Sequence record: OR228483.1
Source of the DNA: Escherichia phage pO2
Length of the DNA stretch: 39,037 nucleotides
Strand: one strand, 5' to 3'
Shown: positions 1 to 39,037 of the stretch, piece after piece
Layout: each line of letters opens with the position of its first letter
How positions within the stretch are numbered: position 1 is the stretch's first letter
The notes under the pieces: generated by a model
Seen by the model: the letters and a program-made list of their open reading frames with translations, nothing else
The model's database searches: none
What the model was told of the DNA's origin: nothing
Position numbers and translations under genes: made by a program

Positions 1-119
1 TAGTCAATAGGTAGTCTTAAATAATATTGATTAAGCTATCGTCGGCCCCATGGTGTAATAGGATATAGTCTTTGACTAACATGTCTCTGACCTTAAGTCT
101 ATAGCTTTGTGTCTATTAA

Positions 120-237
120 CTGTAGGTCTTTGACTGTAGGATGTGAGTGTCTTATGGTTGATACTGTAGGTTAGTCAGACTGTAGGTTGTAGGACTGTAG
201 GTTGTAGGACTGTAGGTTATAGGACCTATGGTTATAC
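120..237. repeat. Cluster of short CTGTAGG(T) direct repeats, including four tandem 15-bp units (GACTGTAGGTTGTAG-like) at 178..237; analogous in position to the short repeat arrays near T7 genome ends
   Basis: CTGTAGG at 120, 134, 164, 180, 195 and 210; 15-bp period read directly; lies beyond the last gene at the genome right end. Confidence 0.6.
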
Positions 238-455
238 AGATAGAGACTCAGAGACAGACCCATAGTCCCTACCTATCGTCCTGACCTCCAGCCATAGCCT
301 AGACCTATCGTTGACCTAACGTCTTGACCATCGGTACAACCTTATGATAGACTGGGGTAGGGCCTTTGGTCTGTACTTAAAGAGGGCCTATGGGGAGACT
401 TGAGGTTCTTGAACTGTGAGATGTGGTCTCAAACTTTTGGTCCAAAACTCATCGA

Positions 456-497
456 ATACTGTAGGTGGCAGCTACTGTAGGTCAAGGACCGTAGGTC
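456..497. repeat. Second small cluster of CTGTAGG / CCGTAGG repeats
   Basis: CTGTAGG at 459 and 475, CCGTAGG at 489. Confidence 0.45.
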
Positions 498-658
498 AGG
501 CGACACTAGGATAGACCAATAAGTAGGATGACCCTAGGTGAGCTTCTATTAAGGTGTTACCTAAAGTCCTTGACTACAGTAGCTAAGGTCAGTAGAGTGA
601 GTCTTTATCCACGTACTGACCTTAGGTCTTCCGCTCATGAATCGTTACCATGATTGCG

Positions 659-817
659 TTAATTACACTGAGACACCAGAGAACATACGAGAGTCTCGAC
701 CCACCCGACCCACTTACTTCCAGCAGTAACGCCAGCAGCAAGTAGAACAGCAGCAAGAAACCTGTATGTAGCTCGATTGGTCGCCAGAGCTTTAAGTACA
801 GCTTTGGTCTTTGCCAT
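659..817 (-). CDS. Small hydrophobic protein, 52 aa (gp19.5-like position, downstream of terminase)
   Basis: ATG at 817 preceded by AGGAGG; ORF MAKTKAVLKALATNRATYRFLAAVLLAAGVTAGSKW... to TAA at 659..661; below ORF-track size cut-off. Confidence 0.3.
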   Translation of the reverse strand: MAKTKAVLKALATNRATYRFLAAVLLAAGVTAGSKWVGWVETLVCSLVSQCN

Positions 818-997
818 ATGCTACATACCTCCTGTATCTATGGTCGGTGACTATCTGTATTGGAGGGATTATGATTAATATCACCCTCCTTCCATCGGTG
901 CAAGCCTTAGGTAAGAACTCGGAGTCTGCCTCCTAAGGTCTTGCATAAAGTCTGCATATGTATATTCACTACAGTAATACTATAAGTAACCGGGGGT

Positions 998-1020
998 CTT
1001 CCCTATAGTGATAGTTAAGT
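998..1020 (-). promoter_or_regulatory. Phage RNA polymerase promoter (phiOR-like, after terminase gene)
   Basis: Minus-strand read ACTTAACTATCACTATAGGGAAG matches the 11-copy promoter family. Confidence 0.6.
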
Positions 1021-1114
1021 CTAAACTCCTTGTAAAACAGTAGGTTAGACTGGTAGTAACTATAGGTTACTAACTGCTTATTAATTCAGTTTTCGCCTAT
1101 AGTTATTCATTCAG

Positions 1115-2884
1115 CTAGTGGAACGTAACGTAGGACCCTAGCCCCAGCTCGTCGTCCGTATCGTGAGTTACCCGGACCCCATTGTCCCAGAACTCAGTGT
1201 GGATGGACTCGAAGCCTTTCCGTGGGTTCTCCATCTGTTCCTCCAGCCACTCCTCAGTGACTTCACGTTCGCCTTTGTTGGCATCCTTCGCCATAGACTC
1301 AACGAAGAACTGTACACCGATAGCCAGCGCATCAAGTCGGTCATCGTGTGCCAATGCTCCACGTTCACGAGAGATACGTGTCATCTGGTAGAAGAGAGAG
1401 TAGATAGGATTACGAACACCATCCTTATCAGAGGCAGACTGGTAATCTTGGACGATAGCAGCAGCGTTAACGATAAGTCGGTGAGACCCCATGATAGGCT
1501 CCAGAACGTCACAGATGCGGAGTTCCTTCTGACCCTTACTCTTCACTTCAGTTACAGCAGCAGGATGAATACGGGAAGCTACAGGCTTGAATAGCTCAAG
1601 GTACATACCATCACCGAAGTTACCCTCAATGACGTATTCGTTGACCTTCCACTTACGACCAATCTTAGCCAAGGCTTCCAGCGTAGAGTCTTCATAGCCA
1701 CCTCGCATACCGCCAACTTCCATAGCGAAGATGTAGCCGTTTAGCTGGTACAGTACCGCATAACCAGTTTCATCCTTACCACGACCACTAGGGTCAATGA
1801 CTAGAATCTTCTGGGTGTACGAACTGAAGGCAGAACCTACAGTCTGATACGTGTGGTATGAGTCACCCATGAGTCCAACGTTAGGAACGTCCTCACGCTT
1901 GTTCTGAGGGTTAGGAAGCCATTGGTATACCATTGGGCTAGACGATGGGTCCAAGTCGGCTACGATAAGGTCACGGAGCTTCAGAGGGTACTTCTCAGCA
2001 TCGCTCAGGTTAGGGTTAAGCATGAACTGTAGAGCGAAGCCAGCTTTACCATAGGACAGCTCACGTTCCTTCAGGTCCGTATCATCAAATCGTACTTCAT
2101 CGGTCGGACGCCAGTAGAAGGACTCAGGGTCCTCTTCCAGCTCTGCCTGAAGCATCGGTGCCAGACGGTCGCCGTAAGACTGCCAGTCCTTCCTGTCGCG
2201 TGGATAACGAGCAGGCCAGATGGTAGTGGTGTATCCACGGCCTTCCAGCTCACGATACAAGGTCATCTCGTTCTGAGGAGTACCCAGATAGATGATTGTG
2301 CCTCCCGGCTTCAGGATAGCGTCGAACTCTTTCACAAGCTCTGACAGACGGTCTCGTGCAGCCTGAGTCGCTGAGTTGTTCGGAACCTCCACGTCATCGG
2401 CAATCAGGATGTCAGCACGACTACCAGTCAACTGACCAGTGATACCAACGGACTTAACCGAAGGTGAGTGGTCTGGCTTGGCTGGTCCAACGTCGAAGCT
2501 GATAACCGCATCTCGCTGCCCCTGCTTAGGTTTGAGTTCCTTAAGCTGAGGCATGAGGTCGATTATTCGCTTGATGAAGATGGAGTTAGCATCGGCTCGT
2601 TCCTTTGAGGCCGACACAATCATGAACTTCAAGTCCGGGTTATTCCATAACTTCCAGACCACGAAACCACAGGTCAGGAACGACTTTCCAATACCACGGA
2701 ATGCTTGAAGGATGAAGCGTCGATTATCTCCAGCCGCCAGCTTCTTACACATATCTATCTGGCAGCGTGTTGGAACAGGAAGGCTCAGAGCTTTCCATAG
2801 AACGAAGATGAAGAACACGAAGTCATCCCTCATCCTTTGGGTCATTTCTGCCTGTCTTTCAGCAGGTGTTTTCTTATTCGCCAC
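1115..2884 (-). CDS. gp19: Terminase large subunit (DNA maturase B)
   Basis: 589 aa; strong similarity to T7 gp19 ([31 protein letters not shown]); GTG start at 2884 preceded by AAGGAGG. Confidence 0.95.
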
Positions 2885-3308
2885 GCAACCTCCTTATGGT
2901 TTCCTGTAGAGCTTTCTCCTTAAGGTCAGCTTCTTGCGTTATTCGGATAAGACTTTTAGAAGTTTCTGGGTGTAGTTCGACTCTACCATTAGGGAAGCAT
3001 CGACTGTAATCTGGCTCGCTGAGACCTGAGGTCTTGACTTTGACGAGCAGCCGCTTGTTATCGCGGTTAAGGTCATTAATAATCCTATCAGTAGAGCCTT
3101 CCAGCGAGGACATCTTGTCCTGCCACTCCGCTGAGACTTCATCGACTCGTGCTTGGATAGCAGTTCGTTGACTCTCTCGTGCCTCAAGTTTCGTGATGTA
3201 TTCTTCATTTACTTTAGCCTCCCACTTATTGTTAGCGGTGTGGTAGCCACCAGCAAACATCACTGCTGCAAGTAGCCACGGAGCCGCTCTCTTTAAAAAT
3301 TCGAGCAT
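2874..3308 (-). CDS. rz: Rz-like i-spanin
   Basis: 144 aa, N-terminal transmembrane segment then coiled-coil-like region; position after small terminase as T7 gene 18.5; GGGAGG before ATG. Confidence 0.8.
2939..3142 (-). CDS. rz1: Rz1-like o-spanin lipoprotein embedded in rz in another frame
   Basis: Internal ATG at 3142 gives [34 protein letters not shown]: signal peptide plus lipobox-like TSGC; fully nested in rz. Confidence 0.5.
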   Translation of the reverse strand: MKSQRSGRTRCPRWKALLIGLLMTLTAITSGCSSKSRPQVSASQITVDASLMVESNYTQKLLKVLSE

Positions 3309-3367
3309 AGTTGCCCTCCCGGTTTATCAGATTTCACGTAGAGTCGCCTCCACTAGTTAGTGTTAAC

Positions 3368-3405
3368 CATAAAGGCCACTACATACAGTAATGACCTTGA
3401 GTCTA
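3368..3405 (-). promoter_or_regulatory. Conserved hairpin element (candidate RNase III processing site, R18.5-like), copy 1 of 3
   Basis: Shares CATAAAGGCCAC...TGACCTTGAGTCTA with copies at 26053 and 33439; stem pairs with G-U wobbles only in the minus-strand RNA. Confidence 0.45.
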
Positions 3406-3409
3406 ACAC

Positions 3410-3673
3410 TTATTGAACACCATACCCGGTGTCATTATCCTCAGTCGCTGAAAGCACCTTATCGTACTCTGCGTTCAGGGCCTCCATATCAGCCAGCGTC
3501 TTCTCGTCCACGGACACCTTGCTTAACACAAAGTTGTGACGAGCAAGCAGCTTCTCAATGGCGTTGTAAAGCTGGGGTGAACGCTTAGTGTCATCCCGCA
3601 GGTCTTGCAGCATGAGTCGAGCACGTTCAGTATCTAGCATTAAGAGGAACTTCTCTAAGTCCATCTGCGTCAT
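3410..3673 (-). CDS. gp18: Terminase small subunit (DNA maturase A)
   Basis: 87 aa, T7 gp18-like size and position; AAAGGAGG before ATG; start overlaps holin stop (ATGA). Confidence 0.85.
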   Translation of the reverse strand: MTQMDLEKFLLMLDTERARLMLQDLRDDTKRSPQLYNAIEKLLARHNFVLSKVSVDEKTLADMEALNAEYDKVLSATEDNDTGYGVQ

Positions 3674-3864
3674 GTTTTACCACCTCCTTTAATCGTTTTG
3701 TAGACTAGCACACCAATCTGGACAACGGTGTACGCGATAGCTGCAACGTAGAACCATTCGTTTAGTGTAAGTCCGAAGAAGAACCGACTGGCACCATCAG
3801 CCGCAGCGGTCCCGACGATAGGAGAGGCTTTAAGGACCTCATTCTTGAAGTCTAACTCAATCAT
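3670..3864 (-). CDS. gp17.5: Class II holin
   Basis: 64 aa; FFFGLTLNEWFYVAAIAYTVVQIG closely matches T7 gp17.5; GGAGG before ATG. Confidence 0.85.
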   Translation of the reverse strand: MIELDFKNEVLKASPIVGTAAADGASRFFFGLTLNEWFYVAAIAYTVVQIGVLVYKTIKGGGKT

Positions 3865-4022
3865 AAAACCTCCATTGTTAAACGGGTCGTCCTTGACCCA
3901 AAGTTGTTACCCTACGTTGGTTAGCGTGTAGTTAGCCTCTACCTCCACAACCTTCTAACATCTACACCCCACTCCTCACCCTATTCATGGATAACCACCT
4001 CAGCGAATCCATGCGTACATTT

Positions 4023-6053
4023 CTAGCGTCGGATGGCCTGTACCATCAAGTCACCAAGAAGAGTAACACTACCACCTGCACTTAAGTTCTTAATGTACAC
4101 ATTACATAAATTCTCCCCTATTGGCTTGAGAATAATTGAACATGACTTAACATCAAAGGTAGCACCATACACAAGCACATCCCCCTTAGTTGGCTTGTAG
4201 TCACCAGTGAGGGTAATATTACCGGCATTCAGGTCAGCACCTGGTTCAAGCGCAGTGTTAACTGCAAGAGTACCTTTGGCTACAACTCCGTTGTTGCTAC
4301 ACCATCCGACCGTGACTGTTGGAACAAAGACTGTGTTGTCATACTCAATCAAACTGTTACCTAGTGCAGCCAGTGACGCCCCACCCGTAGCACCAGTCCA
4401 CAACTTCAATCTAGTAGTTCCAAGCTTAACTCTAGCATCCCCAGAAGACAGGACTGGGTACATGAATACAGCAGTAGACGTCAGGTCTTCCCCGAAGAAG
4501 ATACCATCAACAGTAACGCGAGAACTTTCATGTGCTCGTAAGAAGTAAGCCTCCCCAGAACTAGCCAGAACTTTGTGGGAATGTAGTGCATATCCGTTAA
4601 GTGTTACTGTTGAGTCCCCATGAATATATATAGAGGCATGTCCATTATGATGAATCTCACAGTTCTCGCTGTACATGCCATTTATTACCATACCTTTACA
4701 GTTGTTAATATCAAAAGCCTGTAGACCTTGTATATCATTACAGCCGTCCATTGCACAATTGTTCATAGTCATGTTGTACACGTTTGCAAAATTGAACGCC
4801 TGATAACAATTAAGTGCGTAGCATGTATCCATTAGGACTGTAGTACCAATATGCTTACGGAAACCTTCCCAGCAATTAATCGCCAATACGTTACGCATGG
4901 TATACTGAAAAGCCCCTGTCACGTCATGAATACCAAAGTACGCACCACGTACTATGATGTTCTCAATGATAAATTGTGAAGGCCATGCTGTCTGCGATGC
5001 ATCACCAATATCAATACCTTTGCGACCACCATAGTTGTCTGGCTTGTTCTCACCATAATCAATGAATAAACCGCCTAAGTATCCACCCATGGAGTATCCA
5101 GAGTTAACGTCATACTTAAAAGCTGCTTCATTGTGAGAGATTGCTAGGATTGTACCAAGACTTGGTGATGGAGATATTCCCCCACCTTTAATAACTTGGT
5201 TCTTAAAGTACAAAGTCTCTTTAATGATGTATATACCAACGGGGATATATAGATTCTTTCCTGTTGCTAGTGCTGCCTTGAAAGCCTCTGTATCATCCGC
5301 AGAACCATCACCTTTAGCACCCCATCCGCGAACATCACCCTCATCTCGCCAGCGTGCCATCTGTAATTCTGGGTAGAGTATTGCCCCTTCCGGGTTTGAA
5401 ATCTGACTTCTTAAAGCAGCATCACCAACACTAACCCACGCACCTAATCCAATCCCACCGGAAGTTTCAGGAGTTGAACCAGCAGGAACGTTCTTTGGAA
5501 GCGTACCATCCCAGCGGTAATAATCACCATCCTCTTCCCATAGCAGGACCTCGCTCCATGTTGTAACGTTGTAGCCTTTCTCGAAGGAGCGACGGGTAAT
5601 ATAACCAATTAGACCAGCCTCCCTGATACTCTCAGCGATTCGTCGTGCTTCGTCCTCGCTATCCTTAGCGTTGCCAGCAGAGCTACCAGCAGCATCGGCA
5701 TATTCCTTCGCTAAGTCAACCGTTTGGTCTCTACCTTCTTCTGCAATATGGATAGCCTGAAGCTCTGAATTGGTCAGGTCACTAGCTGTCAACACTGAGC
5801 CATTCCTGAAGTCTACCACTAAGTCAGTTCCAGTCTGACGGTGAATACGAACGATGTCGAAACCTGATTGGTCAACCAACATCTCAATCATCGTTGGATT
5901 AAGGAATCGGTAATCTCGACCAACTTCCAGTACACGGTTCAGGGTAAGGTTAGAGCTATTCACCAGCGTAACAACAACAAACGTTCTGGCTAGGTAGTCG
6001 AACTCAATCCTGTACTGAGTGTTTCCTGAAGGGAATTGTGTAATCGTGGACAT
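4023..6053 (-). CDS. gp17: Tail fiber / tailspike: T7 gp17-like N-terminal adaptor domain fused to a parallel beta-helix (pectate-lyase-type) domain, probable polysaccharide depolymerase
   Basis: N-terminal ~120 aa resemble T7 gp17 (FDYLARTFVVVTL, DYRF); downstream GWGAKGDGSADDTEAFKAAL motif and repeated N/G/C-rich beta-helix-like segments; AAAGGAGG before ATG. Confidence 0.85.
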   Translation of the reverse strand: MSTITQFPSGNTQYRIEFDYLARTFVVVTLVNSSNLTLNRVLEVGRDYRFLNPTMIEMLVDQSGFDIVRIHRQTGTDLVVDFRNGSVLTASDLTNSELQAIHIAEEGRDQTVDLAKEYADAAGSSAGNAKDSEDEARRIAESIREAGLIGYITRRSFEKGYNVTTWSEVLLWEEDGDYYRWDGTLPKNVPAGSTPETSGGIGLGAWVSVGDAALRSQISNPEGAILYPELQMARWRDEGDVRGWGAKGDGSADDTEAFKAALATGKNLYIPVGIYIIKETLYFKNQVIKGGGISPSPSLGTILAISHNEAAFKYDVNSGYSMGGYLGGLFIDYGENKPDNYGGRKGIDIGDASQTAWPSQFIIENIIVRGAYFGIHDVTGAFQYTMRNVLAINCWEGFRKHIGTTVLMDTCYALNCYQAFNFANVYNMTMNNCAMDGCNDIQGLQAFDINNCKGMVINGMYSENCEIHHNGHASIYIHGDSTVTLNGYALHSHKVLASSGEAYFLRAHESSRVTVDGIFFGEDLTSTAVFMYPVLSSGDARVKLGTTRLKLWTGATGGASLAALGNSLIEYDNTVFVPTVTVGWCSNNGVVAKGTLAVNTALEPGADLNAGNITLTGDYKPTKGDVLVYGATFDVKSCSIILKPIGENLCNVYIKNLSAGGSVTLLGDLMVQAIRR

Positions 6054-6099
6054 TATGCCTCCTTTGTGATTTAAATGGAGACCTATGGTAGCGCCTCCA

Positions 6100-6122
6100 G
6101 TTTCCTATAGTGATAGTTTAGT
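6100..6122 (-). promoter_or_regulatory. Phage RNA polymerase promoter (phi17-like)
   Basis: + strand CCTATAGTGATAGTTTAG; overlaps gp16 stop codon. Confidence 0.65.
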
Positions 6123-9100
6123 CCTTGATGTGGATACCTTGCTCCTCAAACATTCCAAGCAACAGCTTCTGGGTAATGGGGTCGTTCGGAACCAGTTCAC
6201 GGAACGTATTATACATCCCGGTCATGTAGTCACGCTCGTTGACACGAGTATCAGCCTTGAGGTAGCCAGCCAAGTTATAAGCAGAAACGCCAACGTTAGC
6301 AGCATATCCGAAAGCTGGAACCTGCTCCAAGAAGTTACCAACAACATTCATCACAGGGTCACTTGTAGCTGCACCAAACGTGATGGCACGTTCAGGCTTC
6401 TCTGTAGGCGAACGAGGTAGGATAGACGAACGGAGCATCTTAGTGTCCTCATACCCAGCGATGCCACCTAGAATGTTAGCTACCCCAAGTGGTCCACCCA
6501 GATGTGAACTACGGGACAGGGCCGCATAGGCAATCATCGTTGGGTCCAGAGCTTGCTTGAGATAATCTCGGTCTCGACCGTCCTGCATAGCGTAAGCCTT
6601 GACGTGCGCCTGAGCCATGTAGTAGATACCAGCCAGACCCATAGACATCACAGTAGACAGTGCAGCGTCCATCGCTCGGTTGTTCTTCGTGGCGTTATAG
6701 AATGTTCGCATGGTTCGACCATTGATGGACTTGATGACGAAGTTCTTAAACTGAAGGACAGTCTTAGCGAGAGGACCATAAGCCTTGGCGTCCATGTTGG
6801 ACAGCTTATGAGGACGGAGTAACGTTTCGTCAGCGATGGTATCACCCATACGCCATAGGTCCATAGCCCTTGGGTCCTGACTGAACGCCTTCTTATCCTT
6901 GATGGTGTACTTCCCGTCTGGACCACGAGTCACTGACTCACGGATGAGGGACTTAATGCCCTTCCACTGCTCGTCAGAGATACCAGCGGTCTTAAGCCAG
7001 CGGTCATCGAACTTACGCTTACTACCAGTCAGGCTATGCTCCACGATGTCAGACAGGAAGCCTTGACGTCCAGCATCTAACAGGTAGTTGGTCGTACCGT
7101 TGAGGACTTTAGTGAACGGAGAGCGTACTGCAAGTTCACCAGTGTAATACTTGACAGTTCCCAGAGCTGTAGCTGCCCCGCGACCTAGGTCACTGTAAGA
7201 CCGCAGACGGTCAATGACATCCTGTTTAGACGGACGGATTGAGTCATCCAGTTCCTTACCGAAGATAACATTGTGCAGGTCCTTAATCTCTGAGGCCCCA
7301 ACCTTCTTGTTACGGAAGGCTAGGTCACGGAAAATTGGGACTCCATGCAGCATTGCACGAACGTTGCCACGAGCCAGCATACCACCAATCTCCGTTAAGT
7401 TCTGAACACCCATGTAGGCATTCTTAGCGAAGAACGATAGGTCTGTCATTGTGCGCATCACGGTAGCGAAGGCTGCATCATCAGCACCATCACGTCGAGC
7501 ACGACCAGTGAGAATCTTCAGGGTGTCACGTAAGGTAGATACTTCACCTTTCAACTTACCGTCATCCCCAGCCTTGTTCATCATGGTCTCAACCAAGTCC
7601 TTCATGTCCTTCGTGGTCTTTCCTGTACCAGCCATGATAGCAATGTCACCATTGACTCGACGGTTGTAGGCCGGGACAATCTTGTCCATGTCCCACTCAC
7701 GCAGGTTGTTGACACTGAAGGTCTGACCGTTAGGTAGGACGATTGACATATCGCTATCGAACAGGTTACGAGCCTCAAGGAAGCTGTTGTTCTCCAGACC
7801 CACCAGACCATTGATGTTCTCTTCCATTACGGATGAACGCTCGAACTGCTCGGTGTGAGAGATACCATAAGCCTTATCGTTGGCGTACTTATCGACCGCA
7901 GCCGCAAGTCCTTCTGGAGTCAACGTAGGGTCAGCCTCTAAGAGTGCCTCGTCCACACGTTTCTTGACCTCAGGTCGAGACGCATAGCTGGTCAACCATG
8001 ACTTCTTGATGGCCTCCTGTAGTGCCTCTGGACTCCCAAGCTCCTTGATGTACAGCTCCTTCATCTGGTTGCTATACACATGCGGGACGTAGGTTCCCTT
8101 GAAGCGGCTACCCGGAAAGATAGACTGAGCGTCTGGACGACCAAACATCGCCGGGTTCTCCATCATCTCACGCTTGGCGTCAAACTGGTTCTTCAGCAGG
8201 TCATATACTTTCAGTTCTCCCGGAGTCAGTTCAGCCTTCAGGTTCCCACTTCCGTCTTCAATAGCCATAGACACACGCTGGTAGATGTCCTGACGGAATG
8301 CGCCAGAGTCTCGCCAGAATGCTGTCTGGAAGTATGGGTCCTTGAGCGCCTCAGTAACCGCGTCGTCGATGTCGTTGTAGAACCGATGGTCCACAGCACG
8401 AAGTCTCTCAAATACGTCTGACGCAGTGGTCCCGATTTTACCTGAGGCCCCTGACTGCATACCAGTTGGTGAACGCACTAAGTCAGCAGCGACTCCACGA
8501 ATCTCAGGGTTCTCTGACCGAAGCAGCTTCAGGCCAATCTCAGTAAGCCCACCAAGGTTCACACCAGCAGCGGCACGTTCAGGCTCAATCACTTCATCAA
8601 AGACTTGACGTGTCTTAGGGTTCAGAGGGTTCTCACCAATCAGGATTGAACCATCTTCCAGTCGTACACTACCCGGCTCGTTCGGAACGTCAGCGAACTT
8701 AACGCCTTGATGACTAAAGGTCTGCTCACCTTCCTGAATAGGGAGACGAGACAGGTCCTGACCATCAACGTTACGAGCGGTCTCACGAGCTTCCAGACGT
8801 GTAGCTGGGCCAGCAAACTCATTAGTGTTGCGACCTAAGGCTCTGCCTAACCCATCAGCGATAGCAGTCATACCACCACCGAAGAGAGCACCACCAAGGA
8901 TAGCTTCAGCCACATGAGCATCACCACCAGCCACTGAGGTACGGGCCATCTCGGACACACCAGCCAGTGCTCCAGATTGAGCAGCCACGGTGAACATCTT
9001 GTTGACCAGCTTACCGCCTTTACCAACCTGTCCAGCGATAGGAACGTATGTCAGAGGGTCTACACCAGCGCCAATCACACCAGCAGCTAACTGAGCACCA

Positions 9101-10005
9101 GTCCCAGCCTTGGCCTTCTCTTGGTCCAACTTCTGGTTCTCAAGCGCCAAGTTAATAAGCTCGGTCAGGTTCTGAGGGGAGCCACCAGTAATGACTCCGT
9201 AATACTGAGGCAGAACCCCAGCGTTACGAATCTGGTCAAGCTCTTCACGAGTCCACTTATGGTTGTTCCAGCGGGTCGGGTTGAACACATCGCCAATGAC
9301 ATCAAGTGAGTCCTCTGTCTGCCCAGCGCGGATAGCCACGCCGACCATAGAGTTCTTCACTTCAGCTTCTGTAGCAGCACCGAAACCGAACCACGTAGAG
9401 CGATCCTCTCGTTCCTGCATGGTCTCGCCAGTAGACTTATAGAACATCTCACCGAACGATTCGTTGGGAGCTTCAGGTGCTTGACCCTCAATGTTTAGAC
9501 CAGCAGCGGTAGGAAGGTTCTCGCCCAGAGCTACTTTAGGTTTAGCCTTGAGTCCTTCCGTGAGTGCGTCAAATACGTTAGCGCTTACTGGTGGAGTCTT
9601 TGGGCTAATGCCATTGAGTGCTCGTGCGACTCCCTTCTGATAGACTTCTGGATTGTACCGGGAGCCTGTCTCATGGAAGCTAATAGCTTGCGCCAGAGCA
9701 GACAGGGTGTCCGGGTTCGATAGGTCGAGACTCTGGGTAGCTGGAATACCAGTTGCAGCCACCACTGAGTCGATATAAGCCTTAGTGTCGTTCTCGTTAG
9801 GAGGTGCCCATCGGTTGATAATCTTCTCGATGGAGTCATAACCTCGGCGACCGTAGGACAGCAGGTTTTTACCTAAAGCTCGGACGCCAGACTCTGGACT
9901 ATCGAAGGTGACGAATGCACCATCATCTCCAGTCATTCCTTCCCATTGGTCCTTACTTACCCGGATGTTACCCGGATTGTTATTGCGAATACCACGAGTC
10001 GCCAT
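6118..10005 (-). CDS. gp16: Internal virion (ejection) protein D
   Basis: 1295 aa; central and C-terminal regions resemble T7 gp16 (RLEARETARN, SPTGMQSGASGK, NPAMFG); N-terminus differs from the T7 transglycosylase region; TAAGGAG before ATG. Confidence 0.9.
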   Translation of the reverse strand: MATRGIRNNNPGNIRVSKDQWEGMTGDDGAFVTFDSPESGVRALGKNLLSYGRRGYDSIEKIINRWAPPNENDTKAYIDSVVAATGIPATQSLDLSNPDTLSALAQAISFHETGSRYNPEVYQKGVARALNGISPKTPPVSANVFDALTEGLKAKPKVALGENLPTAAGLNIEGQAPEAPNESFGEMFYKSTGETMQEREDRSTWFGFGAATEAEVKNSMVGVAIRAGQTEDSLDVIGDVFNPTRWNNHKWTREELDQIRNAGVLPQYYGVITGGSPQNLTELINLALENQKLDQEKAKAGTGAQLAAGVIGAGVDPLTYVPIAGQVGKGGKLVNKMFTVAAQSGALAGVSEMARTSVAGGDAHVAEAILGGALFGGGMTAIADGLGRALGRNTNEFAGPATRLEARETARNVDGQDLSRLPIQEGEQTFSHQGVKFADVPNEPGSVRLEDGSILIGENPLNPKTRQVFDEVIEPERAAAGVNLGGLTEIGLKLLRSENPEIRGVAADLVRSPTGMQSGASGKIGTTASDVFERLRAVDHRFYNDIDDAVTEALKDPYFQTAFWRDSGAFRQDIYQRVSMAIEDGSGNLKAELTPGELKVYDLLKNQFDAKREMMENPAMFGRPDAQSIFPGSRFKGTYVPHVYSNQMKELYIKELGSPEALQEAIKKSWLTSYASRPEVKKRVDEALLEADPTLTPEGLAAAVDKYANDKAYGISHTEQFERSSVMEENINGLVGLENNSFLEARNLFDSDMSIVLPNGQTFSVNNLREWDMDKIVPAYNRRVNGDIAIMAGTGKTTKDMKDLVETMMNKAGDDGKLKGEVSTLRDTLKILTGRARRDGADDAAFATVMRTMTDLSFFAKNAYMGVQNLTEIGGMLARGNVRAMLHGVPIFRDLAFRNKKVGASEIKDLHNVIFGKELDDSIRPSKQDVIDRLRSYSDLGRGAATALGTVKYYTGELAVRSPFTKVLNGTTNYLLDAGRQGFLSDIVEHSLTGSKRKFDDRWLKTAGISDEQWKGIKSLIRESVTRGPDGKYTIKDKKAFSQDPRAMDLWRMGDTIADETLLRPHKLSNMDAKAYGPLAKTVLQFKNFVIKSINGRTMRTFYNATKNNRAMDAALSTVMSMGLAGIYYMAQAHVKAYAMQDGRDRDYLKQALDPTMIAYAALSRSSHLGGPLGVANILGGIAGYEDTKMLRSSILPRSPTEKPERAITFGAATSDPVMNVVGNFLEQVPAFGYAANVGVSAYNLAGYLKADTRVNERDYMTGMYNTFRELVPNDPITQKLLLGMFEEQGIHIKD

Positions 10006-10009
10006 TATG

Positions 10010-12292
10010 TTACTCCTTACTAATTAGTACGTTTGCGATACCCTCCAGTGAGACGTCATTGTACATCCCACCGCGCTTCTCGATGTTGGCCTCTCGGTCA
10101 GCTCGACGTTTGTCACCAGCAGCCTTAGTCCCGACGATACGCGCTCGCTTGTTAGCGTCACGTTCTGCCTGAGCGTATGCGGCATCTTGTGCCTTCTGCT
10201 GTTGTTCGCGGTAGAGTTTACCTACAAGTTCTTTATCGTAGCGAATACGAATAGTCCCCGTAGCGTCTTGGAGGAAGATAGAGCCGTTCTGTTCAACAAC
10301 GGACAACTGAGAGTTCACTACCCAAGGGTTGGCCTTAATGAGCTGCTTACGAGCGGTGTCGATAATGTCTCGACCAACCTGCCACGACTCTGGGTTATCC
10401 CCGACCATAAGCTGGTGTTTGGACACCATGCCGATGGACTTACCATCAGAACCCTCAGACTGGAACGTTACGGTGTTCTCATTCAGCCAGCGTTGAGTCT
10501 GCTGAGTTGCAGCGTCAGCGTTACCTGTACGATAGTACCATGAGTCCCAGACCTTACGAGCACTTGCGTCCAGAGACGTAGGAAGACGCGAAAGGTCCTT
10601 ATTCCGAGAGTCGTTCTTCAACTCCTGCCACGCCTTGTCTGACTCAATGCGCATCTCACGGCTTTGACTTGCAGCTTGCTTATCAGCTTCAATCATCGTC
10701 TGAGGGTCCAGACCCATCTTGTCCATCTGGTCGAACGTAGAGAACAACTGAGCTTGGTCAGGATACAGAGCAGAAAAACTTGAAGGGTCCTGAGTGTAGG
10801 CACGACGAAGAGATTCGAAGCGTTGCATCTTGTCTGGGTCGTACTGCCCACGGATGACCGCAGCTTGCCACTCACCAGCAGCGTCCTGAGTCAGCGTCTG
10901 GAAGGCATTACGGAACGGACCGTTGTTAGTGTCAGCTCTTAATAATGCAACCTTCTGTGCGTCCTTAGCAGCCTCAGGGATGTCCATCTGGTCAATCTGC
11001 TGTAGCTTAGCAGACGCATAGTTGTTCATGTCTGAACGCTTGAACTCTCCTGTGGATTCAGAGACCGGAAGGTCCTCATAGTTGGTGGACACGTTGTCTC
11101 CAGCCAGACGTCGCTGATAAACTTGGTCTATGACCAGTTGCTTGTTCTGGGTCTGGATTAACTTAGTGTTCTCCTTTGCCTGTTCAGCAGACTTACGCTT
11201 GACCGCTTCCAGTAAGCTGGCTTCTGCATTAATAAGCATCTGACGCTGAGGCGTTAGTTCTTCACCCGGCTGAAGCAGGTTGTTCTGCTCCTTGAGTTTC
11301 TGAATCTGGGCCAGACCGATGGTTGGGTCATCCTGAAGAATCGCAGACTGAACGCCTAACGACAAGTCTTCCTGATACTTAGCCACCAGTTTATACTCAG
11401 TACCTTGGGCCTCAACCATAGCAGCATTGAAGACGTCAGGTCCTACAATCTCTTCGATGGTAGCGTCAACACCGTTAAGGGTGATACGCTCGCCACGGAC
11501 TTGCTGTAGGAAGTTTGAGCCTCCTGACTTCTGGATTGCGTCACGGACCGTCTGGGTGATGACCTCTCGTGCTCTCTGGTCCGAAGGTATAGCAGCAGTC
11601 GTCAATCCATCCCGAAGGTAGGCCATGAATGTCTTGCCAGACTCAGGTGAACGCATCAGGTCGCCATCGTTCAGGAATGAGTTCATCTCAATACGAGTGT
11701 TCAACATTGCTGTCTCTTCAGACTGCTTGCTGAAATACTTATTGAAAGACCCATAGATAGCGATGTTGCGGTCTGTGATGTTATCGTTGAACCCACGCTG
11801 GAAGAACTCGTCTGTAGGGTTAATACCCGACTCTTCAGCATAGGACTTAGCGGCATCCTGAAGTCGCTGGTGGCGATACTCTTCCATTTCCTGACGTGTG
11901 CGGAACTCACCGTTCTGAATCTTAACGTTAATCTCGTCGTCTACAGCAAAGGCAGCATTACGACCAGTCTTGACTCGAAGTGCTTCCATAGCGTAAGGGT
12001 CATCCTGATACAGCAATGTGCCGTTCTGGATAGCCTCACGTCTTTGCTGAGGTGTCAGTTTACGGATAATCTCGTTAGACCGCTCGTCGGCCCGTGTCTT
12101 TTCATCGTCCTTGAACTGCTTGTACAATCCAGTCCCAGACTCAACGAAGTTGGTTAACGCACGAGCCAGACCGGAGTCACCAGTCGGAGCCTGAACGCTG
12201 GCTGCTTGATAGTTTACGGCGATAGTTTTACCCGGCGCTCTGCCGCGACCCATAGTCCGATTAGCCAGAGCTGATTCAATATTACTAGCCAT
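10010..12292 (-). CDS. gp15: Internal virion protein C
   Basis: 760 aa, T7 gp15-like size and position; AGAGGAGG before ATG. Confidence 0.85.
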   Translation of the reverse strand: MASNIESALANRTMGRGRAPGKTIAVNYQAASVQAPTGDSGLARALTNFVESGTGLYKQFKDDEKTRADERSNEIIRKLTPQQRREAIQNGTLLYQDDPYAMEALRVKTGRNAAFAVDDEINVKIQNGEFRTRQEMEEYRHQRLQDAAKSYAEESGINPTDEFFQRGFNDNITDRNIAIYGSFNKYFSKQSEETAMLNTRIEMNSFLNDGDLMRSPESGKTFMAYLRDGLTTAAIPSDQRAREVITQTVRDAIQKSGGSNFLQQVRGERITLNGVDATIEEIVGPDVFNAAMVEAQGTEYKLVAKYQEDLSLGVQSAILQDDPTIGLAQIQKLKEQNNLLQPGEELTPQRQMLINAEASLLEAVKRKSAEQAKENTKLIQTQNKQLVIDQVYQRRLAGDNVSTNYEDLPVSESTGEFKRSDMNNYASAKLQQIDQMDIPEAAKDAQKVALLRADTNNGPFRNAFQTLTQDAAGEWQAAVIRGQYDPDKMQRFESLRRAYTQDPSSFSALYPDQAQLFSTFDQMDKMGLDPQTMIEADKQAASQSREMRIESDKAWQELKNDSRNKDLSRLPTSLDASARKVWDSWYYRTGNADAATQQTQRWLNENTVTFQSEGSDGKSIGMVSKHQLMVGDNPESWQVGRDIIDTARKQLIKANPWVVNSQLSVVEQNGSIFLQDATGTIRIRYDKELVGKLYREQQQKAQDAAYAQAERDANKRARIVGTKAAGDKRRADREANIEKRGGMYNDVSLEGIANVLISKE

Positions 12293-12303
12293 TAGTCCTC
12301 CTC

Positions 12304-12891
12304 TTAGCTATGACCTGTAGGTGTGCCTTTAGCAGCCCTAATTGGTGCAGAACCGCCAGAGCTGGATGACCCAGACATTGATTCACCAGCAGCGTAACCT
12401 TGCATCCCGGCGTTAGCAACATTAAGTGCATGAGCCAGTGGGCTGGTCTTGATGATTTTACCTTGACCACGGATAGCAGACTTTGTGTTCTCAATGTTGG
12501 CGATACGGTTCCCGAAGATAGCCGCATAGTCGCGGTTGTAACTTTCGGTAATCCCTGCTCGCTCCTTGACTGTATCTCCTTCGACCTGACGTTCAATCCT
12601 GTCCATAGAGTTACCTTCCAGACCTGACTCAGCCACTGCAGCTCGGACCATCCCCTGATTGCGGATACCGTTTAGAGTGGTCTCTGTCAGTTCAGCCATC
12701 TGCTGCTCCTTCAGGTCTCGCTCCTGCATCTTCAGGTTGGCGTCAGAGTAGTTCATCTGCTTAACCATTTCCTGAGCCTGTCGGTTCTGAGCGTCAATTG
12801 CTGCACCTTCTGCCTTGGCCTGTTGGGATGCGGACATAGTGGCCCCGGCTACAGCCATGATTCCTAGACCGATACTTACGGGTTCACACAT
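12304..12891 (-). CDS. gp14: Internal virion protein B
   Basis: 195 aa; resembles T7 gp14 (LEGNSMDRIERQVEG, YNRDYAAIF); TAAGGAGG before ATG. Confidence 0.85.
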   Translation of the reverse strand: MCEPVSIGLGIMAVAGATMSASQQAKAEGAAIDAQNRQAQEMVKQMNYSDANLKMQERDLKEQQMAELTETTLNGIRNQGMVRAAVAESGLEGNSMDRIERQVEGDTVKERAGITESYNRDYAAIFGNRIANIENTKSAIRGQGKIIKTSPLAHALNVANAGMQGYAAGESMSGSSSSGGSAPIRAAKGTPTGHS

Positions 12892-13346
12892 ACGTCCTCC
12901 TTAGAGATAGTGAATAATTGAAAACGCTCACCAGTTACCGGGCTGATAGTCCAATCATCATGGAACTTAGCCCCAAGCAACTTCAAGAATTTAATGTGAG
13001 ACTTATTGCCTGACCACACGTAGTTCCAGATGGTCCCGTATTGGTCTAACATTAAGTCCCTGTACTCAGAGATACGCTTTATGAACTCTCGCTTCTCTTT
13101 AGGTCTCAGCTTATAGACCAGACCGGAAGTCAAGAACCATACGTTATCCCCTTGGTTTCCACCATAGGCAAACACTTCGCCTACACCGTTCGTTAAAACC
13201 ACAGATGACGGAGATAGGTGCTTAAGCAGTCTTTCAGAGAGACCAACGGTTGACCCGTAGTTTGCTTTGCACTCATTAACATCATCTGCTGAAAGATGCC
13301 ACAGAAAGTAGTGGACATCCGGTTCCGTAGCCTTGCGAATATACAT
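12876..13346 (-). CDS. gp13: Internal virion protein A (gp13-like, by position)
   Basis: 156 aa between gp12 and gp14; AAGGAG before ATG. Confidence 0.6.
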   Translation of the reverse strand: MYIRKATEPDVHYFLWHLSADDVNECKANYGSTVGLSERLLKHLSPSSVVLTNGVGEVFAYGGNQGDNVWFLTSGLVYKLRPKEKREFIKRISEYRDLMLDQYGTIWNYVWSGNKSHIKFLKLLGAKFHDDWTISPVTGERFQLFTISKEDVCVNP

Positions 13347-13365
13347 AAAGTCTCCTTATAACCTT

Positions 13366-13415
13366 AAGGGCCTATAGTCCCTATAGTGATAGTTAAGGTA
13401 AATCTATAGGCCCTT
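13366..13415 (-). promoter_or_regulatory. Perfect 12-bp inverted repeat (AAGGGCCTATAG / CTATAGGCCCTT) enclosing the phi13 promoter; candidate R13-like processing hairpin
   Basis: Arms at 13366..13377 and 13404..13415 read directly; promoter lies in the loop. Confidence 0.45.
13376..13398 (-). promoter_or_regulatory. Phage RNA polymerase promoter (phi13-like)
   Basis: + strand CCCTATAGTGATAGTTAAGG. Confidence 0.65.
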
Positions 13416-13422
13416 CAATAAG

Positions 13423-15780
13423 TTAGACTGAACGAGCTTTCTTAGCGTATGATGCCTCCCAGCCACACCCAACGATGGACACTGGGGTAGGATAGTCGGA
13501 CTCTAAGGTTAGACTCGTGGTTAATGCGTTACCATTCATAGCGAATCGATACTGCCCGTCACCAATGTTTGTAGTACCGATGGTTTGCTGACCAAGGGTG
13601 TACCCGTTGAAGGTATTCACGAACTCCCGCTCACCGTTTCTGACAATGAGTCTCAGAGCGCCAGTGTCCTTGTAGTTGACCCAAGCCCGACGAAGCTGTA
13701 GACGACCAGTGTCTTCAGACTGAGTGCCACTATCATCTTCAATCTTAATCAGGAACCGTGAGAACTTGTAGGACATCAGATAGGGCCGTCCGATGAACAC
13801 TGTACGTCCTGACCAATCGCCGTTGAGGGTAATCACAGTAGAGATACTGGACAAGTCCCCAAGGTCCACATAAGCACCCTGACTGTCAATCAGATAGTAC
13901 CGACCGGGAGACGGAGCGTTGCCGCCATAAGCAGCACCAATGTCAACCGTAGTCTTATAGGTGTCAGCATTATATGAGCCAATTGGAATTACCATAGACA
14001 CCTTGGAGTCAATGTGTAGTCTATATGGCTCTGACGGGAAGTCAGTTGCCTCCTTGATGAACTTAAGGTGCTCAATGTCTACCCCTCCTTGGTGCTGACG
14101 AACAATGAACATGGTAGAGCCAATAGAAGCAGACGCCAGAATCTTATCATCTTTAGGGAACTCCCAGTGTGACCAAGAGGCTTGAAGCTGTACTCCGTCC
14201 TTAAACAAGAACTTGTAGATGTAGATTCGGTTGTATGCACCTGTAGAGTTGACGCAGATGTAGTTCTCAGTACCTGTACCTTGAATATCAAACACCCCGT
14301 TAGGGATGTAGGACAGTACGTGACCAGTTGTATCATCTGCATCCTTCACATCAGATACATCAGCTACAGCGAAGTATCGCTTAATACTGGTGAATGACCC
14401 ACGAGGAGCTGAGAAGAAGACTGAGCGTCCTACAGCGAACGGTCTGGCATTATCACCTAGGGCAAACTCTGAGCCTACATCAAGCTGGATAGACTTCGAG
14501 GTAAGGACCCCAGAGCTTGTCATCACGAACTGAACCTCATCCGACCAAAGTAGTAGCTGCTCGCTAAACGGAACGGCATACTTAAGGATTGAGATTCGAG
14601 GGTGACTTACAGCTACGTCAATAGGGTCATCATCACTCAGTGTCGCCACACTCTTAGGGAAGAACGCAAAGTAGCTGGCTGAACGGCTCATGATTACGTT
14701 CTCACCCGACAAGAACCCTAGCCTGTTCCTGTAGAAGAACACATCATTAATCGCAGCATCCACGAAGCTAGGCATAGGGTTTGTGTCATCGTTACCAGCA
14801 CCACGCTTGGACCAATCCAGAGTCTTGAACTCAAAGGAGCCGTCAGATTGTCTTACCAGAGCGTGTGGCATTGTGGTGTTATCGAACCCAGTGACAACTC
14901 CCGGCTCCACTGTCTCCTTCCACGTCTTAGTGTTGGAGTCATACATCACGTAGTATTCATCGGCGCTACTGTTTGTTTCACCTTGAATCTTAATGATATA
15001 CCCATTAGGAGCGGCAAGAGGTAGTTTAGAGATTGTCTGCACAGTGTCTAGGACTGGGCTTATTAGCTGGTTAGCGTAGCCATCCTCCGTCTCCACTGAG
15101 TTAATGTCGGTCCCTGAAGGAGCTGTGATTAGCAGGAAGCCAGACCCAAGGTCAAACGTGAAGTCAGGATAGGACTGAACAAGAAGGTCTCTCAGAGCTG
15201 CACCAATGGCCTGAGCGTCCACCTTAGGTGGGTCATTCTCGGCATCATTACCTGCTGGTAGCTTATGCGAGACCTTAACGCCACCGTTGATTCCCACCTT
15301 AAGGGTTCGACCATACTGTCCACCACGCAGGTTAATTAAAGCTCGTGCTTTGCGGTTATAACCAGAGTGTGACTTCTCGCTTCCACCTTTGACGACAACC
15401 TTACGGTTAACGACGAACGTATAGTCTGCCACGGTAACGACACGGATGTCATCTCGTGGGTTGGAGGACTTAACGTAGTCTACCGCACCTGACACTGAGT
15501 ATTGATTACCACTCAAGTCAACTACCTGAATGTTGGACCCATTGAACACGATGTAATACTGCTCATGCTCATCACGGTTAATCAGGTGGAACTTAGGGTT
15601 GCTCCCAACGTCGATGTTAAGACGTCGCTTGAAGACTGTAGGTGGACGCTTCTGGAGGCCATCACTCTCTGATGACCAGCAGTTAACCTGTGACTCGCCT
15701 TGGTCTGAGAACCTCAGTATATCAGGCTGTTGGCTAATGCCACCCTTAAGATTTTTTATGCTTTGCGTAATAAGCGGCAT
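13423..15780 (-). CDS. gp12: Tail tubular protein B
   Basis: 785 aa; N-terminus SQSIKNLKGGISQQPDILR near-identical to T7 gp12. Confidence 0.95.
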   Translation of the reverse strand: MPLITQSIKNLKGGISQQPDILRFSDQGESQVNCWSSESDGLQKRPPTVFKRRLNIDVGSNPKFHLINRDEHEQYYIVFNGSNIQVVDLSGNQYSVSGAVDYVKSSNPRDDIRVVTVADYTFVVNRKVVVKGGSEKSHSGYNRKARALINLRGGQYGRTLKVGINGGVKVSHKLPAGNDAENDPPKVDAQAIGAALRDLLVQSYPDFTFDLGSGFLLITAPSGTDINSVETEDGYANQLISPVLDTVQTISKLPLAAPNGYIIKIQGETNSSADEYYVMYDSNTKTWKETVEPGVVTGFDNTTMPHALVRQSDGSFEFKTLDWSKRGAGNDDTNPMPSFVDAAINDVFFYRNRLGFLSGENVIMSRSASYFAFFPKSVATLSDDDPIDVAVSHPRISILKYAVPFSEQLLLWSDEVQFVMTSSGVLTSKSIQLDVGSEFALGDNARPFAVGRSVFFSAPRGSFTSIKRYFAVADVSDVKDADDTTGHVLSYIPNGVFDIQGTGTENYICVNSTGAYNRIYIYKFLFKDGVQLQASWSHWEFPKDDKILASASIGSTMFIVRQHQGGVDIEHLKFIKEATDFPSEPYRLHIDSKVSMVIPIGSYNADTYKTTVDIGAAYGGNAPSPGRYYLIDSQGAYVDLGDLSSISTVITLNGDWSGRTVFIGRPYLMSYKFSRFLIKIEDDSGTQSEDTGRLQLRRAWVNYKDTGALRLIVRNGEREFVNTFNGYTLGQQTIGTTNIGDGQYRFAMNGNALTTSLTLESDYPTPVSIVGCGWEASYAKKARSV

Positions 15781-16346
15781 TAGTCTCTCCCAATGTCGGA
15801 CATCATGTTGTAGCGACCAGTATCCATCTCGTATTCCATGACCTGCTGATAGAGTTCTGCTTCCTGCTCACGAAGGTACAGTTCAGACTCTGGGCTACCG
15901 AAGAACTTAGCGTTGAACTCACGGCTAGCTTTAGTGACGATGTAGTCCCTGAAGACCACAGGCATCTCTGAGAATGGCTTCATCTCCACAAGCTCTACCG
16001 TGATAGGGTCGGTGAAAGTGGTCGACTGAGTGGACAGGTCGTACAGGTATCCACCCATGTTGCTGTAGTAGCTGGTGGCCCCAGCGGTCATTACACGAAG
16101 GTATGACGGCAAGAATCGAATCCTATTGTCTTGGACATCAGGTGTCAGGACAGCAGCTTCGTTGATGTTAAAGTTCCAGCCTTTAGCTTGGACCTGACGA
16201 TTGACACGATGCAGGATACGTTGGGCGTTCGAGACGTCAGCATTCCCCTCGTCAAGCTGTAGGACTGCTGGTTCACCGATAGCAGCTAACATATCGTTGA
16301 TAGCGTCTAAGTCATCGTTAGCATTCAGTGGAATGTATTGAGCCAT
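15780..16346 (-). CDS. gp11: Tail tubular protein A
   Basis: T7 gp11-like (AIGEPAV, YIVTKASREFN, MEYEMD); start placed at ATG 16346 with GGAGG rather than the ORF-track start 16376, which lacks a ribosome-binding site. Confidence 0.9.
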   Translation of the reverse strand: MAQYIPLNANDDLDAINDMLAAIGEPAVLQLDEGNADVSNAQRILHRVNRQVQAKGWNFNINEAAVLTPDVQDNRIRFLPSYLRVMTAGATSYYSNMGGYLYDLSTQSTTFTDPITVELVEMKPFSEMPVVFRDYIVTKASREFNAKFFGSPESELYLREQEAELYQQVMEYEMDTGRYNMMSDIGRD

Positions 16347-16463
16347 ACTCCCTCCTATCTGTCGTAAGGACTGCATGGTCCGGTTAATAATATAATCGCC
16401 CAGAAACTAACAAATAGTCCCAAGGCTGTAAGTAAGTAAAACATAATCATCCTCACTCTAAGC

Positions 16464-16501
16464 AAAAAAAACCCCTCAAGCACCCGAAGGCACCCAAGGG
16501 G
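16464..16501 (-). terminator. Tphi-like intrinsic terminator after the capsid gene
   Basis: Minus-strand RNA CCCCUUGGGUGCC-UUCG-GGUGCUUGAGGGG then U8; stem uses G-U wobbles so it is strand specific. Confidence 0.8.
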
Positions 16502-16507
16502 TTTCAA

Positions 16508-16798
16508 TTAGTTTGTGAAAGATACGTTGAAGGAACGCACAGGCGAACCGTCATACCCAACAATCACCAGACCTTCCGCGCCAGAGGTGGCCTTGAAGTA
16601 GAGACTGTTGGTTCTACGGGAGTAGCTAACACCATCAGGCGTAGTCACCTCAAGCAGCGACCAATCGGTCACATCTGAAAGCTCAGGTAAGTCAACCTTC
16701 AGGCTGGTCCCCACCGTAGAACTGTACGTCTCTAAGGTAGGACCCTCTGTAGAGAGGGCCTTAAAGGTCGTTAGCCCGCTGACGCTGCTGTGAAAACC
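16508..16798 (-). CDS. gp10B: Minor capsid protein 10B C-terminal extension, reached by a programmed -1 ribosomal frameshift near the end of gene 10A
   Basis: -1 frame open from shifty GGUUUUC (16792..16798) across the 10A stop to 16508; ORF-track 68-aa ORF 16508..16714 is the distal part of this frame. Confidence 0.55.
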   Translation of the reverse strand, partial: GFHSSVSGLTTFKALSTEGPTLETYSSTVGTSLKVDLPELSDVTDWSLLEVTTPDGVSYSRRTNSLYFKATSGAEGLVIVGYDGSPVRSFNVSFTN

Positions 16799-17820
16799 AG
16801 CGCACCCGCCGCTTCAGGACGCAGACCACCGTGACCCATAGCGTACTTACCAACAATCAGGTCGCCCTGAGCATCAACGTCACGGTCACGTTCCAGCGCC
16901 AAGTCACGAAGCTTCACAGTACCCACAGCAGAACGGTGAGAGAACAGGCCCACAACGTTGTCCAGAGCAACTTTAACATTACCAGTAGCAGTAGCTGGGA
17001 AGGCGTGCTTCTGACCAGTCGCAATAGTGATACCATCATCACCACGAGTTTCACCAGCACCACCCTGAGTCAAGTGTGGGACTTCAACAACCACGAAGCC
17101 CATTACGTTACGGATGTTACCAGTCTCTGGGTCAATCAGCGCAGCATAGTTAGCAGCGTTCGGCATCAGAGCCGCGAGGATTGCAGAATAGTTATCCGGC
17201 GTTGTATAGAAATAACGGTCGCCAGCAGGAACGTAGTTGGAGGTCAGTTTCGCACGAGCGATGGTCAGTTGACCGATGATTGCTTCGCCCAGTTTAGCCG
17301 GGGTGTTGAGGTCAGCTTTCGTACCAACTTCCAGTACGGACGCAGTACCCAGACCAGCGATGTTCTCGTTGGATGCAGCTGGGAGGTTACACAAGAGAGC
17401 CGTTTCAGCCAGAACCGCACCATCAGCAGCGATAGCCAGAGCTTCACCCAACTGGTTGGAATACTCACCAGCCACGTCATAGTGGTTCATCGCGTCTTCA
17501 ATGTCGAAAATCATCACATCGGCAGTCAGCAGACCATCAATGGTAATTGTTTTCTCGGTATGTTTGATACCTTTACGCTTATCGGACAGTCGCTCACCCG
17601 GAGCCAGATACACACCAGAGGTGCGACCCATGACCGGGAACTGAGCAGACTTACCGTTCTGAATTGTACGGACAATATGCTTGTCAGCAGTTACAGAGCG
17701 GCGAGTGAATGCGGTCAGGACTTCGCCAGCAAAGACCTTCAGGAACAACGCCAGAGCGTCGGAACCAGATTTGCCTTTACCTTGGTCTGTACCTACTTTC
17801 TGACCCGGAACGTTTGCCAT
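16771..17820 (-). CDS. gp10A: Major capsid protein 10A
   Basis: 349 aa; extensive identity to T7 gp10A (ALFLKVF, KHTEKTITIDGLLTADV, VKLRDLALER, YAMGHGGLRPEAAGA). Confidence 0.97.
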   Translation of the reverse strand: MANVPGQKVGTDQGKGKSGSDALALFLKVFAGEVLTAFTRRSVTADKHIVRTIQNGKSAQFPVMGRTSGVYLAPGERLSDKRKGIKHTEKTITIDGLLTADVMIFDIEDAMNHYDVAGEYSNQLGEALAIAADGAVLAETALLCNLPAASNENIAGLGTASVLEVGTKADLNTPAKLGEAIIGQLTIARAKLTSNYVPAGDRYFYTTPDNYSAILAALMPNAANYAALIDPETGNIRNVMGFVVVEVPHLTQGGAGETRGDDGITIATGQKHAFPATATGNVKVALDNVVGLFSHRSAVGTVKLRDLALERDRDVDAQGDLIVGKYAMGHGGLRPEAAGALVFTAASAG

Positions 17821-17922
17821 ATGATAATTCTCCTATTCAATTGAAAGATAAAGTTTATTACTTGCTTTACGCCCAATCCGTATGGACTGAAGTAATAGGG
17901 GAACCTTGAGTCTGTATCTTGG

Positions 17923-17945
17923 TCTCCCTATAGTGATAGTTTAGT
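17923..17945 (-). promoter_or_regulatory. Phage RNA polymerase promoter (phi10-like)
   Basis: Minus-strand read ACTAAACTATCACTATAGGGAGA; -10..+6 identical to the T7 consensus, -17..-8 differs. Confidence 0.7.
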
Positions 17946-17946
17946 C

Positions 17947-18831
17947 CTACAGGCTTGATGCAGCTACCTTAGCGCGAACTTCCATCGTGTACTTAGCGTC
18001 ACGCAGGTATCGCGGGTCACTCATAGCCTTAATCATGTCAGCCTTGGAGCTGAATGCTTCGGTCTGAGGAGCCTTAGGTGCGACCACAGGTTTAGCCTGA
18101 GTGGTGATGGTTCGCTGAGGTTTAACACCTACAGCTTTACCCAGAGTCTTGCCAGCCAGATTCAGCAGAGCTTTGGTAGTCGCAATGTCCTTACGAACGA
18201 TAGCAGCTTCCAGTGCTTCACGAGTTGACGGGTCGTTGGACTCAAGGTGTGACAGGATGCGATTAAACTGTTCAGCACCACCAGCGTAGCGAACCACACC
18301 AGCAGCATACTGTTCAGCAAGAGCTTCCTGACCACGGACAAACGAATCTACGAAACGCTTGGTGTAACCTGCTTCCTGCAACTTAGCGTAGGATGCGTCA
18401 GACAGCTTACCGTCCTTGGCGTATTCAGCCTTGATAGCGGTAATTTCATCAGCAGTGACCTTGCCAGCTTCTACAGCAGAAGACACCATGTCGTCAAATG
18501 CAGCTTCGTTTTCATCCAGAGCGGTGACACTTTCAGTCAGCTCTTTCGGTGCATCACCTAGTTCGATGAACTCAGGCTGCTCACCATCGGTCTCAGACTC
18601 TTCGTCATCGGACTCGATGTCTTCTTCACCATCGGTCTCTTCGACGTTTTCGTCTTCTTCGGTCGCCTCTTCATTTTCAGCTTCCAGTTGCTTGAAGGTA
18701 ATAGCGTCATCGCCATCACGAACAGCTACGTCCTGTTCAAGCATAGACTTCTGGTGTTCGTTCAGGTCCTCAACAGAACCAGTGATTGCATTAGAGCTAA
18801 CGCCGAACTCGGCATAAACTGATTGAGACAT
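17947..18831 (-). CDS. gp9: Capsid assembly (scaffolding) protein
   Basis: 294 aa, highly acidic, between portal and capsid genes. Confidence 0.85.
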   Translation of the reverse strand: MSQSVYAEFGVSSNAITGSVEDLNEHQKSMLEQDVAVRDGDDAITFKQLEAENEEATEEDENVEETDGEEDIESDDEESETDGEQPEFIELGDAPKELTESVTALDENEAAFDDMVSSAVEAGKVTADEITAIKAEYAKDGKLSDASYAKLQEAGYTKRFVDSFVRGQEALAEQYAAGVVRYAGGAEQFNRILSHLESNDPSTREALEAAIVRKDIATTKALLNLAGKTLGKAVGVKPQRTITTQAKPVVAPKAPQTEAFSSKADMIKAMSDPRYLRDAKYTMEVRAKVAASSL

Positions 18832-18918
18832 TGAGTCATTCTCCTTTGGTAGTTAATAGGTGACGGGACAGAGTATGGTAGCTCCCAGTGGCACACTCGC
18901 GGTGAATGTGTGTCCCGT

Positions 18919-18941
18919 TGTTCCTATAGTGATAGTTTAGG
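18919..18941 (-). promoter_or_regulatory. Phage RNA polymerase promoter (phi9-like)
   Basis: + strand TTCCTATAGTGATAGTTTAGG; overlaps portal stop codon. Confidence 0.65.
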
Positions 18942-20505
18942 CTTGAGCCATGTCCTCACCAGCTACTTGTCCAACAGTAGCGCCCATGTTAGCACCAGCA
19001 GCAGACGCACCGTTGACCACAGCTCCTTGAGCGGACTGTTCAGCCATACGTTGCATCTTCTCGTCCTGAGTCAGCAGAAGGCCAGCAGTATCAATGCCTA
19101 AGGCATTCAGCAGTCGCAGCTTCAGGGTCGGCAAGTTAATGTCTGGGTCCTGTTGCAGAGGCTGTAGCCCGGTCATCATGTTGACTGCCTGAGTCAGCTT
19201 CTCTAAGTCTTGACCACGACCTAACGCTTCCAGACCAGTGGATACCGTAGGCTCTACCGCTTCTTTCGGAAGGTCAGGAATCATGCCAGCAGACTGAAGC
19301 TGGTTCATAAGCACACGGACGATAGGTAACTGAAGCTCTTGGGATTGTACTGAGTACACGCCACCTAAGGTCGCCTCCAGTTCTCCAGCAACATAACGAA
19401 TCTCTTCAGCAGTGACTCGCTCGGCATTACGCTGAACAGCACTATTAAGAAGGAAGGCCCAGCCTAAACGTTGCTCGATAGCATCAGCCACCGACTTGGC
19501 AATCGTAAAGTCCTGACCCTTAGTCAGTTGCAGGAAGTTGATGTCCTCAACGCGACCGGCAACGAACTCACCTGTAGCCGCCTTGTTCAGACGACGAGGT
19601 TGCGTGATACCGTTCGGGTTAACGAGGCCCACCACCTTGGAGGCTACCTTAGCCATTTTGGTGATAGCTTCTGTAATCGTCTCCAGCGAGTTCAGGTCTC
19701 CCAGATACTCCTCGCAGTAAGAACGACCATAGTCTTCACCATCCAGTCGAACCATTCGTACCGGGATGTATGGACATGCAGTCAGTGGGTAAGAACCCTC
19801 GGTCCCTGCTACCTCAATGCCTTCCACTTCCTCATAACGTAGATACTCGTCGTCTTGACGGTAGATGTGCGTATATACTTCCAGCTCTGTGTCAGGCTCA
19901 TAGTCGTCTGCGTTGAGTTGTGACTTAACGTCTTCCGGTAGAGCACTAAACGCTACCTTGTCGAGAGTCACAATCTGCAAGATATTACCGAAAGCATCAC
20001 GTTGAACAACGTAGGACACTAAGCGGTACATTCGCATAGGACTGTAAGTACCCTGTTCAGGCTCTGGAATGTAAAGCAGACAGTTACCGGAGACGATAAG
20101 CTGCTTCAGAGCTTCGAACAATGGCACACGGAAACTGTTGGTCTCCATGTAGGCCATCAACACACGCTCGACCATAGCCAGCCCTTCGTCAACACGAGCA
20201 GCAGCCTCTGAGTCCTGACTCAAGGTCTTGGCCTCATATTCGGAGACTGTCAGTCGCATCCACGGTGACTGAGGGAATAATGCCAACATCAGCTTTGCAG
20301 CCAAGTTGTTCAAACAGCGAGCACCTACAGCTTGCCACGGAGTTGTGTACTCAGTAGACGAGTTGTCGGACTCCTTAGGAAACAGTGACGGGATAGTGAC
20401 AGCAGCACAGTTCTGAGCGCGTGTCTCATATGGCTGTCTACCGTTCTTCAGTCGGTCATAGACCGCTTTGGCTCCTTCAGCAGCGAACCCTTCACGTTCA
20501 GCCAT
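18937..20505 (-). CDS. gp8: Portal (head-tail connector) protein
   Basis: 522 aa; strong identity to T7 gp8 (YETRAQNCA, TIPSLFPK, YRLVSYVVQRDAFGN); TAAGGAGG before ATG. Confidence 0.95.
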   Translation of the reverse strand: MAEREGFAAEGAKAVYDRLKNGRQPYETRAQNCAAVTIPSLFPKESDNSSTEYTTPWQAVGARCLNNLAAKLMLALFPQSPWMRLTVSEYEAKTLSQDSEAAARVDEGLAMVERVLMAYMETNSFRVPLFEALKQLIVSGNCLLYIPEPEQGTYSPMRMYRLVSYVVQRDAFGNILQIVTLDKVAFSALPEDVKSQLNADDYEPDTELEVYTHIYRQDDEYLRYEEVEGIEVAGTEGSYPLTACPYIPVRMVRLDGEDYGRSYCEEYLGDLNSLETITEAITKMAKVASKVVGLVNPNGITQPRRLNKAATGEFVAGRVEDINFLQLTKGQDFTIAKSVADAIEQRLGWAFLLNSAVQRNAERVTAEEIRYVAGELEATLGGVYSVQSQELQLPIVRVLMNQLQSAGMIPDLPKEAVEPTVSTGLEALGRGQDLEKLTQAVNMMTGLQPLQQDPDINLPTLKLRLLNALGIDTAGLLLTQDEKMQRMAEQSAQGAVVNGASAAGANMGATVGQVAGEDMAQA

Positions 20506-20516
20506 TCGTCACCTCC

Positions 20517-20765
20517 TTAAATAGAAATACCGCCACCAGAGGTGCGAGAGACCTGAAGGCTACGCTTACCGGAACGCTTCACTTTCTTCTCATCAGATGC
20601 GGTTGCTTCAGTATCCACATCCTCCACTTTGTCGTTCGGTACTTCCACTGGTGCTGCTGGGGTCTTAGCCTCAACAACCTTAGGCGCGTCATCAGAGCCA
20701 AGACCAACGGTCCCTAATGCACCTTTTACTACTTTCTTGAAGGCCTTACTGATTGATTTACCCAC
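20517..20765 (-). CDS. gp7.3: Tail / host-specificity protein gp7.3-like
   Basis: 82 aa, MGK... start, basic, ends SGGGISI like T7 gp7.3; GTG start with TAAGGAG. Confidence 0.75.
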   Translation of the reverse strand: MGKSISKAFKKVVKGALGTVGLGSDDAPKVVEAKTPAAPVEVPNDKVEDVDTEATASDEKKVKRSGKRSLQVSRTSGGGISI

Positions 20766-21162
20766 GATTAATCTCCTTAGTTGTTACGATGTCTACCGAC
20801 CCGGGAACATGCTTGACACGAGAATACCAGCCAAGACCCCAACGCTTGCACTCTTCGTCTATGATGTGTCTGACAGTCTCAAGAACCTTGCGGGAGGACT
20901 GCGAGTCACGACGAATAGCGACTATTGAAAGGTCAAGACCGGGAGTCGGTCGGTGCCAAGATGCGGTAGCCAGCATGTAGAGATACGCTACTGGTTGACC
21001 TGAGGCATCGTAGATTGTGTATTCTTCACCGTCGAACTCGTCAGCCATACGGTAAGTATGAGCCTTGAAGTCCTCGAATGACTTGAAGTTAGACTGCCCG
21101 TCTTCCCAGAGGCGACAAGCGCACATATGGCGACCTTCGCGTGAGTTGAGATATGGTAGCAT
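20758..21162 (-). CDS. gp7-like protein (by position), function unknown
   Basis: 134-aa ORF between gp6.7 and gp7.3; weak ribosome-binding site, start uncertain. Confidence 0.5.
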   Translation of the reverse strand: MLPYLNSREGRHMCACRLWEDGQSNFKSFEDFKAHTYRMADEFDGEEYTIYDASGQPVAYLYMLATASWHRPTPGLDLSIVAIRRDSQSSRKVLETVRHIIDEECKRWGLGWYSRVKHVPGSVDIVTTKEINRG

Positions 21163-21166
21163 TGTC

Positions 21167-21391
21167 TTACCCCATGTTGACGCCAGAGGCTCGCATGGCG
21201 CGGCTAACTGACGATTTATCTTTAGGTGCAGACTCCTTCTTGACCTTCAGGTCTTTGATACCTTTGGTCTCGTTGGTGTCCACATCTGATTCAGCCCCGA
21301 TGTCAACTGACGCAACTTCCTCACTCAGAGGTGCTGGTTCAGGTGCTTGGACCGAAGGCTTCGGAGTGCTAATCTTCGGACTGAAACACAT
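21167..21391 (-). CDS. gp6.7: gp6.7-like virion protein
   Basis: 74 aa; N-terminus MCFSPKISTPK matches T7 gp6.7; TAGGAGG before ATG. Confidence 0.75.
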   Translation of the reverse strand: MCFSPKISTPKPSVQAPEPAPLSEEVASVDIGAESDVDTNETKGIKDLKVKKESAPKDKSSVSRAMRASGVNMG

Positions 21392-21405
21392 AGTCCCTCC
21401 TACAG

Positions 21406-21678
21406 TTAATCAAACTGAACGGTATCTTTCAGCTCACGACGCATAGCAATCGCAGAGTCGAGAGTGTCAGAACAATACTGGAGACCCTTGATGAACCCGG
21501 CAATGAACGCATCGCTGTAGCCTTGCTGCTTGAGGAGACTGATAGCTCCCATCTTCTCAGCGTAGCTTGCGTTGAACAATACGTGCAGGAACTGGATAGC
21601 AGACTGTGAGATGTTCGGGACATCAAGTCTTTCTTCCTGTAACTGCTTAACAACGTTTTCAATAGCAGTAATAGCCAT
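21406..21678 (-). CDS. gp6.5-like protein (by position)
   Basis: 90 aa; AGAGGAG before ATG; follows the phi6.5-like promoter. Confidence 0.55.
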   Translation of the reverse strand: MAITAIENVVKQLQEERLDVPNISQSAIQFLHVLFNASYAEKMGAISLLKQQGYSDAFIAGFIKGLQYCSDTLDSAIAMRRELKDTVQFD

Positions 21679-21739
21679 CTTGAATCTCCTCTTTAAGTTA
21701 AGACTAAAGTCTATCTTATAGTCATATCTTAGGTCCTAA

Positions 21740-21762
21740 AGTCCCTATAGTGATAGTTTAGT
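21740..21762 (-). promoter_or_regulatory. Phage RNA polymerase promoter (phi6.5-like)
   Basis: + strand GTCCCTATAGTGATAGTTTAGTG. Confidence 0.65.
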
Positions 21763-21814
21763 GTTTCACCTATGGATGACTGTTGGATTGATAGGATATG
21801 ACTATCGGCTAGAC

Positions 21815-21907
21815 TCAGTGTTTAGGGCGGTTGTTCGACCCGAACCACTTGTACATGCAGTAAAGGGCAAGAAGTCCTACCCAGTAAATTACATGGGTGG
21901 TGTCCAT
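21815..21907 (-). CDS. Small hydrophobic protein, 30 aa (gp6.3-like position)
   Basis: ATG at 21907 preceded by AGGAGG; MDTTHVIYWVGLLALYCMYKWFGSNNRPKH; overlaps last codons of gene 6; below ORF-track cut-off. Confidence 0.35.
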   Translation of the reverse strand: MDTTHVIYWVGLLALYCMYKWFGSNNRPKH

Positions 21908-22758
21908 AGGATGACCTCCTTGGACTTAGGGTCATAGTCAGATGCTCGACAAATACGAGCGACCTGAGCTTGGACCAGAAGTTCCTCCTCGGTCATGCCA
22001 GCCTTAGCAGCCAGTGTAACCATGCAGTCCCACAGCGTCATGTCTTCACGCTTCGGATACTTCTTCCATTCGGTCTTAATCTGGCCTTTGTTCTTGCCAG
22101 TCTTAAGCTCACGGCTCTCCTGCACGAAGTAGTACGGCTCGTCAAGGAACGCACGAGTGGTGTCCTCACCCATCCCCGGAATACCACCATAGCCATCTGT
22201 AGTGTCACCCTTGATGGTCTGCTCCATGTGCCAATAGTCTGCCTCAGCAGTCGTATGACTCAGGATTTCACCAGTGGTTAACCAGAAGAACTCACAGTTC
22301 GGGATGGTCTTGAAGTCCTTGTCACAGGACACCAGAACCGCATGATCACAGTCAACAATCTGAGGTCGGGTCCCGATGATACCCATACAGTCATCACCTT
22401 CAAGCGTAGGACGCAGGAAGCTGTTGAACCGTGGGTCAGCCATCACTTCGGCTACGAACTTCTTGTAACCTACAGGCTTGCGGGAACCTTTACGGTTGGC
22501 CTTATAGGTTGGCAGAACGTCCTTACGCCAGTTGTAATCGTCGGTGAAGCACATCACAATCTTAGCGTCTTTCCACGCCTTGCGCTTCTTAACGATTTCA
22601 GCGATGGTGTTCTCAAGGATACGACGAGCCTTGGCGTGGTCGCAGATAAGGGTCCAGATGTCATCACCCCAGTCTGTCTCGTCCTCGGCAGCAGCCATAG
22701 AAGAGAATACTAGGTAATCGCCATCAAGAACAAGAGCTATCTTCTTCTCAGCACCCAT
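21889..22758 (-). CDS. gp6: 5-prime to 3-prime exonuclease
   Basis: T7 gp6-like (CDHAKARRILE, WRKDVLPTYKANRK, DKDFKTIPNC, WDCMVTLAAKAGMTEE); start at ATG 22758 with AGGAGG, overlapping the upstream gene stop. Confidence 0.92.
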   Translation of the reverse strand: MGAEKKIALVLDGDYLVFSSMAAAEDETDWGDDIWTLICDHAKARRILENTIAEIVKKRKAWKDAKIVMCFTDDYNWRKDVLPTYKANRKGSRKPVGYKKFVAEVMADPRFNSFLRPTLEGDDCMGIIGTRPQIVDCDHAVLVSCDKDFKTIPNCEFFWLTTGEILSHTTAEADYWHMEQTIKGDTTDGYGGIPGMGEDTTRAFLDEPYYFVQESRELKTGKNKGQIKTEWKKYPKREDMTLWDCMVTLAAKAGMTEEELLVQAQVARICRASDYDPKSKEVILWTPPM

Positions 22759-23197
22759 CGTCCAGACCTCCTGTAGCCATAGCGACTGCATATGGCATCA
22801 AGGGCACTTTCGGCTCCTCTATACGTTCGAGAGTCACCTCAGGCTTCAGCCATTTGTTGGCGAACTCATGGGCCTTGTCGTTGTCCTCTGAGTTTAGGTG
22901 TGACATCAGGTTCCAGAAGTTTGAAGACATCTCAGTCTCCTTCTCAACTTGGCGGCACACGTCCCAGTCGTTTACCTCTGAACCGTATCTGTCATCCCAC
23001 ATACCGCTAGCTACGATGGTCAGTCCGATGAATGGACGCCACTCATAAGCCTCAGCGGGAGACTCGGTGTATGACTCAACGTCCTTCTCTGTCAAGGTGT
23101 ATGACCAAGATGCGTAGAACTCACCGTACTTGCGGTGCTCCTTATCGAATTCACCCATTTCAAGGACCAGCTCTTTCAGACTTTCAGGTATCTTCAC
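22748..23197 (-). CDS. Hypothetical protein, 149 aa, acidic
   Basis: ORF between gp5.7 and gp6 (the T7 gp5.9 position) but much larger and unrelated by eye; GTG start with GGAGG. Confidence 0.6.
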   Translation of the reverse strand: MKIPESLKELVLEMGEFDKEHRKYGEFYASWSYTLTEKDVESYTESPAEAYEWRPFIGLTIVASGMWDDRYGSEVNDWDVCRQVEKETEMSSNFWNLMSHLNSEDNDKAHEFANKWLKPEVTLERIEEPKVPLMPYAVAMATGGLDDGC

Positions 23198-23403
23198 AGA
23201 CAGCCTCCGTGTTGGTTAAGGAACTTGGTGCCAGCAGCGGTAATCTCCCACGCACCGTTGTTACGCCCATCCATAGACAGGCAGCTTAGATGTCCACGAC
23301 TCGCAGCCTCAGCCACAAGTGCAGCGTTGTTGCGCACATAGTTGGACTGGAATGTCTTCGGGCAGGACTTAAGGGCCGCTAGGACCCGTAAGTATTCACT
23401 CAT
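23194..23403 (-). CDS. gp5.7: gp5.7-like protein
   Basis: 69 aa; KSCPKTFQSNYVRNNAALVAEAASRGH resembles T7 gp5.7 as recalled. Confidence 0.7.
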   Translation of the reverse strand: MSEYLRVLAALKSCPKTFQSNYVRNNAALVAEAASRGHLSCLSMDGRNNGAWEITAAGTKFLNQHGGCL

Positions 23404-23684
23404 TGCTTGACCTCGAATCGCAGGTTGGACACACCGGACTGACCCTCACCAAAGGAGTCTACCAGCTCCTCCTTGATGATCTTCTTGGTGACAATTTCAA
23501 TGGCAGACTCAGGGCCTGACTCTATTGCTGCTTTGACCATAGCCATCTGAAGCCCATCCAGCTTCTCACCATCAGCGTAGGCTTTAGTCATCTCAGCCAG
23601 TTGGCGACACACTGTCTCTTCTCTCTTTGAGCTAACAACCATCTTCAGGTCAAAACTCACACGAATACGTTTAGTAATAGCCAT
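23400..23684 (-). CDS. gp5.5: gp5.5-like protein
   Basis: 94 aa, MAITKRIRVSFD start, position after DNA polymerase. Confidence 0.6.
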   Translation of the reverse strand: MAITKRIRVSFDLKMVVSSKREETVCRQLAEMTKAYADGEKLDGLQMAMVKAAIESGPESAIEIVTKKIIKEELVDSFGEGQSGVSNLRFEVKQ

Positions 23685-23842
23685 TAGTCTTCTCCTTCTT
23701 CGTTATGTTCTTTCAGAATTTCACGAATGTCTCGACTGCACTGTCCACTGAGGTTTGGACTATAACGAGACTCCTCGTGTCCACACCACCAAGCTGACCG
23801 CATCAGGTCTTTGACCTCCTGCTCACTATAAGTTTTAGCCAT
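23684..23842 (-). CDS. Small protein, 52 aa (gp5.3-like position)
   Basis: ATG at 23842 overlaps DNA polymerase stop (TAATG); MAKTYSEQEVKDLMRSAWWCGHEESRYSPN...; stop overlaps gp5.5 start. Confidence 0.35.
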   Translation of the reverse strand: MAKTYSEQEVKDLMRSAWWCGHEESRYSPNLSGQCSRDIREILKEHNEEGED

Positions 23843-26028
23843 TAGTGACACTCCTTCCACGTTGGTCCAATCTTACCTTCGGTATCAAGGACACATTTAA
23901 AGTTATAGAACTCACCCACCTTACGCATAGCAAGTTGAGCAATCTTGACGACTTCTTCGGCAATCTCCTGAGTACGGCACGCAATCTGTAGCTCATCGTG
24001 AACCCAAGCCATGTACGCGAAGTCTCCTTCCCAGCCATGAACATACCCGGCCTCTTCGAGCATACGTTCAGTCTCAACAATCCAGTGCTTACAGACTACC
24101 GCACCATCACCTTGAAGTAAGGCGTTCAGTGCTGAGTGTGGCGACCGGATGTGGATACGGCGACCATCGAGTCCACGCAACCAACGGCGTTTCCACTTGA
24201 CGATGTTCTCTCCGTCCACCCACTTAGAGTCTGAGATTAACGTATTACTCACAGCTTCCCTGAGGTCTTTGATGGCTGGTGTACCCTCAATGAATTTCTT
24301 CATGAGAGCTGAACCTTCCTTCTTACCACCGCCGACTATCAGTCCAATCTTAGCGGCCCCTGCACCATACAGGAACGCATAGATGAACGTCTTAGCGTTG
24401 TTACGGAAAGCATCATGGTCGTGGTTCGATTTATCGCGTGGGACGTTAGGTGCTAACCCAGCGTTGACTGCGTTGGCCCAGTGGATGTCACCTTCGACCA
24501 CAGTCTTCGCATAGGCACCACCATCAAACGGAGCTGCTCGGTTCCCCAGACAACGAAGCTCAAGACCTGAGGCATCCACACCCACTTGAATCCAAGGGTC
24601 TGGTAATTGTCTTCCATCCGGGAACGTCAGCTTGTTCCACGCTGCACCGAAAGCACCACGGCAAATCTCACCGTATGGAGCACCGTTAGCCGGGACCTGA
24701 GCCATGTTTGGTGTACTATGAGTCGCACGTCCGGTTACTGCCCCGCATGGGTTGATTGAACCGTGCATACGTCCGTCTGGGCCTACAAGTTTCAACCATG
24801 CGTTCTTACCTTCAGCCGCCTGACCGATGCGCTTCTGGACTACCAGATACTCACGGACCAGCTCTACGCAAGCCTGAGCCTCTGCGTCTGGTAGCTTAAC
24901 GTGTTCTAACGTCTCGTCATCGACTACAGGTTTCCCAGTGTCAGTGAAGTCCACAGGCTCCCAACCACGCTCCATCAAGACTTTCGCTAAGTGGTCTCCG
25001 CTTCCCGGATTAAACTCAACGTAAGTGATTGGCGTGAACGGTGCTCCTTCCATCGTGTCTCGTGAGTCGAACTCGCAAGGCTCCAGACCTAAGCGTTGAG
25101 CTTTGTTCTTCGGCTTCTTGAATACTGACCCGACCTTAGGATACACGACTCGCGGATACTTCGGAAGGTCCTTGCCTGTCCGTGGGTGCTTGAAGAACTC
25201 CTTGCCTCCCTTTGGTGCATACCAGCTACCGAAAGTCGAACGCAGCTTGTCCAACAACTCTGCACGTTTGACGGTGAGTTCACGATATAAGCCTTCGACC
25301 ATCTCGGTGTTCATCGGATAGCCGTTACGCTCCATCTTCGCACAGGTCCACGCAGCATCATGTTCCAGACGCAACGCATAAATCTGGTCGAAAGCGAACT
25401 GTTCAGACTGGAAGTAATACTTGTCAGTCAGGAACTTCTTGAACAACGCCAGTGTGACCACAACGTCTTGAACGTTATAGTCTAGCATCTCCTGAGATGG
25501 GAACAACCATTCGTCCCCAGCCTTATATTCGATACCTTCAGCCTTGCACTTGGCAACGTAATCGTGTTTGTACTCACCTTTCATCTCACCGAGACGATAG
25601 CCCCAAGCCTCAAGAGACTGGCGTCCCATCATCTTAGGTGGCAGACGACCAGCTTTCACTGCGCCCATGTCTGAGAACTTAATGTTTGGATACATCAAGC
25701 GTCCCAGCACCAAGGTATCAATCATCTTGTGTTTCGGGAAGTTAAAGCGTTTCCCAAAGTACAGACGCTTTAGCTTGTCAATAGCCGGGACGTCATAGTT
25801 GATACCGTTGTGGAATACCAGCATACCATCAGGTGATGCGGCAATCTCTTCCACCTTCTGTACATACTCTTTGAAGCCACCGACGATACCGACCATCGGA
25901 GCTACCCCATACTTAAGGGTCTCATTCGACTCGGCGTTAATCAGGACCCCACAGTGAAACTGGGAGACTGTATCAAGGAGACCGTTGGTCTCTATGTCGG
26001 AACCCCAGATACTCTTAAGGTCAAACAT
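23842..26028 (-). CDS. gp5: DNA polymerase (family A) with thioredoxin-binding-domain-like insertion
   Basis: Strong identity to T7 gp5 (FHCGV, WGYRLGEMKGEYK, FGSWY, PKYPR, FAYMAWVHDE); start at ATG 26028 with GGAGG; ORF-track start 26064 is an upstream GTG. Confidence 0.96.
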   Translation of the reverse strand: MFDLKSIWGSDIETNGLLDTVSQFHCGVLINAESNETLKYGVAPMVGIVGGFKEYVQKVEEIAASPDGMLVFHNGINYDVPAIDKLKRLYFGKRFNFPKHKMIDTLVLGRLMYPNIKFSDMGAVKAGRLPPKMMGRQSLEAWGYRLGEMKGEYKHDYVAKCKAEGIEYKAGDEWLFPSQEMLDYNVQDVVVTLALFKKFLTDKYYFQSEQFAFDQIYALRLEHDAAWTCAKMERNGYPMNTEMVEGLYRELTVKRAELLDKLRSTFGSWYAPKGGKEFFKHPRTGKDLPKYPRVVYPKVGSVFKKPKNKAQRLGLEPCEFDSRDTMEGAPFTPITYVEFNPGSGDHLAKVLMERGWEPVDFTDTGKPVVDDETLEHVKLPDAEAQACVELVREYLVVQKRIGQAAEGKNAWLKLVGPDGRMHGSINPCGAVTGRATHSTPNMAQVPANGAPYGEICRGAFGAAWNKLTFPDGRQLPDPWIQVGVDASGLELRCLGNRAAPFDGGAYAKTVVEGDIHWANAVNAGLAPNVPRDKSNHDHDAFRNNAKTFIYAFLYGAGAAKIGLIVGGGKKEGSALMKKFIEGTPAIKDLREAVSNTLISDSKWVDGENIVKWKRRWLRGLDGRRIHIRSPHSALNALLQGDGAVVCKHWIVETERMLEEAGYVHGWEGDFAYMAWVHDELQIACRTQEIAEEVVKIAQLAMRKVGEFYNFKCVLDTEGKIGPTWKECH

Positions 26029-26052
26029 GGTTAATCCTCCGTTTAGTCTAAT

Positions 26053-26088
26053 CATAAAGGCCACTCGATGTGAATGACCTTGAGTCTA
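26053..26088 (-). promoter_or_regulatory. Conserved hairpin element (candidate RNase III site, R4.7-like), copy 2 of 3
   Basis: CATAAAGGCCAC...TGACCTTGAGTCTA just upstream of the DNA polymerase gene. Confidence 0.45.
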
Positions 26089-26091
26089 GAC

Positions 26092-27971
<1,880 letters not shown>

Positions 27972-28018
27972 TCACTCCTTAATCACGAATGCGAACAAAG
28001 GGACAGGACTTATTGTCC

Positions 28019-28041
28019 CATCCCTAAGGTGATAGTTTAGG
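28019..28041 (-). promoter_or_regulatory. Variant phage promoter (phi4-like), CACCTTAGGG in place of CACTATAGGG
   Basis: + strand TCCCTAAGGTGATAGTTTAGG upstream of gene 4. Confidence 0.5.
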
Positions 28042-28252
28042 CTTTGAAGAACTGAGCCAACTGGTCAGCTTTGGTGTCAGCTTGACGTGCCTTCATGCCA
28101 GCTTCCAGTGACGCGATGGTCAGCTTGTCAGCCAGAGCAGCAGCATCAGCCGCACTGTCAGCAGTCTTCTTTTCTACCTTTCGTTCCAGTACCGCAGCAC
28201 GACGATAACCACGCACCACCAGACGACCAAGAAATTCGATAAGTTTAATCAT
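28037..28252 (-). CDS. Hypothetical protein, 71 aa
   Basis: ORF between HNH endonuclease and primase; Ala/Lys-rich, no recognisable motif. Confidence 0.5.
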   Translation of the reverse strand: MIKLIEFLGRLVVRGYRRAAVLERKVEKKTADSAADAAALADKLTIASLEAGMKARQADTKADQLAQFFKA

Positions 28253-28688
28253 TGAGTTGTTCTCCTAGCCATTCGATGGCTTCATTAGATGTTTTGAAAG
28301 ACTTCGACGTCCTCTCGCCAAAGCGCTGCTTGTGTGCTACATAAGGCTTAGTTCTGCCAGCTCTGTATGCTACACCCTTGATGCCAGACTTTGAGTCCTT
28401 CCTAACGCTGGTGTTGCATACGTTGACTTGCCTAGTCACAATCCTGAGGTTGTCAATCCTGTTGTTATGGCCGTCACGGTCAATATGGTCAACTTCCATT
28501 CCATCTGGTATAGGACCTCCAGTTTTGAGCATCATGATTATGACGTGGCACATTACTGGCTTCCCTTTAACCTTAGTCCTCCAATATCTACCAGCGTCCC
28601 ATCCAGTAGGCTTACCATTTCTGGATAGACCTGAGGGACTAGATGGGTCGATACTAAACTGATTCGCGGTCAGATGTAACCAGTTCAT
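28245..28688 (-). CDS. HNH homing-endonuclease-like protein with C-terminal AP2-like DNA-binding region
   Basis: EVDHIDRDGHNNRIDNLRIVTRQVN HNH motif; C-terminal GIKGVAYRAGRTKPYVAHKQRFGERT...SNEAIEWL; overlaps lysozyme 3-prime end by about 35 nt. Confidence 0.8.
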   Translation of the reverse strand: MNWLHLTANQFSIDPSSPSGLSRNGKPTGWDAGRYWRTKVKGKPVMCHVIIMMLKTGGPIPDGMEVDHIDRDGHNNRIDNLRIVTRQVNVCNTSVRKDSKSGIKGVAYRAGRTKPYVAHKQRFGERTSKSFKTSNEAIEWLGEQLND

Positions 28689-29118
28689 TCTTGGTCCACC
28701 AGCGCTTCACGTCGAAACTTGGACAGGCTTTGGCTGCTACTGAATGATGGGCCATTAGCTCTGCATTAGGGTACTTACTCATAAGCTCCTCCAGCTTGTT
28801 GCGCAGGGAGTTCATCTGGGCCGGAGTGAAGTTAGCTTCAAACTTGCCCTTAGCGTCAATTCCACCTACAAGGCAGACGCCTACAGACCGTGAGTTCCAG
28901 TCCTTAACGTGTGACCCTACGACATTGACCGGGCGACCCTCTTCCACAGTGCCATCTCGCTTGATGATAAAGTGGTAGCCTACGTCCAGCCAGCCTTGCT
29001 GCTTGTGCCACATACGGATGGTCTCTACCCCGATGTCCATATCTGGCTTGGTAGCAGAACAGTGAACGAAGATAGCGTCAGTCCGGGACCGTGGTTTGAA
29101 TTGAACTTTACTTACCAT
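28654..29118 (-). CDS. gp3.5: Lysozyme (N-acetylmuramoyl-L-alanine amidase)
   Basis: 154 aa; near-identical blocks to T7 gp3.5 (DAIFVHCSATKP, GWLDVGYHFIIKRDGTVE, KACPSFD, WTKNELVTSDR). Confidence 0.95.
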   Translation of the reverse strand: MVSKVQFKPRSRTDAIFVHCSATKPDMDIGVETIRMWHKQQGWLDVGYHFIIKRDGTVEEGRPVNVVGSHVKDWNSRSVGVCLVGGIDAKGKFEANFTPAQMNSLRNKLEELMSKYPNAELMAHHSVAAKACPSFDVKRWWTKNELVTSDRESV

Positions 29119-29578
29119 TGTACACCACCAGCTCTACTACGACCAGATTCAGATGTGACTGGAAGCGCTGTGCGTCAGTCGTGTGCATCTGGAGCAACTT
29201 ATGGTTGAAGACGTGAGAGTTGCTAATCTTCACGTACACTTCGTCAGGCTTACCGTGGACGATGAACGTCTGACCTACACCAATCTTGTTGATGGTCAGG
29301 ACTTCACGTTTAACGGTGACAGGAGGGACACTTGAGGCTGGCAGGACTTGCGGTTTATCCTCTACAATTTCCTCAAGATTTGCTTTTTCAACCCACGCCC
29401 CCCACATACCGTCAGGCTGAGTGTTAAAACCTGCTGCTCCGTGCTTGTAGTGGCCCCGCTCAGTGGATTCCACCAGGACAATTCCAGATGCTGGATATGG
29501 GTCTTTCGCACATTTCGTAACGATAGTACCTTTAGGCCACCCGTAGCAACTAACCTTAAGTCTATATTTCTGAGTCAT
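29108..29578 (-). CDS. Hypothetical protein, 156 aa
   Basis: Between endonuclease I and lysozyme; ATG at 29578 overlaps gp3 stop, AAAGGAG upstream; no motif recognised. Confidence 0.6.
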   Translation of the reverse strand: MTQKYRLKVSCYGWPKGTIVTKCAKDPYPASGIVLVESTERGHYKHGAAGFNTQPDGMWGAWVEKANLEEIVEDKPQVLPASSVPPVTVKREVLTINKIGVGQTFIVHGKPDEVYVKISNSHVFNHKLLQMHTTDAQRFQSHLNLVVVELVVYNGK

Positions 29579-30030
29579 CACTTAACTCCTTTCTTCTTGG
29601 GGATGAGGATACCTGAAGGCAGACGTACAGTCGCCTCTCGCAGCCACTCAACCGGGATGAACTTATCGGCATACTTATATCCGTTCTTTTCGCACCATGC
29701 GCCATACGTGGTCGGAGACCCTTTGTATAACTTGGAGCGGGAACTTGAGAACACGAACCGGATGTCTAACTCTGGGTGCTGTTCTCGTACCAGAAGGTGC
29801 TTCTTACGGTCATCACTATCGAAGATACCTTTGGTCTCCACGATGATACCGTTAGGAAGGATAAAGTCTGGTGTGTACTTGTGGTCGGAAGCCGGAATCA
29901 CATAGTTGATATAATGGCTTTCGTACTCCGCTTTGACGCCGTTCTGTTCCAGCCACTGCTGGTTCTTGGCTTCAAGTCCAGAGCGGTAGGCACCCACAGA
30001 GTGCCCCCGTTTTGCAGACCATTGGGCCAT
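29578..30030 (-). CDS. gp3: Endonuclease I (Holliday junction resolvase)
   Basis: 150 aa; strong identity to T7 gp3 (FRSGLE, YVIPAS, YTPDF, PNGIIVETKG, DDRKKHLLVREQHPELDIR). Confidence 0.95.
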   Translation of the reverse strand: MAQWSAKRGHSVGAYRSGLEAKNQQWLEQNGVKAEYESHYINYVIPASDHKYTPDFILPNGIIVETKGIFDSDDRKKHLLVREQHPELDIRFVFSSSRSKLYKGSPTTYGAWCEKNGYKYADKFIPVEWLREATVRLPSGILIPKKKGVK

Positions 30031-30728
30031 TAGAAGTCGTAATCGCCACCAGAGTTGGAGTCATCCCCACCTTCGGAACCATCGTCACCGAAGTCATCAG
30101 ACCCGAAGTCACCATCGGTTGACGCTTTGTAGCCAGTACCGAGGTCTTCATCATCACCCCAGCCACCATCGCCACCAGCACCATCACCTTTCCACTCCTT
30201 CAGTTCTACCAGAAGGCAGGACTCAAGCTGGAGCTTAACGCTTGCACCAGTCGCAGCGTTCCACTTGAACGGCAGGACTTTAAACTTGACCTTCAGCTTT
30301 GAGCCAGCGCCAATATTCGGGACGTCACGGATTAACTTAGCATCGGTGTCGTAGAACCGTAATATGATAGGCTCTGACTTACCATCCTTCAGGTAAGACG
30401 CGAAGCATTTAAACTTCATGGTAACAGTACCGTCACCATTCTCAATCCACGGCATGTCGCCTTCTCGTGGTTCAATAGGCTTCTTGCCACGCTGAACCTG
30501 AGGTGGGTTCTTCTCGTGGTCTGCAAGTGCTCTCGCATACGCATCGTCGTGAATCTTCTGTAAGACATCAATCATCTTACGGACCTTCGGGTTGCTCAGG
30601 TCGAATGTCAGGTTGACTTTGTGTTCACCACGCTCGTTGAACTTGGTGTCTGCTTTGTTCAGCCATGCGTAAGGCTCAACGATGCCAGCTACCGGAGTGG
30701 TGAAAGTCTTCAGTTGCTCTTTAGCCAT
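30030..30728 (-). CDS. gp2.5: Single-stranded DNA-binding protein
   Basis: 232 aa; T7 gp2.5-like (GDMPW, NGDGT, KFKC, GSKLKVK, ASVKLQLES), acidic tail ending DF. Confidence 0.93.
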   Translation of the reverse strand: MAKEQLKTFTTPVAGIVEPYAWLNKADTKFNERGEHKVNLTFDLSNPKVRKMIDVLQKIHDDAYARALADHEKNPPQVQRGKKPIEPREGDMPWIENGDGTVTMKFKCFASYLKDGKSEPIILRFYDTDAKLIRDVPNIGAGSKLKVKFKVLPFKWNAATGASVKLQLESCLLVELKEWKGDGAGGDGGWGDDEDLGTGYKASTDGDFGSDDFGDDGSEGGDDSNSGGDYDF

Positions 30729-30768
30729 TGGTGTAAATCTCCTAATTTAAAAGTTACGAACTGGACGT

Positions 30769-30791
30769 CTGTCCTACAGTGATAGTTAGGT
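30769..30791 (-). promoter_or_regulatory. Variant phage promoter (phi2.5-like), CACTGTAGGA
   Basis: + strand GTCCTACAGTGATAGTTAGG upstream of gp2.5; overlaps gp2 stop. Confidence 0.5.
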
Positions 30792-30944
30792 CTCAGGACG
30801 AATCCGTCCGACCACAAACCCAGCGTCCTCATACTCTTGGGACTTCAGGGTAGCCTCTTCAAGAGACTTTGCGTACACAGGAACCTCGAAGGACTGAACG
30901 CGACCCTCAAGCTCCACGATGTATTTCTTCTCAACCTCAGTCAT
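30786..30944 (-). CDS. gp2: Inhibitor of host RNA polymerase (gp2)
   Basis: 52 aa, hand-found: [35 protein letters not shown] matches T7 gp2 ([35 protein letters not shown]); AAGGAGA before ATG. Confidence 0.75.
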
Positions 30945-31060
30945 AAAATCTCCTTGTCGAGAATCTCTTCCAGCTTAACAAGTTCCTCTTCGGATAAATC
31001 AGTGAAGTCCACGAACTCCTTAATAAGCTGACACACAAAGTTAATCTGGTCTTGGTTCAT
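30941..31060 (-). CDS. Small acidic protein, 39 aa (gp1.8-like position)
   Basis: ATG at 31060 preceded by AAGGAG; stop overlaps gp2 start; ORF-track version 30941..31138 starts at a GTG with no ribosome-binding site. Confidence 0.4.
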
Positions 31061-31138
31061 AAACCGCGCTCCTTCCATTGGTTGTATAACGTAATGTAGT
31101 CCGGGTTGAGAGTCTTCTCGTACATCTCCCGGCACCAC

Positions 31139-31468
31139 TCACTCGGCAGCATAGCACTTACCTTTATGCAGGTCGAACAGCTCCTGATAGAAGGCTGCTT
31201 TGTTCAGGTCCTTCTCCATAGTAGCCAGCTCGGACTTCTTACCAGCTCGGAGTCGATACTTCAGGACGTTACCCATGCAGAAACCACGGAACTCACTGAC
31301 AGTCATGGACCGGGCGATAATCTCAATGGATTCCACACCATCAAAGACCTGATAGTGGGACGGCTTGTATACACCGTCATCAGCTACAGCAACTGGATGA
31401 GGTGTTGAGATACCGCATCGACAGTCGTCATAACGTTCATGGCACGTCTTGCATTCGTAGTGTGACAT
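31139..31468 (-). CDS. Conserved phage protein with N-terminal Cys cluster (CKTCHERYDDCRC); possibly DUF3310-like
   Basis: 109 aa; GAAGGAGG before ATG; family assignment from memory only. Confidence 0.55.
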   Translation of the reverse strand: MSHYECKTCHERYDDCRCGISTPHPVAVADDGVYKPSHYQVFDGVESIEIIARSMTVSEFRGFCMGNVLKYRLRAGKKSELATMEKDLNKAAFYQELFDLHKGKCYAAE

Positions 31469-31722
31469 TAGAACACCTCCTTCACGACCTCAACGAACAG
31501 ACGAACGCGAGGCCACTTGGTGTAGACCACAGGTACGTTGGCCTCACGCTTCTGGCGAGCCTCTTCAGCTTTGCCGGGAGTAATCAGAGCGTAGACTGTA
31601 GGTGACAGCTTAACGGCCTTCCCGAAGTAGCCCAGCTTCTCATTACACTTAATGCAAGCGAACGGGTTGTGAGACAGGTGGAAGGTATTGGAGTAACGGT
31701 TGAACATTAAGTTCTTAAACAT
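31468..31722 (-). CDS. Hypothetical protein, 84 aa
   Basis: TAAGGAGG before ATG; first gene after the phi1.5-like promoter. Confidence 0.55.
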   Translation of the reverse strand: MFKNLMFNRYSNTFHLSHNPFACIKCNEKLGYFGKAVKLSPTVYALITPGKAEEARQKREANVPVVYTKWPRVRLFVEVVKEVF

Positions 31723-31749
31723 GGTCGGCCTCCTTAGGTCGAGTTATGG

Positions 31750-31772
31750 TTGTCCTATAGTGATAGCTTAGG
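31750..31772 (-). promoter_or_regulatory. Phage RNA polymerase promoter (phi1.5-like)
   Basis: + strand TGTCCTATAGTGATAGCTTAGGG. Confidence 0.6.
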
Positions 31773-31808
31773 GTCAGGCTGGTGGCCCATACGATAGCTT
31801 GCTAGCAT

Positions 31809-31843
31809 AAGCAGAGAAACCCAGCAGTCCGAAGACCACTGGG
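31809..31843 (-). terminator. TE-like intrinsic terminator after the ligase gene (end of early operon)
   Basis: Minus-strand RNA CCCAGUGGUC-UUCG-GACUGCUGGG then UUUCUCUGCUU; 10-bp stem with two G-U pairs. Confidence 0.6.
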
Positions 31844-31854
31844 TTGACGTTTAG

Positions 31855-32970
31855 TTAACTCTTAACGGTCGGATTGTCTTCCGTTCCACGCCAGCACTTG
31901 AAGCTGGGGTGACGAAGTGAACCATCTGGGAACCGCTCCATGAATAGGACTTCACACTGCCAGCCTTCGTATGGGTTATCGAAGTAAGGTTCGTTACCAC
32001 CAATGGCATACGGAGCAAAGATGCCCCCCGCAGCAAGCGGGTCTTCATTGACCTTAGCCGTGAACTCGTCCTTCTGTGTTTCAGTCAGACCGCAGGCGTT
32101 AACCACCATACCGTCTTCCAGTAGCACCTCAAATCCTATGACCTTACCCTCGTTAGCTTTACCCGGAGTCCCCCACACGAGGCCACACACGGTCCCGTCG
32201 ATGGTCTCCTCAGGCTTCATTTTCCACATGCCAGACTTCTTGCCACGCTTGTATTTACCAAGCGGGTCCTTGACTACCAGACCCTCATGTCCTTCCAGCC
32301 GCTTCTCTTCGTACAGGGAGCTGAGCGACTCAAGGTCATAGACCGTGTGTGACTCAGACAGAACCCAGTCGATTTCCGGGAAGTATTTCTGGAGGAGAGG
32401 GATGACAGCTTCGGCCTTCAGGCGTGTGACGCTATGGATAGGACCTTCGGATTTCGGGTCAAGGATGACGTTAAGGTCCACTACACCGTAGACGACCACC
32501 TTGATGAACCTCTGGTCCAGACAGAATGGTAGCTTCTCTTTCGTCCAGTTCTTACCCCAGTGCTCACCAGTTGAAAACTCAAAGTTCTTTTGCTTTACCC
32601 ACTTCGTTCGGATGAGACCTGAAGACGTATTGAAGTCCACTCCTTTTACCATGACCTCACCGTCAATCATCAGACCAGTGCCTTCGTAGCCAGCCTGCTT
32701 CAGGAACCACCGCCAGTCGCTAGCTTTTTGCTGGTCCTCGACGATGTTGTCGATGTTGGTAAGGACTGACAGCCACTCAAGGGCTGGGAGAGGTTTAGAC
32801 TCACGGCTCAACCATTGAGTCTCACCAGTAGGGAAGACCGGAAGATTCAACCGGACACCGTCATACTTCACTTCAGCTTCCAGCGACCCGGCAGCTTCCA
32901 AGGCCTTCTTAACGCCAGACTCAGAGTAATCTACAGCGCGGTGCGGGTTAGTTTTGATAGTCGTTGTCAT
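31855..32970 (-). CDS. gp1.3: ATP-dependent DNA ligase
   Basis: 371 aa; T7 ligase-like (KTNP, EVKYDGVR adenylation lysine, EGLVVKDP, YKRGKKSGMWKMKPE, GSLRHPSF). Confidence 0.95.
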   Translation of the reverse strand: MTTTIKTNPHRAVDYSESGVKKALEAAGSLEAEVKYDGVRLNLPVFPTGETQWLSRESKPLPALEWLSVLTNIDNIVEDQQKASDWRWFLKQAGYEGTGLMIDGEVMVKGVDFNTSSGLIRTKWVKQKNFEFSTGEHWGKNWTKEKLPFCLDQRFIKVVVYGVVDLNVILDPKSEGPIHSVTRLKAEAVIPLLQKYFPEIDWVLSESHTVYDLESLSSLYEEKRLEGHEGLVVKDPLGKYKRGKKSGMWKMKPEETIDGTVCGLVWGTPGKANEGKVIGFEVLLEDGMVVNACGLTETQKDEFTAKVNEDPLAAGGIFAPYAIGGNEPYFDNPYEGWQCEVLFMERFPDGSLRHPSFKCWRGTEDNPTVKS

Positions 32971-33221
32971 TATTTCCAGCTCCTATAAGCGTTCAATTGT
33001 TGTAAGCACCATTGCTCACAGCTAAAGATTTCATCTTTGGTAAATTCGCGGGAGACCAGAAGCCTCCCACCATCTGCTTCAATTACTCTGACCAGAGTTT
33101 TTCCGGGGCACGGCGAGTAATCCATTAGGACATCAAGTCCTGCCTCACTCAGCTCGCGGTGTGTCCGGCCTAACGATGACCACTGGCTGGTGGACGCATC
33201 AAATACCCAACGTCTGCTCAT
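32970..33221 (-). CDS. gp1.2: gp1.2-like protein (dGTPase inhibitor homolog)
   Basis: 83 aa; C-terminal region resembles T7 gp1.2 and ends WK. Confidence 0.7.
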   Translation of the reverse strand: MSRRWVFDASTSQWSSLGRTHRELSEAGLDVLMDYSPCPGKTLVRVIEADGGRLLVSREFTKDEIFSCEQWCLQQLNAYRSWK

Positions 33222-33224
33222 GTC

Positions 33225-33404
33225 TTACGCTCCTACGAAATACTTCTCTCTGTTGACCAGAGAGTCTTTACCTTCAGCGTTACGGAAAGCACCCTTGACA
33301 CCGCCGCCACGCTTGGTCTTGTTCAGCTTGCGGCCCTTCGGAATGTAACCTTCAGTCTGCTGACGTTCACGGATTCGCTCGAAGTTGATAGTGTTCTGAT
33401 ACAT
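33225..33404 (-). CDS. Small basic protein, 59 aa (gp1.1-like position)
   Basis: Hand-found: ATG 33404 preceded by AGGAG; ...KGRKLNKTKRGGGVKGAF...; stop overlaps gp1.2 start. Confidence 0.5.
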   Translation of the reverse strand: MYQNTINFERIRERQQTEGYIPKGRKLNKTKRGGGVKGAFRNAEGKDSLVNREKYFVGA

Positions 33405-33438
33405 GGTGTAGCTCCTGATTGAATGAGTTAGGGTTAAT

Positions 33439-33476
33439 CATGAAGGCCACGACTTTGAGTCATGACCTTGAGTCTA
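33439..33476 (-). promoter_or_regulatory. Conserved hairpin element (candidate RNase III site, R1.1-like), copy 3 of 3
   Basis: CATGAAGGCCAC...TGACCTTGAGTCTA; minus-strand RNA forms a 12-bp stem AAGGUCAUGACU / AGUCGUGGCCUU with G-U wobbles. Confidence 0.5.
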
Positions 33477-33497
33477 ATCCTATAGTGATAGTTTAGG
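33475..33497 (-). promoter_or_regulatory. Phage RNA polymerase promoter (phi1.1-like; T7 replication-origin region equivalent)
   Basis: + strand CCTATAGTGATAGTTTAGGTTA. Confidence 0.65.
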
Positions 33498-33571
33498 TTA
33501 ACCTCTTCTGCGTGGGATTAAAGTGAATACTGCGAGTGCTCCCAGCCACAAGGCCAGTAACTGTAGGTCTG

Positions 33572-33787
33572 TCATTTGGTCTGCTCCAGCTTGGTCACTG
33601 CGTCTTTCAGGTATTTCTCGTGGCTGGATTCCACAAGATAGACGAGGGTCTTGAATGGGACGTTAAGCTGCTTTGACATTTCGGTAGGAATGACCGTGGT
33701 CTTCACCAGACCCTTTCCGTTGTGTTCTGTTACGGTCACGATTTGAGTCCCACCATTAACGCCAGTCTGCTTGTGTGCAAATTTCAT
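33572..33787 (-). CDS. Hypothetical protein, 71 aa, immediately downstream of the RNA polymerase gene
   Basis: AGGAGA before ATG at 33787. Confidence 0.5.
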   Translation of the reverse strand: MKFAHKQTGVNGGTQIVTVTEHNGKGLVKTTVIPTEMSKQLNVPFKTLVYLVESSHEKYLKDAVTKLEQTK

Positions 33788-33801
33788 AACTCTCTCTCCT
33801 G

Positions 33802-36483
33802 TTAAGCGAATGCAAAGTCTGAAGACAAGATGTCCTCGATATTCAGTTTACCTTTCTTCGGAAGCTCAGGCAACTTGTCGCGCTGACTCTCGTGAAGCTG
33901 GTATTCGAACTGCTCGTAGAAGTCAAGCAGCACATCGTTGTCGCGGTAGGTCTCTACCATCGTCTCACGGACACCACGGAACAGATACTCAGCGTCAGCC
34001 GGGATGGTCCCGAAGCTATCGTGAATCACTGCGAATGACATCACGCCATACTTGCGGTGCGTGTGGACTACAGTCTTGCGGAGGTGGCTACCATCTTGTG
34101 AGTGGACGAAGTTCGGGCTAATGCCTGACTCCTGCTTGTGCTTGTCCAGCTCTTTCTTCGTACCTCTGTTGACGGTAGGTTGAAGGTTGAATGACCCTAA
34201 GAACATCAGGTTCAGACGAGTGGTATCTTTCTTGCGGTATTCCTGCCAGACCGGGAAACCATCAGGTGTGACCCAGTGTACCGGAAGGCATGGCTTCAGG
34301 ATTTCGCCAGTCTTCTTGTCCTTCACTTCAGCAGCCAGCAGCTTGGCAGCGCCTTGAAGCCACTTCATCGCGTCAACCGCAGCAACTACTGTCACACTCA
34401 CAGCTTCCCAAATCATCTTTGCCATGAAGCGAGACGCTTGGCTTGGCTCGGTGAACATTGCTCCCTTACCGGAGTCAATCGCTGGCATCACGGTGTCTTC
34501 GAACACTTGGTCGGCGAACCCATACTCTTTCGACCCGTAGGCCAGAGTCATGACCGAGCGCTTAGTGACCGAGCGAGACATACCGAATTGCAGCCACTGA
34601 CGGGCCAGCTCTCGTGTCCCCAGCTTGATACGTTCGGTAATCTCACCAGTTTTCTTATCCTCGTGAGTGACCATCTCGTTGTCAGTACCGTTAATCAGCA
34701 GGACTTTAAGCTCCTCCTCAATGCGGTCAGACACAATGCGGTAGATGTCTTGCACCTTACCGGATGGCGTCAGGTTTACTGCATGTCCACCGATGTGGTC
34801 ACGAAGCATCGCGCTGAAGTGCTGAATACCAGAGCATGACCCATCGAACGCTATCGGCAGCGAGCAGGAGTAAGACAGGCCGTGGTGCATTACGCCAGCA
34901 TACTCGAAGCAGAACGCGAGGAAACAGAACGGAGAGTCTAACTTGCCCCACCACTCAATACTATCCATCGGTGCCTTAGCAGCAGCCATGATGTTTTCGT
35001 GGTTGTCTTCCACCCACTTGATGCGCTCATCGAAGGTGACTTTATCGACACCCGCACAGTTTGCACCGTGGACCTTCAGCCATTTGAAACCGTCAGCACC
35101 AATAGGCTTGCCGACTGCCAGAGTCAGGAGACCCTTCTGCATGTCGTTACCCTGAGGGTTGAACATCGGGACAGCGTAGACACGACCTCGCCAATCCATG
35201 TTGTACGGGAACCAGATGGCCTTGAACTGAGAGAACTTGTTTGCTTGGTTAACGATAAAGCTCAGTGATAATCTGCGTGACTGTCTGGCCTTCTCGCGGC
35301 GATAGATACCAGCAGCAGCCTTCTTCCATGCCTTGAGTTCCTCCTCGGTCTCACCAGCATAGTCCTCAGGCTTCAGCGGTTCCATCTGAGGGATGTCATC
35401 AATAGGCGTGTTGTTCAGCTTCTCGACCATGTTCACCACGTCCAGAACCTTCTTGTTAACTTTCCAAGGTGTATTCTGAATGATGTTCACAGCGTCATAG
35501 ACTTCAGGCATGTATACGTCTTCATAACGTGCTACCGCAGACTTAGACCCTAAGCGAATCAATGGTAACGGTCTGCGACCTTTGGCCCAGTACCCACCAC
35601 CTACGACACCAGTCCACGGCTTAGGTGGAACGACGCAAGGCTGGTAGACTGGAGCGATACCCGCAAGGCTGAATCCTCGTTGTGCCATCTTCTTGACCCA
35701 GAAGTCTGACAGGTGGACCATCTCTACGTCAGCCGCTGCATTACCAGCACCGTACCGCTTAAGCTCGACCAGTTGTGTTGACTGGATGACAATCTCGAGC
35801 ATCTTGATGCCAACGTGGACAGCCTCTGTAGGACTCCAAGTCCCCCATGCATCTTCCAGTTGGCCTTGCTCCAGCATGGACGCCTCGACCGCTTGCATGT
35901 AGGCTTTCTTGTAGGATGCCCCAGCTCGCTTGTTCAGGTTCTCAGCTATCGCCTTCTTGAAGTGCTCCTTCTCTTTGTCACGGATGCGACCGAAGCGGAT
36001 TTCGTCCTCAAGTGTGCGACCTATCGCGGAGGCCATCGGTGTAATCGGTATCCCTTCAGGCTTGACCAGCTTGGAGAGTATGACCTTCAGTATGATAACC
36101 GCAGCGGACTCACAGGAGATGCGCATAGAGCGGTCCTTTACGGCCTTCTCTTCAGTGCTCAACATGGTGAACGCTACGCTAGGACGCGAGGTTGACAGCT
36201 TCCCGTCTGGGCCTTCATGCCACTCCTTGACGGCTTGCGCAATCTTAGGGACCAGAGTCTGCATCAAAGGCTTGGCGACCTGATTGTCTGCCAGTTCCCC
36301 GCGCTCAGTCTGTCGCTCAAGGTTCTTGATGAAACGTCGCTCGCCTTCTGTATATGCCTCATGCTCAAGCTGAAGCTGTTTGACTGCAAGGTCTTGCCCG
36401 TAGTGGTCAGCCAGCAGGTTAAACGGCTCAATGGCGTTCGACACATCAGAGAAGTCGTGTTTGTCAATAGAGATGACGCTCAT
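33802..36483 (-). CDS. gp1: Single-subunit DNA-directed RNA polymerase
   Basis: 893 aa; long identical blocks to T7/T3 RNA polymerase (PCVVPPKPWTG, FPYNMDWRGRVYA, AFDGSCSGIQHFSAM, HDSFGT, C-terminal FAFA). Confidence 0.98.
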   Translation of the reverse strand: MSVISIDKHDFSDVSNAIEPFNLLADHYGQDLAVKQLQLEHEAYTEGERRFIKNLERQTERGELADNQVAKPLMQTLVPKIAQAVKEWHEGPDGKLSTSRPSVAFTMLSTEEKAVKDRSMRISCESAAVIILKVILSKLVKPEGIPITPMASAIGRTLEDEIRFGRIRDKEKEHFKKAIAENLNKRAGASYKKAYMQAVEASMLEQGQLEDAWGTWSPTEAVHVGIKMLEIVIQSTQLVELKRYGAGNAAADVEMVHLSDFWVKKMAQRGFSLAGIAPVYQPCVVPPKPWTGVVGGGYWAKGRRPLPLIRLGSKSAVARYEDVYMPEVYDAVNIIQNTPWKVNKKVLDVVNMVEKLNNTPIDDIPQMEPLKPEDYAGETEEELKAWKKAAAGIYRREKARQSRRLSLSFIVNQANKFSQFKAIWFPYNMDWRGRVYAVPMFNPQGNDMQKGLLTLAVGKPIGADGFKWLKVHGANCAGVDKVTFDERIKWVEDNHENIMAAAKAPMDSIEWWGKLDSPFCFLAFCFEYAGVMHHGLSYSCSLPIAFDGSCSGIQHFSAMLRDHIGGHAVNLTPSGKVQDIYRIVSDRIEEELKVLLINGTDNEMVTHEDKKTGEITERIKLGTRELARQWLQFGMSRSVTKRSVMTLAYGSKEYGFADQVFEDTVMPAIDSGKGAMFTEPSQASRFMAKMIWEAVSVTVVAAVDAMKWLQGAAKLLAAEVKDKKTGEILKPCLPVHWVTPDGFPVWQEYRKKDTTRLNLMFLGSFNLQPTVNRGTKKELDKHKQESGISPNFVHSQDGSHLRKTVVHTHRKYGVMSFAVIHDSFGTIPADAEYLFRGVRETMVETYRDNDVLLDFYEQFEYQLHESQRDKLPELPKKGKLNIEDILSSDFAFA

Positions 36484-36503
36484 ACTTAAAGTCCTTGTTA
36501 TTA

Positions 36504-36544
36504 GTCTTTCACTTAGAGTCTCTTTGGTCTTTCACTTGGAGTCT
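36504..36544 (-). repeat. Two 18-bp direct repeats (GTCTTTCACTT[A/G]GAGTCT) in the RNA polymerase gene leader
   Basis: Units at 36504..36521 and 36527..36544, 17/18 identical. Confidence 0.6.
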
Positions 36545-36552
36545 TAGACCTT

Positions 36553-36575
36553 GAGTCCTATAGTGATAGTTTAGT
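36553..36575 (-). promoter_or_regulatory. Phage RNA polymerase promoter directly upstream of the RNA polymerase gene
   Basis: + strand GTCCTATAGTGATAGTTTAGTC, full match to the promoter family. Confidence 0.6.
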
Positions 36576-36580
36576 CATAA

Positions 36581-36907
36581 TTACTTGCATATCAATGGGT
36601 TAGCGTGAAGATGACTGAAGTCACCATGAGTCGTGTGCTTGATGGTTGACCGTTGGTCTATCGCCTTCCAGCCTGAGACCAGAAGTTTACCATCGTCTGT
36701 GATTGGTCGTCCACCATACGCCAGACACATCAGCTCGGACTTATGGCCCTCGGCCCGGAGTCTTGCTTGCAGAACCCGGTCGCGCTCCTGCTGTTGACGT
36801 GCGGTGTGACTTGACGTTCCGTGACGATACCCTGTAGCCAGTAGGCTTAACATGTTCATTTCTGCGTCCATAGAGTGTACCAGATTAATCCCGTATGATT
36901 TGTTCAT
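36581..36907 (-). CDS. Hypothetical early protein, 108 aa
   Basis: ATG at 36907 overlaps upstream stop (TAATG); no motif recognised. Confidence 0.5.
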   Translation of the reverse strand: MNKSYGINLVHSMDAEMNMLSLLATGYRHGTSSHTARQQQERDRVLQARLRAEGHKSELMCLAYGGRPITDDGKLLVSGWKAIDQRSTIKHTTHGDFSHLHANPLICK

Positions 36908-37104
36908 TACAGTTTGCTCCCAAGTGTTGCTATATCCCAGACGTTCGCTAAATTGCGCAGGAATCGTCCGTTAGGTTGACGTACAGTCCAGCGGACCATA
37001 CGTACATAGTTGAATTTATAGACTTTACGCGCTTTGTTGATGTCTCTCATCAGCATGTAGGCGATAAGTCCATAGCCTATGGCTATCAATAGTTCGATAC
37101 TCAT
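36907..37104 (-). CDS. Small early membrane protein, 65 aa
   Basis: N-terminal hydrophobic segment LLIAIGYGLIAYMLM, then basic tail. Confidence 0.5.
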   Translation of the reverse strand: MSIELLIAIGYGLIAYMLMRDINKARKVYKFNYVRMVRWTVRQPNGRFLRNLANVWDIATLGSKL

Positions 37105-37190
37105 AGTGATTTCCGTTTAATACAGTCGTATAACCCATAGCCTATCATCCAGACAACTGGCGCTAGGCAGACCCAATATCCCAAACTCAT
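37101..37190 (-). CDS. Small hydrophobic peptide, 29 aa
   Basis: Hand-found: ATG 37190 preceded by GGAG; MSLGYWVCLAPVVWMIGYGLYDCIKRKSL; stop overlaps next start (ATGA). Confidence 0.3.
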   Translation of the reverse strand: MSLGYWVCLAPVVWMIGYGLYDCIKRKSL

Positions 37191-37264
37191 AGTTAACTCC
37201 TATCAATTTAAGTGATAATCTTCGAGGCCACCTATCAGTCGATGACCTCTCGTCTATCACTCTC

Positions 37265-37636
37265 CTACACTTCCACCGCTACGGTAGTCATCTTGGTCAC
37301 AGTAAGGCCACCAGCAAGCTCGACCGCATAGCGTATCGCCTCGTCTTTGGACCTGAAATCTTTTCCAGCAAGGTGGTAAATATCACCGTTTATTACTTTG
37401 GTCGGCTTGCGGCTGACTGCTATGGCGTTGCTAAGGGAAAGCTCACCCTTCAACCACTGAGAGTGCCAGCGGCATACGCTCTTAGGAGATACGTTGAAGT
37501 CACTGGCCACCTTCGCAAGCACAGAGTTAAGTCTAGAAGAGCTGCATTGAGGCTGGCGCACCAAGTCGTATGCCTTTGCTACTCGGATTTTAAACTCGAC
37601 CGTGTAGCTGTTGCGGGCTGTCGTAGTTGTGTTCAT
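37265..37636 (-). CDS. Early helix-turn-helix (HTH) DNA-binding protein, 123 aa; HTH resembles the IS3-family OrfA / transposase_8 type
   Basis: YTVEFKIRVAKAY...LNSVLAKVASDFNVSPKSVCRWHSQW pattern; AAGGA before ATG; sits where T7 has gene 0.7. Confidence 0.6.
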   Translation of the reverse strand: MNTTTTARNSYTVEFKIRVAKAYDLVRQPQCSSSRLNSVLAKVASDFNVSPKSVCRWHSQWLKGELSLSNAIAVSRKPTKVINGDIYHLAGKDFRSKDEAIRYAVELAGGLTVTKMTTVAVEV

Positions 37637-37666
37637 GAGTGTATCCTTTTGTTAATTAATTAAATA

Positions 37667-37715
37667 AGTGACAATCAGTCAGGCCCCTCAGTCAAAGGGC
37701 CTGTAGTCTATCACT
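37667..37715 (-). promoter_or_regulatory. Early-region conserved hairpin element (candidate RNase III site), copy 1 of 3
   Basis: AGTGACAATCAGTCAGG ... CCTGTAGTCTATCACT with inner perfect hairpin GGCCC-N10-GGGCC. Confidence 0.4.
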
Positions 37716-37860
37716 CAGCGTGTAAACTATCGTGTATGCGCTTGCGTCTCCTGTAGACCACTTTCAAGAGACGCATGGCCTCCTCGTGGTTTAACCGCCC
37801 GGTTTTGACCAAAATCCTGGCGTTGGTGACGTGGTGCTGGCAGAGACCATAAGTTACCAT
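37711..37860 (-). CDS. Small basic protein, 49 aa, translationally coupled to the Ocr-like gene
   Basis: Hand-found: ATG 37860 overlaps Ocr stop (TGATG); [49 protein letters not shown]. Confidence 0.3.
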   Translation of the reverse strand: MVTYGLCQHHVTNARILVKTGRLNHEEAMRLLKVVYRRRKRIHDSLHAE

Positions 37861-38363
37861 CACTCGCAATCCTCAGCAGCAGGGTCAAACACTACGTTAT
37901 CGTTGATGTCTTCCACCTTCAGGTGGCGACCTATCGCATAGAAGTCTTTTGCACATGCAGTAGCGACCTCAAGAGCTACAGCTTGCACAATTATTTCGCC
38001 TGTTTTAGCGTCAACTACCCAATATTCATCCTCTTCGTCTGCCTCTTCATCCTCAAACCAGACTACATCCAAGCTATTAGACACATCGTTATAAAGCGCC
38101 TCATAGATGCGAGCTTGTAGGATACGCGTTACGTCCTTGGTTTCAGGCATCAGCCCAGAGTCTTCGAACTCGTGGTCTATACCATCAGCAGCCATCACCG
38201 TGAAAATCTCGTGGTAATAGTTCGGGACCTGACCGTCTACGACCTCATGCAGCGCATCGCTGTAGTCATCGCCTTCAGCTATTTCGTCGTACTGAATACG
38301 CTCATTGAACATCTCAACGGTTGCAGCCAGCAGCTCATAGTATGCGTTAGCATTACGTTCCAT
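37860..38363 (-). CDS. ocr: Ocr-like anti-restriction (DNA mimic) protein with about 50-aa C-terminal extension
   Basis: Residues ~15-115 match T7 Ocr ([43 protein letters not shown], acidic tract); 167 aa versus 117 in T7; GAGGA before ATG. Confidence 0.85.
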
Positions 38364-38384
38364 AGTTATATCCTCTCAGTTGTT

Positions 38385-38434
38385 AGTGACTATCAGTCAG
38401 GCCGCTATGAGTTAACGACCTGTAGTTAATCACT
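38385..38434 (-). promoter_or_regulatory. Early-region conserved hairpin element, copy 2 of 3
   Basis: AGTGACTATCAGTCAGG ... CCTGTAGTTAATCACT. Confidence 0.4.
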
Positions 38435-38435
38435 C

Positions 38436-38690
38436 TCAGTTAGCGAAATAAGGAGCTGAGACGCCCGCTGTAGGACTCACGGCTATCTGCGAGTCTATCA
38501 GGTAGGTCTCGTTGTCTATACGCACAGTATCTACGCTGTAGTTGCTGAACGGCTTGCTTGAGACCTTGCGCACTACCACACGGTGACGCGCTCCTGTCAT
38601 CTCTTTAAGCTGAATCCACGCATAACCTTTAGTGTTCACGAATACGTCATTGCGATTAGTGATTGTGCTTAAGTGTTTCATAGTGTCCAT
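38436..38690 (-). CDS. Hypothetical first early protein, 84 aa, upstream of ocr
   Basis: Weak ribosome-binding site; no recognisable motif; position has no T7 counterpart. Confidence 0.45.
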   Translation of the reverse strand: MDTMKHLSTITNRNDVFVNTKGYAWIQLKEMTGARHRVVVRKVSSKPFSNYSVDTVRIDNETYLIDSQIAVSPTAGVSAPYFAN

Positions 38691-38700
38691 CCGTTAAGTT

Positions 38701-38757
38701 AGTGACTATCAGTCAGGGCCTTCAGATGTAGACTCAAAGACCCTGTAGTTAGTCGCT
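38701..38757 (-). promoter_or_regulatory. Early-region conserved hairpin element, copy 3 of 3
   Basis: AGTGACTATCAGTCAGGG ... CCCTGTAGTTAGTCGCT. Confidence 0.4.
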
Positions 38758-38873
38758 ATCGGCGCACATTAAGAGTTTATCCAGATTGTTAAAGAGCATT
38801 CCCTTCAGTCAGAGGACTTCAGGTAGACCATTTCAGTGTTGGTCATCACCGTTGTTTCGTGTTGATGTGGTAC

Positions 38874-38903
38874 ATACTACTTTAAGTCGGTACATCTTGT
38901 CAA
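38874..38903 (-). promoter_or_regulatory. Candidate host sigma70 early promoter (A-promoter analog)
   Basis: Minus-strand read TTGACA, 18-bp spacer, TAGTAT; upstream of all early genes. Confidence 0.3.
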
Positions 38904-39037
38904 CTACTTTCTGTCATCTGCCTGTTGTTCGTATGACTTATCAGGCTGTCTACTTAACCGGGATGACCCGGCGTCTTCACTATCCGGTTGTTGCCGTGTC
39001 GTGTTGACGGAAGCTATTAAGCCATAGTCTAGACCTG

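Follow-up and report, generated by a model that had tools for sequence, protein, structure and literature searches.

Eleven predicted K1F-type promoters in the genome of Escherichia phage pO2, one of them upstream of the RNA polymerase gene

The class of promoters used by the RNA polymerase of phage K1F is an established one, with published descriptions, in vitro tests, and applications in synthetic biology. According to Table 2 of PMC11880802, which cites Temme et al. 2012, T7 RNA polymerase carrying 754S, 756N, and 761V has a cognate promoter that reads ACTAT at positions -12 to -8. A T7 chimera carrying the K1F specificity loop transcribed from the promoter predicted for it and was reportedly orthogonal to T7 and to the others. 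Likewise, native K1F polymerase and the PK1F promoter constitute an orthogonal pair in Halomonas and in E. coli. The purified polymerase of phage Ro45lw transcribes from ACTTAACTATCACTATAGGGA, and 5'-end sequencing placed the +1 nucleotide at G (PMC12272871). The minimal promoter of this phage spans positions -17 to +4 (J Biol Chem 2025, PMC12272871). The published tests thus cover three enzymes: the chimera of T7 polymerase and K1F loop, K1F polymerase itself in reporter systems, and the Ro45lw polymerase. In addition, eight repeats (CTWAACTATCACTATAGG) were reported as promoters in another Kayfunavirus paper.

We analyzed a stretch of 39,037 nucleotides from Escherichia phage pO2 (OR228483.1; hereafter called the window), which is a complete Kayfunavirus genome in reverse-complemented form. 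Over most of its length, the window shares 94-98% nucleotide identity with the Kayfunavirus phages ZG49, YZ1, Vec13, and vB_EcoP_F (ZG49, YZ1, Vec13, and F are listed as species in this genus). It is collinear with the K1F genome (NC_007456), which carries the same eleven sites described below in the same order and with the same flanking sequence, many of them as identical 23-mers. Relative to K1F, there are a few single-base differences in the flanks of these sites (-17, -14, and +3 to +6), one A of the A run in the phi2.5 copy is lost, 16 residues of the polymerase are changed, the tail spike and ligase differ, and the K1F DNA polymerase gene has an insertion. Ro45lw belongs to the same genus and carries the eleven shared sites plus a twelfth upstream of its DNA polymerase gene. 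Seven of the shared sites are annotated as promoters in its GenBank record (MK301532).

To locate the sites, both strands of the window were searched with a 23-mer, allowing up to 8 mismatches. The first-pass annotation had offered this 23-mer as a consensus, but it is simply the phi10 copy at 17923. The search yielded eleven minus-strand sites, exactly the number claimed in that annotation, where chance would provide none. Three other matches occur at the 8-mismatch limit (15924-15946 on the minus strand; 968-990 and 8724-8746 on the plus strand), and all score 5 bits or less with a weight matrix. When no more than 3 mismatches are allowed, five sites match, compared to 0.00 expected from dinucleotide shuffles. 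A weight-matrix scan of both strands, which had been suggested as a check, was also conducted and gave 28.8-36.9 bits for the eleven sites versus 14.9 bits for the next best match. The maximum score among 20 shuffled genomes was 10.0 bits, and leave-one-out scores of the eleven sites range from 22.5 to 35.6 bits. In the window, the scan revealed no additional copy above 15 bits, whether a counterpart of phiOL or one preceding the DNA polymerase gene like that of Ro45lw.

All eleven copies reside on the minus strand, which is the coding strand, and lie within intergenic spacers or the final codons of the preceding gene. Ten precede genes 1, 1.1, 1.6, 2.5, 4, 6.5, 9, 10, 13, and 17, leaving untranslated leaders of 33-108 nt between site and start codon, and one follows gene 19. 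These gene contexts stand as they had first been placed, except that the site originally assigned to gene 1.5 is located upstream of gene 1.6. T7 shares the positions of ten of the eleven sites (phi1.1, 1.5/1.6, 2.5, 3.8, 6.5, 9, 10, 13, 17, and OR), although it has 17 promoters compared to the 11 of the window phage. In T7, moreover, phiOL is present and gene 1 is not directly preceded by a promoter, whereas the window phage lacks phiOL and carries a gene 1 promoter.

The four copies in the middle region (minus strand) include those that deviate most from the others. The phi1.1 copy (33475..33497; CCTAAACTATCACTATAGGATTA; 34.4 bits; +1 at 33480) is followed 76 nt downstream by a 59-amino-acid open reading frame (33404..33225) resembling T7 gp1.1. 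Its 23-mer is identical in K1F and is labeled as a “predicted promoter” in the Ro45lw record. The phi1.6 copy (31750..31772; CCTAAGCTATCACTATAGGACAA; 33.1 bits; +1 at 31755), also annotated in Ro45lw, has gene 1.6 starting 33 nt downstream. The lowest score belongs to phi2.5 (30769..30791; ACCTAACTATCACTGTAGGACAG; 28.8 bits; +1 at 30774), which overlaps the end of gene 2 and lies 46 nt upstream of gene 2.5. This copy carries G at -3, a variant that recurs in K1F, Ro45lw, and GW1. The phi4 copy (28019..28041; CCTAAACTATCACCTTAGGGATG; 30.4 bits; +1 at 28024) is followed 56 nt downstream by the primase/helicase gene and carries C at -4 and T at -3, as does its K1F counterpart. The first-pass annotation had therefore correctly singled out phi2.5 and phi4 as variants.

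The later copies are again on the minus strand. The phi6.5 copy (21740..21762; ACTAAACTATCACTATAGGGACT; 36.0 bits; +1 at 21745) lies 67 nt upstream of gene 6.5 and is annotated in Ro45lw. The phi9 copy (18919..18941; CCTAAACTATCACTATAGGAACA; 36.9 bits; +1 at 18924) overlaps the end of gene 8, with the scaffold gene 93 nt downstream. The major capsid gene begins 108 nt downstream of phi10 (17923..17945; ACTAAACTATCACTATAGGGAGA; 35.6 bits; +1 at 17928), whose sequence is identical in K1F and Ro45lw. Located 3' of the capsid gene is a Tphi-like terminator hairpin (16468..16505, minus strand) comprising 17 pairs followed by a T run. Its position corresponds to that of Tphi in T7, which likewise has this terminator after gene 10, and to that of the terminator annotated in Ro45lw; the hairpin is predicted to close the phi10 transcription unit. 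Gene 13 begins 35 nt downstream of phi13 (13376..13398; CCTTAACTATCACTATAGGGACT; 34.4 bits; +1 at 13381). The tail spike gene begins 52 nt downstream of phi17 (6100..6122; ACTAAACTATCACTATAGGAAAC; 36.7 bits; +1 at 6105), which overlaps the end of gene 16 and is annotated under the same name in Ro45lw. Finally, the phiOR equivalent (998..1020; ACTTAACTATCACTATAGGGAAG; 35.6 bits; +1 at 1003) follows gene 19, which encodes the large terminase, and is directed toward the genome end. This copy is syntenic with positions 38852-38874 of K1F and with T7 phiOR.

We conclude that the eleven repeats are almost certainly the cognate promoters of the phage's own T7-family polymerase, the product of gene 1, and that they are of the Kayfunavirus/K1F-like type. 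Repeats of this kind might instead be sites of RNase III processing, act as signals in replication or packaging, or represent a mobile repeat. In T7, the region upstream of gene 1 contains an RNase III site, and the gene 1 copy of the window partially pairs with a downstream segment of its leader. Regardless, the repeats match T7-group promoters exactly in architecture and core, all are oriented with the coding strand just before genes, and the same sequence drives in vitro transcription by a polymerase that is 94% identical. Specifically, the tested Ro45lw promoter (ACTTAACTATCACTATAGGGACT) is identical to phi13 of the window over positions -16 to +6 and to the phiOR equivalent over -17 to +4. 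The gene 1 copy was also considered as one arm of an RNase III hairpin in early read-through transcripts, but this role was rejected because its predicted fold did not exceed shuffled sequences in stability (z = -0.63; 50 of 200 shuffles were as good). A non-promoter function for the repeats is thus exceedingly improbable.

The conserved element (CTAAACTATCACTATAGG) extends from -16 to +2 and holds approximately 31 bits in total. Positions -13, -11 to -5, -2, -1, +1, and +2 are invariant in all eleven copies, as is -16, and the core reads TCACTATAG with the initiating G at +1. Position -12 is A in 10 of 11 copies, which consequently carry ACTAT at -12 to -8. The exception is phi1.6, with GCTAT in the window, K1F, and Ro45lw alike. 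Conservation does not extend to positions +3 to +6: +3 is A in six copies and G in five, +4 is A in 7 of 11, +5 and +6 hold no information, and GGGAGA at +1 to +6 is found only in phi10. The class II/III promoters of T7 (TAATACGACTCACTATAGGGAGA) have the same 23-bp architecture and an identical core (TCACTATAGG) at -8 to +2, but differ at 8 of the 9 positions from -17 to -9. All eight differences from T7 fall within this upstream segment, and therefore the initial description of positions -10 to +6 as equal to T7 was off by two. The actual identity covers -8 to +2, plus the A at -13.

Gene 1 (33802..36483, minus strand) encodes a single-subunit RNA polymerase of 893 amino acids that matches the Pfam families RNA_pol (E = 4.8e-105) and RPOL_N (E = 1.5e-14) and conserves the catalytic residues D537, K631, Y639, H784, and D812. 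The protein is 98.2% identical to the polymerase of K1F, 94.3% to that of Ro45lw, and 64.7% to that of T7. Its specificity loop, which is RLNLMFLGSFNLQPTV in the window and K1F, carries N748, S754, N756, Q758, and V761 (T7 numbering) and matches K1F at all compared positions except for one conservative K-to-R change. The Ro45lw loop (RLNLLFLGSFNLQPTV) has the same key residues and a single M-to-L change relative to the window. By comparison, the loop differs from that of T7 at 754S, 756N, and 761V, whereas N748 and Q758 are as in T7.

Given this partial resemblance, it could be argued that the repeats are promoters without any real change in specificity, such that T7 promoters would also be used and the upstream differences merely reflect neutral drift. 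The core shared with T7 and the retention of N748 and Q758 are compatible with this idea, and residual cross-activity among the Temme chimeras was described by the NAR 2025 authors. However, the eight differences are confined to the recognition region, within which -16, -13, and -11 to -9 are invariant among the copies, and R756, which contacts a base in T7, is N in the window phage. The combination of 754S, 756N, and 761V is listed in the table cited above with ACTAT rather than CGACT and is reported to be orthogonal. Moreover, none of the T7 promoters scored above 12 bits with the matrix derived from the window.

The loop and promoter also covary across clades. Among 80 related loci, loop residues 748, 756, and 758 covary with promoter positions -12 to -8. 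The NNQ loop pairs with ACTAT (18 loci), NRQ with the T7-type CGACT, KNK with GGACA or GGGCA, and KNF with GGTAG. The DRQ loop pairs with the T3-type ACCCT, including at the syntenic sites of the Cronobacter phage GW1, a Kayfunavirus with D748 and R756 in contrast to the N748 and N756 of the window phage. We therefore regard the absence of a specificity change as very unlikely. The proposal of a different polymerase specificity, made initially from the promoter sequences, is supported by the loop residues, the literature pairing, the Ro45lw enzyme, and this covariation. It is the correct reading, but it represents an already known and published K1F promoter class.

By analogy with the T7 complex, the specificity loop would read the major groove at approximately -12 to -8 (ACTAT) via N748, N756, and Q758, along with S754 and V761, and an N-terminal loop would read the A/T-rich segment from -17 to -13. 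The conserved TCACTATA segment would then melt, and transcription would start at the G of the sequence ...TATAGG. In the transcription program expected from this arrangement, host polymerase would act first, on the early region as well as on gene 1. The phage enzyme would then transcribe the middle genes from phi1.1, phi1.6, phi2.5, and phi4, the more deviant and probably weaker promoters, and the late genes from phi6.5, phi9, phi10, phi13, and phi17, with a terminator after gene 10. The phiOR copy would act near the right end, and the copy before gene 1 might permit the enzyme to boost its own synthesis. How active each site is in this phage, and how strong compared with the others, is inferred, above all for phi1, phi2.5, and phi4.

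The phi1 copy (36553..36575, minus strand; ACTAAACTATCACTATAGGACTC; 35.1 bits) has its +1 G at 36558, with the start codon of the RNA polymerase gene 75 nt downstream, and is syntenic with positions 2474-2496 of K1F. A copy is present 75 to 81 nt upstream of gene 1 in 17 of the 18 relatives that have the same loop, and the sequence of the remaining locus ends within gene 1. Members of the K1F clade conserve the site, whereas relatives of the T7, K11, and KP32 types lack it. Phages of the GW1 type have, at the same position (76-78 nt before gene 1), a T3-type version that matches their own loop. Because the site was rewritten to the T3 type when the specificity of GW1-type phages changed, we argue that it is maintained by selection. 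Furthermore, in the record of the related phage CR8, gene 1 is preceded by an annotated predicted promoter.

These observations bear on whether ten copies function while the gene 1 copy is silent or irrelevant, with no autoregulation. T7 manages without a phage promoter at this position, and in Ro45lw, position -2 of this copy is A (CACTAAAGG) and the depositors left the copy unannotated. Dubendorff and Studier are said to have described in 1991 that a strong self-driving polymerase gene is hard to tolerate. Against a silent copy stand its score, which is on a par with those of the late promoters, its presence in nearly all same-loop relatives, its updating along with specificity in GW1-type phages, and the CR8 annotation. 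We consider a silent gene 1 copy unlikely.

The favored reading, in which phi1 functions, suggests that this copy may turn gene 1 into a natural “autogene”: after a small initial supply of polymerase from host transcription, the polymerase would drive further synthesis of its own mRNA. We judge this role to be reasonably likely. This idea is not new in kind, given the CR8 annotation and the proposal, made for Pseudomonas phage LUZ100, that a phage promoter preceding its polymerase gene provides positive feedback. The LUZ100 work was the only earlier report of promoters upstream of gene 1 found in our literature search, which also found no infection transcriptome that tests the gene 1 promoter in a Kayfunavirus. 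As a separate observation, a match to a host sigma-70 promoter overlaps the gene 1 copy (9 of 12 hexamer positions; 36595..36568), but such matches around this copy are at chance level, with 4 found in the region and 3.5 expected.

Overall, the eleven copies delimit the transcription units of the phage and confirm that its promoters and polymerase have K1F specificity, a result of little import beyond annotation. The K1F pair already serves as a T7-orthogonal system. Within the genus, loop and promoter offer a clean case of natural joint switching, with the K1F-type ACTAT on one side and the GW1-type ACCCT on the other, between polymerases that are 88% identical. The copy that precedes the polymerase gene by 75 nt, conserved in its clade and absent from T7, is mildly interesting. 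As a candidate for positive feedback in this clade, it is a modestly useful by-product of the analysis.

The window carries eleven minus-strand copies of a T7-like 23-bp promoter repeat, and this claim of the first-pass annotation is confirmed with two small corrections. With the 23-mer quoted in that annotation as the query, five minus-strand sites match with three or fewer mismatches, compared to 0.00 expected from dinucleotide shuffles. Allowing up to eight mismatches recovers exactly the eleven listed minus-strand sites plus only three extra matches (one on the minus strand and two on the plus strand), each at the eight-mismatch limit and none exceeding 5 bits by weight matrix. This matrix was derived from the eleven sites themselves and was used to score the window and 20 shuffled genomes. 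The sites stand apart at 28.8 to 36.9 bits (22.5 to 35.6 bits with leave-one-out scoring), compared to 14.9 for the next best match in the window and a maximum of 10.0 over the shuffled genomes. The promoter repeat family is real and is complete at eleven copies in the window.

Per-column counts among the eleven copies reveal invariant positions at -16, -13, -11 to -5, -2, -1, +1, and +2. Position -17 is A or C, -14 is A in eight copies and T in three, +3 is A in six and G in five, +4 is A in 7/11, and +5 and +6 hold no information. Because of these counts, we consider the conserved element to be CTAAACTATCACTATAGG, which spans -16 to +2 and carries about 31 bits. The sequence initially offered as the consensus is actually the phi10 copy, the sole copy with GGGAGA. 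Likewise, the proposed identity with T7 from -10 to +6 is slightly off: the block identical to the T7 consensus TAATACGACTCACTATAGGGAGA is -8 to +2 plus -13, and all eight differences lie within -17 to -9. The variants described for phi2.5 (-3G) and phi4 (-4C/-3T) were called correctly.

The window is an entire podophage genome in reverse-complement orientation. It encodes an RNA polymerase of the T7 family and a DNA polymerase of family A, and its capsid protein, tail fibre N-terminus, and terminase are all of T7 type. It shares 94-98% nucleotide identity with the Kayfunavirus phages ZG49, YZ1, Vec13, and vB_EcoP_F, and it is collinear with K1F but circularly permuted by ~435 bp. The window ends have no detectable shared repeat, and therefore the window contains a single copy of the direct terminal repeat. 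By mapping K1F proteins onto the window and listing short ORFs, we found that ten sites precede genes 1, 1.1, 1.6, 2.5, 4, 6.5, 9, 10, 13, and 17 by 33-108 nt and that the eleventh lies after gene 19. Annotated T7 promoters correspond to ten of the eleven positions. A hairpin of 17 pairs with a T run behind it (16468-16505, minus strand) lies downstream of the capsid gene. Its sequence (AACCCCTTGGG...CTTGAGGGGTTTTTTTT) is similar to that of T7 Tphi, and a 68-aa ORF (16508..16714) is situated between the capsid gene and this hairpin.

The eleven sites of K1F have the same order and flanks as those of the window, the 23-mers are often identical, and the -3G and -4C/-3T variants are shared. Ro45lw, another Kayfunavirus member, has these eleven sites, and its GenBank record annotates seven of its sites as promoters along with one terminator. 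Its twelfth copy (GCTTAACTATCACTGTAGGATAG; 12445-12467 of its locus, L005; 25.8 bits), upstream of the DNA polymerase gene, has no counterpart in the window or K1F. Furthermore, a 2026 Kayfunavirus genome paper reported eight CTWAACTATCACTATAGG repeats as promoters. The eleven sites thus belong to the already described K1F/Kayfunavirus promoter class, and their detection is therefore a routine annotation result.

Other features were also observed. A degenerate promoter-like copy, CCTAAGATATGACTATAAGATAG, is located 29 nt downstream of phi6.5 (21711-21733, minus strand) and scores 14.9 bits versus a shuffle maximum of 10; Ro45lw has a similar copy at the same offset (15.3 bits). This copy may represent either a tandem promoter that has decayed or a portion of the gene 6.5 leader. 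Gene 5 (23842-26064, minus strand) is an uninterrupted DNA polymerase gene of 740 aa, whereas K1F gene 5 is annotated as two joined pieces around an HNH endonuclease ORF, and nothing in the window corresponds to K1F segment 14932-15535 (~600 bp). The gene 17 product (4023-6053, minus strand) matches the endosialidase tail spike of K1F (93.9%) only over its first ~262 residues, and Pfam assigns the rest to a pectate-lyase or beta-helix type domain. Because of this divergence, the phage probably targets a surface polysaccharide other than the K1 capsule.

The RNA polymerase of the window (33802..36483, minus strand) has intact catalytic residues and is 98.2% identical to that of K1F, 94.3% to that of Ro45lw, and 64.7% to that of T7. 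Its specificity loop, RLNLMFLGSFNLQPTV, equals that of K1F and differs from T7 by Q754S, R756N, and I761V. In the work of Temme et al. (2012), T7 polymerase was given the K1F loop and positions -12 to -7 of the T7 promoter were swapped to the K1F-subfamily consensus, and the activity of this chimera was strong and orthogonal. A 2025 NAR paper (PMC11880802), in which K1F is one of nine specificity clusters, gives ACTAT in its Table 2 as the cognate promoter of this chimera (754S/756N/761V), and these are exactly the loop residues and promoter bases of the window. Native K1F polymerase and PK1F serve as an orthogonal pair for expression and mutagenesis. Moreover, purified Ro45lw polymerase transcribes from ACTTAACTATCACTATAGGGACT, with +1 established as G by 5'-end sequencing, and its minimal promoter has been trimmed to -17 to +4 (PMC12272871). 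The transcription experiment proposed in the first-pass annotation has thus in effect already been performed on close relatives. These data support the reading of the sites as phage promoters with their own polymerase specificity, and activity of each site in this phage, above all of the weaker copies and of the copy before gene 1, is predicted from sequence.

The distinct specificity is further supported by 80 loci around polymerase homologues taken from viral contigs. For each locus, loop residues 748/756/758 were compared to the dominant -12 to -8 pentamer of recurring promoter-like sites. NNQ loops accompany ACTAT (18 loci), NRQ loops CGACT (T7 type), DRQ loops ACCCT (T3 type), KNK loops GGACA or GGGCA (K11 type), and KNF loops GGTAG (18 loci). 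Two loci (L020 and L046), one of which is the Kayfunavirus Cronobacter phage GW1, have D748/R756 in polymerases 88% identical to that of the window, and they carry T3-type TTAAACCCTCACTATAGG at promoter positions syntenic with those of the window. Loop and recognition bases therefore change together within the genus, which is a natural specificity switch. No T7 promoter exceeds 12 bits when scored with the matrix of the window.

T7 lacks a phage promoter directly before gene 1, whereas the window has a 35.1-bit copy there (36553..36575, minus strand). Of the 18 NNQ loci, 17 have the copy between -75 and -81, and the 18th locus ends inside the gene. GW1-type loci have the site at about -76 in their own T3-like version. 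Among the 80 loci, those of T7, K11, and KP32 type have no such site before gene 1. The 75-nt gene 1 leader (36484-36558, minus strand) contains the motif AAGTGAAAGAC twice and can pair partially with the promoter core. Two other candidate roles for this region were rejected: the fold predicted if the copy were part of an RNA hairpin is no more stable than shuffles (z = -0.63), and a sigma-70-like hexamer pair overlapping the phage promoter (36595..36568) is weak, matching 9/12 at chance level. Positive feedback via a promoter before the polymerase gene is not a new idea, as it has already been proposed for LUZ100, and the CR8 record has a predicted promoter annotated before gene 1. The retention of this site in NNQ and GW1-type loci and its absence from T7-, K11-, and KP32-type loci suggests that a positive-feedback arrangement has been maintained at gene 1.

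Follow-up and report, generated by a model that had tools for sequence, protein, structure and literature searches.

The genome of Escherichia phage pO2 carries a hairpin-forming element of about 40 nt in three places, and we asked what these repeats do. The window, that is, the whole stretch of DNA analysed here (39,037 nt of record OR228483.1), comes from a K1F-like (Kayfunavirus) phage of the T7 group; it is the reverse complement of the genome, and its minus strand carries all genes. A preliminary description had placed the repeats in intergenic gaps where T7 has the RNase III sites R18.5, R4.7 and R1.1, and had taken them for a three-member family that pairs only in minus-strand RNA and functions as RNA rather than DNA. 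We consider it highly probable that the three hairpins serve as signals for RNase III processing of polycistronic mRNAs, homologous to T7/T3 R18.5, R4.7 and R1.1, with cleavage itself assigned by homology. We favor this reading because of the homology to T7 and T3, the synteny, the hairpin with its 4/5 internal loop, and the matches to a model built from T7 and T3 sites only. Scanning the whole window against Rfam 15 (E ≤ 1) returned zero matches, and therefore no curated family covers these sites. Our literature search found no paper pairing “Kayfunavirus” with “RNase III”.

The recurrence of the element at 3368, 26053 and 33439 was borne out. Its first block (CATAAAGGCCAC) matches with 0 mismatches at 3368 and 26053 and with one at 33439 (CATGAAGGCCAC), and its second block (TGACCTTGAGTCTA) recurs without mismatch at 3392, 26075 and 33463. 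Near-matches to the blocks are far rarer in shuffled sequence. The pattern AAGGTY..GRCCTT with a spacer of 8–30 nt occurs at the three sites, on the minus strand, and in one other place, a palindrome at 585-623. This palindrome fits the pattern on both strands. All three sites are located between ORFs, and stop codons abut or overlap their lower stems.

We scored the sites with two covariance models. Model R2 was built from 13 T7/T3 sites only, with none of the three sites in its training set, whereas model R1 was trained on seven T3 sites, five T7 sites and the three window sites. Site 1 (3357..3411, minus strand; 64.6 bits with model R1 and 57.2 bits with model R2) is a putative R18.5-type signal between gene 18, which encodes the terminase small subunit (gp18; stop codon TAA at 3410-3412), and gene 18.5, which encodes the Rz spanin (gp18.5; ATG at 3306-3308). 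The R18.5-specific UAUGG is common to this site, T7 R18.5 and T3 R18.5. Site 2 (26042..26094, minus strand; 63.8 and 55.9 bits) is a putative R4.7-type signal directly upstream of the DNA polymerase gene. It follows a small ORF after the primase/helicase, the stop codon of which overlaps the first base of the lower stem, and it ends 3-8 nt from the DNA polymerase Shine-Dalgarno sequence (GGAGGA; ATG at 26029-26031). Apart from the apical loop, its ACTCAAGGTCATTC…GAGTGGCCTTTATGATT is identical to T7 R1.1 at 5856-5891, and the two have the same sequence across the whole upper stem and internal loop. Site 3 (33428..33482, minus strand; 58.5 and 47.1 bits) is a putative R1.1-type signal preceded by the RNA polymerase gene, one small ORF and a phage promoter, and followed by gp1.15 and the dGTPase inhibitor gp1.2. 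The promoter, of the K1F phage RNA polymerase type (33479..33501, minus strand; CCTAAACTATCACTATAGGATTA), leads straight into the hairpin, whose lower stem opens with the first transcribed bases. It is an exact match to AACTATCACTATAGG; the K1F promoter consensus was taken from the annotation in record MZ726794. At all three sites the flanking genes agree with the T7/T3 contexts, as the preliminary description had proposed for T7.

Folded as minus-strand RNA, each site forms a 7-bp lower stem and a 10–11-bp upper stem separated by an asymmetric internal loop of 4 nt and 5 nt, with 3–4 G·U pairs per hairpin. The internal loop reads ACUC on one side and UAUGA, CAUGA or UAUGG on the other in the consensus and single-sequence folds. 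This minus-strand folding, which had been set as a check, gave MFE values of -23.4, -22.0 and -20.2 kcal/mol for sites 1, 2 and 3 (z -3.1, -2.4 and -4.0), compared with -14.3, -13.9 and -17.6 for plus-strand RNA (z -2.0, -0.6 and -1.4). The strand asymmetry is real, but to say that the stem pairs only in minus-strand RNA overstates it: the plus strand is weaker, not structureless. As DNA, the sites fold weakly (-6 to -9 kcal/mol, z -0.4 to -2.8). With regard to antideterminant base pairs in the proximal and distal boxes, the proximal 8-10 bp of all three sites are the same as in the efficiently cleaved T7 R1.1, and sites 1 and 3 depart from it in their loop-proximal pairs.

Searched across the window, model R2 detected the three sites at 47–57 bits (E 1e-11 to 5e-9) and four further sites in the early region at 28–49 bits. 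The minus strand carries all seven matches, and no other match scores above 12 bits. The first candidate early site (38699..38758) lies upstream of the first early gene (gp0.2-like) and has the core CUACAGG…CCUGACUGAU (28.0 bits and E 3e-4 with R2, 21.2 bits with R1; MFE -23.8 kcal/mol, z -2.7). The second (38383..38435) occupies the R0.3 position, with the gp0.2-like gene on one side and the ocr-like gene 0.3 on the other (49.2 bits with R2, 45.8 with R1; MFE -22.9 kcal/mol, z -3.7). The other two lie on either side of a 123-aa ORF (37265-37636), one upstream at 37665..37716 (40.4 bits with R2, 40.6 with R1; MFE -26.9 kcal/mol, z -6.4) and one downstream at 37209..37262 (36.8 bits with R2, 33.0 with R1; MFE -24.9 kcal/mol, z -4.6). 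Model R1 also recovers T7 sites outside its training set (853-902, 3101-3150 and 18502-18575) and the annotated T3 R6.5. The three hairpins are indeed related, but three members is an undercount: judged by the covariance-model matches, they belong to a larger set of at least seven putative RNase III-type sites in the genome. Promoter-associated hairpins at 27987-28025, 13366-13415 and 21703-21819 are further candidates, which would bring the total to ten, as in T7. Two motif matches (88-101 and 29551-29564) were rejected as members; they are partial, with the 3' arm absent or degraded, and gave no covariance-model match even at E ≤ 10 with filters off.

Among 107 distinct family members from relatives, 95.6% of cells pair, compared with 27-48% with slid partners, and compensatory double changes occur in 15 of 17 pairs (0 of 500 shuffles reach the observed values), in an alignment that was fitted to the model and whose loci were selected by the core motif. 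A U·G wobble is fixed in 92 of the 107. Among paralogues, the consensus fold (7 bp + 4/5 loop + 10 bp) has compensatory changes in 9 of its 17 pairs. The paralogues in the window are identical at 33-35 of 42 positions, about the same as their orthologue identity to T7/T3 (27-33 of 42). The core CUCAAGGUC…GUGGCCUU(U/C)AUG(A/G)UU matches the T7 sites and the T3 stem-loops annotated as “RNase III recognition site”, and alignment with both leaves an invariant core CTCAAGGTC…GTGGCCTT. The conserved G·U wobbles and strong covariation support a function as sense-strand RNA; together with the weak DNA folds, they uphold the earlier view that the element acts as RNA rather than DNA. CUCAAGGUC…GUGGCCUUUAUGAUU is kept across paralogues in one genome and across several Studiervirinae genera. 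It is conceivable, if unlikely, that a second reader or process lies behind the near-invariant internal loop and proximal stem, whose conservation goes beyond known RNase III needs. Such a reader or process could be a loop-binding phage or host factor, co-transcriptional coupling with the phage RNA polymerase, or homogenisation or recombination shaping module exchange.

As RNase III signals, the hairpins would act as follows. Host and phage RNA polymerases would read through them on the minus strand, and the RNA would form a bipartite helix of ~20 bp broken by the asymmetric 4-nt/5-nt internal loop (5' ACUC / 3' UAUGA). E. coli RNase III would bind this helix and, we propose, cut one strand only, on the 3' side of the internal loop, because of that loop. 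By homology, the predicted cut is …CCUU(U/C)AU↓G… (…CCUUUAU↓GG… at site 1) and would fall at 3369/3368, 26054/26053 and 33440/33439. The upstream message would keep a protective 3' hairpin, and the downstream message (gp18.5/19, DNA polymerase, or gp1.15/1.2/ligase) would gain a short defined leader before its Shine-Dalgarno sequence; we infer these effects of cleavage on stability and translation. The T7 cleavage coordinates, which we take to be 1468, 5887, 6448, 13892 and 36856 and which reportedly come from Dunn & Studier 1983, each lie exactly 3 nt past a GGCCTT/GGTCTT block. The T7 R1.1 hairpin is 60 nt long and contains an asymmetric 4/5 internal loop; it is cut both in vivo and in vitro, with one primary site that yields 47 and 13 nt (PMC6121014, PMC4858673), and internal loops limit cleavage to one phosphodiester, leaving protective 3' hairpins (PMC1540722). 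T7 growth does not need RNase III (PMC4858673, PMC6938266), and the fitness role of the signals would therefore be modest or conditional. Unlike T7, pO2 is without the gene 0.7 kinase, which stimulates RNase III in T7 (no homologue by tblastn; best E 4.7), so processing kinetics may differ from those of T7.

It is improbable that the hairpins are instead structural RNA elements that stabilise mRNA or tune downstream translation, with RNase III either not cleaving them or binding without cutting. Such a role would suit a structure that is clearly under selection, the closeness of site 2 (3-8 nt) to the Shine-Dalgarno sequence of the DNA polymerase gene, and the existence of R1.1 variants that are binding-competent yet cleavage-resistant (PMC1540722). 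However, the internal loop and proximal stem are the same as those of T7 R1.1, which is cleaved efficiently, we see no substitution at the positions that set the cleavage-resistant variants apart, and the host is E. coli, the same as T7's.

Compared with RNase III processing, rho-independent transcription termination is a very unlikely function, although one database record proposes it: in MZ726794 (ASO2B) the hairpin orthologous to site 3 bears the label “rho-independent terminator; discovered using WebGeSTer”, and this feature coincides with a covariance-model match. The tail after the hairpin is somewhat U-rich (UUUAUGAUU), with 4 U in 8 (UAUGAUUA); a terminator scan (stem plus ≥ 5 U in 8) gave no match to any of the three hairpins. 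The stretch from site 2 to the DNA polymerase gene (gene 5) is free of phage promoters, the nearest being at 28023 and 21744, as is the stretch from site 1 to genes 18.5/19 (nearest at 6104 and 1002). These essential genes therefore need transcription through the hairpins. We rejected termination on the scan and the promoter positions. In addition, covariation in the lower stem and conservation of the internal loop are features that a terminator can do without, and T7 R0.5 and R1.1 flank the test terminators of a measurement device, where they work as functional processing sites (PMC3643576). Action at the DNA level, as protein-binding palindromes, recombination or module-boundary repeats, or replication signals, is extremely unlikely: the same ~40-nt sequence is repeated at gene-module boundaries, relatives carry extra genes inserted beside these sites, and site 3 lies in the region of the T7/T3 primary origin, but the G·U pairs, including the nearly fixed wobble, are A·C mismatches on the opposite strand, all members have a single orientation relative to transcription, the compensatory stem substitutions fit RNA pairing and not a fixed protein-binding sequence, and the weakness of the DNA folds led us to reject a DNA hairpin.

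The RNase III reading given in the preliminary description is correct but ordinary: the hairpins are, as far as sequence comparison can place them, signals of the same kind as the mRNA-processing signals of T7 and T3, and they add no new biology beyond those phages. Their main value is for annotation, as K1F-like records omit the sites or label one as a terminator; the K1F record (AM084414) leaves the hairpins unannotated and the ASO2B record labels one of them in this way. Phage therapy and engineering both make use of K1F-like phages. For engineers, the RNase III assignment would point to the places of transcript cleavage and to the 3' hairpins that protect messages, and for gene insertion it marks intergenic sequences to keep intact.

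We compared the sites with those of T7, T3, K1F and other relatives. The T7 records NC_001604 and V01146 have no RNase III features annotated, whereas the T3 record AJ318471 annotates RNase III recognition sites and served as our reference. A pattern with a fixed 12-nt spacer had no match in T7 because loop lengths differ; a variable-gap pattern worked. The pO2 sites align with T7 R1.1, R4.7, R18.5, R0.5 and R1.3. The core sequence and the 7 bp + 4/5 loop + 10 bp architecture are shared with T7 R1.1, R4.7 and R18.5 (also R0.3, R0.5, R1 and R1.3), as are the sense-strand orientation and the gene neighbourhoods. The syntenic gaps in pO2 are those between gp18 and gp18.5, between the primase-helicase with its small ORF and DNA polymerase, and between the RNA polymerase, small ORF and promoter on one side and gp1.2 and ligase on the other. 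The promoter-then-hairpin layout of site 3 is that of T7 phi1.1A/R1.1 and T3 phi1.1/R1.1.

Differences from T7 are found in the lower stems and apical loops, through compensatory changes, and in the distribution of sites. Unlike T7, pO2 has neither gene 4.7 nor phi4.7 separating the R4.7-type site from gene 5. It also lacks a model-detectable site directly before gene 1, and its R1.3 position is empty, with genes 1.2 and 1.3 abutting there; its four early sites instead border a different set of small early genes. The T3 sites R1.1 (6003-6053), R4.7 (12970-13018) and R18.5 (35038-35088) of AJ318471 align column for column with those of pO2; as in pO2, R4.7 lies directly before gene 5 and R18.5 overlaps the end of gene 18. 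The R0.5, R1 and R1.3 positions are occupied in T3 and not in pO2, and the promoter specificity is T3 there and K1F-type in pO2. We sought duplicated hairpins flanking inserted genes in relatives, and only a single hairpin was retained in each case. K1F (AM084414) has near-identical sites at 36442-36496, 12850-12902 and 5567-5621 as well as two early sites, and in IME177 the sequence over sites 3 and 1 shows 99.7-100% identity.

Three minus-strand hairpins, at 3357-3411 (site 1), 26042-26094 (site 2) and 33428-33482 (site 3), are built from two sequence blocks. The first is CATAAAGGCCAC at 3368 and 26053 and CATGAAGGCCAC at 33439, and the second, TGACCTTGAGTCTA, is exact at 3392, 26075 and 33463; the blocks of the preliminary description were recovered at all three sites. 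Since every long ORF is on the minus strand, the window represents a T7-group genome in reverse complement; the core of the K1F-type phage promoter, AACTATCACTATAGG, has 11 matches, all on that strand. K1F-like phages (Kayfunavirus, Studiervirinae) match the first 20 kb at 93-97% identity (megablast), and phage IME177 is 99.7-100% identical across sites 3 and 1. Flanking genes were identified by PHROG searches of the neighbouring ORFs. The terminase small subunit (gp18) and an Rz-like spanin (gp18.5) flank site 1, and site 2 lies between a small ORF downstream of the primase/helicase and the DNA polymerase. Site 3 has the RNA polymerase, a small ORF and a phage promoter on its upstream side and gp1.15, the dGTPase inhibitor (gp1.2) and ligase on its downstream side. 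These are the T7/T3 gene contexts of R18.5, R4.7 and R1.1, respectively, as had been proposed.

We compared the elements with the sites of T7 and T3. T7 carries AAGGTC…GGCCTT at 1441, 5861, 6421 and 13867, and a variant at 36830-36853. Dunn and Studier reportedly placed T7 cleavage in 1983 at 1468, 5887, 6448, 13892 and 36856; all five coordinates fall exactly 3 nt past such a block, a constant spacing that places the cut between …CCUUUAU and G…. In T3, ten stem-loops carry the label "RNase III recognition site" in the record AJ318471. An alignment of the three window elements with five sites from T7 and seven from T3 revealed an invariant core, CTCAAGGTC…GTGGCCTT, and a common …TATGATT tail. 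In the RNAalifold consensus, a lower stem of 7 bp and an upper stem of 10 bp are separated by a 4-nt/5-nt internal loop, and 9 of the 17 pairs show compensatory changes.

As minus-strand RNA, the 76-nt segments around sites 1, 2 and 3 fold stably at -23.4, -22.0 and -20.2 kcal/mol (z -3.1, -2.4 and -4.0), compared with -14.3, -13.9 and -17.6 kcal/mol (z -2.0, -0.6 and -1.4) for the plus strand. Each hairpin has 3-4 G.U pairs, whose counterparts on the opposite strand would be A.C mismatches. Given these energies and pairs the earlier argument from strand asymmetry holds, although the plus strand retains some structure. With DNA parameters, the folds are weak (-6 to -9 kcal/mol).

A covariance model built solely from 13 T7/T3 sites, searched with filters off, yielded seven matches in the window, all on the minus strand (next best, 12 bits). 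Sites 1, 2 and 3 scored 57.2, 55.9 and 47.1 bits. The other four, at 38383-38435 (49.2 bits), 37665-37716 (40.4 bits), 37209-37262 (36.8 bits) and 38699-38758 (28.0 bits), lie between small early genes that precede the one for RNA polymerase, and fold into the same architecture (z -2.7 to -6.4). The supposed three-member family is therefore real in its members but is the best-conserved subset of at least seven. Outside its training set, a model that included the window sites recovered T7 853-902, 3101-3150 and 18502-18575, which we take to be R0.3, R1 and R6.5; the annotated T3 R6.5 was detected as well, and no spurious strong matches arose in T7, T3 or K1F.

Two RNase III-type hairpins flank a 123-aa early ORF (37265-37636, minus strand) without a PHROG match. 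The equivalent region of K1F holds different small genes, and the hairpins thus seem to mark the borders of exchangeable early-gene cassettes. In phiYIO1-1 (437-938), the R4.7-type hairpin is separated from gene 5 by a 144-aa ORF, which takes the place of gene 4.7 in T7, and in CHRF_30116.2 (387-919) a 155-aa ORF lies just upstream of the R1.1-type hairpin; each keeps a single hairpin beside the extra gene.

Searching IMG/VR for the core as an exact pattern gave 80 loci, most of them contigs of ~40 kb. Across these loci and the window, T7, T3 and K1F, the model identified 131 sites, of which 107 are distinct. Among the distinct sites, standard pairs occupy 95.6% of cells, a share that drops to 27-48% on sliding the 3' partners, and both sides change at 15 of 17 pairs; none of 500 shuffles reached the observed values. 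In 92 of the 107 sequences the same U.G wobble is fixed. Because the model guided the alignment and the conserved core was used to select the loci, information comes from pairs in the lower stem and at the top of the upper stem, and it is these that covary most.

Other minus-strand structures accompany promoters. An 11-bp hairpin at 27987-28025 (GGGAUGGGAC…GUCCUGUCCC; -18.7 kcal/mol, z -3.8) directly follows a promoter-like site (28023-28037) and lies upstream of the gene for primase/helicase. The sequence flanking it on the 3' side, CCCTTTGTTCGCATT, is shared exactly with T7 11198-11212 and resembles the annotated T3 R3.8. The covariance models did not detect this hairpin, which is likely an RNase III site of the R3.8 type belonging to another sequence class. 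At 13366-13415, upstream of gene 13, a perfect 12-bp stem (AAGGGCCUAUAG / CUAUAGGCCCUU; z -3.6) surrounds a phage promoter (13380-13394), the same layout as the annotated T3 R13 around phi13. A long bipartite hairpin between genes 6 and 6.5 (21703-21819; -33.6 kcal/mol, z -3.7), unlike the core family in sequence, holds a promoter (21744-21758) in its loop, as T7 and T3 R6.5 hold phi6.5. Within 36484-36571, the promoter directly upstream of the RNA polymerase gene gives a transcript beginning GGACUCAAGGUC, the 5' half of the RNase III core, with no 3' arm or stable fold (z +0.2). The T7 R1 position had no covariance-model match in the window, and this sequence may be what remains of an R1-type site after decay.

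A perfect inverted repeat of 12 bp (CTAAGGTCAGTA…TACTGACCTTAG, 583-625, both strands; RNA fold -24.9 kcal/mol, z -3.5) lies close to the right end of the genome, on the downstream side of gene 19.5; it is fully symmetric, in contrast to the RNase III sites. A dense array of short CCTACAGT / ACCTACAGTC repeats close to the genome end (100-330, minus strand) is probably a T7-type array beside the terminal repeat or concatemer junction.

The K1F record does not annotate these elements, and in the literature apart from the K1F genome paper we found no paper linking Kayfunavirus with RNase III. The ASO2B record (MZ726794) labels the R1.1-type orthologue of site 3 (733-769) a rho-independent terminator, and this feature coincides with a covariance-model match. 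If the three hairpins were terminators, they would be expected to pass a terminator scan, and none did; no promoter separates site 2 from gene 5, or site 1 from genes 18.5/19, and a terminator has no need of a covarying lower stem or a conserved internal loop. The label is probably wrong and could be copied into related records, and annotation correction is the main value of our finding. A conserved structure that escapes RNase III is unlikely because the cleavage region is identical to that of T7 R1.1. Against action at the DNA level, wobble pairs are conserved, every member has the same orientation and the DNA folds are weak.

By homology, RNase III would bind the ~20-bp helix and nick the internal loop on its 3' side, with cuts predicted between 3369 and 3368, 26054 and 26053, and 33440 and 33439. 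The upstream mRNA would retain a 3' hairpin and the downstream mRNA would acquire a short defined leader. As a general principle, internal loops limit cleavage to one phosphodiester and leave protective 3' hairpins (PMC1540722). The gene 0.7 kinase of T7, which stimulates RNase III (PMC4858673), has no homologue in the window.

Judged from sequence, the hairpins are further members of the already known T7-group RNase III signals: they share the group's strand, gene context, hairpin architecture, core sequence and covarying pairs, and cleavage itself is predicted. T7 R1.1 RNA is 60 nt long with an asymmetric 4/5 internal loop, and is cut at one primary site in vivo and in vitro into 47- and 13-nt products (PMC6121014, PMC4858673). 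The consensus of the window, T7 and T3 sites agrees with this architecture, and site 2 is identical to R1.1 from ACTCAAGGTCATTC to GAGTGGCCTTTATGATT, differing only in the apical loop and lower stem.

What the first reader, a model, noticed from the sequence alone, without database searches (positions are those of the whole stretch)
4023..6053. Tail fiber replaced by a beta-helix depolymerase-type tailspike
Only the first ~120 residues resemble the T7 fiber; the rest carries the GAKGDGxxDDTxA signature and repeat pattern typical of pectate-lyase-fold enzymes. This suggests the phage recognises and degrades a capsule or other surface polysaccharide, which would define host range.
Basis: partly seen in the sequence, partly recalled or inferred. 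Interest (0 to 1): 0.5.

Follow-up and report, generated by a model that had tools for sequence, protein, structure and literature searches.

The report
Swapped beta-helix tailspike, probably O2/O1-antigen-specific
The gene encodes an ordinary kind of phage receptor-binding protein: a T7-type tail anchor fused to an interchangeable sugar-degrading "beta-helix" spike. Host-range data for close relatives point to the O2 (and probably O1) O-antigen of E. coli as its target, rather than a capsule.

Summary

- **Missed module:** aa 121-262 (linker plus Tail_spike_N domain) is also conserved across K1F-like phages.
- **Motif not diagnostic here:** the GAKGDG motif is also present in K1F's beta-propeller endosialidase. 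It marks the module-swap junction.
- **Origin:** the window is Escherichia phage pO2, a Kayfunavirus. The gene is ~99% identical to those of Vec13 and UFJF_EcSW4.
- **Swapped cassette:** window ~3969-5287 has the lowest GC in the genome. A 38-51-nt vestige of an endosialidase-type gene end follows it.
- **Likely target:** an 81%-identical module sits beside the endosialidase in Mt1B1_P10, T145_P2 and AL505_P3. Mt1B1_P10 uses the K1 capsule or the O-antigen as alternative receptors. T145_P2 lyses K1-negative O2 strains 4/7 and O1 strains 3/4, against 1/155 others.

The best reading is an O2/O1 O-antigen endoglycosidase tailspike. It is a new member of a known kind, of modest interest, and its enzymatic activity is untested.

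The parts
4023..6053 (-). Tailspike gene (gp17 position), 676 aa including stop 4023-4025
   Evidence: ORF list. 100% identical to a protein of Escherichia phage pO2. 99% identical to Vec13 gp48. Lies between gp16 and the holin gene, as in T7-like phages.
5694..6053 (-). aa 1-120: T7 gp17-like N-terminal tail-attachment domain
   Evidence: PF03906 at aa 10-115. Matches solved T7 gp17 N-terminus, 7boz/8dsp, at aa 6-116. Identical to aa 1-250 of solved tail spike 9vvr_A.
5604..5693 (-). aa 121-150: Ala/Ser/Glu-rich linker
   Evidence: Conserved with K1F gp17. Only a spurious LEA_4 hit.
5364..5603 (-). aa 151-230: Tail_spike_N domain (TSP1/Gp66-type), part of the conserved Kayfunavirus N-terminal module
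   Evidence: PF18668, 69.2 bits, aa 156-211. Matches CBA120 TSP1/3/4 and other solved spikes at aa 149-228.
5268..5363 (-). aa 231-262: junction linker with the GAKGDGSADDTEA signature (5283-5321). Nucleotide homology to K1F ends at window 5288.
   Evidence: K1F gp17 aligns through aa 262 with the same motif. blastn break at gene nt 766. The linker YPELQMARWRDEGDVRGWGAKGDGS is shared exactly with P0004 from an N4-like contig.
4293..5336 (-). aa 240-587: right-handed parallel beta-helix (predicted catalytic / receptor-binding body)
4665..4925 (-). Candidate active-site residues: D377 (4923-4925), K400 (4854-4856), D436 (4746-4748), E463 (4665-4667)
   Evidence: D377, K400 and E463 are invariant in 20/20 family members down to 24% identity. 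D436 is D in 19/20 and E in one. Each lies at the C-terminal end of a strand in successive coils of the model. The catalytic role is inferred.
4026..4292 (-). aa 588-676: C-terminal all-beta domain (no Pfam family). Likely trimer-stabilising or sugar-binding.
   Evidence: Strands E371-455 of the model. 87-88% identical to P0004, although the helix is only 36-63% identical. 86% nt identity to L003.
3969..5287 (-). Horizontally exchanged cassette at the DNA level (gene nt 767 to ~55 nt past the stop)
   Evidence: Homology to K1F is 97% up to window 5288 and resumes at window 3968. GC is 0.428 against a genome mean of 0.501. This is the lowest 1265-nt stretch of the window.
3964..4014 (-). Non-coding vestige of the 3' end of an endosialidase-type (K1F-like) tailspike gene
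   Evidence: 35/38 nt identical to K1F gene 17 codons 1022-1034. The next ~125 nt are deleted at a GGGGT microhomology. The same stretch lies inside tailspike/endosialidase CDSs in >40 phage records. It is post-stop only here, in Vec13 and in UFJF_EcSW4.

Best explanation
The gene encodes the phage's single receptor-binding protein, a modular tailspike expected to be a trimer.

Residues 1-~230 form the anchor: a T7 gp17-type tail-attachment domain, a linker and a Tail_spike_N domain. This part is shared at ~94-97% identity with K1F-like Kayfunaviruses and fixes six spikes to the tail. That much is shown by homology to solved structures.

From the conserved GWGAKGDG junction onward, the protein is a horizontally acquired cassette. 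It consists of a right-handed beta-helix (aa ~240-587) plus a small C-terminal beta domain. The fold is shown by prediction.

The cassette most likely binds the LPS O-antigen of E. coli serogroup O2, and probably also the related rhamnose-rich O1. It probably cleaves it as an endoglycosidase (hydrolase), using conserved carboxylates D377/D436/E463 on one face of the helix. This would let the virion work down through the O-antigen layer to the outer membrane. All of this is inferred.

The cassette replaced an endosialidase-type spike in an ancestor. It also circulates on other adaptors in Vectrevirus (K1-5-like) and N4-like phages.
For: **Architecture**
- Pfam PF03906, PF18668 and PF12708 all pass their cut-offs.
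- PDB sequence matches support the anchor: 9vvr_A is identical over aa 1-250, T7 gp17 matches aa 6-116, and CBA120 tailspikes match aa 149-228.

**Fold**
- AlphaFold2 gives pLDDT 80.2 and pTM 0.73.

**Swap**
- The K1F identity break falls at gene nt 766, and homology resumes 55 nt after the stop.
- The cassette has the lowest GC in the window.
- A vestige of an endosialidase-type gene end follows the stop codon.
- The same module sits on other adaptors.

**Target**
- The 81%-identical module lies directly upstream of the endosialidase in Mt1B1_P10, T145_P2 and AL505_P3.
- Mt1B1_P10 needs loss of both the K1 capsule (emrR) and the O-antigen ligase for full resistance. Resistance mutations in wzy and neuB also arose (PMC12361893).
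- Isolation hosts are O2:H6 K1 (Mt1B1, T145), O1:H7 K1 (AL505) and O1:K1:H7 (ATCC 11775, the UFJF_EcSW4 host). The window's own phage is named pO2.
- In 187 Picard-collection strains, T145_P2 lyses K1-negative O2 strains 4/7, K1-negative O1 strains 3/4 and all other K1-negative strains 1/155. Fisher p = 6e-6 and 2e-5.
- None of the K5 strains that are not O2 is lysed, whereas both O2:K5 strains are.

**Hydrolase rather than lyase**
- The O2 repeat unit is Rha3-GlcNAc-Fuc3NAc. It is neutral and has no uronic acid (PMC8969423; PMC7685785).
- D377 and E463 are invariant and D436 is near-invariant across the family.
Against: - No experiment on this protein exists. The specificity is transferred from an 81%-identical homologue, whose residues 491-540 are only 66% identical.
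- Which of Mt1B1_P10's two spikes uses the O-antigen is my inference. The paper does not state it.
- All known isolation hosts are also K1-positive. UFJF_EcSW4 has only this spike, so it must somehow pass the K1 capsule of ATCC 11775.
- Three O2:H1 K7 (ST73) strains and one O1 strain are not lysed by T145_P2 or AL505_P3.
- One O1 'K1-negative' positive (IAI35) carries an ambiguous capsule label, '1'.
- Counts were extracted by hand from 187 of 403 strains. The endosialidase-only control phage column was cut from the stored file.
- In-silico typing cannot separate O2 from O50.
- The host serotypes of pO2 and Vec13 are not recorded.
Confidence: 0.6

Rival explanations
1. Capsule or exopolysaccharide depolymerase: the spike degrades a K-antigen capsule or colanic acid rather than the O-antigen.
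For: - Many structural neighbours are capsule depolymerases or lyases: Klebsiella K1, K2 and K21, Acinetobacter K types, K5 lyase and Phi92 colanidase.
- Most Kayfunavirus gp17 variants that have been characterised are capsule-directed, for example the K1F endosialidase.
- All known hosts are encapsulated with K1.
Against: - T145_P2 lyses O2 strains with a K5 capsule or no ABC capsule, but none of about 13 non-O2 K5 strains.
- Mt1B1_P10's second receptor depends on the O-antigen ligase and wzy.
- lon mutants overproducing colanic acid became partially resistant, not more sensitive.
- In the Vectreviruses, K1 is already covered by the separate endosialidase.
Confidence: 0.1
2. The beta-helix is a binding-only or modifying spike. 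It recognises the O-antigen without cleaving the backbone: reversible binding, or side-group removal.
For: - No match to any catalytic signature of a defined CAZy family. GH28 motifs are absent.
- Sequence hits to solved enzymes cover only the N-cap.
- No halo or enzymology data are available for pO2, Vec13 or UFJF_EcSW4.
Against: - D377, K400 and E463 are strictly conserved and D436 nearly so, in relatives down to 24% identity. That pattern is typical of an active site rather than a variable binding surface.
- Nearly all O-antigen-directed beta-helix spikes that have been solved are endoglycosidases, for example Sf6, HK620 and CBA120 TSP2. This rests on established knowledge; they appear as structural hits.
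Confidence: 0.15
3. The spike is polysaccharide-specific, but for a target other than O2/O1. The 19% divergence from the Vectrevirus module would have changed the specificity, and the name 'pO2' would be uninformative.
For: - Identity to P0002 drops to 66% in aa 491-540.
- The module is mosaic, with the helix and the flanks having different histories.
- Host serotypes of pO2 and Vec13 are not on record.
Against: - UFJF_EcSW4, which has a 99%-identical spike, was isolated on an O1:K1:H7 strain.
- The helix core, aa 245-490, is 82-91% identical to P0002.
- The phage name agrees with the inferred serogroup.
Confidence: 0.12
4. A novel-fold K1 (polysialic acid) depolymerase: the beta-helix itself attacks the K1 capsule that all known hosts share.
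For: - Every known isolation host is K1-positive.
- The cassette sits where K1F has its endosialidase.
Against: - The Vectreviruses carry it together with a canonical endosialidase, so it would be redundant.
- K1-negative O2 strains are lysed.
- Several K1 non-O2 strains are not lysed.
- Mt1B1_P10 still infects the capsule-deficient emrR mutant through the O-antigen.
Confidence: 0.03

Closest known systems
Escherichia phage K1F gp17 (endosialidase tailspike)
   Same: Same genus, gene position and N-terminal module. Aa 1-262 are 94% identical, including the GWGAKGDG motif. A vestige of its 3' end lies after the window gene.
   Different: K1F continues as a beta-propeller endosialidase with a C-terminal chaperone (1064 aa). 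The window protein continues as a beta-helix plus a small beta domain (676 aa). It has no Peptidase_S74 domain and no endosialidase Pfam hits.
Second tailspike of Vectrevirus Mt1B1_P10 / T145_P2 / AL505_P3 (QNR52596.1, P0002; the slot of K1-5 gp46)
   Same: Catalytic module 81% identical over aa ~240-676. The hosts are O2 or O1. It is the most likely O-antigen-directed spike of a phage shown to use the O-antigen as an alternative receptor.
   Different: Only 479 aa, with a short unrelated N-terminus. It presumably docks via an adaptor, as K1-5 spikes do. It is paired with an endosialidase. Both genes are annotated only as hypothetical proteins.
O-antigen endoglycosidase tailspikes of P22-like and related phages (Sf6, HK620) and CBA120 TSP2
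   Different: Only 11-17% sequence identity, with different particle-attachment domains. Substrate and cleaved bond are unknown here. No shared catalytic motif was demonstrated.
T7 gp17 tail fibre
   Same: Homologous N-terminal tail-attachment domain, aa 6-116. Same gene position.
   Different: T7 continues as a coiled-coil shaft with a small tip domain and has no enzymatic beta-helix. Nothing beyond aa ~120 is related.
[not shown]
   Different: 16% identity. These enzymes act on uronic-acid polymers, which the inferred substrate lacks. They are neither phage proteins nor trimeric spikes.

Membership tests
Phage_T7_tail (PF03906), gp17-type tail-attachment domain | Profile match above the curated cut-off at the N-terminus, and homology to solved T7 gp17 residues ~1-150 | tested here: met
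   57.6 bits against 25.2, aa 10-115. 7boz/8dsp match aa 6-116 at E ~1e-16.
Tail_spike_N (PF18668, TSP1/Gp66 N-terminal domain) | Profile match above the curated cut-off | tested here: met
   69.2 bits against 25, aa 156-211. Matches solved CBA120 TSP1/3/4.
Pectate-lyase-like right-handed beta-helix superfamily | GAKGDG-type N-cap domain (PF12708) above the cut-off | tested here: met
   32.7 bits against 27. A profile of 6 homologues hits GH55, phi29 gp12, Sf6, phiAB6 and AlgE N-caps.
Pectate-lyase-like right-handed beta-helix superfamily | Three-dimensional fold: a stack of parallel beta coils | tested here: met
   [not shown]
Phage tailspike depolymerases (functional class) | Homotrimer displayed on the virion | not testable with these tools
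   The monomer alone was modelled. The identical N-terminal 250 aa occur in a solved entry with 18 chains (9vvr), which is consistent with 6 trimers.
Phage tailspike depolymerases (functional class) | Cleaves a host surface polysaccharide (halo formation, oligosaccharide release) | not testable with these tools
   No enzymology or halo data were found for pO2, Vec13 or UFJF_EcSW4. Inferred from fold and conserved carboxylates.
O-antigen-specific tailspikes (O2/O1) | Infection depends on, and tracks, the O serogroup | tested here: inconclusive
   Tested only for the 81%-identical homologue. Mt1B1_P10 uses the O-antigen as an alternative receptor. T145_P2 lyses K1-negative O2 strains 4/7 and O1 strains 3/4, against 1/155 others. 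There are no data for the window phage itself apart from its name, pO2.
Endosialidase tailspikes (K1F gp17 / GH58) | Beta-propeller catalytic domain (PF12217) and C-terminal Peptidase_S74 chaperone | tested here: not met
   No such Pfam hits. Identity to K1F ends at aa 262. Only a non-coding 38-51-nt vestige of the chaperone-coding region remains.
Glycoside hydrolase family 28 (the name given by NCBI to distant relatives) | Conserved NTD / (G/Q)DD / G(H/S)G / RIK catalytic motifs | tested here: not met
   None of the four motifs is present. The 'GH28-related' names reflect PF12708 only.
Polysaccharide lyases with beta-helix fold | Uronic-acid-containing substrate for beta-elimination | tested here: not met
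   The inferred substrate, the O2 unit Rha3-GlcNAc-Fuc3NAc, has no uronic acid. This holds only if the O2 assignment is right.

The most novel reading that the evidence does not exclude
The cassette is the first recognised representative of an uncharacterised, rare family of O2/O1 O-antigen endoglycosidases, possibly endorhamnosidases. It would move as a unit between Kayfunavirus, Vectrevirus and N4-like phages by recombination at a conserved linker (…YPELQMARWRDEGDVRGWGAKGDG…) and a conserved C-terminal domain. It would supply the so-far unassigned second receptor specificity of Mt1B1_P10-type dual-spike phages. It would be a ready-made module for retargeting phages or enzymes to the ExPEC/APEC serogroups O1 and O2.
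Probability: 0.45. Interest if true: 0.45.

Novelty: new member of a known kind. Interest (0 to 1): 0.3.

Why it matters
O1 and O2 are major serogroups of extraintestinal and avian pathogenic E. coli, and both are vaccine targets. If this rare cassette is an O2/O1-specific tailspike, three things follow. First, it would explain the host range of pO2, Vec13 and UFJF_EcSW4. Second, it would explain the O-antigen-dependent second entry route of the gut-model phage Mt1B1_P10. Third, it would give a portable module for engineering phage host range or for enzymatic O-typing. As biology it is not surprising: exchange of tailspike modules on a conserved T7-type anchor is textbook for this group.

Tried and rejected
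- **PDB sequence searches.** The catalytic part, searched as a single sequence and as a 6-sequence profile, hit only the ~50-residue N-cap. It found no characterised close relative.
- **Pfam Beta_helix.** Below threshold.
- **GH28 motifs.** Absent.
- **Repeat claim.** Hydropathy autocorrelation gave no clear period.
- **Paper searches.** Searches for 'phage pO2', 9VVR and phiHAO/phiYIO found nothing. The UFJF_EcSW4 paper (PMC11646959) is not held. 'Tailspike' plus 'O2 antigen' found nothing relevant.
- **vECPPW10 paper.** It concerns a different phage and only cites UFJF_EcSW4.
- **Model coordinates.** Not exposed to Python, so the geometry of D377/D436/E463 could not be measured.
- **IMG/VR scan.** Found no close full-length relative, only N-cap matches or 23-29% identity.
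- **Novel K1 depolymerase.** Considered and rejected. The module co-occurs with a canonical endosialidase, and K1-negative O2 strains are lysed.
- **K5 as the receptor of the lysed ECOR-49 and ECOR-50.** Considered and rejected. About 13 other K5 strains are not lysed.
- **Not done.** I did not read parts 1, 4 and 5 of the interaction matrix. I did not use the second structure-prediction job, because the N-terminal 250 aa are already solved in 9vvr.
Full report
**The observation**

The window holds a 676-codon ORF at exactly 4023-6053 on the minus strand. It has an ATG start and an AAGGAGG ribosome-binding site 5 nt upstream. It lies between the gp16-type internal virion protein gene (6118-10005) and the genes for holin, small terminase, spanin and large terminase. 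This is the gene-17 position of a T7-like genome read in reverse.

The protein is 100% identical to a protein of 'Escherichia phage pO2' on a 39,037-bp contig, the same length as the window. It is ~99% identical to the tail protein of Escherichia phage Vec13 (genus Kayfunavirus) and of UFJF_EcSW4.

- Pfam PF03906 (T7 tail fibre N-terminus) covers aa 10-115, and solved T7 gp17 chains align to aa 6-116.
- GAKGDGSADDTEA occurs once, at aa 245-257. About 4e-7 occurrences would be expected by chance.

The conserved N-terminal module is not ~120 residues but ~250-260. A linker (aa 121-150) and a Tail_spike_N domain (PF18668, aa 151-230) follow the T7-like domain. The whole of aa 1-250 is identical to the solved chain 9vvr_A, an 843-aa tail spike present as 18 chains in the entry.

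Of 162 phage records that match the gene at the nucleotide level, 159 match only nt 1-766 or less. Among them is K1F gene 17, the classical endosialidase.

K1F gp17 aligns through aa 262 and carries the same GWGAKGDGvtDDTaA motif. Its catalytic part, however, is annotated as a beta-propeller endosialidase. In this lineage, therefore, the motif marks the junction at which catalytic modules are exchanged. On its own it is not evidence for a beta-helix.

**The fold**

I modelled aa 220-676 with AlphaFold2 on an alignment of the six full-length homologues available. The result had mean pLDDT 80.2 and pTM 0.73.

- Every top Foldseek hit in the PDB is a right-handed parallel beta-helix protein. They include the Sf6 tailspike, phi29 gp12, AlgE4, the Klebsiella K2-2 tailspike, RbmB and Phi92 colanidase, at E 5e-7 to 1e-5.
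- In the viral structure library the only close matches are Vec13 ('Probable tail spike protein') and Mt1B1_P10 ('…pectate lyase domain-containing protein').

The beta-helix spans about aa 240-587, and a separate all-beta domain occupies aa 588-676. The 'repeat pattern' is a recurring hydrophobic-x-N/D-C/G rung motif, found 8 times between aa 391 and 517 at irregular spacing. No GH28 catalytic motifs are present.

**Evidence that the catalytic part is an exchanged cassette**

- Against K1F, nucleotide identity is 97% down to window 5288 (gene nt 766). It then vanishes and resumes at 96% from window 3968, 55 nt beyond the stop codon.
- The intervening stretch has GC 0.428 against a genome mean of 0.501. 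It is the lowest-GC 1265-nt window in the whole sequence.
- Twenty-two nucleotides after the stop codon lies a 38-nt segment, extending to 51 nt against some relatives. It matches codons 1022-1034 of K1F gene 17 at 35/38 positions. The next ~125 nt of K1F are missing, with the join at a GGGGT microhomology.
- That same segment lies inside tailspike or endosialidase coding sequences in more than 40 phage records. It is non-coding only here, in Vec13 and in UFJF_EcSW4.

I read this segment as a scar. The beta-helix cassette replaced the body of an endosialidase-type tailspike gene that had a K1F-like C-terminal region. So within this lineage a spike replaced a spike, rather than a spike replacing a T7-type fibre.

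**Distribution of the cassette**

The module is rare.
- A search of 5.8 billion protein clusters found only five other full-length relatives, at 81-53% identity.
- An exhaustive HMMER search of 1.84 billion representatives found 38 at E <= 1e-30, about nine of them covering the full length.
- A scan of 2.9 million IMG/VR contigs found no close relative.

The module also occurs on different adaptors:
- **P0002 (479 aa, 81% identity).** It has a short N-terminus and sits directly upstream of an 811-aa endosialidase in ~45-kb Vectrevirus genomes: Mt1B1_P10, T145_P2 and a 44,662-bp record matching AL505_P3 in length. From my own knowledge, this is the layout of phage K1-5, where that slot holds the K5 lyase.
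- **P0003 and P0004 (620-630 aa).** They carry a different N-terminus plus a Tail_spike_N domain. P0004 lies in a 71-kb contig next to another PF12708 protein.

The module is itself mosaic. P0004 is 88% identical to the window protein in the linker (aa 220-244) and 87-88% identical in the C-terminal domain, but only 36-63% identical in the helix.

**What it probably recognises**

There are no experimental data for this protein, so I used its 81%-identical relative.

[quoted passage not shown] Resistance mutations in wzy and neuB also arose. The phage has exactly two spike genes, the endosialidase and the beta-helix protein. By elimination, the beta-helix protein is the O-antigen-directed one. 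This step is my inference and is not stated in the paper.

Supplementary tables of bioRxiv 10.1101/2023.11.22.567924 give the host serotypes. Mt1B1 and T145 are O2:H6 K1, and AL505 is O1:H7 K1. ATCC 11775, the host of UFJF_EcSW4, is O1:K1:H7. The window's own phage is called pO2.

I then extracted the T145_P2 and AL505_P3 columns of that paper's interaction matrix for the 187 strains with metadata that I had read. Among K1-negative strains:

| Phage | O2 strains lysed | O1 strains lysed | All other strains lysed | Fisher p (O2; O1) |
|---|---|---|---|---|
| T145_P2 | 4/7 | 3/4 | 1/155 | 6e-6; 2e-5 |
| AL505_P3 | 4/7 | 3/4 | 8/155 (all weak) | 6e-4; 1e-3 |

The lysed O2 strains have a K5 capsule (ECOR-49, ECOR-50) or no ABC capsule (IAI38, and M863 weakly). 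None of about 13 non-O2 K5 strains is lysed. The three non-lysed O2 strains are all ST73 O2:H1 K7.

The most economical reading is that the module targets the O2 antigen and cross-reacts with O1. Both O units contain several L-rhamnose residues (PMC7685785).

**Likely mechanism**

The O2 repeat unit has the composition Rha3-GlcNAc-Fuc3NAc (828.34 Da). It is neutral and lacks uronic acid (PMC8969423). If O2 is the substrate, beta-elimination is excluded and a glycoside hydrolase mechanism is expected.

Across 20 family members down to 24% identity, D377, K400 and E463 are invariant, and D436, Y412 and Y503 are conserved in 19/20. In the model, D377, K400, D436 and E463 each lie at the C-terminal end of a strand in successive coils. 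This fits a catalytic groove along one face of the helix.

The proposed sequence of events is:
1. Six trimeric spikes are anchored by the T7-type domain.
2. The spikes bind O2/O1 O-antigen chains.
3. They cleave the chains endolytically.
4. The virion is thereby brought to the outer membrane.

Step 1 rests on homology to solved structures. The rest is inferred.

**Caveats**

- The specificity is transferred across 19% sequence divergence, and aa 491-540 is only 66% identical.
- All known isolation hosts are also K1-positive. It is unexplained how the single-spike UFJF_EcSW4 passes the K1 capsule of ATCC 11775. From my own knowledge, phase-variable K1 expression is a possibility.
- The counts were taken by hand from under half of the strain panel.
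- The endosialidase-only control column was cut from the stored file.
- In-silico typing cannot separate O2 from O50.
- One O1 positive (IAI35) has an ambiguous capsule label.

**Comparison with known systems, and verdict**

This is the standard modular architecture of Autographiviridae receptor-binding proteins: a conserved gp17-type anchor with exchangeable enzymatic C-termini. It passes the membership tests for PF03906, PF18668 and the pectate-lyase-like beta-helix superfamily. It fails those for endosialidases, GH28 and, conditionally, lyases.

The sequence is already public. Elsewhere it is automatically annotated as a probable tail spike with a pectate-lyase-like domain. The finding is therefore correct but ordinary in kind.

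Three modest additions come from this analysis: the assignment of the rare cassette to the O2/O1 O-antigen, the scar showing replacement of an endosialidase-type gene, and the identification of the likely O-antigen spike of Mt1B1_P10-type phages.

Noticed in passing
window 3964-4014 (minus strand), just downstream of the stop codon at 4023-4025: A non-coding vestige of the 3' end of a K1F-type endosialidase/tailspike gene. It matches K1F gene 17 codons 1022-1034 at 35/38 nt, followed by a ~125-nt deletion joined at a GGGGT microhomology. In the window one codon has become TAG, where Vec13 and K1F have GAG.
   Followed up: yes
window ~4023-5287: The exchanged cassette is the lowest-GC stretch of the whole 39-kb window: 0.428 against a mean of 0.501, with the minimum 1265-nt window at nt 4051.
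   Followed up: yes
L003 3324-7863 (Logan contig SRR31239417_1751, 71 kb, N4-like size): Two adjacent PF12708 beta-helix proteins (875 aa and 620 aa) follow an SU10_adaptor-like gene. The 620-aa protein is P0004. It shares a near-identical linker and C-terminal domain with the window protein but has a divergent helix. This looks like a dual-spike phage with a mosaic relative of this cassette.
   Followed up: partly
OZ035767.1 24636-25484 and related Veterinaerplatzvirus T145P1 records (not fetched as loci): Siphoviruses isolated on the O2:H6 K1 strain T145 carry a ~30%-identical relative of the beta-helix, covering 62% of it. In the published matrix they lyse the ST141 O2:H6 K1 strains IAI51 and IAI74 strongly. 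Whether they share the O2 specificity is unknown.
   Followed up: no
PV615262.1 (search hits H25 and H63): A record named 'Acinetobacter phage vB_Aba_01KA', with host given as A. baumannii, has a K1F-type gp17 N-terminus (96% nt identity) and the endosialidase-type 3' end. It is nearly the same length as Escherichia phage vB_Eco_1RS (PV615263). The host label looks doubtful.
   Followed up: no
search hits (162 records): The same gp17 N-terminal module (nt 1-766, 90-97% identity) is found in 39 'Salmonella' phage records, many of them isolated on S. Typhi, and in several Enterobacter and Klebsiella phage records. One anchor thus serves spikes for several host genera.
   Followed up: no
window 6118-10005 (minus strand): The gp16-type internal virion protein (1295 aa) starts with a domain that Vec13 and K1F annotate as 'endolysin domain'. 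I did not examine it.
   Followed up: no
published interaction matrix, strains ECOR-57, IAI54 and IAI72 (O2:H1 K7, ST73): These O2 strains resist T145_P2 and AL505_P3, although other K1-negative O2 strains are lysed. Masking by the K7 capsule, an O2/O50-type difference or strain defences could explain it. It remains unresolved.
   Followed up: no

Follow-up and report, generated by a model that had tools for sequence, protein, structure and literature searches.

Predicted −1 frameshifting at a T7-type slip site would append an Ig-like domain to the capsid protein of a Kayfunavirus phage

We analysed the capsid locus of Escherichia phage pO2 (sequence record OR228483.1; the whole stretch of 39,037 nucleotides is called the window below) and find it very likely that this phage makes, in addition to its major capsid protein 10A, a 437-residue form, 10B, by a −1 frameshift close to the end of the capsid gene. 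The initial annotation had proposed that the arrangement mirrors 10A/10B of phage T7. The slip site, the codon at which it lies and the terminator behind it are indeed homologous to those of T7, but the appended sequence is unrelated to the T7 tail. The reading as a T7-type capsid frameshift is thus supported with one correction, namely that the cargo is a domain of predicted Ig-like fold. The evidence comes from the anatomy of the locus, from the homology of its slip site to that of T7, from purifying selection on the extension and from the fold predicted for it. The arrangement as such is not novel, as it is already known or annotated in close relatives.

Anatomy of the capsid locus

The window reads as a T7-like phage genome in reverse, with the genes of the capsid region on the minus strand and, in the list of open reading frames (ORFs), in the order 9-10-Tphi-11-12. 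Over 16380-17900 it shares 99.9% identity with Enterobacteria phage IME177 (Kayfunavirus, K1F group), and the source phage is a T7-like member of the genus Kayfunavirus (K1F group). The features on which the analysis turns are listed here, with what each rests on in brackets.

18831..17947 (−): scaffolding gene
17820..16771 (−): gene 10A, major capsid protein of 349 residues, HK97-fold Gp10A-like, zero frame (ORF list; Pfam PF21703)
16816..16814 (−): UGA in the −1 frame, six codons 5′ of the slip, the upstream limit for a productive shift (−1-frame translation)
16798..16792 (−): slippery heptanucleotide G GUU UUC, zero-frame codons GUU UUC (sequence)
16736..16792 (−): extension residues 1-19 (HSSVSGLTTFKALSTEGPT), a predicted disordered linker that overlaps the last six codons and the stop of 10A (pLDDT, variable sites)
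16730..16766 (−): candidate 3′ stem-loop CUUUAAGGCCCUC...GAGGGU...CUUAGAG, at +26..+62 after the slip and 5 nt past the 10A stop (MFE, alifold)
16511..16735 (−): extension residues 20-94, a predicted seven-strand Ig-like beta-sandwich, PHROG 7473, no Pfam family (predicted structure)
16508..16714 (−): 68-residue 'hypothetical protein' ORF with a GTG start, as given in IME177 and by ORF finders (weak SD, start not conserved)
16510..16508 (−): UAA stop of the −1 extension, the end of 10B (sequence)
16461..16505 (−): Tphi-like intrinsic terminator, a 17-pair hairpin and U-tract (terminator scan; alignment with the T7 Tphi and K1F terminators)

Gene 10A encodes a protein of computed mass 36.3 kDa that matches the Pfam family Gp10A-like (PF21703) at 2.5e-105. 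Its counterpart in IME177 is annotated as major capsid protein, and in the alignment the position of its C-terminal stop is homologous to the end of T7 10A. The 3′ end of the zero frame reads GCG CUG GUU UUC ACA GCA GCG UCA GCG GGC UAA, so that GGUUUUC lies where the initial annotation had placed it, the UUC codon being 21 nt from the stop. Upstream of the slip the −1 frame is open for six codons, and it continues through the slip site and the 10A stop. Past the slip it runs, as had been claimed, for 94 codons across the 10A stop (HSSVSG...NVSFTN, 16792..16511) and then meets a UAA, 3 nt ahead of the hairpin and hence just before the Tphi-like terminator. The proposed fusion size of 437 residues is accounted for by 343 plus 94, and the junction LVF/HSSVSG is correct as read from the sequence. 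The computed mass of 10B is 45.8 kDa, 9.5 kDa above that of 10A and in agreement with the difference of about 10 kDa foreseen earlier. The junction-spanning tryptic peptide of the predicted 10B would be YAMGHGGLRPEAAGALVFHSSVSGLTTFK (computed monoisotopic 2960.50). The slip heptamer is not a canonical X XXY YYZ; in a review of recoding (PMC5009743), G_GU U_UUC is a recognised heptamer, intermediate between the hexanucleotide and the full X XXY YYZ.

We noted several features of the neighbouring ORFs. The 337-residue ORF that runs antisense to the capsid gene (16831..17844, +) probably reflects only the scarcity of stop codons that is common opposite highly expressed genes. In the ORF list, gene 11 (tail tubular protein A) starts at ATG 16376, with an SD duplex of −1.1 kcal/mol; ATG 16346 has a strong SD, AGGAGGGAGU (−10.7 kcal/mol), yields MAQYIPLN..., which matches the start of K1F gene 11, and is probably the real start. 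Between the Tphi-like terminator and gene 11 lies a small ORF (16355..16444, −) encoding the hydrophobic 29-residue peptide MFYLLTALGLFVSFWAIILLTGPCSPYDR, with GAGG 6 nt 5′ of its ATG. This ORF is a 'hypothetical protein' in phi1_146013, is unannotated in IME177 and is absent in K1F, where gene 11 comes directly after the terminator.

Conservation, selection and predicted fold of the extension

Neither the heptamer nor the open −1 frame is statistically significant when taken alone. GGTTTTCA was observed once, against 1.2 occurrences expected in a window of the same composition. The open −1 stretch past the 10A stop (88 codons) ranks sixth among the 28 genes in the window; the larger ones are real downstream genes, and stretches of 50-77 codons also follow several other genes. 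Since both features are singly within chance, the case rests on position and conservation.

We compared 78 loci, comprising 19 annotated phage records, 58 IMG/VR contigs and the window. In 77 of them NGTTTTC, with GUU UUC in the zero frame, occupies the homologous codon after the motif GGLRPE(A/S)AGA, the sole exception being T3, and the site is found across at least six genera. The base ahead of GUU is G in 72 of the 77 loci, C in three and A in two; tandem re-pairing is therefore not conserved, as would be expected if the Phe tRNA is the main driver of the shift. UUC is followed by A in 76 of the 77, the codon after the slip site takes eight forms among the loci, and the 10A stop follows two to six codons downstream. 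Upstream of the slip site the −1 frame of the same 77 loci stays open for just 6-22 codons, so that entry into it must occur at that site, and downstream for 49-104 codons. No SD-like element is conserved upstream of the slip site in the family alignment, where the Gly codon varies between GGT, GGC and GGA. One contig close to the window (L030, IMGVR_UViG_2974604219_000001) has a −1 ORF of 93 codons, not 95, and matches only the first 54 extension residues (98% identity over residues 1-54), pointing to an indel or to rearrangement in the C-terminal half of the domain.

The 94-residue extension peptide matched 454 phage records by tblastn, at identities down to 42-53%, in Kayfunavirus, Przondovirus (Klebsiella phages), Berlinvirus PP74, Pektosvirus PP47, Caroctavirus CR8 and Ningirsuvirus JA10. 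Many of these matches extend to residue 1, within the overlap with 10A. Past the 10A stop, variable sites at positions 1, 2 and 3 of the −1-frame codons number 24, 17 and 56 in the Kayfunavirus set and 7, 11 and 31 in the Przondovirus-like set, and pairwise dN/dS of the extension is 0.04-0.5 in codon alignments. In the linker, taken as the 21 codons from the 10A stop to the conserved core, the corresponding counts are 8, 4 and 15, and dN/dS is 0.07-0.5 in close pairs. These alignments indicate that the extension, its start-less linker included, is under purifying selection in the −1 frame.

We modelled the extension with AlphaFold2, using a 22-sequence alignment. Residues 1-16 have pLDDT below 50 and are disordered in the model; the remainder contains an all-beta domain of seven strands with pLDDT of about 88-90, the first strand being residues 21-26. 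This bears out the beta-rich C-terminal extension suggested at the outset. In a Foldseek search of the PDB, the top match was the C-terminal Ig-like domain of the lambda tail tube protein (2L04, TM 0.55), and next came filamin repeats and phage capsid or decoration chains. A structure search of a viral library gave one strong match, a 'Minor capsid protein' of Pectobacterium phage PP81, and weaker ones to Ig-like, Big_2, decoration and carbohydrate-binding proteins. The appended domain is predicted on this basis to adopt an Ig-like beta-sandwich.

By sequence, the extension is not a member of a recognised Ig-like Pfam family (Big_2, I-set, FN3). A Pfam scan at E<=1 returned no match for the extensions of the window, a Przondovirus-like member and PP47, while the T3 extension, used as a positive control, gave Big_2 at 4.7e-10. 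The extension does match PHROG 7473, which is described as of 'unknown function'. An exhaustive profile search against 1.84 billion representatives gave 14 matches only, consisting of orphan-called small ORFs and weak multi-repeat matches to heterogeneous Ig-like repeat proteins (BACON, He_PIG, Invasin_D3/Big_1), which argues that the domain is essentially confined to the capsid context. Two candidate kinships were rejected by hhalign: that with the T3 Big_2 domain had a probability of 0.15%, and that with a BACON repeat protein, at 16%, provided no usable link.

Probable expression of the extension

T7, whose capsid protein is homologous, carries an identical G GUU UUC at the corresponding codon, a few codons ahead of the 10A stop (GCA GUG GUU UUC AAA GUG GAG UAA in T7, aligned with GCG CUG GUU UUC ACA in the window), and its −1 extension likewise ends just 5′ of the homologous Tphi terminator with CCCC. 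The two differ in what is appended. The T7 tail is a non-globular, Ala/Glu/Lys-rich sequence of about 53 residues, in contrast to the 94 residues with an Ig-like domain in the window, and the distance from slip to terminator is about 190-200 nt in T7 versus about 290 nt in the window. The window extension has no homology to the T7 10B tail, as the alignment diverges fully from the slip site to the last codon. The T7 10A/10B shift was attributed to −1 ribosomal frameshifting by Condron, Atkins and Gesteland in 1991. As summarised in PMC5009743 and PMC1635266, 10B accounts for about 10% of translations, and the short GGTTTTC by itself gave detectable fusion in a T7 reporter.

In the mechanism that we favour, most ribosomes would read 10A to its UAA and yield the 349-residue major capsid protein. 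A minority would slip one base back at G GUU UUC, with tRNA-Phe leaving UUC to pair with the overlapping UUU; CAC (His) would be decoded next, and translation would continue in the −1 frame for 94 codons to the UAA at 16510..16508. If the T7 figure applies, about one ribosome in ten would make 10B. In this product the entire capsid fold, ending at Phe343, would be joined through a flexible linker of some 19 residues to an Ig-like beta-sandwich of 75 residues. The C-terminus of T7 gp10 lies on the capsid exterior, and the Ig-like domain should therefore sit outside the head. By analogy with relatives, we infer that the shift is ribosomal, that it affects a minority of translations and that 10B is built into virions.

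We considered three other explanations. The one that survives best, while being improbable, is that the downstream ORF is an independent small gene of 68 residues, translated from its own start (GTG 16714) and not fused to 10A. Indeed, IME177, vB_EcoP-R1, PP47, JA10 and many other records have a separate CDS, most genomes offer start codons to gene callers, and some of the Przondovirus-like GTGs have moderate SD duplexes (−7 to −9 kcal/mol). However, no start position is common to the family. Among 67 distinct sequences, ATG, GTG and TTG candidates occur at widely differing distances, −33 to −2 codons, from the invariant VTDW motif, with none universal, and the starts that gene callers choose for the extension ORF fall in five different alignment columns. 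The window has a single candidate start, GTG 16714, the one used in the IME177 record, and its anti-SD duplex is only −2.9 kcal/mol, versus −7.3 for 10A and −10.7 for gene 11. This GTG falls at residue 27, after the predicted beta-strand A (residues 21-26), so that a free 68-residue product would lack that strand if the predicted fold is right; the starts with a better SD (−17 and −8 relative to VTDW) fall within or past strand A. Purifying selection also acts in the −1 frame between the 10A stop and any start, and the ORF is always −1 to 10A and open back to the invariant GUUUUC. The computed coding signature thus runs through a region without an initiation site, which argues that the extension is translated only as a fusion, and we judge the 68-residue ORF to be an annotation artefact representing the 3′ part of 10B.

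Slightly less probable still is transcriptional slippage, in which an extra U would be inserted into the U4 run by the phage RNA polymerase, so that a subset of the mRNAs would encode the fusion in a single frame. A one-base insertion in the T-run would give the identical protein. In minus-strand ORFs of at least 100 residues, U-run contexts are depleted relative to codon-order shuffles: NNU UUC occurs 31 times versus 86 ± 7.6 expected, NUU UUC four times versus 18 ± 4, and NNU UUU seven times versus 22 ± 3.8, the other NUU UUC sites in the window being at 17511 (inside 10A), 7335 and 38207. This genome-wide avoidance of in-frame U-runs could reflect either kind of slippage; it could be slippery-site avoidance or a general bias against U-runs. 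Productive transcriptional slippage, however, generally requires homopolymer runs much longer than four, next to which the U4 run is short. Furthermore, the site functions when moved to a plasmid reporter, and the homologous site of T7 is treated as one of ribosomal frameshifting in the recoding literature (PMC5009743).

Least probable of all, and effectively refuted by the comparative sequences, is a chance coincidence of frame and heptamer or a sequencing indel in one continuous capsid ORF: the heptamer count is at expectation and open −1 stretches of similar kind follow other genes, but the same frame structure recurs in 77 independently sequenced genomes and contigs, with conservation at the protein level, a third-position bias, a confidently predicted domain and a 10A end homologous to that of T7. 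As the slip site is the T7 site by descent, the T7 mechanism, −1 ribosomal frameshifting, is the best-supported explanation.

Relatives, exchange of the cargo and a candidate RNA structure downstream

With an Ig-like cargo, unlike the tail of T7, the window is functionally closer to T3 10B. In T3 and phiYeO3-12, too, a −1 frameshift near the end of gene 10 appends an Ig-like beta-sandwich, of about 85-95 residues (Fraser et al. 2006, as cited in PMC5009743). In contrast to the window, the slip site of T3 is C CCA AAG, with a lysyl codon, and lies two codons further downstream than that of T7; the T3 domain belongs to Pfam Big_2, whereas the window domain has no Pfam match or detectable sequence relation to it. 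A recent preprint also describes frameshifted minor capsid proteins in some T7-related phages, that of T3 with a predicted Ig-like domain.

Closer relatives have the same slip site and terminator context. In Escherichia phage Peacock (MK903279, Kayfunavirus), the extension is about 95% identical, and a two-piece joined CDS with the same relative coordinates is annotated as 'minor capsid protein ... -1 frameshifting'. In Citrobacter phage CR8 (HG818824), the extension is about 52% identical; the record annotates 10A and 10B, marks the tttt run and cites mass spectrometry (MS) matches, the junction peptide not being documented there. Both 10B entries are similarity-based database annotations, with MS for CR8 only. 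IME177, the nearest record to the window, differs in that the fusion is not annotated. The same arrangement is stated for another T7-like coliphage in the announcement of Penshu1 (PMC6753287). For Kluyvera phage Kvp1 (PMC2579914), a −1 shift at TTTTCA in a T7-like capsid gene is reported together with MS peptides unique to the extended C-terminus; in contrast to the window, its extension is short (10B of 42.1 kDa, unique residues 327-372) and, by the description in that paper, lies outside the Ig-like family of the window. A literature search on Kayfunavirus and frameshift returned nothing relevant, and no CR8 paper was found.

Comparison with K1F (NC_007456, locus L019 1627..1830), the type species of the genus, suggests how cargoes may be exchanged. 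K1F shares the CUG GUU UUC site and has a nearly identical terminator, and its extension is a 49-codon T7-type tail (...EETLTPQQKAARTRAAN...; EETLTPxQxAARTRAAN) in place of the Ig-like domain. The window and K1F cease to be homologous immediately past GGUUUUCA and match again from the last sense codon onward (AAC UAA UUGAAACCCC). With breakpoints on either side of it, the cargo behaves as a cassette that can be exchanged while slip site and terminator stay fixed. A review (PMC5009743) reports the view that non-homologous recombination spreads Ig-like domains and at times brings them in out of frame, and the swap is consistent with it.

We also searched for RNA structure that might assist the shift. 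Compared with the canonical cassette (X XXY YYZ, a 5-9 nt spacer and a stem-loop or pseudoknot, as in dnaX and IS911), the window is without a structure at 5-9 nt or a conserved upstream SD-like element. No classical stimulator at that spacing was found in the family, and the candidate hairpin, which at 20-25 nt downstream is too distant to be a classical stimulator, is not universal. In the group of the window the stem-loop has 13 pairs, with 97.4% of cells paired versus 18-67% when slid and one compensatory pair; 13-22 of 500 shuffles reach the observed values. The region has low synonymous diversity at +10..+61, and its folding-stability z-score is −1.98. The Przondovirus-like group has an 18-pair hairpin at +20..+62, with 99% of cells paired versus 35-52% when the 3′ partners are slid. 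Two of its pairs change on both sides (A-U in 17 and G-C in 12; C-G in 18 and U-A in nine), and none of 500 shuffles matches the observed count of double-change cells. In this group the third positions do not vary at all over +19..+43, which places that stretch among the lowest 0.7% of windows along some 900 nt. For the 70 nt after the slip, seven of ten lineages are more stable than shuffles, the exceptions being PP47 (z = +0.5), K1F (z = +1.2) and one Kayfunavirus; z-scores range from −3.45 to +1.2, and given this mixture we claim no stimulator. Support for the candidate hairpin as a frameshift stimulator is suggestive only, since the structure was derived from the same, mutually related sequences.

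A second dip in third-position diversity lies further downstream, at about +175..+205 nt after the slip (about 16616..16586 in the window), over the codons for YSRRTNSLYFKA, in both the Kayfunavirus and the Przondovirus-like sets. It coincides with the most conserved peptide motif of the domain and could reflect codon constraint, recombination or an RNA element.

The known stimulators of T7-type frameshifting are themselves still puzzling. The window has CCCC inside its terminator, at 16501..16498 and about 290 nt from the slip site. In T7, the CCCC in the Tphi terminator, more than 200 nt downstream, contributes to the efficiency of the gene 10 frameshift (PMC5009743). A GGGG close to the slip, as a pairing partner for the CCCC of the terminator (GGGGG at +18 in T7), is not conserved in the family on inspection of the alignment. 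That the terminator, the hairpin at 16766..16730 or both modulate the efficiency of the shift is speculative. Taken together, the observations would also allow a joint reading, which we put forward tentatively and regard as rather unlikely, in which an exchangeable cargo cassette comes with a domain-linked hairpin (at about +20 to +62) that acts as an undescribed modulator of T7-type frameshifting or of 10A termination. Neither the cassette swap nor the hairpin is obviously described in the searchable literature.

Most of the 454 records call the domain a separate 'hypothetical protein', although the correct product is predicted to be a 437-residue minor capsid protein. In addition, an 'XRE family transcriptional regulator' is annotated over the 10B extension in two RefSeq records, NC_048135 (EcpYZU01, L016 612..845 minus) and NC_048071 (IMM-002, ~22936..23217); for NC_048135, the one record for which the strand is shown, the call lies on the strand opposite the extension. 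In vB_EclP_26, a 'hypothetical protein' is placed over the extension on the opposite strand. Given the coding signature on the capsid strand, the XRE and opposite-strand calls look like mis-annotations. The practical value of the present analysis is in fixing this widespread annotation error; the textbook case is extended, and the current understanding is unchanged.

Kayfunavirus and Przondovirus phages are under development against E. coli and Klebsiella. With an Ig-like domain displayed on its surface, the head may adhere differently to capsule, mucus or tissue. It is speculative, and by analogy with what has been proposed for other phage Ig-like domains, that this domain would give weak adhesion to carbohydrate or host surfaces. 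The domain also marks a natural display site. Finally, the family represents a natural series in which one slip site is combined with varied cargoes and 3′ structures, and it could help to explain how T7-type sites are tuned.

What the first reader, a model, noticed from the sequence alone, without database searches (positions are those of the whole stretch)
22748..23197. Uncharacterised acidic 149-aa protein at the gp5.9 position
It occupies the slot of the small T7 RecBCD inhibitor gp5.9 but is three times larger and acidic; it could be a different DNA-mimic or nuclease inhibitor. The start is a GTG with a good ribosome-binding site overlapping the gp5.7 stop.
Basis: inference. Interest (0 to 1): 0.48.

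Follow-up and report, generated by a model that had tools for sequence, protein, structure and literature searches.

The report
Composite acidic protein in gp5.9 slot
A K1F-like phage carries, where T7 keeps its RecBCD inhibitor gp5.9, a real accessory gene of unknown function; it is not a gp5.9 homologue, but one short helical piece of it is shared with a large branch of the gp5.9 family and its core resembles that branch's neighbouring gene in other phages, which gives testable clues to what it does.

Summary
A 149-aa acidic ORF (pI 4.5, net -16) lies on the minus strand at 22748-23197, between gp5.7 and the gene 6 exonuclease. It has a GTG start, an upstream GGAGG and a GTGA overlap with the gp5.7 stop. 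It is under purifying selection (dN/dS 0.18) and sits inside a phage-promoter transcription unit. It belongs to a small phage-only family (phrog_4382; 54 clusters among 1.84 billion proteins) with no Pfam match and no solved-structure relative. It has no gp5.9 domain (HHalign 0.1%), and the genome has no gp5.9 gene. The slot is a hypervariable accessory site that is empty in K1F. New here: residues 89-117 form a helix-loop-helix homologous to the N-terminus of a widespread subfamily of Pfam gp5.9 proteins (HHalign 93%). Residues 6-90 are a remote homologue of the protein encoded just downstream of, and overlapping, those gp5.9-type genes in Chaseviridae (92%). A sister Kayfunavirus carries a hairpin-plus-gp5.9-domain gene in this same slot. 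I infer, without proof, that the protein binds a host protein in the same pathway as gp5.9-type inhibitors, with RecBCD the prime candidate. Classic DNA mimicry is untested and looks unlikely.

The parts
22748..23197 (-). Complete CDS of the 149-aa acidic protein (stop codon at 22748-22750)
   Evidence: phrog_4382 E 6.6e-45; dN/dS 0.18
23204..23208 (-). Shine-Dalgarno GGAGG, 6 nt before the GTG start; it lies inside the 3' end of gp5.7
   Evidence: conserved in orthologues
22934..23197 (-). Residues 1-88: alpha+beta core (helix 5-14, strands 16-21 and 26-34, helices 37-43 and 47-56, strands 59-68 and 72-86). Nearly invariant E13, G15, H21, R22, F27, G65, W67, D69, G72.
   Evidence: AF2 pLDDT about 90; alignment A2; HHalign to Chaseviridae gp59-like proteins 91.9%, E 6.8e-7; Foldseek BFVD hit to Y2 Gp59
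22847..22933 (-). Residues 89-117: helix-loop-helix insertion 'MSSNFWNLMSHLNSEDNDKAHEFANKWLK'. It is homologous to the N-terminus of gp58-type Pfam PF25708 proteins and is absent from short members of the family.
   Evidence: phrog_6163 E 1.8e-4; HHalign 93.2%, E 3e-7, 45% identity; gp5.9-family HMMs hit only here in the genome, E 1e-7 to 9e-7; AF2 helices 89-98 and 103-116 against helix 3-16, loop, helix 23-52 in P0222
22823..22846 (-). Residues 118-125: last strand of the sheet (strand 120-125)
22751..22822 (-). Residues 126-149: predicted-disordered tail 'EEPKVPLMPYAVAMATGGLDDGC'. It is shared with an unrelated basic protein in the same slot of phage SP7. Its last 9 codons contain the gene 6 SD (22771-22767) and ATG (22758-22756).
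   Evidence: pLDDT <50
23194..23403 (-). gp5.7 homologue (left conserved flank of the cassette; its stop overlaps the target's start)
   Evidence: 94% nt identity to Kayfunavirus PDP351P4 up to 23194
21889..22758 (-). Gene 6 5'-3' exonuclease (right conserved flank). The likely start is ATG 22758, giving an 11-nt overlap with the target ORF.
   Evidence: homology with PDP351P4 resumes at 22776 (89%)
22777..23193 (-). Cassette-specific DNA, unrelated to the gp5.9-type cassette in the same slot of Kayfunavirus PDP351P4
28003..28040 (-). Nearest upstream copy (a variant) of the phage RNA-polymerase promoter family. The next copy downstream is at 21744-21770, and no terminator-like site was found across the scanned 21500-26500, so the target is co-transcribed with genes 5 to 6.

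Best explanation
SHOWN: this is a real, co-transcribed, translationally coupled, non-essential accessory gene of a Kayfunavirus. It sits in a recombination hot-spot between gp5.7 and the gene 6 exonuclease. Its product has three parts. (i) An acidic alpha+beta core belonging to a small phage-only family with no solved-structure relative. (ii) A 29-residue helix-loop-helix inserted before the last strand, homologous to the N-terminal hairpin of a widespread subfamily of Pfam gp5.9-family proteins. (iii) A disordered tail, partly dictated by the gene 6 translation-initiation signals. In Chaseviridae the same two modules are split between two overlapping genes: hairpin plus gp5.9 domain in the first, and a hairpin-less core in the second. 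In Kayfunavirus the target cassette and a hairpin-plus-gp5.9-domain cassette are alternative occupants of one slot. Genomes carrying the hairpin-in-cis form have no gp5.9 domain anywhere. INFERRED: the protein is a stoichiometric binder or inhibitor of a host protein in the pathway targeted by gp5.9-type proteins. That pathway is host processing of DNA ends, with RecBCD the prime candidate; MukBEF or a defence system that guards RecBCD are alternatives. It would act through the conserved hairpin displayed on the core, not as a coiled-coil DNA mimic.
For: Real gene and expression. Family and fold: phrog_4382 E 6.6e-45; 54 clusters among 1.84e9 representatives, nearly all stand-alone 100-140 aa; AF2 model. 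Acidity is conserved in all 104 members (net -8 to -20). Hairpin homology: 93.2%, E 3e-7; E 1e-7 to 5e-10 among 3,546 segments, all five positive controls found. Third codon positions are only 29% identical while amino acids are 50% identical, so conservation is at the protein level. The hairpin-bearing partners are true PF25708 members: 9 of 9, best E 6.6e-18, and at least 1,202 clusters. Core to gp59 link: HHalign 91.9%, E 6.8e-7 over 80 columns; Foldseek BFVD hit to Y2 Gp59 at probability 1.0; reciprocal HMM hits in the correct register. Coupled gp58/gp59 pairs, with the 8-nt overlap read from annotations in five phages (Y2, PP101, 4HA13, Faunus, SNUABM_27) and adjacency by coordinates or ORFs in Aioli, Nougat, Farigoule, PM1, phiA050 and TH53. 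Same-slot alternative in Kayfunavirus PDP351P4, whose gp5.7 is 100% identical, with sharp cassette boundaries. No gp5.9 domain in the window, SH-Kp 152234, Jarilo or SUSP1 genomes. Family members recur in DNA-metabolism modules, next to the 5'-3' exonuclease in three T7-like lineages.
Against: There is no direct evidence for any target. The slot also holds unrelated families, some basic, and is empty in K1F, so position alone says little. The co-occurrence sample is too small to show significant mutual exclusion. Divergent core-family members in four other contexts have no gp5.9-type gene within 6 kb, and some lack the hairpin, so the core can function without any gp5.9 link. The hairpin may be only a packing or dimerisation element exchanged between neighbouring genes. 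The core-gp59 homology is marginal in HMM-versus-sequence searches (E 0.0025-0.0096, with one false hit at 0.019). Only T7 gp5.9 itself has been shown to inhibit RecBCD (PMC9836394); the gp58-type subfamily is annotated by similarity. The hairpin has no counterpart in T7 gp5.9.
Confidence: 0.38

Rival explanations
1. An accessory host-takeover or anti-defence protein with a target unrelated to RecBCD or gp5.9. The slot is simply a hot-spot that accepts any small gene, and the hairpin is a structural helix-loop-helix exchanged or inherited between genes that have been neighbours.
For: At least six unrelated families occupy the slot and K1F has none. The core family occurs without hairpin and without a gp5.9-type neighbour in several lineages. 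The hairpin's hydrophobic faces are what a packing element would show (sequence).
Against: The hairpin is far more conserved (45-50% identity, invariant H-L-N-x-E-x-N-x-M-A) than the cores (19%), despite saturated synonymous sites. The coupled gene pair is conserved across Chaseviridae genera down to 40% identity. The genome-level distribution is complementary.
Confidence: 0.35
2. A classical DNA-mimic protein: an acidic surface imitating the DNA backbone blocks the DNA-binding site of RecBCD or another nuclease, in the manner of gp5.9, Gam or Ocr.
For: Net -16, pI 4.47, and acidity conserved in all 104 family members. The gene is in the gp5.9 slot of a phage lacking gp5.9.
Against: Charge density is -0.107 per residue, against -0.154 for T7 gp5.9 and a median of -0.209 for gp5.9-type proteins. 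The predicted fold is a globular alpha+beta domain rather than an elongated helical dimer. No structural match to any solved DNA mimic. The phage already encodes an Ocr-like mimic.
Confidence: 0.1
3. A nucleotide-metabolism accessory factor, for example a regulator or inhibitor acting on host or phage dNTP-pool enzymes.
For: In Ounavirinae the family member lies between nrdD and nrdG. In Chaseviridae it follows dUTPase and dNMP kinase. In a marine contig it is near NT5C, dNMP kinase and dUTPase.
Against: These regions are general early/middle DNA-metabolism modules packed with small unknown genes. There are no enzyme-like conserved residues or cofactor motifs, and no Pfam or NCBIfam match. In T7-like phages the neighbour is the exonuclease.
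Confidence: 0.1
4. The core is only an adaptor or chaperone for a gp5.9-type partner and has no activity of its own. The window's copy would then be a partner-less remnant.
For: Overlapping gp58/gp59 genes in Chaseviridae. gp5.9 is toxic to cells (PMC9836394, PMC7617805).
Against: The window's gene is under purifying selection (dN/dS 0.18), is conserved in about 54 Kayfunavirus records at 80% identity or more, and these genomes lack any gp5.9 domain.
Confidence: 0.05

Closest known systems
T7 gp5.9 (Pfam PF25708 Phage_T7_Gp5_9; RecBCD and MukBEF inhibitor, DNA mimic; PDB 8B1R, 9GMD)
   Same: Same genomic slot between gp5.7 and gene 6. Both are acidic, non-essential class II accessory genes. 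Residues 89-117 of the target are homologous to the N-terminal hairpin of the gp58-type subfamily of PF25708.
   Different: No gp5.9 domain (no PF25708 hit; HHalign 0.1%). 149 aa against 52 aa. Predicted alpha+beta globule instead of a parallel coiled-coil dimer. Half the charge density. The hairpin is absent from T7 gp5.9 itself.
gp58-type gp5.9-like proteins (phrog_6163 / PF25708; e.g. Erwinia phage Y2 gp58, Pectobacterium PP74 gp27, Kayfunavirus PDP351P4 slot gene)
   Same: Shared 'F..LMSHLN(S/A)E(E/D)N.MA.EF' helix-loop-helix in the same predicted register. Alternative occupant of the identical slot within the genus.
   Different: Those proteins continue into a long helix, a 'GVDNW' motif and a poly-acidic tail (the gp5.9 domain) and have no beta-sheet core. 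The target has the core and lacks the gp5.9 domain.
Chaseviridae gp59-like proteins (phrog_24684; e.g. Y2 gp59, PP101 orf50)
   Same: Remote homologues of the target's core (residues 6-90), equally acidic (net -14), uncharacterised.
   Different: They lack the hairpin and are always encoded right after, and overlapping, a hairpin-bearing gp5.9-type gene. The target carries the hairpin in cis and has no such neighbour.
phrog_4382 proteins of Przondovirus, Jarilovirus and Ounavirinae (e.g. SH-Kp 152234 gp28, Jarilo gp26, SUSP1 gp068)
   Same: Same family (28-46% identity), same core plus hairpin architecture; same pre-gene-6 slot in the T7-like members.
   Different: They lack the Kayfunavirus-type tail. 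In Ounavirinae the hairpin motif is degenerate and the gene lies between nrdD and nrdG.
Other phage RecBCD modulators and DNA mimics (lambda Gam, P22 Abc2, Ocr)
   Same: Small acidic phage accessory proteins; possible functional analogy.
   Different: No sequence or structural similarity was detected.

Membership tests
T7 gp5.9 family (Pfam PF25708) | Sequence match to the PF25708 profile at or above its gathering score | tested here: not met
   No PF25708 hit at E<=1. HHalign of the target family against the gp5.9 domain alignment gave probability 0.1%. Positive controls score 27.8-52.5 bits.
T7 gp5.9 family (Pfam PF25708) | Small (about 50-85 aa), helical, parallel coiled-coil dimer | tested here: not met
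   149 aa. AF2 predicts a five-stranded sheet with helices. Oligomeric state is not testable here.
T7 gp5.9 family (Pfam PF25708) | Extreme acidity (pI about 4.0) | tested here: inconclusive
   pI 4.47 and -0.107 per residue, against -0.154 for T7 gp5.9 and a median of -0.209 for 120 PF25708 proteins.
T7 gp5.9 family (Pfam PF25708) | Position between gene 5.7 and gene 6 | tested here: met
T7 gp5.9 family (Pfam PF25708) | Binds RecBCD and blocks DNA binding | not testable with these tools
   Needs biochemistry or multimer modelling.
gp58-type subfamily of PF25708 (phrog_6163) | N-terminal helix-loop-helix with invariant H-L-N-x-E-x-N-x-M-A | tested here: met
   Target residues 99-108 are HLNSEDNDKA (M in most orthologues). 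phrog_6163 E 1.8e-4; HHalign 93.2%; HMM E 1e-7.
gp58-type subfamily of PF25708 (phrog_6163) | C-terminal gp5.9 domain (long helix, GVDNW motif, acidic tail) | tested here: not met
   HMM alignments stop at profile position about 31 of 66; A3 profile has no hit.
phrog_4382 (uncharacterised acidic phage proteins) | Full-length profile match and conserved core motifs (EHRKY.EFY; G.W.D.YG.E) | tested here: met
   E 6.6e-45 over residues 1-130; alignments A1 and A2.
Chaseviridae gp59-like (phrog_24684) | Profile-level homology of the beta-sheet core | tested here: met
   HHalign 91.9%, E 6.8e-7 and a Foldseek BFVD hit. HMM-versus-sequence evidence is only marginal, so treat this as a remote relative, not a member.
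Chaseviridae gp59-like (phrog_24684) | Encoded immediately downstream of, and overlapping, a gp58-type gene | tested here: not met
   The upstream gene in the window is gp5.7, and there is no gp5.9-type ORF in the genome.
DNA-mimic proteins in general | Structural resemblance to a known mimic, or a DNA-like array of surface carboxylates | tested here: inconclusive

The most novel reading that the evidence does not exclude
The target's family is a previously unrecognised component of the phage anti-RecBCD repertoire. The conserved 'LMSHLNSE(E/D)NDMA.EF' hairpin would be a portable docking element for RecBCD (or for another gp5.9 target, or for a RecBCD-guarding defence). Phages would display it either on a new-fold acidic core (Kayfunavirus, Przondovirus, Jarilovirus) or on a gp5.9 DNA-mimic domain that works with a separately encoded core (the Chaseviridae gp58/gp59 pair). 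That would make a two-part inhibitor system found in fused and split forms.
Probability: 0.2. Interest if true: 0.75.

Novelty: new variant of a known kind. Interest (0 to 1): 0.5.

Why it matters
RecBCD is a hub of bacterial immunity, and gp5.9 is now known to hit MukBEF as well and to trigger guard systems such as retron Ec48 (PMC9836394, PMC7617805). Only T7 gp5.9 has been studied, yet the Pfam family has more than a thousand clusters, most carrying an N-terminal hairpin that T7 gp5.9 lacks. This finding ties a second, uncharacterised family with no detectable known fold to that hairpin and to the gp5.9 slot. It also supplies a natural experiment: same-genus phages with identical flanks that carry the target, a gp5.9-type gene, other cassettes, or nothing. 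If the link is functional, it reveals a modular inhibitor system in fused and split forms. If it is not, it documents a well-defined accessory-gene hot-spot in T7-like phages that can be used to mine or insert anti-defence genes.

Tried and rejected
(1) Direct homology to T7 gp5.9. An eyeballed similarity (FWNLMSHLNSEDND against VWNDIQGYIDSLEREND) was rejected: BLASTP, tblastn and HHalign found nothing, and the Pfam-consistent alignment places T7's W13 opposite the 'LWRECLE' segment of gp58-type proteins, not the hairpin.
(3) Pfam, NCBIfam, PADLOC and a PDB sequence profile returned nothing meaningful. The PADLOC hit PDC-M02B (E 0.0038, 14 bits) was judged noise.
(4) The 58-aa ORF after the Przondovirus homologue was considered as the 'real' gp5.9. 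It is basic and unrelated (phrog_12303).
(5) The L094/PP74 protein was first read as a one-off chimera. That was rejected because it represents a family with 122 phage records and at least 1,202 clusters.
(6) I looked for a single-chain protein combining core and gp5.9 domain. None appeared among the 120 best hits, which are all 57-85 aa. phrog_4790 could not be examined, and the PAK_P1 neighbours are not core-like.
(7) I looked for gp5.9-type genes next to divergent family members. None was found in six loci.
(8) The resemblance of the tail 'AMATGGLDDG' to the gp5.9 motif 'ALEAGGVDNW' was set aside as probably coincidental, because those codons carry the gene 6 SD and ATG.
(9) Literature searches found nothing on this family or on the gp58/gp59 pair.

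Full report
WHAT IS THERE. The window is essentially a whole Kayfunavirus (K1F-like, T7-related) genome, read on the minus strand; the best DNA matches are 96% identical. The ORF 22748-23197 (-) encodes 149 aa. Its GTG start (23197-23195) overlaps the gp5.7 stop as GTGA. GGAGG lies 6 nt upstream (23208-23204). Its last 11 nt overlap gene 6, whose likely start is ATG 22758. Most orthologues have ATG at the same position; the window's GTG results from a synonymous change in the last Leu codon of gp5.7. The protein has pI 4.47 and net charge -16, the third most acidic per residue of 50 ORFs. The gene order, gp5.5-gp5.7-target-gene 6, matches T7's 5.5-5.7-5.9-6.

IS IT A REAL, EXPRESSED GENE? Yes, by inference from several results. 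dN/dS is 0.18 over 8 alleles, compared with gp5.5 at 0.28, gp5.7 at 0.09 and gene 6 at 0.04. Homologues extend to about 25% identity. AlphaFold2 gives pLDDT of about 90 for residues 1-88 and about 77 for 89-125. The phage's own promoter family (minus strand CTAAACTATCACTATAGG) has its nearest upstream copy at about 28,020 and the next at 21,744-21,770. No terminator-like site was found across the scanned 21,500-26,500. The gene is therefore co-transcribed with genes 5 to 6 and coupled at both ends.

THE FAMILY. The protein matches phrog_4382, of unknown function (E 6.6e-45). Nothing was found in Pfam, NCBIfam, PADLOC or the PDB sequence set. An exhaustive profile search of 1.84 billion representatives found only 54 clusters, nearly all stand-alone 100-140-aa proteins. 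Members occur in:
- about 54 Kayfunavirus records at 80% identity or more;
- Przondovirus (127 aa, about 43% identity, same slot);
- Jarilovirus (same slot);
- another T7-like contig (short form, same slot);
- Ounavirinae myoviruses (between nrdD and nrdG);
- a Proteus phage and marine contigs.

NOT A gp5.9. T7-type gp5.9 is confined to T7-, T3- and Yersinia-phage-like genomes (187 records, none a Kayfunavirus). The window contains no gp5.9-like ORF in any frame. A profile-profile comparison of the target family with the gp5.9 domain gives 0.1% probability. According to the structural papers, gp5.9 is a 52-aa, pI 4.0, parallel coiled-coil dimer that mimics DNA on the RecB arm and also blocks MukE (PMC9836394, PMC7617805). 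The target shares none of these architectural features.

THE SLOT IS A HOT-SPOT. I classified the interval between gp5.7 and gene 6 in 80 IMG/VR loci anchored on gp5.7. It ranges from empty (-7 nt, as in K1F itself) to about 574 nt. It holds at least six unrelated families:
- the target family;
- basic 68-94-aa proteins (phrog_2251);
- basic 58-60-aa proteins (phrog_12303);
- acidic 96-120-aa proteins (phrog_18166);
- true gp5.9-family proteins;
- other, unclassified ORFs.
Occupying the gp5.9 position is therefore weak evidence on its own, and the gene is dispensable for the core life cycle.

THE NEW LINK TO gp5.9-TYPE PROTEINS. (1) One slot occupant (Pectobacterium phage PP74 type, 73 aa) is a bona fide Pfam Phage_T7_Gp5_9 member: 35.3 bits against a cut-off of 24.5. 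Its N-terminal 30 or so residues ('FDALLGHLNAEENGMALEL') match the target's residues 89-117 ('FWNLMSHLNSEDNDKAHEF'). This had already shown up as a secondary phrog_6163 hit.

(2) This hairpin-plus-gp5.9-domain architecture is a large family: 122 phage records and at least 1,202 clusters, all 57-85 aa and all PF25708-positive. HHalign of the target family against it gives 93.2%, E 3e-7, 45% identity over target residues 86-116. gp5.9-family HMMs run over complete six-frame genomes hit the target-family gene, and only that gene, in the window, SH-Kp 152234 and Jarilo. The hits are solely through profile positions 2-31 (E 1e-7 to 5e-10), and all five positive controls were recovered. An AF2 model of the Kayfunavirus gp5.9-type protein P0222 has helix 3-16, loop LNGEEN and helix 23-52. 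That is the same helix-loop-helix register as the target.

(3) In Chaseviridae the gp5.9-type gene is followed by a 124-134-aa acidic gene (phrog_24684). An 8-nt overlap is annotated in Y2, PP101, 4HA13, Faunus and SNUABM_27; adjacency is seen by coordinates or ORFs in Aioli, Nougat, Farigoule, PM1, phiA050 and TH53. That downstream protein is a remote homologue of the target's core: HHalign 91.9%, E 6.8e-7, target residues 6-90 against gp59 residues 19-102. Y2 Gp59 was also a Foldseek neighbour of my model. HMM-versus-sequence support is only marginal (E 0.0025-0.0096 among 4,549 segments, with one false hit at 0.019). These Chaseviridae cores lack the hairpin.

(4) Kayfunavirus PDP351P4 has a gp5.7 100% identical to the window's, and it carries a hairpin-plus-gp5.9-domain gene in exactly this slot. 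Flank identity is 94% up to the gp5.7 stop (23194) and 89% from 22776 onward, and the DNA between is unrelated. In the hairpin, amino-acid identity is 12/24 but third-codon-position identity is 7/24. The similarity is therefore maintained by selection on the protein and is not a recent DNA exchange.

INTERPRETATION. The target is a composite: a core plus a hairpin in cis. Chaseviridae encode the hairpin, fused to a gp5.9 domain, and the core in two coupled genes. Kayfunaviruses carry either the core-plus-hairpin protein or the hairpin-plus-gp5.9-domain protein at one locus. By Rosetta-stone logic and by gene neighbourhood, I infer that the target works in the same pathway as gp5.9-type proteins, namely binding and neutralising host DNA-end machinery, with RecBCD the prime candidate. 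It would use the hairpin on a globular scaffold rather than DNA mimicry. Confidence is about 0.38. 

The main rival, at about 0.35, is an unrelated accessory function in which the hairpin is merely a structural element shared between former neighbours. Points in favour of the rival: hairpin-less and partner-less family members exist, the slot accepts anything, and only T7 gp5.9, which lacks the hairpin, has been tested experimentally. Classic DNA mimicry (0.1) is disfavoured by the halved charge density and the globular fold. A role in nucleotide metabolism (0.1) rests only on loose neighbourhood evidence.

THE TAIL. Residues 126-149 are predicted to be disordered. They are shared with an unrelated basic slot protein of phage SP7. 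The last nine codons encode the gene 6 SD and start codon. I treat the tail as a junction module rather than part of the functional domain, though this was not tested.

VERDICT. The gene is a member of a known but uncharacterised family. Its composite architecture and its relationship to gp5.9-type genes are, as far as the searchable literature shows, undescribed. Function remains unproven, and decisive tests are listed under next steps.

Noticed in passing
window 22777-23193 and loci L015-L094: The gp5.7-to-gene 6 interval is a hypervariable accessory-gene slot in Studiervirinae. It ranges from empty (K1F) to about 574 nt, holds at least six unrelated families, and has sharp boundaries at the gp5.7 stop and about 18 nt before the gene 6 ATG.
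   Followed up: yes
window 22751-22822 (-): The 24-residue tail EEPKVPLMPYAVAMATGGLDDGC is shared with the unrelated basic 92-aa slot protein of phage SP7. A second tail type (…TVAAMSIAKEVFGE) is likewise shared between different N-terminal domains. The last nine codons carry the gene 6 SD and ATG.
   Followed up: partly
L095 1456-2098; L098 1495-2071; L100, L101, L103: Chaseviridae conserve the order dUTPase, gp5.9-type gene, acidic roughly 130-aa gene, with an 8-nt overlap between the last two. Phage flopper has the first of these two genes but not the second.
   Followed up: yes
window 37860-38363 (-): The most acidic ORF in the genome (167 aa, net -34) is an Ocr-like anti-restriction protein (phrog_2568, E 4.7e-54), so the phage already encodes one DNA mimic.
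   Followed up: partly
window 30941-31138 (-): A 65-aa ORF with net charge -10 (-0.154 per residue, as acidic as T7 gp5.9) has no PHROG match. It could be another small inhibitor.
   Followed up: no
window 1002, 6104, 13380, 17927, 18923, 21744, 30773, 33479, 36557 (variants near 28023 and 31754): A family of phage RNA-polymerase promoter-like repeats, CCTATAGTGATAGTT(T/A)AG on the + strand, i.e. promoters firing on the minus strand.
   Followed up: partly
window 178-236: Tandem 15-nt repeats (GACTGTAGGTTGTAG) near the start of the window, probably part of the genome-end repeat region.
   Followed up: no
window 22756-22791: The mechanical ORF list starts gene 6 at ATG 22791. Orthologue annotations (870 nt) and the SD at 22771-22767 fit ATG 22758 instead.
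   Followed up: partly
L104 842-1353; slot cluster 6 in L091, L093, L074: Other slot cassettes are shared with large myoviruses. The acidic 96-120-aa slot family hits a PHROG annotated 'ribonucleotide reductase' (phrog_2294). In Pseudomonas phage PAK_P1 an NrdA.1-like gene directly precedes a hairpin-less gp5.9-type gene.
   Followed up: no
L112 140-508: A divergent, hairpin-less member of the family (P0057, 122 aa) also lies between a gp5.7-like gene and the 5'-3' exonuclease in an unrelated T7-like metagenomic contig, overlapping the exonuclease start.
   Followed up: partly

Follow-up and report, generated by a model that had tools for sequence, protein, structure and literature searches.

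The window, i.e. the whole stretch of DNA that was analysed, is 39,037 nt long (OR228483.1) and represents a Kayfunavirus (K1F-like, Studiervirinae) genome in reverse orientation. Its closest match is phage IME177, with 95% identity across 92% of a 19-kb query. On its minus strand, a gene of the gp3.2 family is situated between the genes for endonuclease I and the amidase. The features of this locus and of its surroundings are the following:

1002, 6104, 13380, 17927, 18923, 21744, ~28023, 30773, ~31754, 33479 and 36557, minus-strand reading: copies of the repeat CTAAACTATCACTATAGG
about 28023-28040: next downstream candidate promoter copy, preceding gene 4 (repeat family D1/D2)
28654-29118, minus strand: amidase gene gp3.5 (Amidase_2 lysozyme; Pfam Amidase_2)
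29108-29129, minus strand: overlap and coupling of gp3.2 and the amidase gene, with the gp3.5 ATG and ribosome-binding site within the final gp3.2 codons
29108-29578, minus strand: coding sequence of the gp3.2 family, 156 codons plus TAA (ORF list, PHROG 16385, homologues, dN/dS)
29111-29314, minus strand: C-terminal core domain, aa 89-156, family-defining, predicted SH3-like barrel
29315-29362, minus strand: Pro-rich linker, aa 73-88 (…KPQVLPASSVPPVT), from alignments, dN/dS of 0.12 and low pLDDT
29363-29578, minus strand: N-terminal 'type A' cassette, aa 1-72, predicted SH3-like barrel
29578-30030, minus strand: endonuclease I gene (T7-type; Pfam Phage_endo_I, E 3e-81)
29586-29591, minus strand: Shine-Dalgarno sequence AAGGAG of gp3.2, within the final endonuclease I codons, as read from the sequence
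30773-30799, minus strand: closest upstream candidate promoter of the phage RNA polymerase, preceding gene 2.5 (repeat family D1/D2)

The original prediction had placed a well-supported ORF of 156 codons at exactly these coordinates, with a good ribosome-binding site and translational coupling to gene 3, and all of this was borne out. The coding sequence extends from an ATG (29578-29576) to a TAA (29110-29108); the mechanical ORF start is a GTG at 29581, one codon 5' of this ATG, and homologues start at the ATG (MTQK or MSKK). The AAGGAG motif is located 7 nt before the start codon. The ATG overlaps the endonuclease I stop, the two having one A in common (TGATG; …AAG TGA / ATG ACT…). At the other end of the gene, the final 11 nt (29108-29118) double as the start of the amidase gene, whose ATG occupies 29118-29116 and whose ribosome-binding site GGTGGTG (29129-29123) sits inside the last gp3.2 codons (…ELVVYNGK and stop). 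This overlap arrangement is also annotated in relatives, and the extra constraint from the amidase ribosome-binding site and start is limited to the final ~7 gp3.2 codons. In T7, base 10706 is at once the end of gene 3 and the start of gene 3.5; the two genes abut with no ORF between them, in agreement with the earlier statement that T7 has no counterpart of gp3.2.

Across 20 aligned loci, the endonuclease I and amidase genes had mean pairwise dN/dS values of 0.126 and 0.102, respectively, and gp3.2 one of 0.20. Because of this value, and because 255 homologues were detected and about 220 phage records carry the gene at one locus, gp3.2 is a genuine coding gene under purifying selection and not a chance ORF.

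As for transcription, a repeat family reading CTAAACTATCACTATAGG on the minus strand is present in eleven copies in the genome. From their likeness to T7-group promoters, these repeats are presumably promoters of the phage RNA polymerase. Promoter copies stand before gene 2.5 and then next before gene 4, and gp3.2 therefore belongs to the class II (middle) unit 2.5-3-3.2-3.5-HNH-3.7, with the identities of neighbouring genes taken from Pfam. In the repeat family scan, no copy was detected between 28040 and 30773, hence none inside gp3.2. An internal promoter was considered as the cause of C-domain conservation and rejected, given this empty interval and the variation of synonymous sites in the C-domain (dS 0.40).

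Several observations were made on the neighbouring genes. The 3' end of the amidase gene is overlapped by 35 nt (28654-28688) by an ORF resembling HNH_3 homing endonucleases (147 aa; PF13392; 28245-28688, minus strand). Most relatives have an amidase of 152 aa, versus 154 aa here; at the DNA level, identity of the amidase gene is about 85-88% with most of them and 75% with the most distant one, while endonuclease I, located two genes away, shows 96-99.8% with most relatives. The amidase/HNH region looks like a mosaic boundary, possibly resulting from homing-associated co-conversion. In Salmonella phage PRF-SP4 (locus L002, 1697-2146), a different HNH-type ORF (149 aa) lies between gp3.2 and the amidase gene. 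Since this ORF begins at the 11-nt overlap position normally taken by the amidase start, the gp3.2/3.5 junction seems to be a recurrent point of homing endonuclease insertion. Downstream of the HNH gene, and before the candidate promoter of gene 4, lies a 71-aa gp3.7-like ORF (28037-28252, minus strand) with no Pfam match, a further small class II gene that is uncharacterised. Finally, near one end of the window (178-236 and 397-425), a 15-nt unit GACTGTAGGTTGTAG is tandemly repeated three to four times (repeat family D5), which recalls the short repeats found close to the ends of T7-group genomes.

Family membership and distribution

As a gene, gp3.2 is not new, being already catalogued as the uncharacterised gp3.2 of phages K1F and EcoDS1. 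Its sole PHROG matches, both labelled 'unknown function', were phrog_16385 (E 3.4e-93; residues 1-156 on profile positions 1-157 of 157) and the 74-aa family phrog_15211 (E 3.4e-40; residues 87-156). K1F gp3.2, EcoDS1 gp3.2 and CR44b 3.01 were identified as orthologues by tblastn, and the protein is 94% identical to database proteins. A full-length profile match, synteny and the core motif all place it in the gp3.2 family. In GenBank, the gene was found in 219-220 phage records, always at one locus and always annotated as hypothetical. In this genome and its relatives, it follows directly after endonuclease I and usually overlaps the amidase start.

None of the 255 homologues has a function name. 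Pfam gave no match for the whole protein at E <= 1, and a limit of E <= 10 gave none either for the individual domains or for four divergent relatives. NCBIfam, PADLOC and PDB (searched by sequence and by profile) contained no relative, which agrees with the earlier remark that no motif could be recognised in the protein. When 1.84 billion cluster representatives were searched exhaustively by HMM, only 17 clusters were recovered, none of them outside T7-like phages, and a profile search with divergent C-domains added just two further distant members. All gp3.2 carriers whose genomic context was checked are T7-like phages. A distant branch comprised Providencia phages and a metagenomic contig, in which the gene is again located after gp2, gp2.5 and endonuclease I.

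No named anti-defence protein was present among the 255 homologues or the 17 clusters, and PADLOC, which holds defence models only, gave no match. The original prediction had treated gp3.2 as an accessory gene, and remote-homology and structure searches indeed revealed no homology to a known housekeeping phage protein: there was no T7 orthologue and no replication, recombination or lysis family match in Pfam, NCBIfam or PDB. In the literature searched (on gp3.2, its PHROGs and anti-defence in Kayfunavirus), no functional study was found, and the single mention of gp3.2 was a row of a genome table (PMC4925675). As far as this literature shows, the core-plus-cassette anatomy and the positional hypervariability presented below had not been described previously.

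Two records with unexpected host names, MT350292.1 (Enterococcus phage EFA-1) and PV615262.1 (Acinetobacter phage vB_Aba_01KA), contained a Kayfunavirus gp3.2 of 79-91% identity. In both, gp3.2 adjoins a T7-type amidase gene, and EFA-1 also has an endonuclease I gene. The Gram-positive and Acinetobacter host labels of these records look doubtful.

Core domain, linker and N-terminal cassettes

Full-length coverage of gp3.2 was found in just 55 of the approximately 220 phage records. In Dev2, ST38 and many others, the complete gene, of 74 aa, encodes nothing but the C-terminal domain, and about half of the phages carry the core without an N-module. The C-terminal domain of about 70 aa, basic and nearly invariant, acts as the family's autonomous core. 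Its hallmark is the invariant motif VG..F…Y…SNSHxFN….QMHTT…RF, represented here by G102, F105, Y115, S119-H122, F124, N125, Q130-T134, R138 and F139. The pI of the core is ~9.5 (9.7 in the short form), versus a near-neutral 7.8 for the N-domain. The Pro-rich linker (…PQVLPASSVPPVTVKR…) is common to the long forms, whatever N-module precedes it, and absent from the 74-aa short forms. Synthesis of a free C-domain from an internal start was rejected, since no ATG or GTG occurs in codons 61-100, a stretch that includes the linker and in which the Val codons are GTC, GTT or GTA.

At least eight unrelated N-terminal cassettes precede the common linker and core. Type A is carried by this genome, type B by PRF-SP4 and P0125, and type C by P0126 and P0130; further types are represented by P0124, P0127, P0129, P0136 and P0144. 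Sometimes two modules are combined in one protein of 220-227 aa (P0082 with A+C, P0113 with A+B). Cassettes A, B and C were present in 55, 21 and 27 records, respectively, at one place per record and solely at the gp3.2 locus. In comparison with EcoDS1, gene 3 showed 98.2% nucleotide identity, the N-domain 60.2% and the C-domain 85.3%. When different module types are aligned, identity of the N region is 0.47-0.50, which by judgement, without a control, is about chance level. The last 150 nt of gene 3, on the other hand, are 75-97% identical (87-97% at most loci) and the core 75-92%. Judging from these alignments, the N-module is a cassette between conserved flanks at the DNA level.

In three variants (P0123, P0137 and P0139), in-frame deletions affect the N-domain and leave the C-domain in place. 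Together with P0122, these come from metagenomic or Logan assemblies in which the type A N-domain is frameshifted or deleted in frame while linker and core are intact; they could be assembly errors or real losses of the module.

There is a sharp contrast in evolutionary rate between the two domains. Regional dN/dS was 0.305 for the N-domain (dN 0.237, dS 0.775), 0.12 for the linker and 0.097 for the C-domain. Within type A, an invariant framework (GWPxGTIVTKC, DP, LVE, KHG, QPxGMWGAW) alternates with hypervariable positions (9, 11, 28, 30-33, 43 and 64-67). Among 115 cluster representatives, positions 9, 11, 28, 30, 31, 43 and 64 were each occupied by 16-17 different residues, beside invariant neighbours. 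Twenty N-domain positions were invariant across 37 sequences, down to 73% overall identity, and in phage records N-domain identity drops to about 55%.

In a parsimony count, the 30 loop codons of the N-domain had an omega of 1.0-1.2 and the 42 framework codons 0.14-0.16. The loop value was not significantly above 1 (P = 0.12 and 0.66), with the loop set picked post hoc and recombination ignored. Diversifying selection on the loops is thus suggested rather than demonstrated, and relaxed constraint on the loops would explain the omega figures equally well. A diversity-generating retroelement as the source of hypervariability was ruled out on general grounds: the variation is allelic between phages, and T7-like genomes of ~39 kb such as these are not known to encode reverse transcriptase.

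As for hosts, type A belongs mostly to E. coli phages: it was found in 38 of 86 Escherichia-named records, 7 of 17 'Kayfunavirus' records, 1 of 59 Salmonella records and none of the 18 Enterobacter records, and type B was carried by 20 phages of Salmonella Typhi and Paratyphi. The host distribution of the cassettes is skewed, but confounded by phage phylogeny and sampling.

Predicted fold and possible roles of gp3.2

Both domains of gp3.2 are predicted to be SH3-like small beta-barrels. Structure comparison of the predicted domains recovered a five-strand barrel, with weak and generic matches (Z no more than 6.1 and 5.0); the best matches of the core include EF-P domain I, ribosomal L2, eIF5A, RimP, Tudor and KOW. 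Fold neighbours in BFVD were uncharacterised small phage proteins only. By sequence, the Pfam SH3 clan, including SH3, SH3b and DUF7244, gave no match even at E <= 10. Internal duplication as the origin of the N- and C-domains was rejected (hhalign probability of 0.1%). So was a 2H phosphoesterase: QMHTT resembles one HxT motif, but the motif is single, the domain has only ~70 aa and no 2H fold was matched. Since no enzyme signature was found in Pfam, NCBIfam, PADLOC or PDB searches, nothing suggests that gp3.2 is an enzyme.

In the model strand order, the hypervariable positions fall into the beta1-beta2, beta2-beta3 and long beta3-beta4 loops and into the 3-10 turn before beta5. From the order of secondary structures, not from coordinates, the beta1-beta2 loop would be equivalent to the RT loop and beta2-beta3 to the n-Src loop. 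In canonical SH3 domains, it is the RT, n-Src and 3-10 elements that form the ligand face.

Our preferred reading, which we hold tentatively, is that gp3.2 is a non-enzymatic adaptor or inhibitor, whose constant core would bind an invariant partner and whose swappable hypervariable N-module would recognise a host ligand differing between strains. It would thus be an adaptor-like, accessory two-barrel binding protein of class II, i.e. of the middle, DNA-metabolism period. The core barrel (aa ~89-156) probably binds a host-invariant partner, be it a component of the phage or a conserved macromolecule of the host, and its ligand is possibly nucleic acid. The N-terminal barrel (aa 1-72) would be an exchangeable cassette on the Pro-rich linker, its framework displaying the hypervariable loop residues. 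The most likely target of this module would be a cytoplasmic host factor that varies between strains, with components of host immunity as the most plausible candidates. The factor might then be sequestered, inhibited or brought to the partner of the core.

Binding by either domain, the identities of the ligands and a role in counter-defence or host takeover are what we infer here. The core/cassette pattern suggests a role in host-specific interaction. The proposal made at the outset, that a gene at this position might modulate host functions, would fit the cassette-like hypervariable N-domain and the host skew. The N-module itself is dispensable in many hosts, since roughly half of the phages lack one.

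Alternatively, gp3.2 might be a nucleic-acid-binding accessory of phage DNA metabolism, which we consider rather unlikely. Its SH3-like, KOW- or Tudor-type core would bind DNA or RNA, and the N-cassette would be a loosely constrained appendage. That the core would tune recombination, replication or the handling of the host nucleoid alongside gp2.5 and endonuclease I appears similarly improbable. The basic pI of the core (9.5-9.7) and the nucleic-acid- and ribosome-binding barrels among its fold matches point in this direction, and the invariant Ser, Asn, His, Thr and Arg residues might suit phosphate contacts. Moreover, gp3.2 shares one transcription unit with gp2.5 and is translationally coupled to endonuclease I, and T4 MotB offers a precedent (PMC7827196). 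However, the cassettes are left unexplained.

A bolder form of the adaptor or inhibitor reading, to which we would likewise give only a rather small chance, takes gp3.2 as a plug-and-play platform for counter-defence. A core of fixed activity would dock onto a conserved phage or host machine, or sequester a ligand via its SNSH/QMHTT/RF surface. N-terminal SH3-like 'warheads' would be swapped by recombination between the conserved end of gene 3 and the linker, and their antibody-like loops would keep pace with immune proteins that are specific to strains of E. coli, Salmonella and other hosts. If true, this would be a phage-side analogue of the modularity of polymorphic toxins and immune receptors, and a compact natural binder scaffold.

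It is quite unlikely that gp3.2 is an auxiliary of the amidase gp3.5 encoded next to it, with a stand-alone SH3-type core that binds peptidoglycan, the amidase or the complex of amidase and RNA polymerase, and thereby tunes lysis or late transcription. Enterobacterial peptidoglycan is taken to differ little from strain to strain and would not select a hypervariable N-domain. The T7 amidase, moreover, works without any gp3.2-like partner. The gp3.2 and amidase genes of PRF-SP4 have an HNH gene between them, and divergence of the C-domain is uncorrelated with that of the amidase (Spearman 0.03). No obvious N-terminal signal sequence can be read in gp3.2. The idea draws on analogy with SH3b domains and with the stand-alone SH3 protein DUF7244 of T1-like phages (PMC13164509), but neither DUF7244 nor SH3b was matched in Pfam at E <= 10.

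Even less probable is that the N-domain is a liability or a neutral passenger on a solely functional core, its variability arising from escape of sensing host defences or from loop drift: loop omega of about 1 is what neutrality predicts, repeated in-frame deletions and a frameshift (P0122, P0123, P0137 and P0139) spare the core and many phages have the core alone, but the framework is strongly constrained (omega 0.14-0.16), the 20 invariant N-domain positions persist across the 37 sequences, and at least eight modules, sometimes two together, were recruited to one position, which argues that an N-module has been repeatedly selected for.

Going back to gp3.2 as a non-enzymatic binder with a constant core and a swappable N-module, what is added here is that a fixed core with exchangeable hypervariable SH3-like modules turns an ORFan into a testable hypothesis. 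This arrangement lies in a stretch of DNA that is otherwise 96-99% conserved among therapeutic-type (K1F-like) coliphages. If N-modules decide success on particular strains, they would be intracellular determinants of host range, relevant to the choice and engineering of therapy phages, and the allele-rich scaffold would point to host targets, possibly immune proteins. If the variation of the N-domain is neutral, gp3.2 would be one more small accessory protein.

Comparison with known systems

The closest counterparts are K1F and EcoDS1 gp3.2 and CR44b 3.01 (PHROG 16385), orthologues of a like length class that lie between gene 3 and gene 3.5. They share 74-81% overall identity with the gp3.2 analysed here, and their C-domains are nearly identical to it. 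Structurally they do not differ; the divergence is found at the hypervariable positions of the N-domain, a half of the protein with about 57-71% identity. The 74-aa proteins of PHROG 15211 in Cronobacter phage Dev2, Salmonella phage ST38 and Citrobacter phages SH3-5 have the core, the locus and the overlaps in common with gp3.2. They differ in having neither linker nor N-module, and their first strand reads IPVGYAF instead of IGVGQTF.

As for the fold, the predicted five-strand topology of gp3.2 is shared with the SH3 domains of spectrin, Grb2 and Src and with the SH3-like barrels of FeoA and the DtxR C-terminus. In the models, the sites of the N-domain variable positions match the RT, n-Src and 3-10 elements of canonical SH3 domains.

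DUF7244 is a stand-alone SH3 protein encoded beside the lysis cassette of T1-like Drexlerviridae, and its function is only hypothesised (PMC13164509). It resembles gp3.2 (whose fold is predicted) as a small SH3-fold coliphage protein encoded next to the gene of a cell-wall hydrolase; the two have in common their accessory ('shell') status and, sometimes, an HNH gene nearby. Unlike DUF7244, gp3.2 resides in a DNA-metabolism operon, not in a holin-endolysin-spanin cassette, and has a cassette architecture; there is no sequence match between the two.

T4 MotB, with predicted KOW and OB domains, binds DNA non-specifically and perturbs H-NS (PMC7827196). Both it and gp3.2 are early or middle proteins of about 160 aa with two predicted small beta-barrels and no homologues of known function. 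MotB, however, is highly conserved over its entire length among T-even phages and has no swappable module, and the two proteins show no sequence similarity.

Finally, Nip of Bacillus phage phi3T inhibits SpbK, a TIR NADase, purely by binding this immune protein (PMC11984713). Nip and gp3.2 are both accessory phage proteins with two predicted SH3-like domains each; Nip differs in its length (279 aa), its C-terminal HU-like dimerisation domain and its origin from a temperate Bacillus phage. By analogy of mechanism, not by relationship, gp3.2 may work like Nip.

Follow-up and report, generated by a model that had tools for sequence, protein, structure and literature searches.

A predicted promoter for the phage RNA polymerase and a tightly conserved leader upstream of the polymerase gene of Escherichia phage pO2

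Introduction

Phage T7 is the textbook case of a phage whose polymerase gene is transcribed by the host enzyme only, while K1F-type phages and several genera of Autographiviridae place a promoter for the phage polymerase before that gene. The locus considered here is the leader of the RNA polymerase gene (gene 1) of Escherichia phage pO2 (sequence record OR228483.1; the window is the whole stretch analyzed, 39,037 nucleotides). It raises two questions: whether the polymerase could transcribe its own gene from this position, and what role may correspond to the repeated sequences located between the promoter and the start codon.

Gene 1 and its predicted promoter

The window is a Kayfunavirus (K1F-like, T7-family) genome with its genes on the minus strand. 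The features relevant to the first question are:

33802..36483, minus strand: gene 1, T7-type single-subunit RNA polymerase, 893 amino acids (ORF list)
36553..36575, minus strand: predicted K1F-type RNA polymerase promoter "phi1", positions -17 to +6 (consensus match)
36581..36907, minus strand: early ORF upstream of the promoter, 108 amino acids, phrog_7066 (ORF list and annotation)

The gene 1 product shares 63% identity with T7 RNA polymerase and 93–99% with Kayfunavirus polymerases, and its specificity loop resembles that of K1F, the sole difference being one R/K. The minus-strand reading of 36440..36640 gives ...ATGACTAAACTATCACTATAGGACTCAAGGTCTAAGACTCCAAGTGAAAGACCAAAGAGACTCTAAGTGAAAGACTAATAACAAGGACTTTAAGTATG. 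The 19-mer CTAAACTATCACTATAGGA, at 36556..36574(-), is an exact match to the 19-nt promoter consensus and is the same as three other copies. Considering all the matches with up to three mismatches, the promoter family has 11 members in the window, all of them on the minus (coding) strand, against a chance expectation of 0.01. With +1 assigned by analogy with T7 numbering, the predicted start of phi1 is G36558, and the ATG of gene 1 (36483) follows 75 nt further on. The coordinates and distances given in an earlier note on this DNA, which had described a full-consensus promoter about 75 nt upstream of gene 1, were thus correct. The promoter is intergenic and has the same orientation as gene 1, with its position -17 lying 5 nt past the stop codon of the upstream ORF 36581..36907(-). 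The initially transcribed sequence is GGACTC. In this genome, early and middle promoters, phi1 included, start with GGA and late ones with GGG; from its GGA start, phi1 is probably a class-II-type promoter of moderate strength.

Phi1 is present in every relative checked, being kept in 21 IMG/VR relatives and in phages K1F and CR44b. In GW1 and EcpYZU01 the promoter of gene 1 is AACCCTCACT(A/G)TAGG (ACCCT type); both phages have ACCCT-type promoters genome-wide together with a different polymerase specificity loop, i.e., the promoter type tracks the polymerase. The K1F specificity loop recognizes the K1F-family promoter consensus and is active in vivo (PMC3458549). The SFP21A-type phi1 contains TAAAGG, which is off the consensus of that genome at -2 and may weaken the promoter. 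A reading of the TAAAGG variant (loci L014–L019) as co-variation with polymerase specificity was discarded, as SFP21A, of the same group, has TATAGG at its other promoters.

Concerning transcription by the host enzyme, a sigma-70-like sequence (TTGACA-18-TAGTAT, 10/12) occurs upstream of the early genes at 38903..38874(-), as a consensus match only, with a count of such sites at chance level. The coding strand of 36300..39037, from the early region to gene 1, showed no terminator-like site, so host-polymerase transcripts would be expected to read through the promoter into gene 1. A possible sigma-70 promoter overlapping phi1 (TTGATA-16-TAAACT, 36595..36568) was rejected, since its 9/12 match is at chance level and most relatives have CTGATA.

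A consensus promoter with no terminator before gene 1 implies polymerase-driven transcription of the polymerase gene, as the earlier note had suggested. The consensus, the strand, the intergenic site, the conservation and the co-variation of promoter type all point the same way, and on these sequence grounds phi1 is almost certainly functional as a promoter.

Comparison with other phages

As the earlier note had it, T7 has no promoter of this kind: the 470 nt before T7 gene 1 contain 0 matches to the T7 promoter core (up to three mismatches), and only the E. coli "C" promoter is annotated upstream of the gene. The implied unusualness of the pO2 arrangement did not survive comparison. In K1F (DQ111067, nt ~2477–2566) the arrangement is the same, between a small early ORF and gene 1, and in Citrobacter phage CR44b (GenBank HG818823, feature 1814..1836) a predicted promoter is already annotated at the phi1 position. 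Both phages have the same promoter core and leaders 96–97% identical to that of the window, including both repeats; the differences are point changes only, located at -14 (A/T), +20/+21 and +43 (C/T). The genus promoter consensus published for phage Sparklingdew (PMC13298934) is CTWAACTATCACTATAGG, and one of its copies lies in the gene just before that of the polymerase, at the 3′ end. The phi1 promoter is therefore already known. No comment on leader repeats or feedback was found in the accessible sources on these phages. The only potentially new point is the tightly conserved 75-nt leader with its periodic repeat organization.

Outside the genus, a mapped parallel in layout is LUZ100, where phi1 lies directly upstream of the RNA polymerase gene, its start was located by ONT-cappable-seq, and a positive-feedback loop was proposed in which read-through by the host polymerase is followed by self-amplification (PMC10134795). 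LUZ100 is like the window in having a phage-specific promoter immediately before its own polymerase gene. Otherwise, LUZ100 is a distant T7-like phage of Pseudomonas that shows temperate features, and its promoter is proposed to be gated by a MarR-like repressor, whereas the Kayfunavirus is lytic, is without such a regulator and has a promoter start that is predicted rather than mapped.

Promoters of their own consensus also occur ~85–150 nt upstream of the polymerase gene in Pifdecavirus UNO-SLW1 (annotated), Ghunavirus NOI, Kelmasvirus RSB2 and vibriophage phiA318. Their leaders contain short CTTTAAGG, CTTAAAG or CTCTAAG repeats, but both promoter and leader sequences differ from those of Kayfunavirus. 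UNO-SLW1 has a strong GC hairpin after the promoter, there are two promoters in RSB2, and the promoter of phiA318 lies ahead of both the kinase and the polymerase. An engineered counterpart is the synthetic T7 "autogene", with the T7 polymerase gene under a T7 promoter, reportedly described by Dubendorff and Studier in 1991. It is like the window in that a polymerase gene is placed under its cognate promoter, which would make expression autocatalytic; the T7 autogene, however, is tolerated only with the help of lac repressor and lysozyme, while the pO2 arrangement is natural and belongs to a short lytic cycle.

The leader and its repeats

The sequence between the predicted start and the gene 1 ATG contains the following features:

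36484..36558, minus strand: gene 1 leader, 75 nt, 5′ UTR of the predicted phi1 transcripts, 43% A, with six RGAC units
36526..36543, minus strand: repeat 1, GACTCCAAGTGAAAGACC, at +16..+33 (sequence)
36503..36520, minus strand: repeat 2, GACTCTAAGTGAAAGACT, at +39..+56 (sequence)
36492..36496, minus strand: gene 1 Shine-Dalgarno sequence (AAGGA), 8 nt upstream of the ATG (read from sequence; invariant in all leader variants)

The two near-identical 18-bp repeats that the earlier note had placed between promoter and start codon are thus present. They are identical at 16 of 18 positions, can be extended to 21 nt at 90% identity, and have a period of 23 nt; further copies of the 18-nt repeat were not found elsewhere in the window. 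Repeat 1 corresponds to the apical part and 3′ arm of a predicted 5′ hairpin that is described below. Repeat 2 reads GACTTTAAGTG... in most relatives, its first 10 nt then being GACTTTAAGT, a sequence that also sits between the Shine-Dalgarno sequence and the ATG of gene 1. Both repeat copies contain an invariant AAGTGAAAGAC.

The repeats are part of a more extended organization. The trinucleotide GAC occurs in the leader at +2, +16, +30, +39, +53 and +66 (window 36557, 36543, 36529, 36520, 36506 and 36493), and the resulting RGAC density of 6 per 78 nt is the highest in the genome, reached by 14 of ~39,000 such segments. The leader is also rich in A (38–44% across variants versus 26% in the genome) and in A+T (62% versus 50%). 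Tandem Repeats Finder, run with a minimum score of 30, did not report the leader; the array is too short and degenerate for this program, and the period was therefore measured from the motif positions.

Several candidate functions of the leader were discarded. Two upstream mini-ORFs can be read in the K1F type. One begins at a GTG at +24 and has 8 codons, with a stop that overlaps the second GTG (as GTGA); the other begins at that second GTG, at +47, and has 3 codons followed by TAA TAA. They were rejected because they are not conserved: the first GTG is lost in GW1, the GTG of the SFP21A type is in frame with gene 1, and EcpYZU01 is without either. Readings of the repeats as Hfq (ARN)n, CsrA GGA, Rho rut or CRP sites were judged by eye and set aside, the spacing or composition being unfit.

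Conservation of the leader

In 17 K1F-type genomes, 5 of the 75 leader columns are variable (6.7%), as compared with 178 of the 300 codon-3 columns of gene 1 (59%; Fisher p = 4e-18). Leader variability is thus about ninefold lower than at neighboring synonymous sites, and the leader is conserved as tightly as the first and second (non-synonymous) codon positions of gene 1. At the codon-3 sites of gene 1 next to the leader, 18 of 50 are variable. The leader is under strong purifying selection. The low leader diversity could also partly reflect a recent recombinational sweep of a short segment; yet the flanking codon-3 sites are diverse.

In repeat 1 the only variable positions are +20 and +21, which are the NN of GACTNNAAG, and in repeat 2 the only one is +43 (C/T); variation in either copy is limited to the NN positions. 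All five leader variants contain six RGAC units, with spacings mostly of 12–16 nt (~14 nt) and one 9-nt gap in the K1F, window and GW1 leader types. The exact 18-nt pair is restricted to the K1F clade; GW1 and L021 have a degenerate version of it (repeat 1 being GACTCCAGTTTAAAGACC), and in the SFP21A type and EcpYZU01 it is replaced by other arrangements of the ~14-nt RGAC unit. Comparison of the gene 1 leaders of related phages, which the earlier note had proposed, thus upheld the promoter in all those checked and the repeats in the K1F clade only. As the exact repeat is absent outside this clade, the repeat itself is not essential to a genus-wide function.

The leader region matches 221 GenBank phage records, close to the count of records whose polymerase is at least 80% identical. 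When IMG/VR was scanned with the 16-mer AAGGACTTTAAGTATG, 84 loci came up, nearly all of them chance matches in unrelated contigs, and no new Kayfunavirus beyond the 21 already found.

RNA structure and relation to RNase III-type hairpins

Folding of the predicted transcripts gave one further feature:

36520..36555, minus strand: predicted weak 5′ hairpin of phi1 transcripts, +4..+39, CUC/AA/GGUCU...AGACC/AAA/GAG (minimum free energy and partition-function folds)

This hairpin is a degenerate paralogue of the RNase III-type hairpins of the genome. Its 5′ half, GACTCAAGGTC, is common to the canonical hairpins at 33474, 26086 and 3403, while the canonical 3′ half, GTGGCCTTTATGATTA, is absent from the leader and has AGACCAAAGAG in its place. 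The canonical two-stem form, with 5′ ..GACTCAAGGTCAT.., loop and 3′ ..GTGGCCTT(T/C)ATGATTA.., is represented in the leader by the 5′ half only. The position is that of the R1-type hairpin of T7, 285P, a T3-like Leclercia phage and KP32. In T7, the R1 site and the minor "C" promoter, between genes 0.7 and 1, occupy the same genomic position, with a related AGGTC-containing hairpin motif. T7, T3-like and Berlin-like phages and KP32 have no phage promoter there and carry instead a canonical RNase III-type ...AGGTCAT...GTGGCCT... hairpin; at the same position, Kayfunavirus has the promoter and a degenerate hairpin only.

A related layout occurs within the window in the phi1.1 promoter and R1.1 hairpin cassette (33478..33400(-), corresponding to T7 phi1.1A/R1.1), which shares the order promoter, GGA..GACTCAAGGTC.., hairpin. 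Over its first ~33 nt, the gene 1 leader aligns with this cassette. The two differ in that the phi1.1 hairpin has a perfect 12-bp stem and a conserved GTGGCCTT(C/T)ATGATTA 3′ arm, whereas the gene 1 leader has an interrupted 5+3 bp stem followed by the duplicated unit.

The folding energy of the leader was no better than that of shuffled sequences (z = +0.46 and -0.50), no Rfam match to the leader was obtained even at E <= 1, and the proposed pairs gave 0 compensatory changes in 18 sequences (model 99% compatible) because they do not vary. These three results speak against a stable RNA structure or riboswitch in the leader. In read-through RNA, AGUGA of repeat 2 is predicted to pair with UCACU of the promoter (probability 0.9–0.99). 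For the pairing of promoter positions -8..+2 with +41..+50, the predicted probability is 0.5–0.99 in the window, ~0.03–0.99 in GW1 and ~0.6 in SFP21A; this pairing is not predicted in EcpYZU01. The predicted accessibility of the Shine-Dalgarno sequence differs modestly between phi1 and read-through transcripts and was put aside as not decisive.

Interpretation of the locus

Considering all these data, the element is best explained as the phi1 promoter followed by a leader functional at the RNA level, with feedback of the polymerase on its own gene, a reading to which we assign a probability of roughly 0.65. The analysis shows a conserved sequence, a promoter type that varies together with the polymerase and a leader under selective constraint, whereas promoter activity in vivo, feedback and the leader mechanism are inferred, as follows. 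Early in infection, the host polymerase would read through from the early promoters into gene 1. Later, the phage polymerase would also start at G36558 and transcribe its own gene, which would constitute a positive-feedback "autogene". The 75-nt leader would be no mere spacer; it appears to be built from about six degenerate ~14-nt units (RGACY-NN-AAGT-...), which are similar in sequence to the RNase III-type hairpins, in their 5′ arm, and to the stretch between ribosome-binding site and ATG. The 18-nt pair would be a 23-nt tandem duplication of RGAC units that became fixed in the K1F clade. Most likely, the leader sets the translation efficiency of the polymerase mRNA and/or its stability and processing. 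It may act as an A-rich, weakly structured region with Shine-Dalgarno-like AAGG/UAAG cores. Phi1 transcripts would carry the small 5′ hairpin, and read-through transcripts alone might form a longer one between promoter and repeat 2. As neither a stable or covarying RNA structure nor a cognate binding protein was found, we infer, rather than observe, this role in translation, processing or stability.

Other explanations differ in what they take the leader to be. The promoter, the short hairpin and repeat 2 might together be the Kayfunavirus equivalent of the T7 R1 RNase III site. In read-through RNA, the promoter core (UCACUAUAGGACUC) would pair with GAGACUCUAAGUGA of repeat 2, enclosing the GGUCU/AGACC hairpin; an RNase III cut would release gene 1 mRNA, phi1-started transcripts without the 5′ arm would escape, and the repeats would exist because they provide the 3′ arm. 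The position matches that of the R1 hairpin of T7, T3-like and Berlin-like phages and KP32, the 5′ half is identical to those of the three canonical hairpins, and the pairing is predicted in the window, GW1 and SFP21A. In the SFP21A type, moreover, positions +45..+55 form a perfect inverted complement, 11 nt long, to the promoter core, and the promoter has a -2 T>A change, away from the consensus of its genome, through which the pairing becomes perfect. The five variable leader positions lie in predicted loops or keep a G-U pair. We nevertheless regard this explanation as unlikely. The canonical 3′ arm is missing, the helix is both short and discontinuous (5+2+3+5 bp), with an energy no better than shuffles, compensatory changes amount to 0, the -10/-9 changes of GW1 and L021 break a pair without compensation, and EcpYZU01 is without this pairing. 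It seems very improbable that the promoter and the A/T-rich, GTC-dense leader are mainly a replication origin or priming region, or an aid to polymerase-driven genome entry. In T7 origins, an AT-rich stretch that holds a primase site comes after a phage promoter. The A+T excess of the leader would suit such a role, as would the GTC present on the complementary strand at all six units, with a canonical T7 primase site (TGGTC) at 36525..36529(+), and the phi1.1 region, at the position of the T7 primary origin, has one promoter only and no AT-rich stretch. The case is, however, purely analogical: a single GTC site fits the T7 primase pentamer, the T7 origin has ~80% A+T, beside which the richness of the leader is modest, and the constraint spans the ribosome-binding region, which is a better fit to an mRNA role.

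The repeats could, on the other hand, be a functionless remnant of a local tandem duplication, with only the promoter and the Shine-Dalgarno sequence of importance. The exact pair is indeed clade-specific, with other clades arranged differently, and folding, Rfam and Tandem Repeats Finder provided no structure or motif match. This is hard to reconcile with a leader variability nine times below that of neighboring synonymous sites, with the invariance of both copies outside the NN positions, and with the six-unit periodicity retained in all the diverged leaders, and we give it hardly any credence. By analogy with the repressor sites that flank the polymerase-gene promoter in temperate T7-like phages, the direct repeats might instead be a DNA (or RNA) operator, at which a phage or host protein would throttle phi1 or the translation of gene 1 and so limit runaway feedback. 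Two near-identical copies varying only at the NN of GACTNNAAGTGAAAGAC are typical of a bipartite recognition motif, the purifying selection is strong, and a polymerase gene under positive feedback needs a brake, MarR-type control having been proposed for LUZ100-like phages (PMC10134795). Besides, the early ORF 37265..37636 has a weak helix-turn-helix match; its score, however, is below the Pfam cutoff, and it is not annotated in K1F, which has the same repeats. A cognate binding protein was not found among the ORFs of the window, the genome has no further copy of the motif, spacings of 23 bp and ~14 nt do not correspond to helical repeats, the SFP21A-type and EcpYZU01 leaders do not conserve the pair, and these phages are strictly lytic according to the abstract of PMC13298934. 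An operator is thus quite improbable. The earlier idea of the repeats as a discrete regulatory site therefore holds in part: the whole leader is strongly constrained, but the pair is confined to the K1F clade, and neither a binding protein nor a significant RNA structure was found.

Significance

A promoter for the phage polymerase before the polymerase gene implies self-amplifying polymerase synthesis and hence some means of limiting it. A further possibility is that the leader, with its six RGAC units and duplicated GACTNNAAGTGAAAGAC, would be a dedicated control element taming a natural autogene, either as a translational operator (to which the polymerase or an early protein would bind) or as a switch through which read-through mRNAs made by the host and phi1 mRNAs made by the phage would differ in processing and translation. 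This proposal is put forward very tentatively and is rather unlikely; if true, control by the leader would be a feedback-limiting mechanism undescribed for T7-group phages. More generally, the arrangement bears on the developmental timing of these phages and on the use of K1F polymerase/promoter pairs in synthetic biology.

Genome layout and the promoter before gene 1

Compared by BLAST with a phage collection, the region 33800..37300 was 93–96% identical to Kayfunavirus genomes. The window is, judged by its sequence, a Kayfunavirus (K1F-like, Studiervirinae) whose genes lie on its minus strand. Its polymerase shares 63% identity with that of T7 and 93–99% with Kayfunavirus enzymes. Tandem ACTGTAGGTTGTAGG arrays (4 copies, 91% matches) at 163..225 and many CCTACAGT motifs across 120..560 form a pattern usual at the genome ends of the T7 group, and the window is apparently a complete genome in reverse orientation whose end region lies inside it. 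The features considered were:

33802..36483, minus strand, T7-type RNA polymerase gene (gene 1), 893-aa ORF
36556..36574, minus strand, phi1 promoter 19-mer CTAAACTATCACTATAGGA, identical in three further copies
36543..36526 and 36520..36503, minus strand, repeat pair of two 18-mers, 16/18 identical
36581..36907, minus strand, 108-aa ORF upstream of phi1, phrog_7066
38903..38874, minus strand, best sigma-70-like site of the early region, TTGACA-18-TAGTAT, 10/12
Minus-strand order: ...TAA TTATGA CTAAACTATCACTATAGGA CTCAAGGTCTAA GACTCCAAGTGAAAGACC AAAGA GACTCTAAGTGAAAGACT AATAACAAGGACTTTAAGT ATG

The earlier note's promoter and repeats in the gene 1 leader are thus all present at these positions. 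Its description of a full-consensus promoter about 75 nt before gene 1 is borne out by the exact 19-mer, whose predicted +1, assigned by T7 numbering, is G36558, 75 nt upstream of the ATG at 36483. The promoter family has 11 copies in the window, all on the coding strand (chance expectation, 0.01). The promoter phi1 is intergenic, beginning 5 nt past the stop codon of the 108-aa ORF, and a search for a terminator between phi1 and gene 1 found none. Its initially transcribed sequence is GGA..., which suggests class-II-type strength, since this start matches the other early/middle promoters of the genome and not the late ones (GGG). A sigma-70-like site overlapping phi1 (TTGATA-16-TAAACT, 36595..36568, minus strand), which recalls the position of the T7 minor 'C' promoter, was rejected, as its 9/12 score is no better than chance and CTGATA stands there in most relatives.

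Concerning the early region, the site at 38903..38874 is probably a host-polymerase early promoter, which would supply read-through into gene 1. The 123-aa ORF at 37265..37636 (minus strand) matched no PHROG, and its Pfam hit to HTH_23 is weak and below threshold (E = 0.0036); it could encode a DNA-binding protein, and the K1F early region annotation holds no ORF of that size. The 108-aa ORF is unannotated in the original K1F record DQ111067, where the stretch 2208..2566 is empty, and the RefSeq copy gives gp0.38 at its place.

Conservation of phi1 and polymerase specificity

The promoter phi1 occurs at the same position in 21 IMG/VR relatives, K1F and CR44b, whose GenBank record carries a 'predicted promoter' exactly there. 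GenBank holds the 171-nt region in 221 phage records, roughly as many as have a polymerase at least 80% identical. In Cronobacter phage GW1 and Enterobacter phage EcpYZU01, promoters are AACCCTCACT(A/G)TAGG genome-wide, the one before gene 1 is of the same ACCCT type, and the specificity loop of the polymerase reads TFRLQ...G[GN]SKE versus SFNLQ...G[TS]KKE. That the K1F specificity loop drives the K1F-family promoter consensus has been shown experimentally (PMC3458549). So, the reality of the phi1 promoter is well supported by conservation, specificity co-variation, experimental loop recognition and genomic context, and we infer that it would be active in vivo.

In a Kayfunavirus subgroup (Shigella phage SFP21A, L024 19905..20001, and L014-L019), the gene 1 promoter is CACTAAAGG, with T>A at -2, and eight consensus promoters elsewhere in SFP21A are CACTATAGG.

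Repeats and constraint in the leader

The repeat pair extends to 21 nt with 90% identity and a 23-nt period, and neither 18-mer recurs elsewhere in the window. Among six leader variants compared (window, K1F, GW1, L021, SFP21A type and EcpYZU01), only those of the K1F clade have the exact 18-nt pair; copy 1 is degenerate in GW1 and L021, and the leader middle differs in the SFP21A type and EcpYZU01. All five variants measured (the same set apart from L021) keep six RGAC motifs, from the GGAC at +1 to the one in the AAGGAC Shine-Dalgarno sequence. Their spacing is mostly 12–16 nt, and the K1F, window and GW1 types each have a single gap of 9 nt. The window leader is the densest RGAC site of the entire genome, and leaders contain 38–44% A versus 26% genome-wide. 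The best description of the 18-nt pair is that a 23-nt stretch, made up of a long and a short unit, is duplicated in tandem (AGACTCCAAGTGAAAGACCAAAG / AGACTCTAAGTGAAAGACTAATA). The 10 nt separating the Shine-Dalgarno sequence from the ATG, GACTTTAAGT, also open repeat 2 in most relatives.

Table. Variability in 17 K1F-type genomes (gene 1 86–100% identical)
Leader (75 nt): 5/75 columns variable, pi 0.014
Gene 1 codon-3 sites: 178/300 columns variable, pi 0.16
Gene 1 codon-1/2 sites: 39/600 columns variable, pi 0.012
50 codon-3 sites closest to the leader: 18/50 variable

The leader is far less variable than codon-3 sites (Fisher p = 4e-18), which indicates constraint equal to that on non-synonymous positions. 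Only five leader positions vary: +7/+8, +20/+21 and +43. Of these, +20, +21 and +43 correspond to the NN of GACTNNAAG in the two repeats. Such constraint, with variation confined to few positions, argues against the repeats being junk. The earlier note's idea of a regulatory site in the repeats is only partly supported: the repeats are, on this comparative evidence, a clade-specific duplication inside a genuinely constrained leader.

Possible roles of the leader RNA

Over its first ~33 nt (GGACTCAAGGTCTAAGACTCCAAGTGAAAGACC) the leader aligns with the phi1.1 promoter-hairpin cassette of the same genome, and GACTCAAGGTC is common to the leader start and three hairpins of canonical RNase III type (33474, 26086 and 3403). 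Their conserved 3' arm, GTGGCCTTTATGATTA, is absent from the gene 1 leader, so the leader hairpin is reduced to an interrupted 5+3 bp. The 10-mer GACTCAAGGT is strongly over-represented genome-wide (26 matches at ≤1 mismatch versus 3.6 expected); three sense-strand copies (33474, 26086 and 3403, minus strand) head near-identical hairpins, TAGACTCAAGGTCAT..GTGGCCTT(T/C)ATG(A/G)TTA, which look like the T7-type RNase III sites R1.1, R4.7 and R18.5.

A suggestive possibility is a processing hairpin like R1, the T7-group RNase III site, that only host-made transcripts could form. Folding of read-through RNA predicts a helix around the small hairpin, formed by UCACU...GG of the promoter core and AGUGA...CU of repeat 2, with probabilities of 0.5–0.99 in the window, ~0.03–0.99 in GW1 and ~0.6 in SFP21A. 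The SFP21A type carries at +45..+55 an 11-nt stretch (CTTTAGTGATA) perfectly complementary, in inverted order, to the promoter core, and its -2 T>A change perfects the pairing while departing from the promoter consensus of its own genome. However, pairs counted on 18 sequences were 99% compatible with zero compensatory changes, the promoter changes of GW1 and L021 are uncompensated, and EcpYZU01 lacks the pairing. This RNase III-type hairpin, a protein operator and an origin-like function are rival readings of the leader.

The leader is not more stable than shuffled sequence (z = +0.46; 261-nt context, z = -0.50), an Rfam search of it gave zero matches, and Shine-Dalgarno accessibility is predicted to differ only modestly between phi1 and read-through transcripts. 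Because RNA folding gives nothing decisive, we commit only to a leader acting at the RNA level, on how the polymerase message is translated and/or stabilised and processed; this role would rest on its A-rich, weakly structured nature, the repeated Shine-Dalgarno-like AAGG/UAAG cores and the small 5' hairpin.

Own-type promoters before polymerase genes

As the earlier note said, T7 lacks a phage promoter ahead of gene 1: the T7 promoter core is unmatched there at ≤3 mismatches, and the E. coli 'C' promoter is the sole one annotated. T7, Berlinvirus 285P, a T3-like Teetrevirus and Przondovirus KP32 have instead an R1-type hairpin (...AGGTCAT...GTGGCCT...), and an ICP3-like vibriophage shows no clear copy at that site.

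The implied unusualness of phi1 is not supported, since own-type promoters precede polymerase genes in several genera. Besides CR44b, they are found in UNO-SLW1 (Pifdecavirus, annotated as phage-specific, L029 3814), Pseudomonas phage NOI (Ghunavirus, L117 4368) and Ralstonia phage RSB2 (Kelmasvirus, L118 6877 and ~6925). The leaders of NOI, RSB2 and UNO-SLW1 hold short CTTAAAG / CTCTAAG / CTTTAAGG repeats, suggesting a family-wide leader motif across Autographiviridae genera. A 2026 genome paper (PMC13298934) gives the genus consensus as CTWAACTATCACTATAGG and places one copy in the 3' end of the gene just ahead of the polymerase gene. In phiA318 a promoter is reported to lie upstream of the kinase and polymerase genes and autoregulation was suggested (PMC4099482). 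For LUZ100, ONT-cappable-seq mapped a promoter immediately before the polymerase gene, and positive feedback was proposed (PMC10134795). The interpretation of phi1 as a promoter is well supported but already known for Kayfunavirus and several other Autographiviridae, a family in which an own-type promoter before the polymerase gene is a common alternative.
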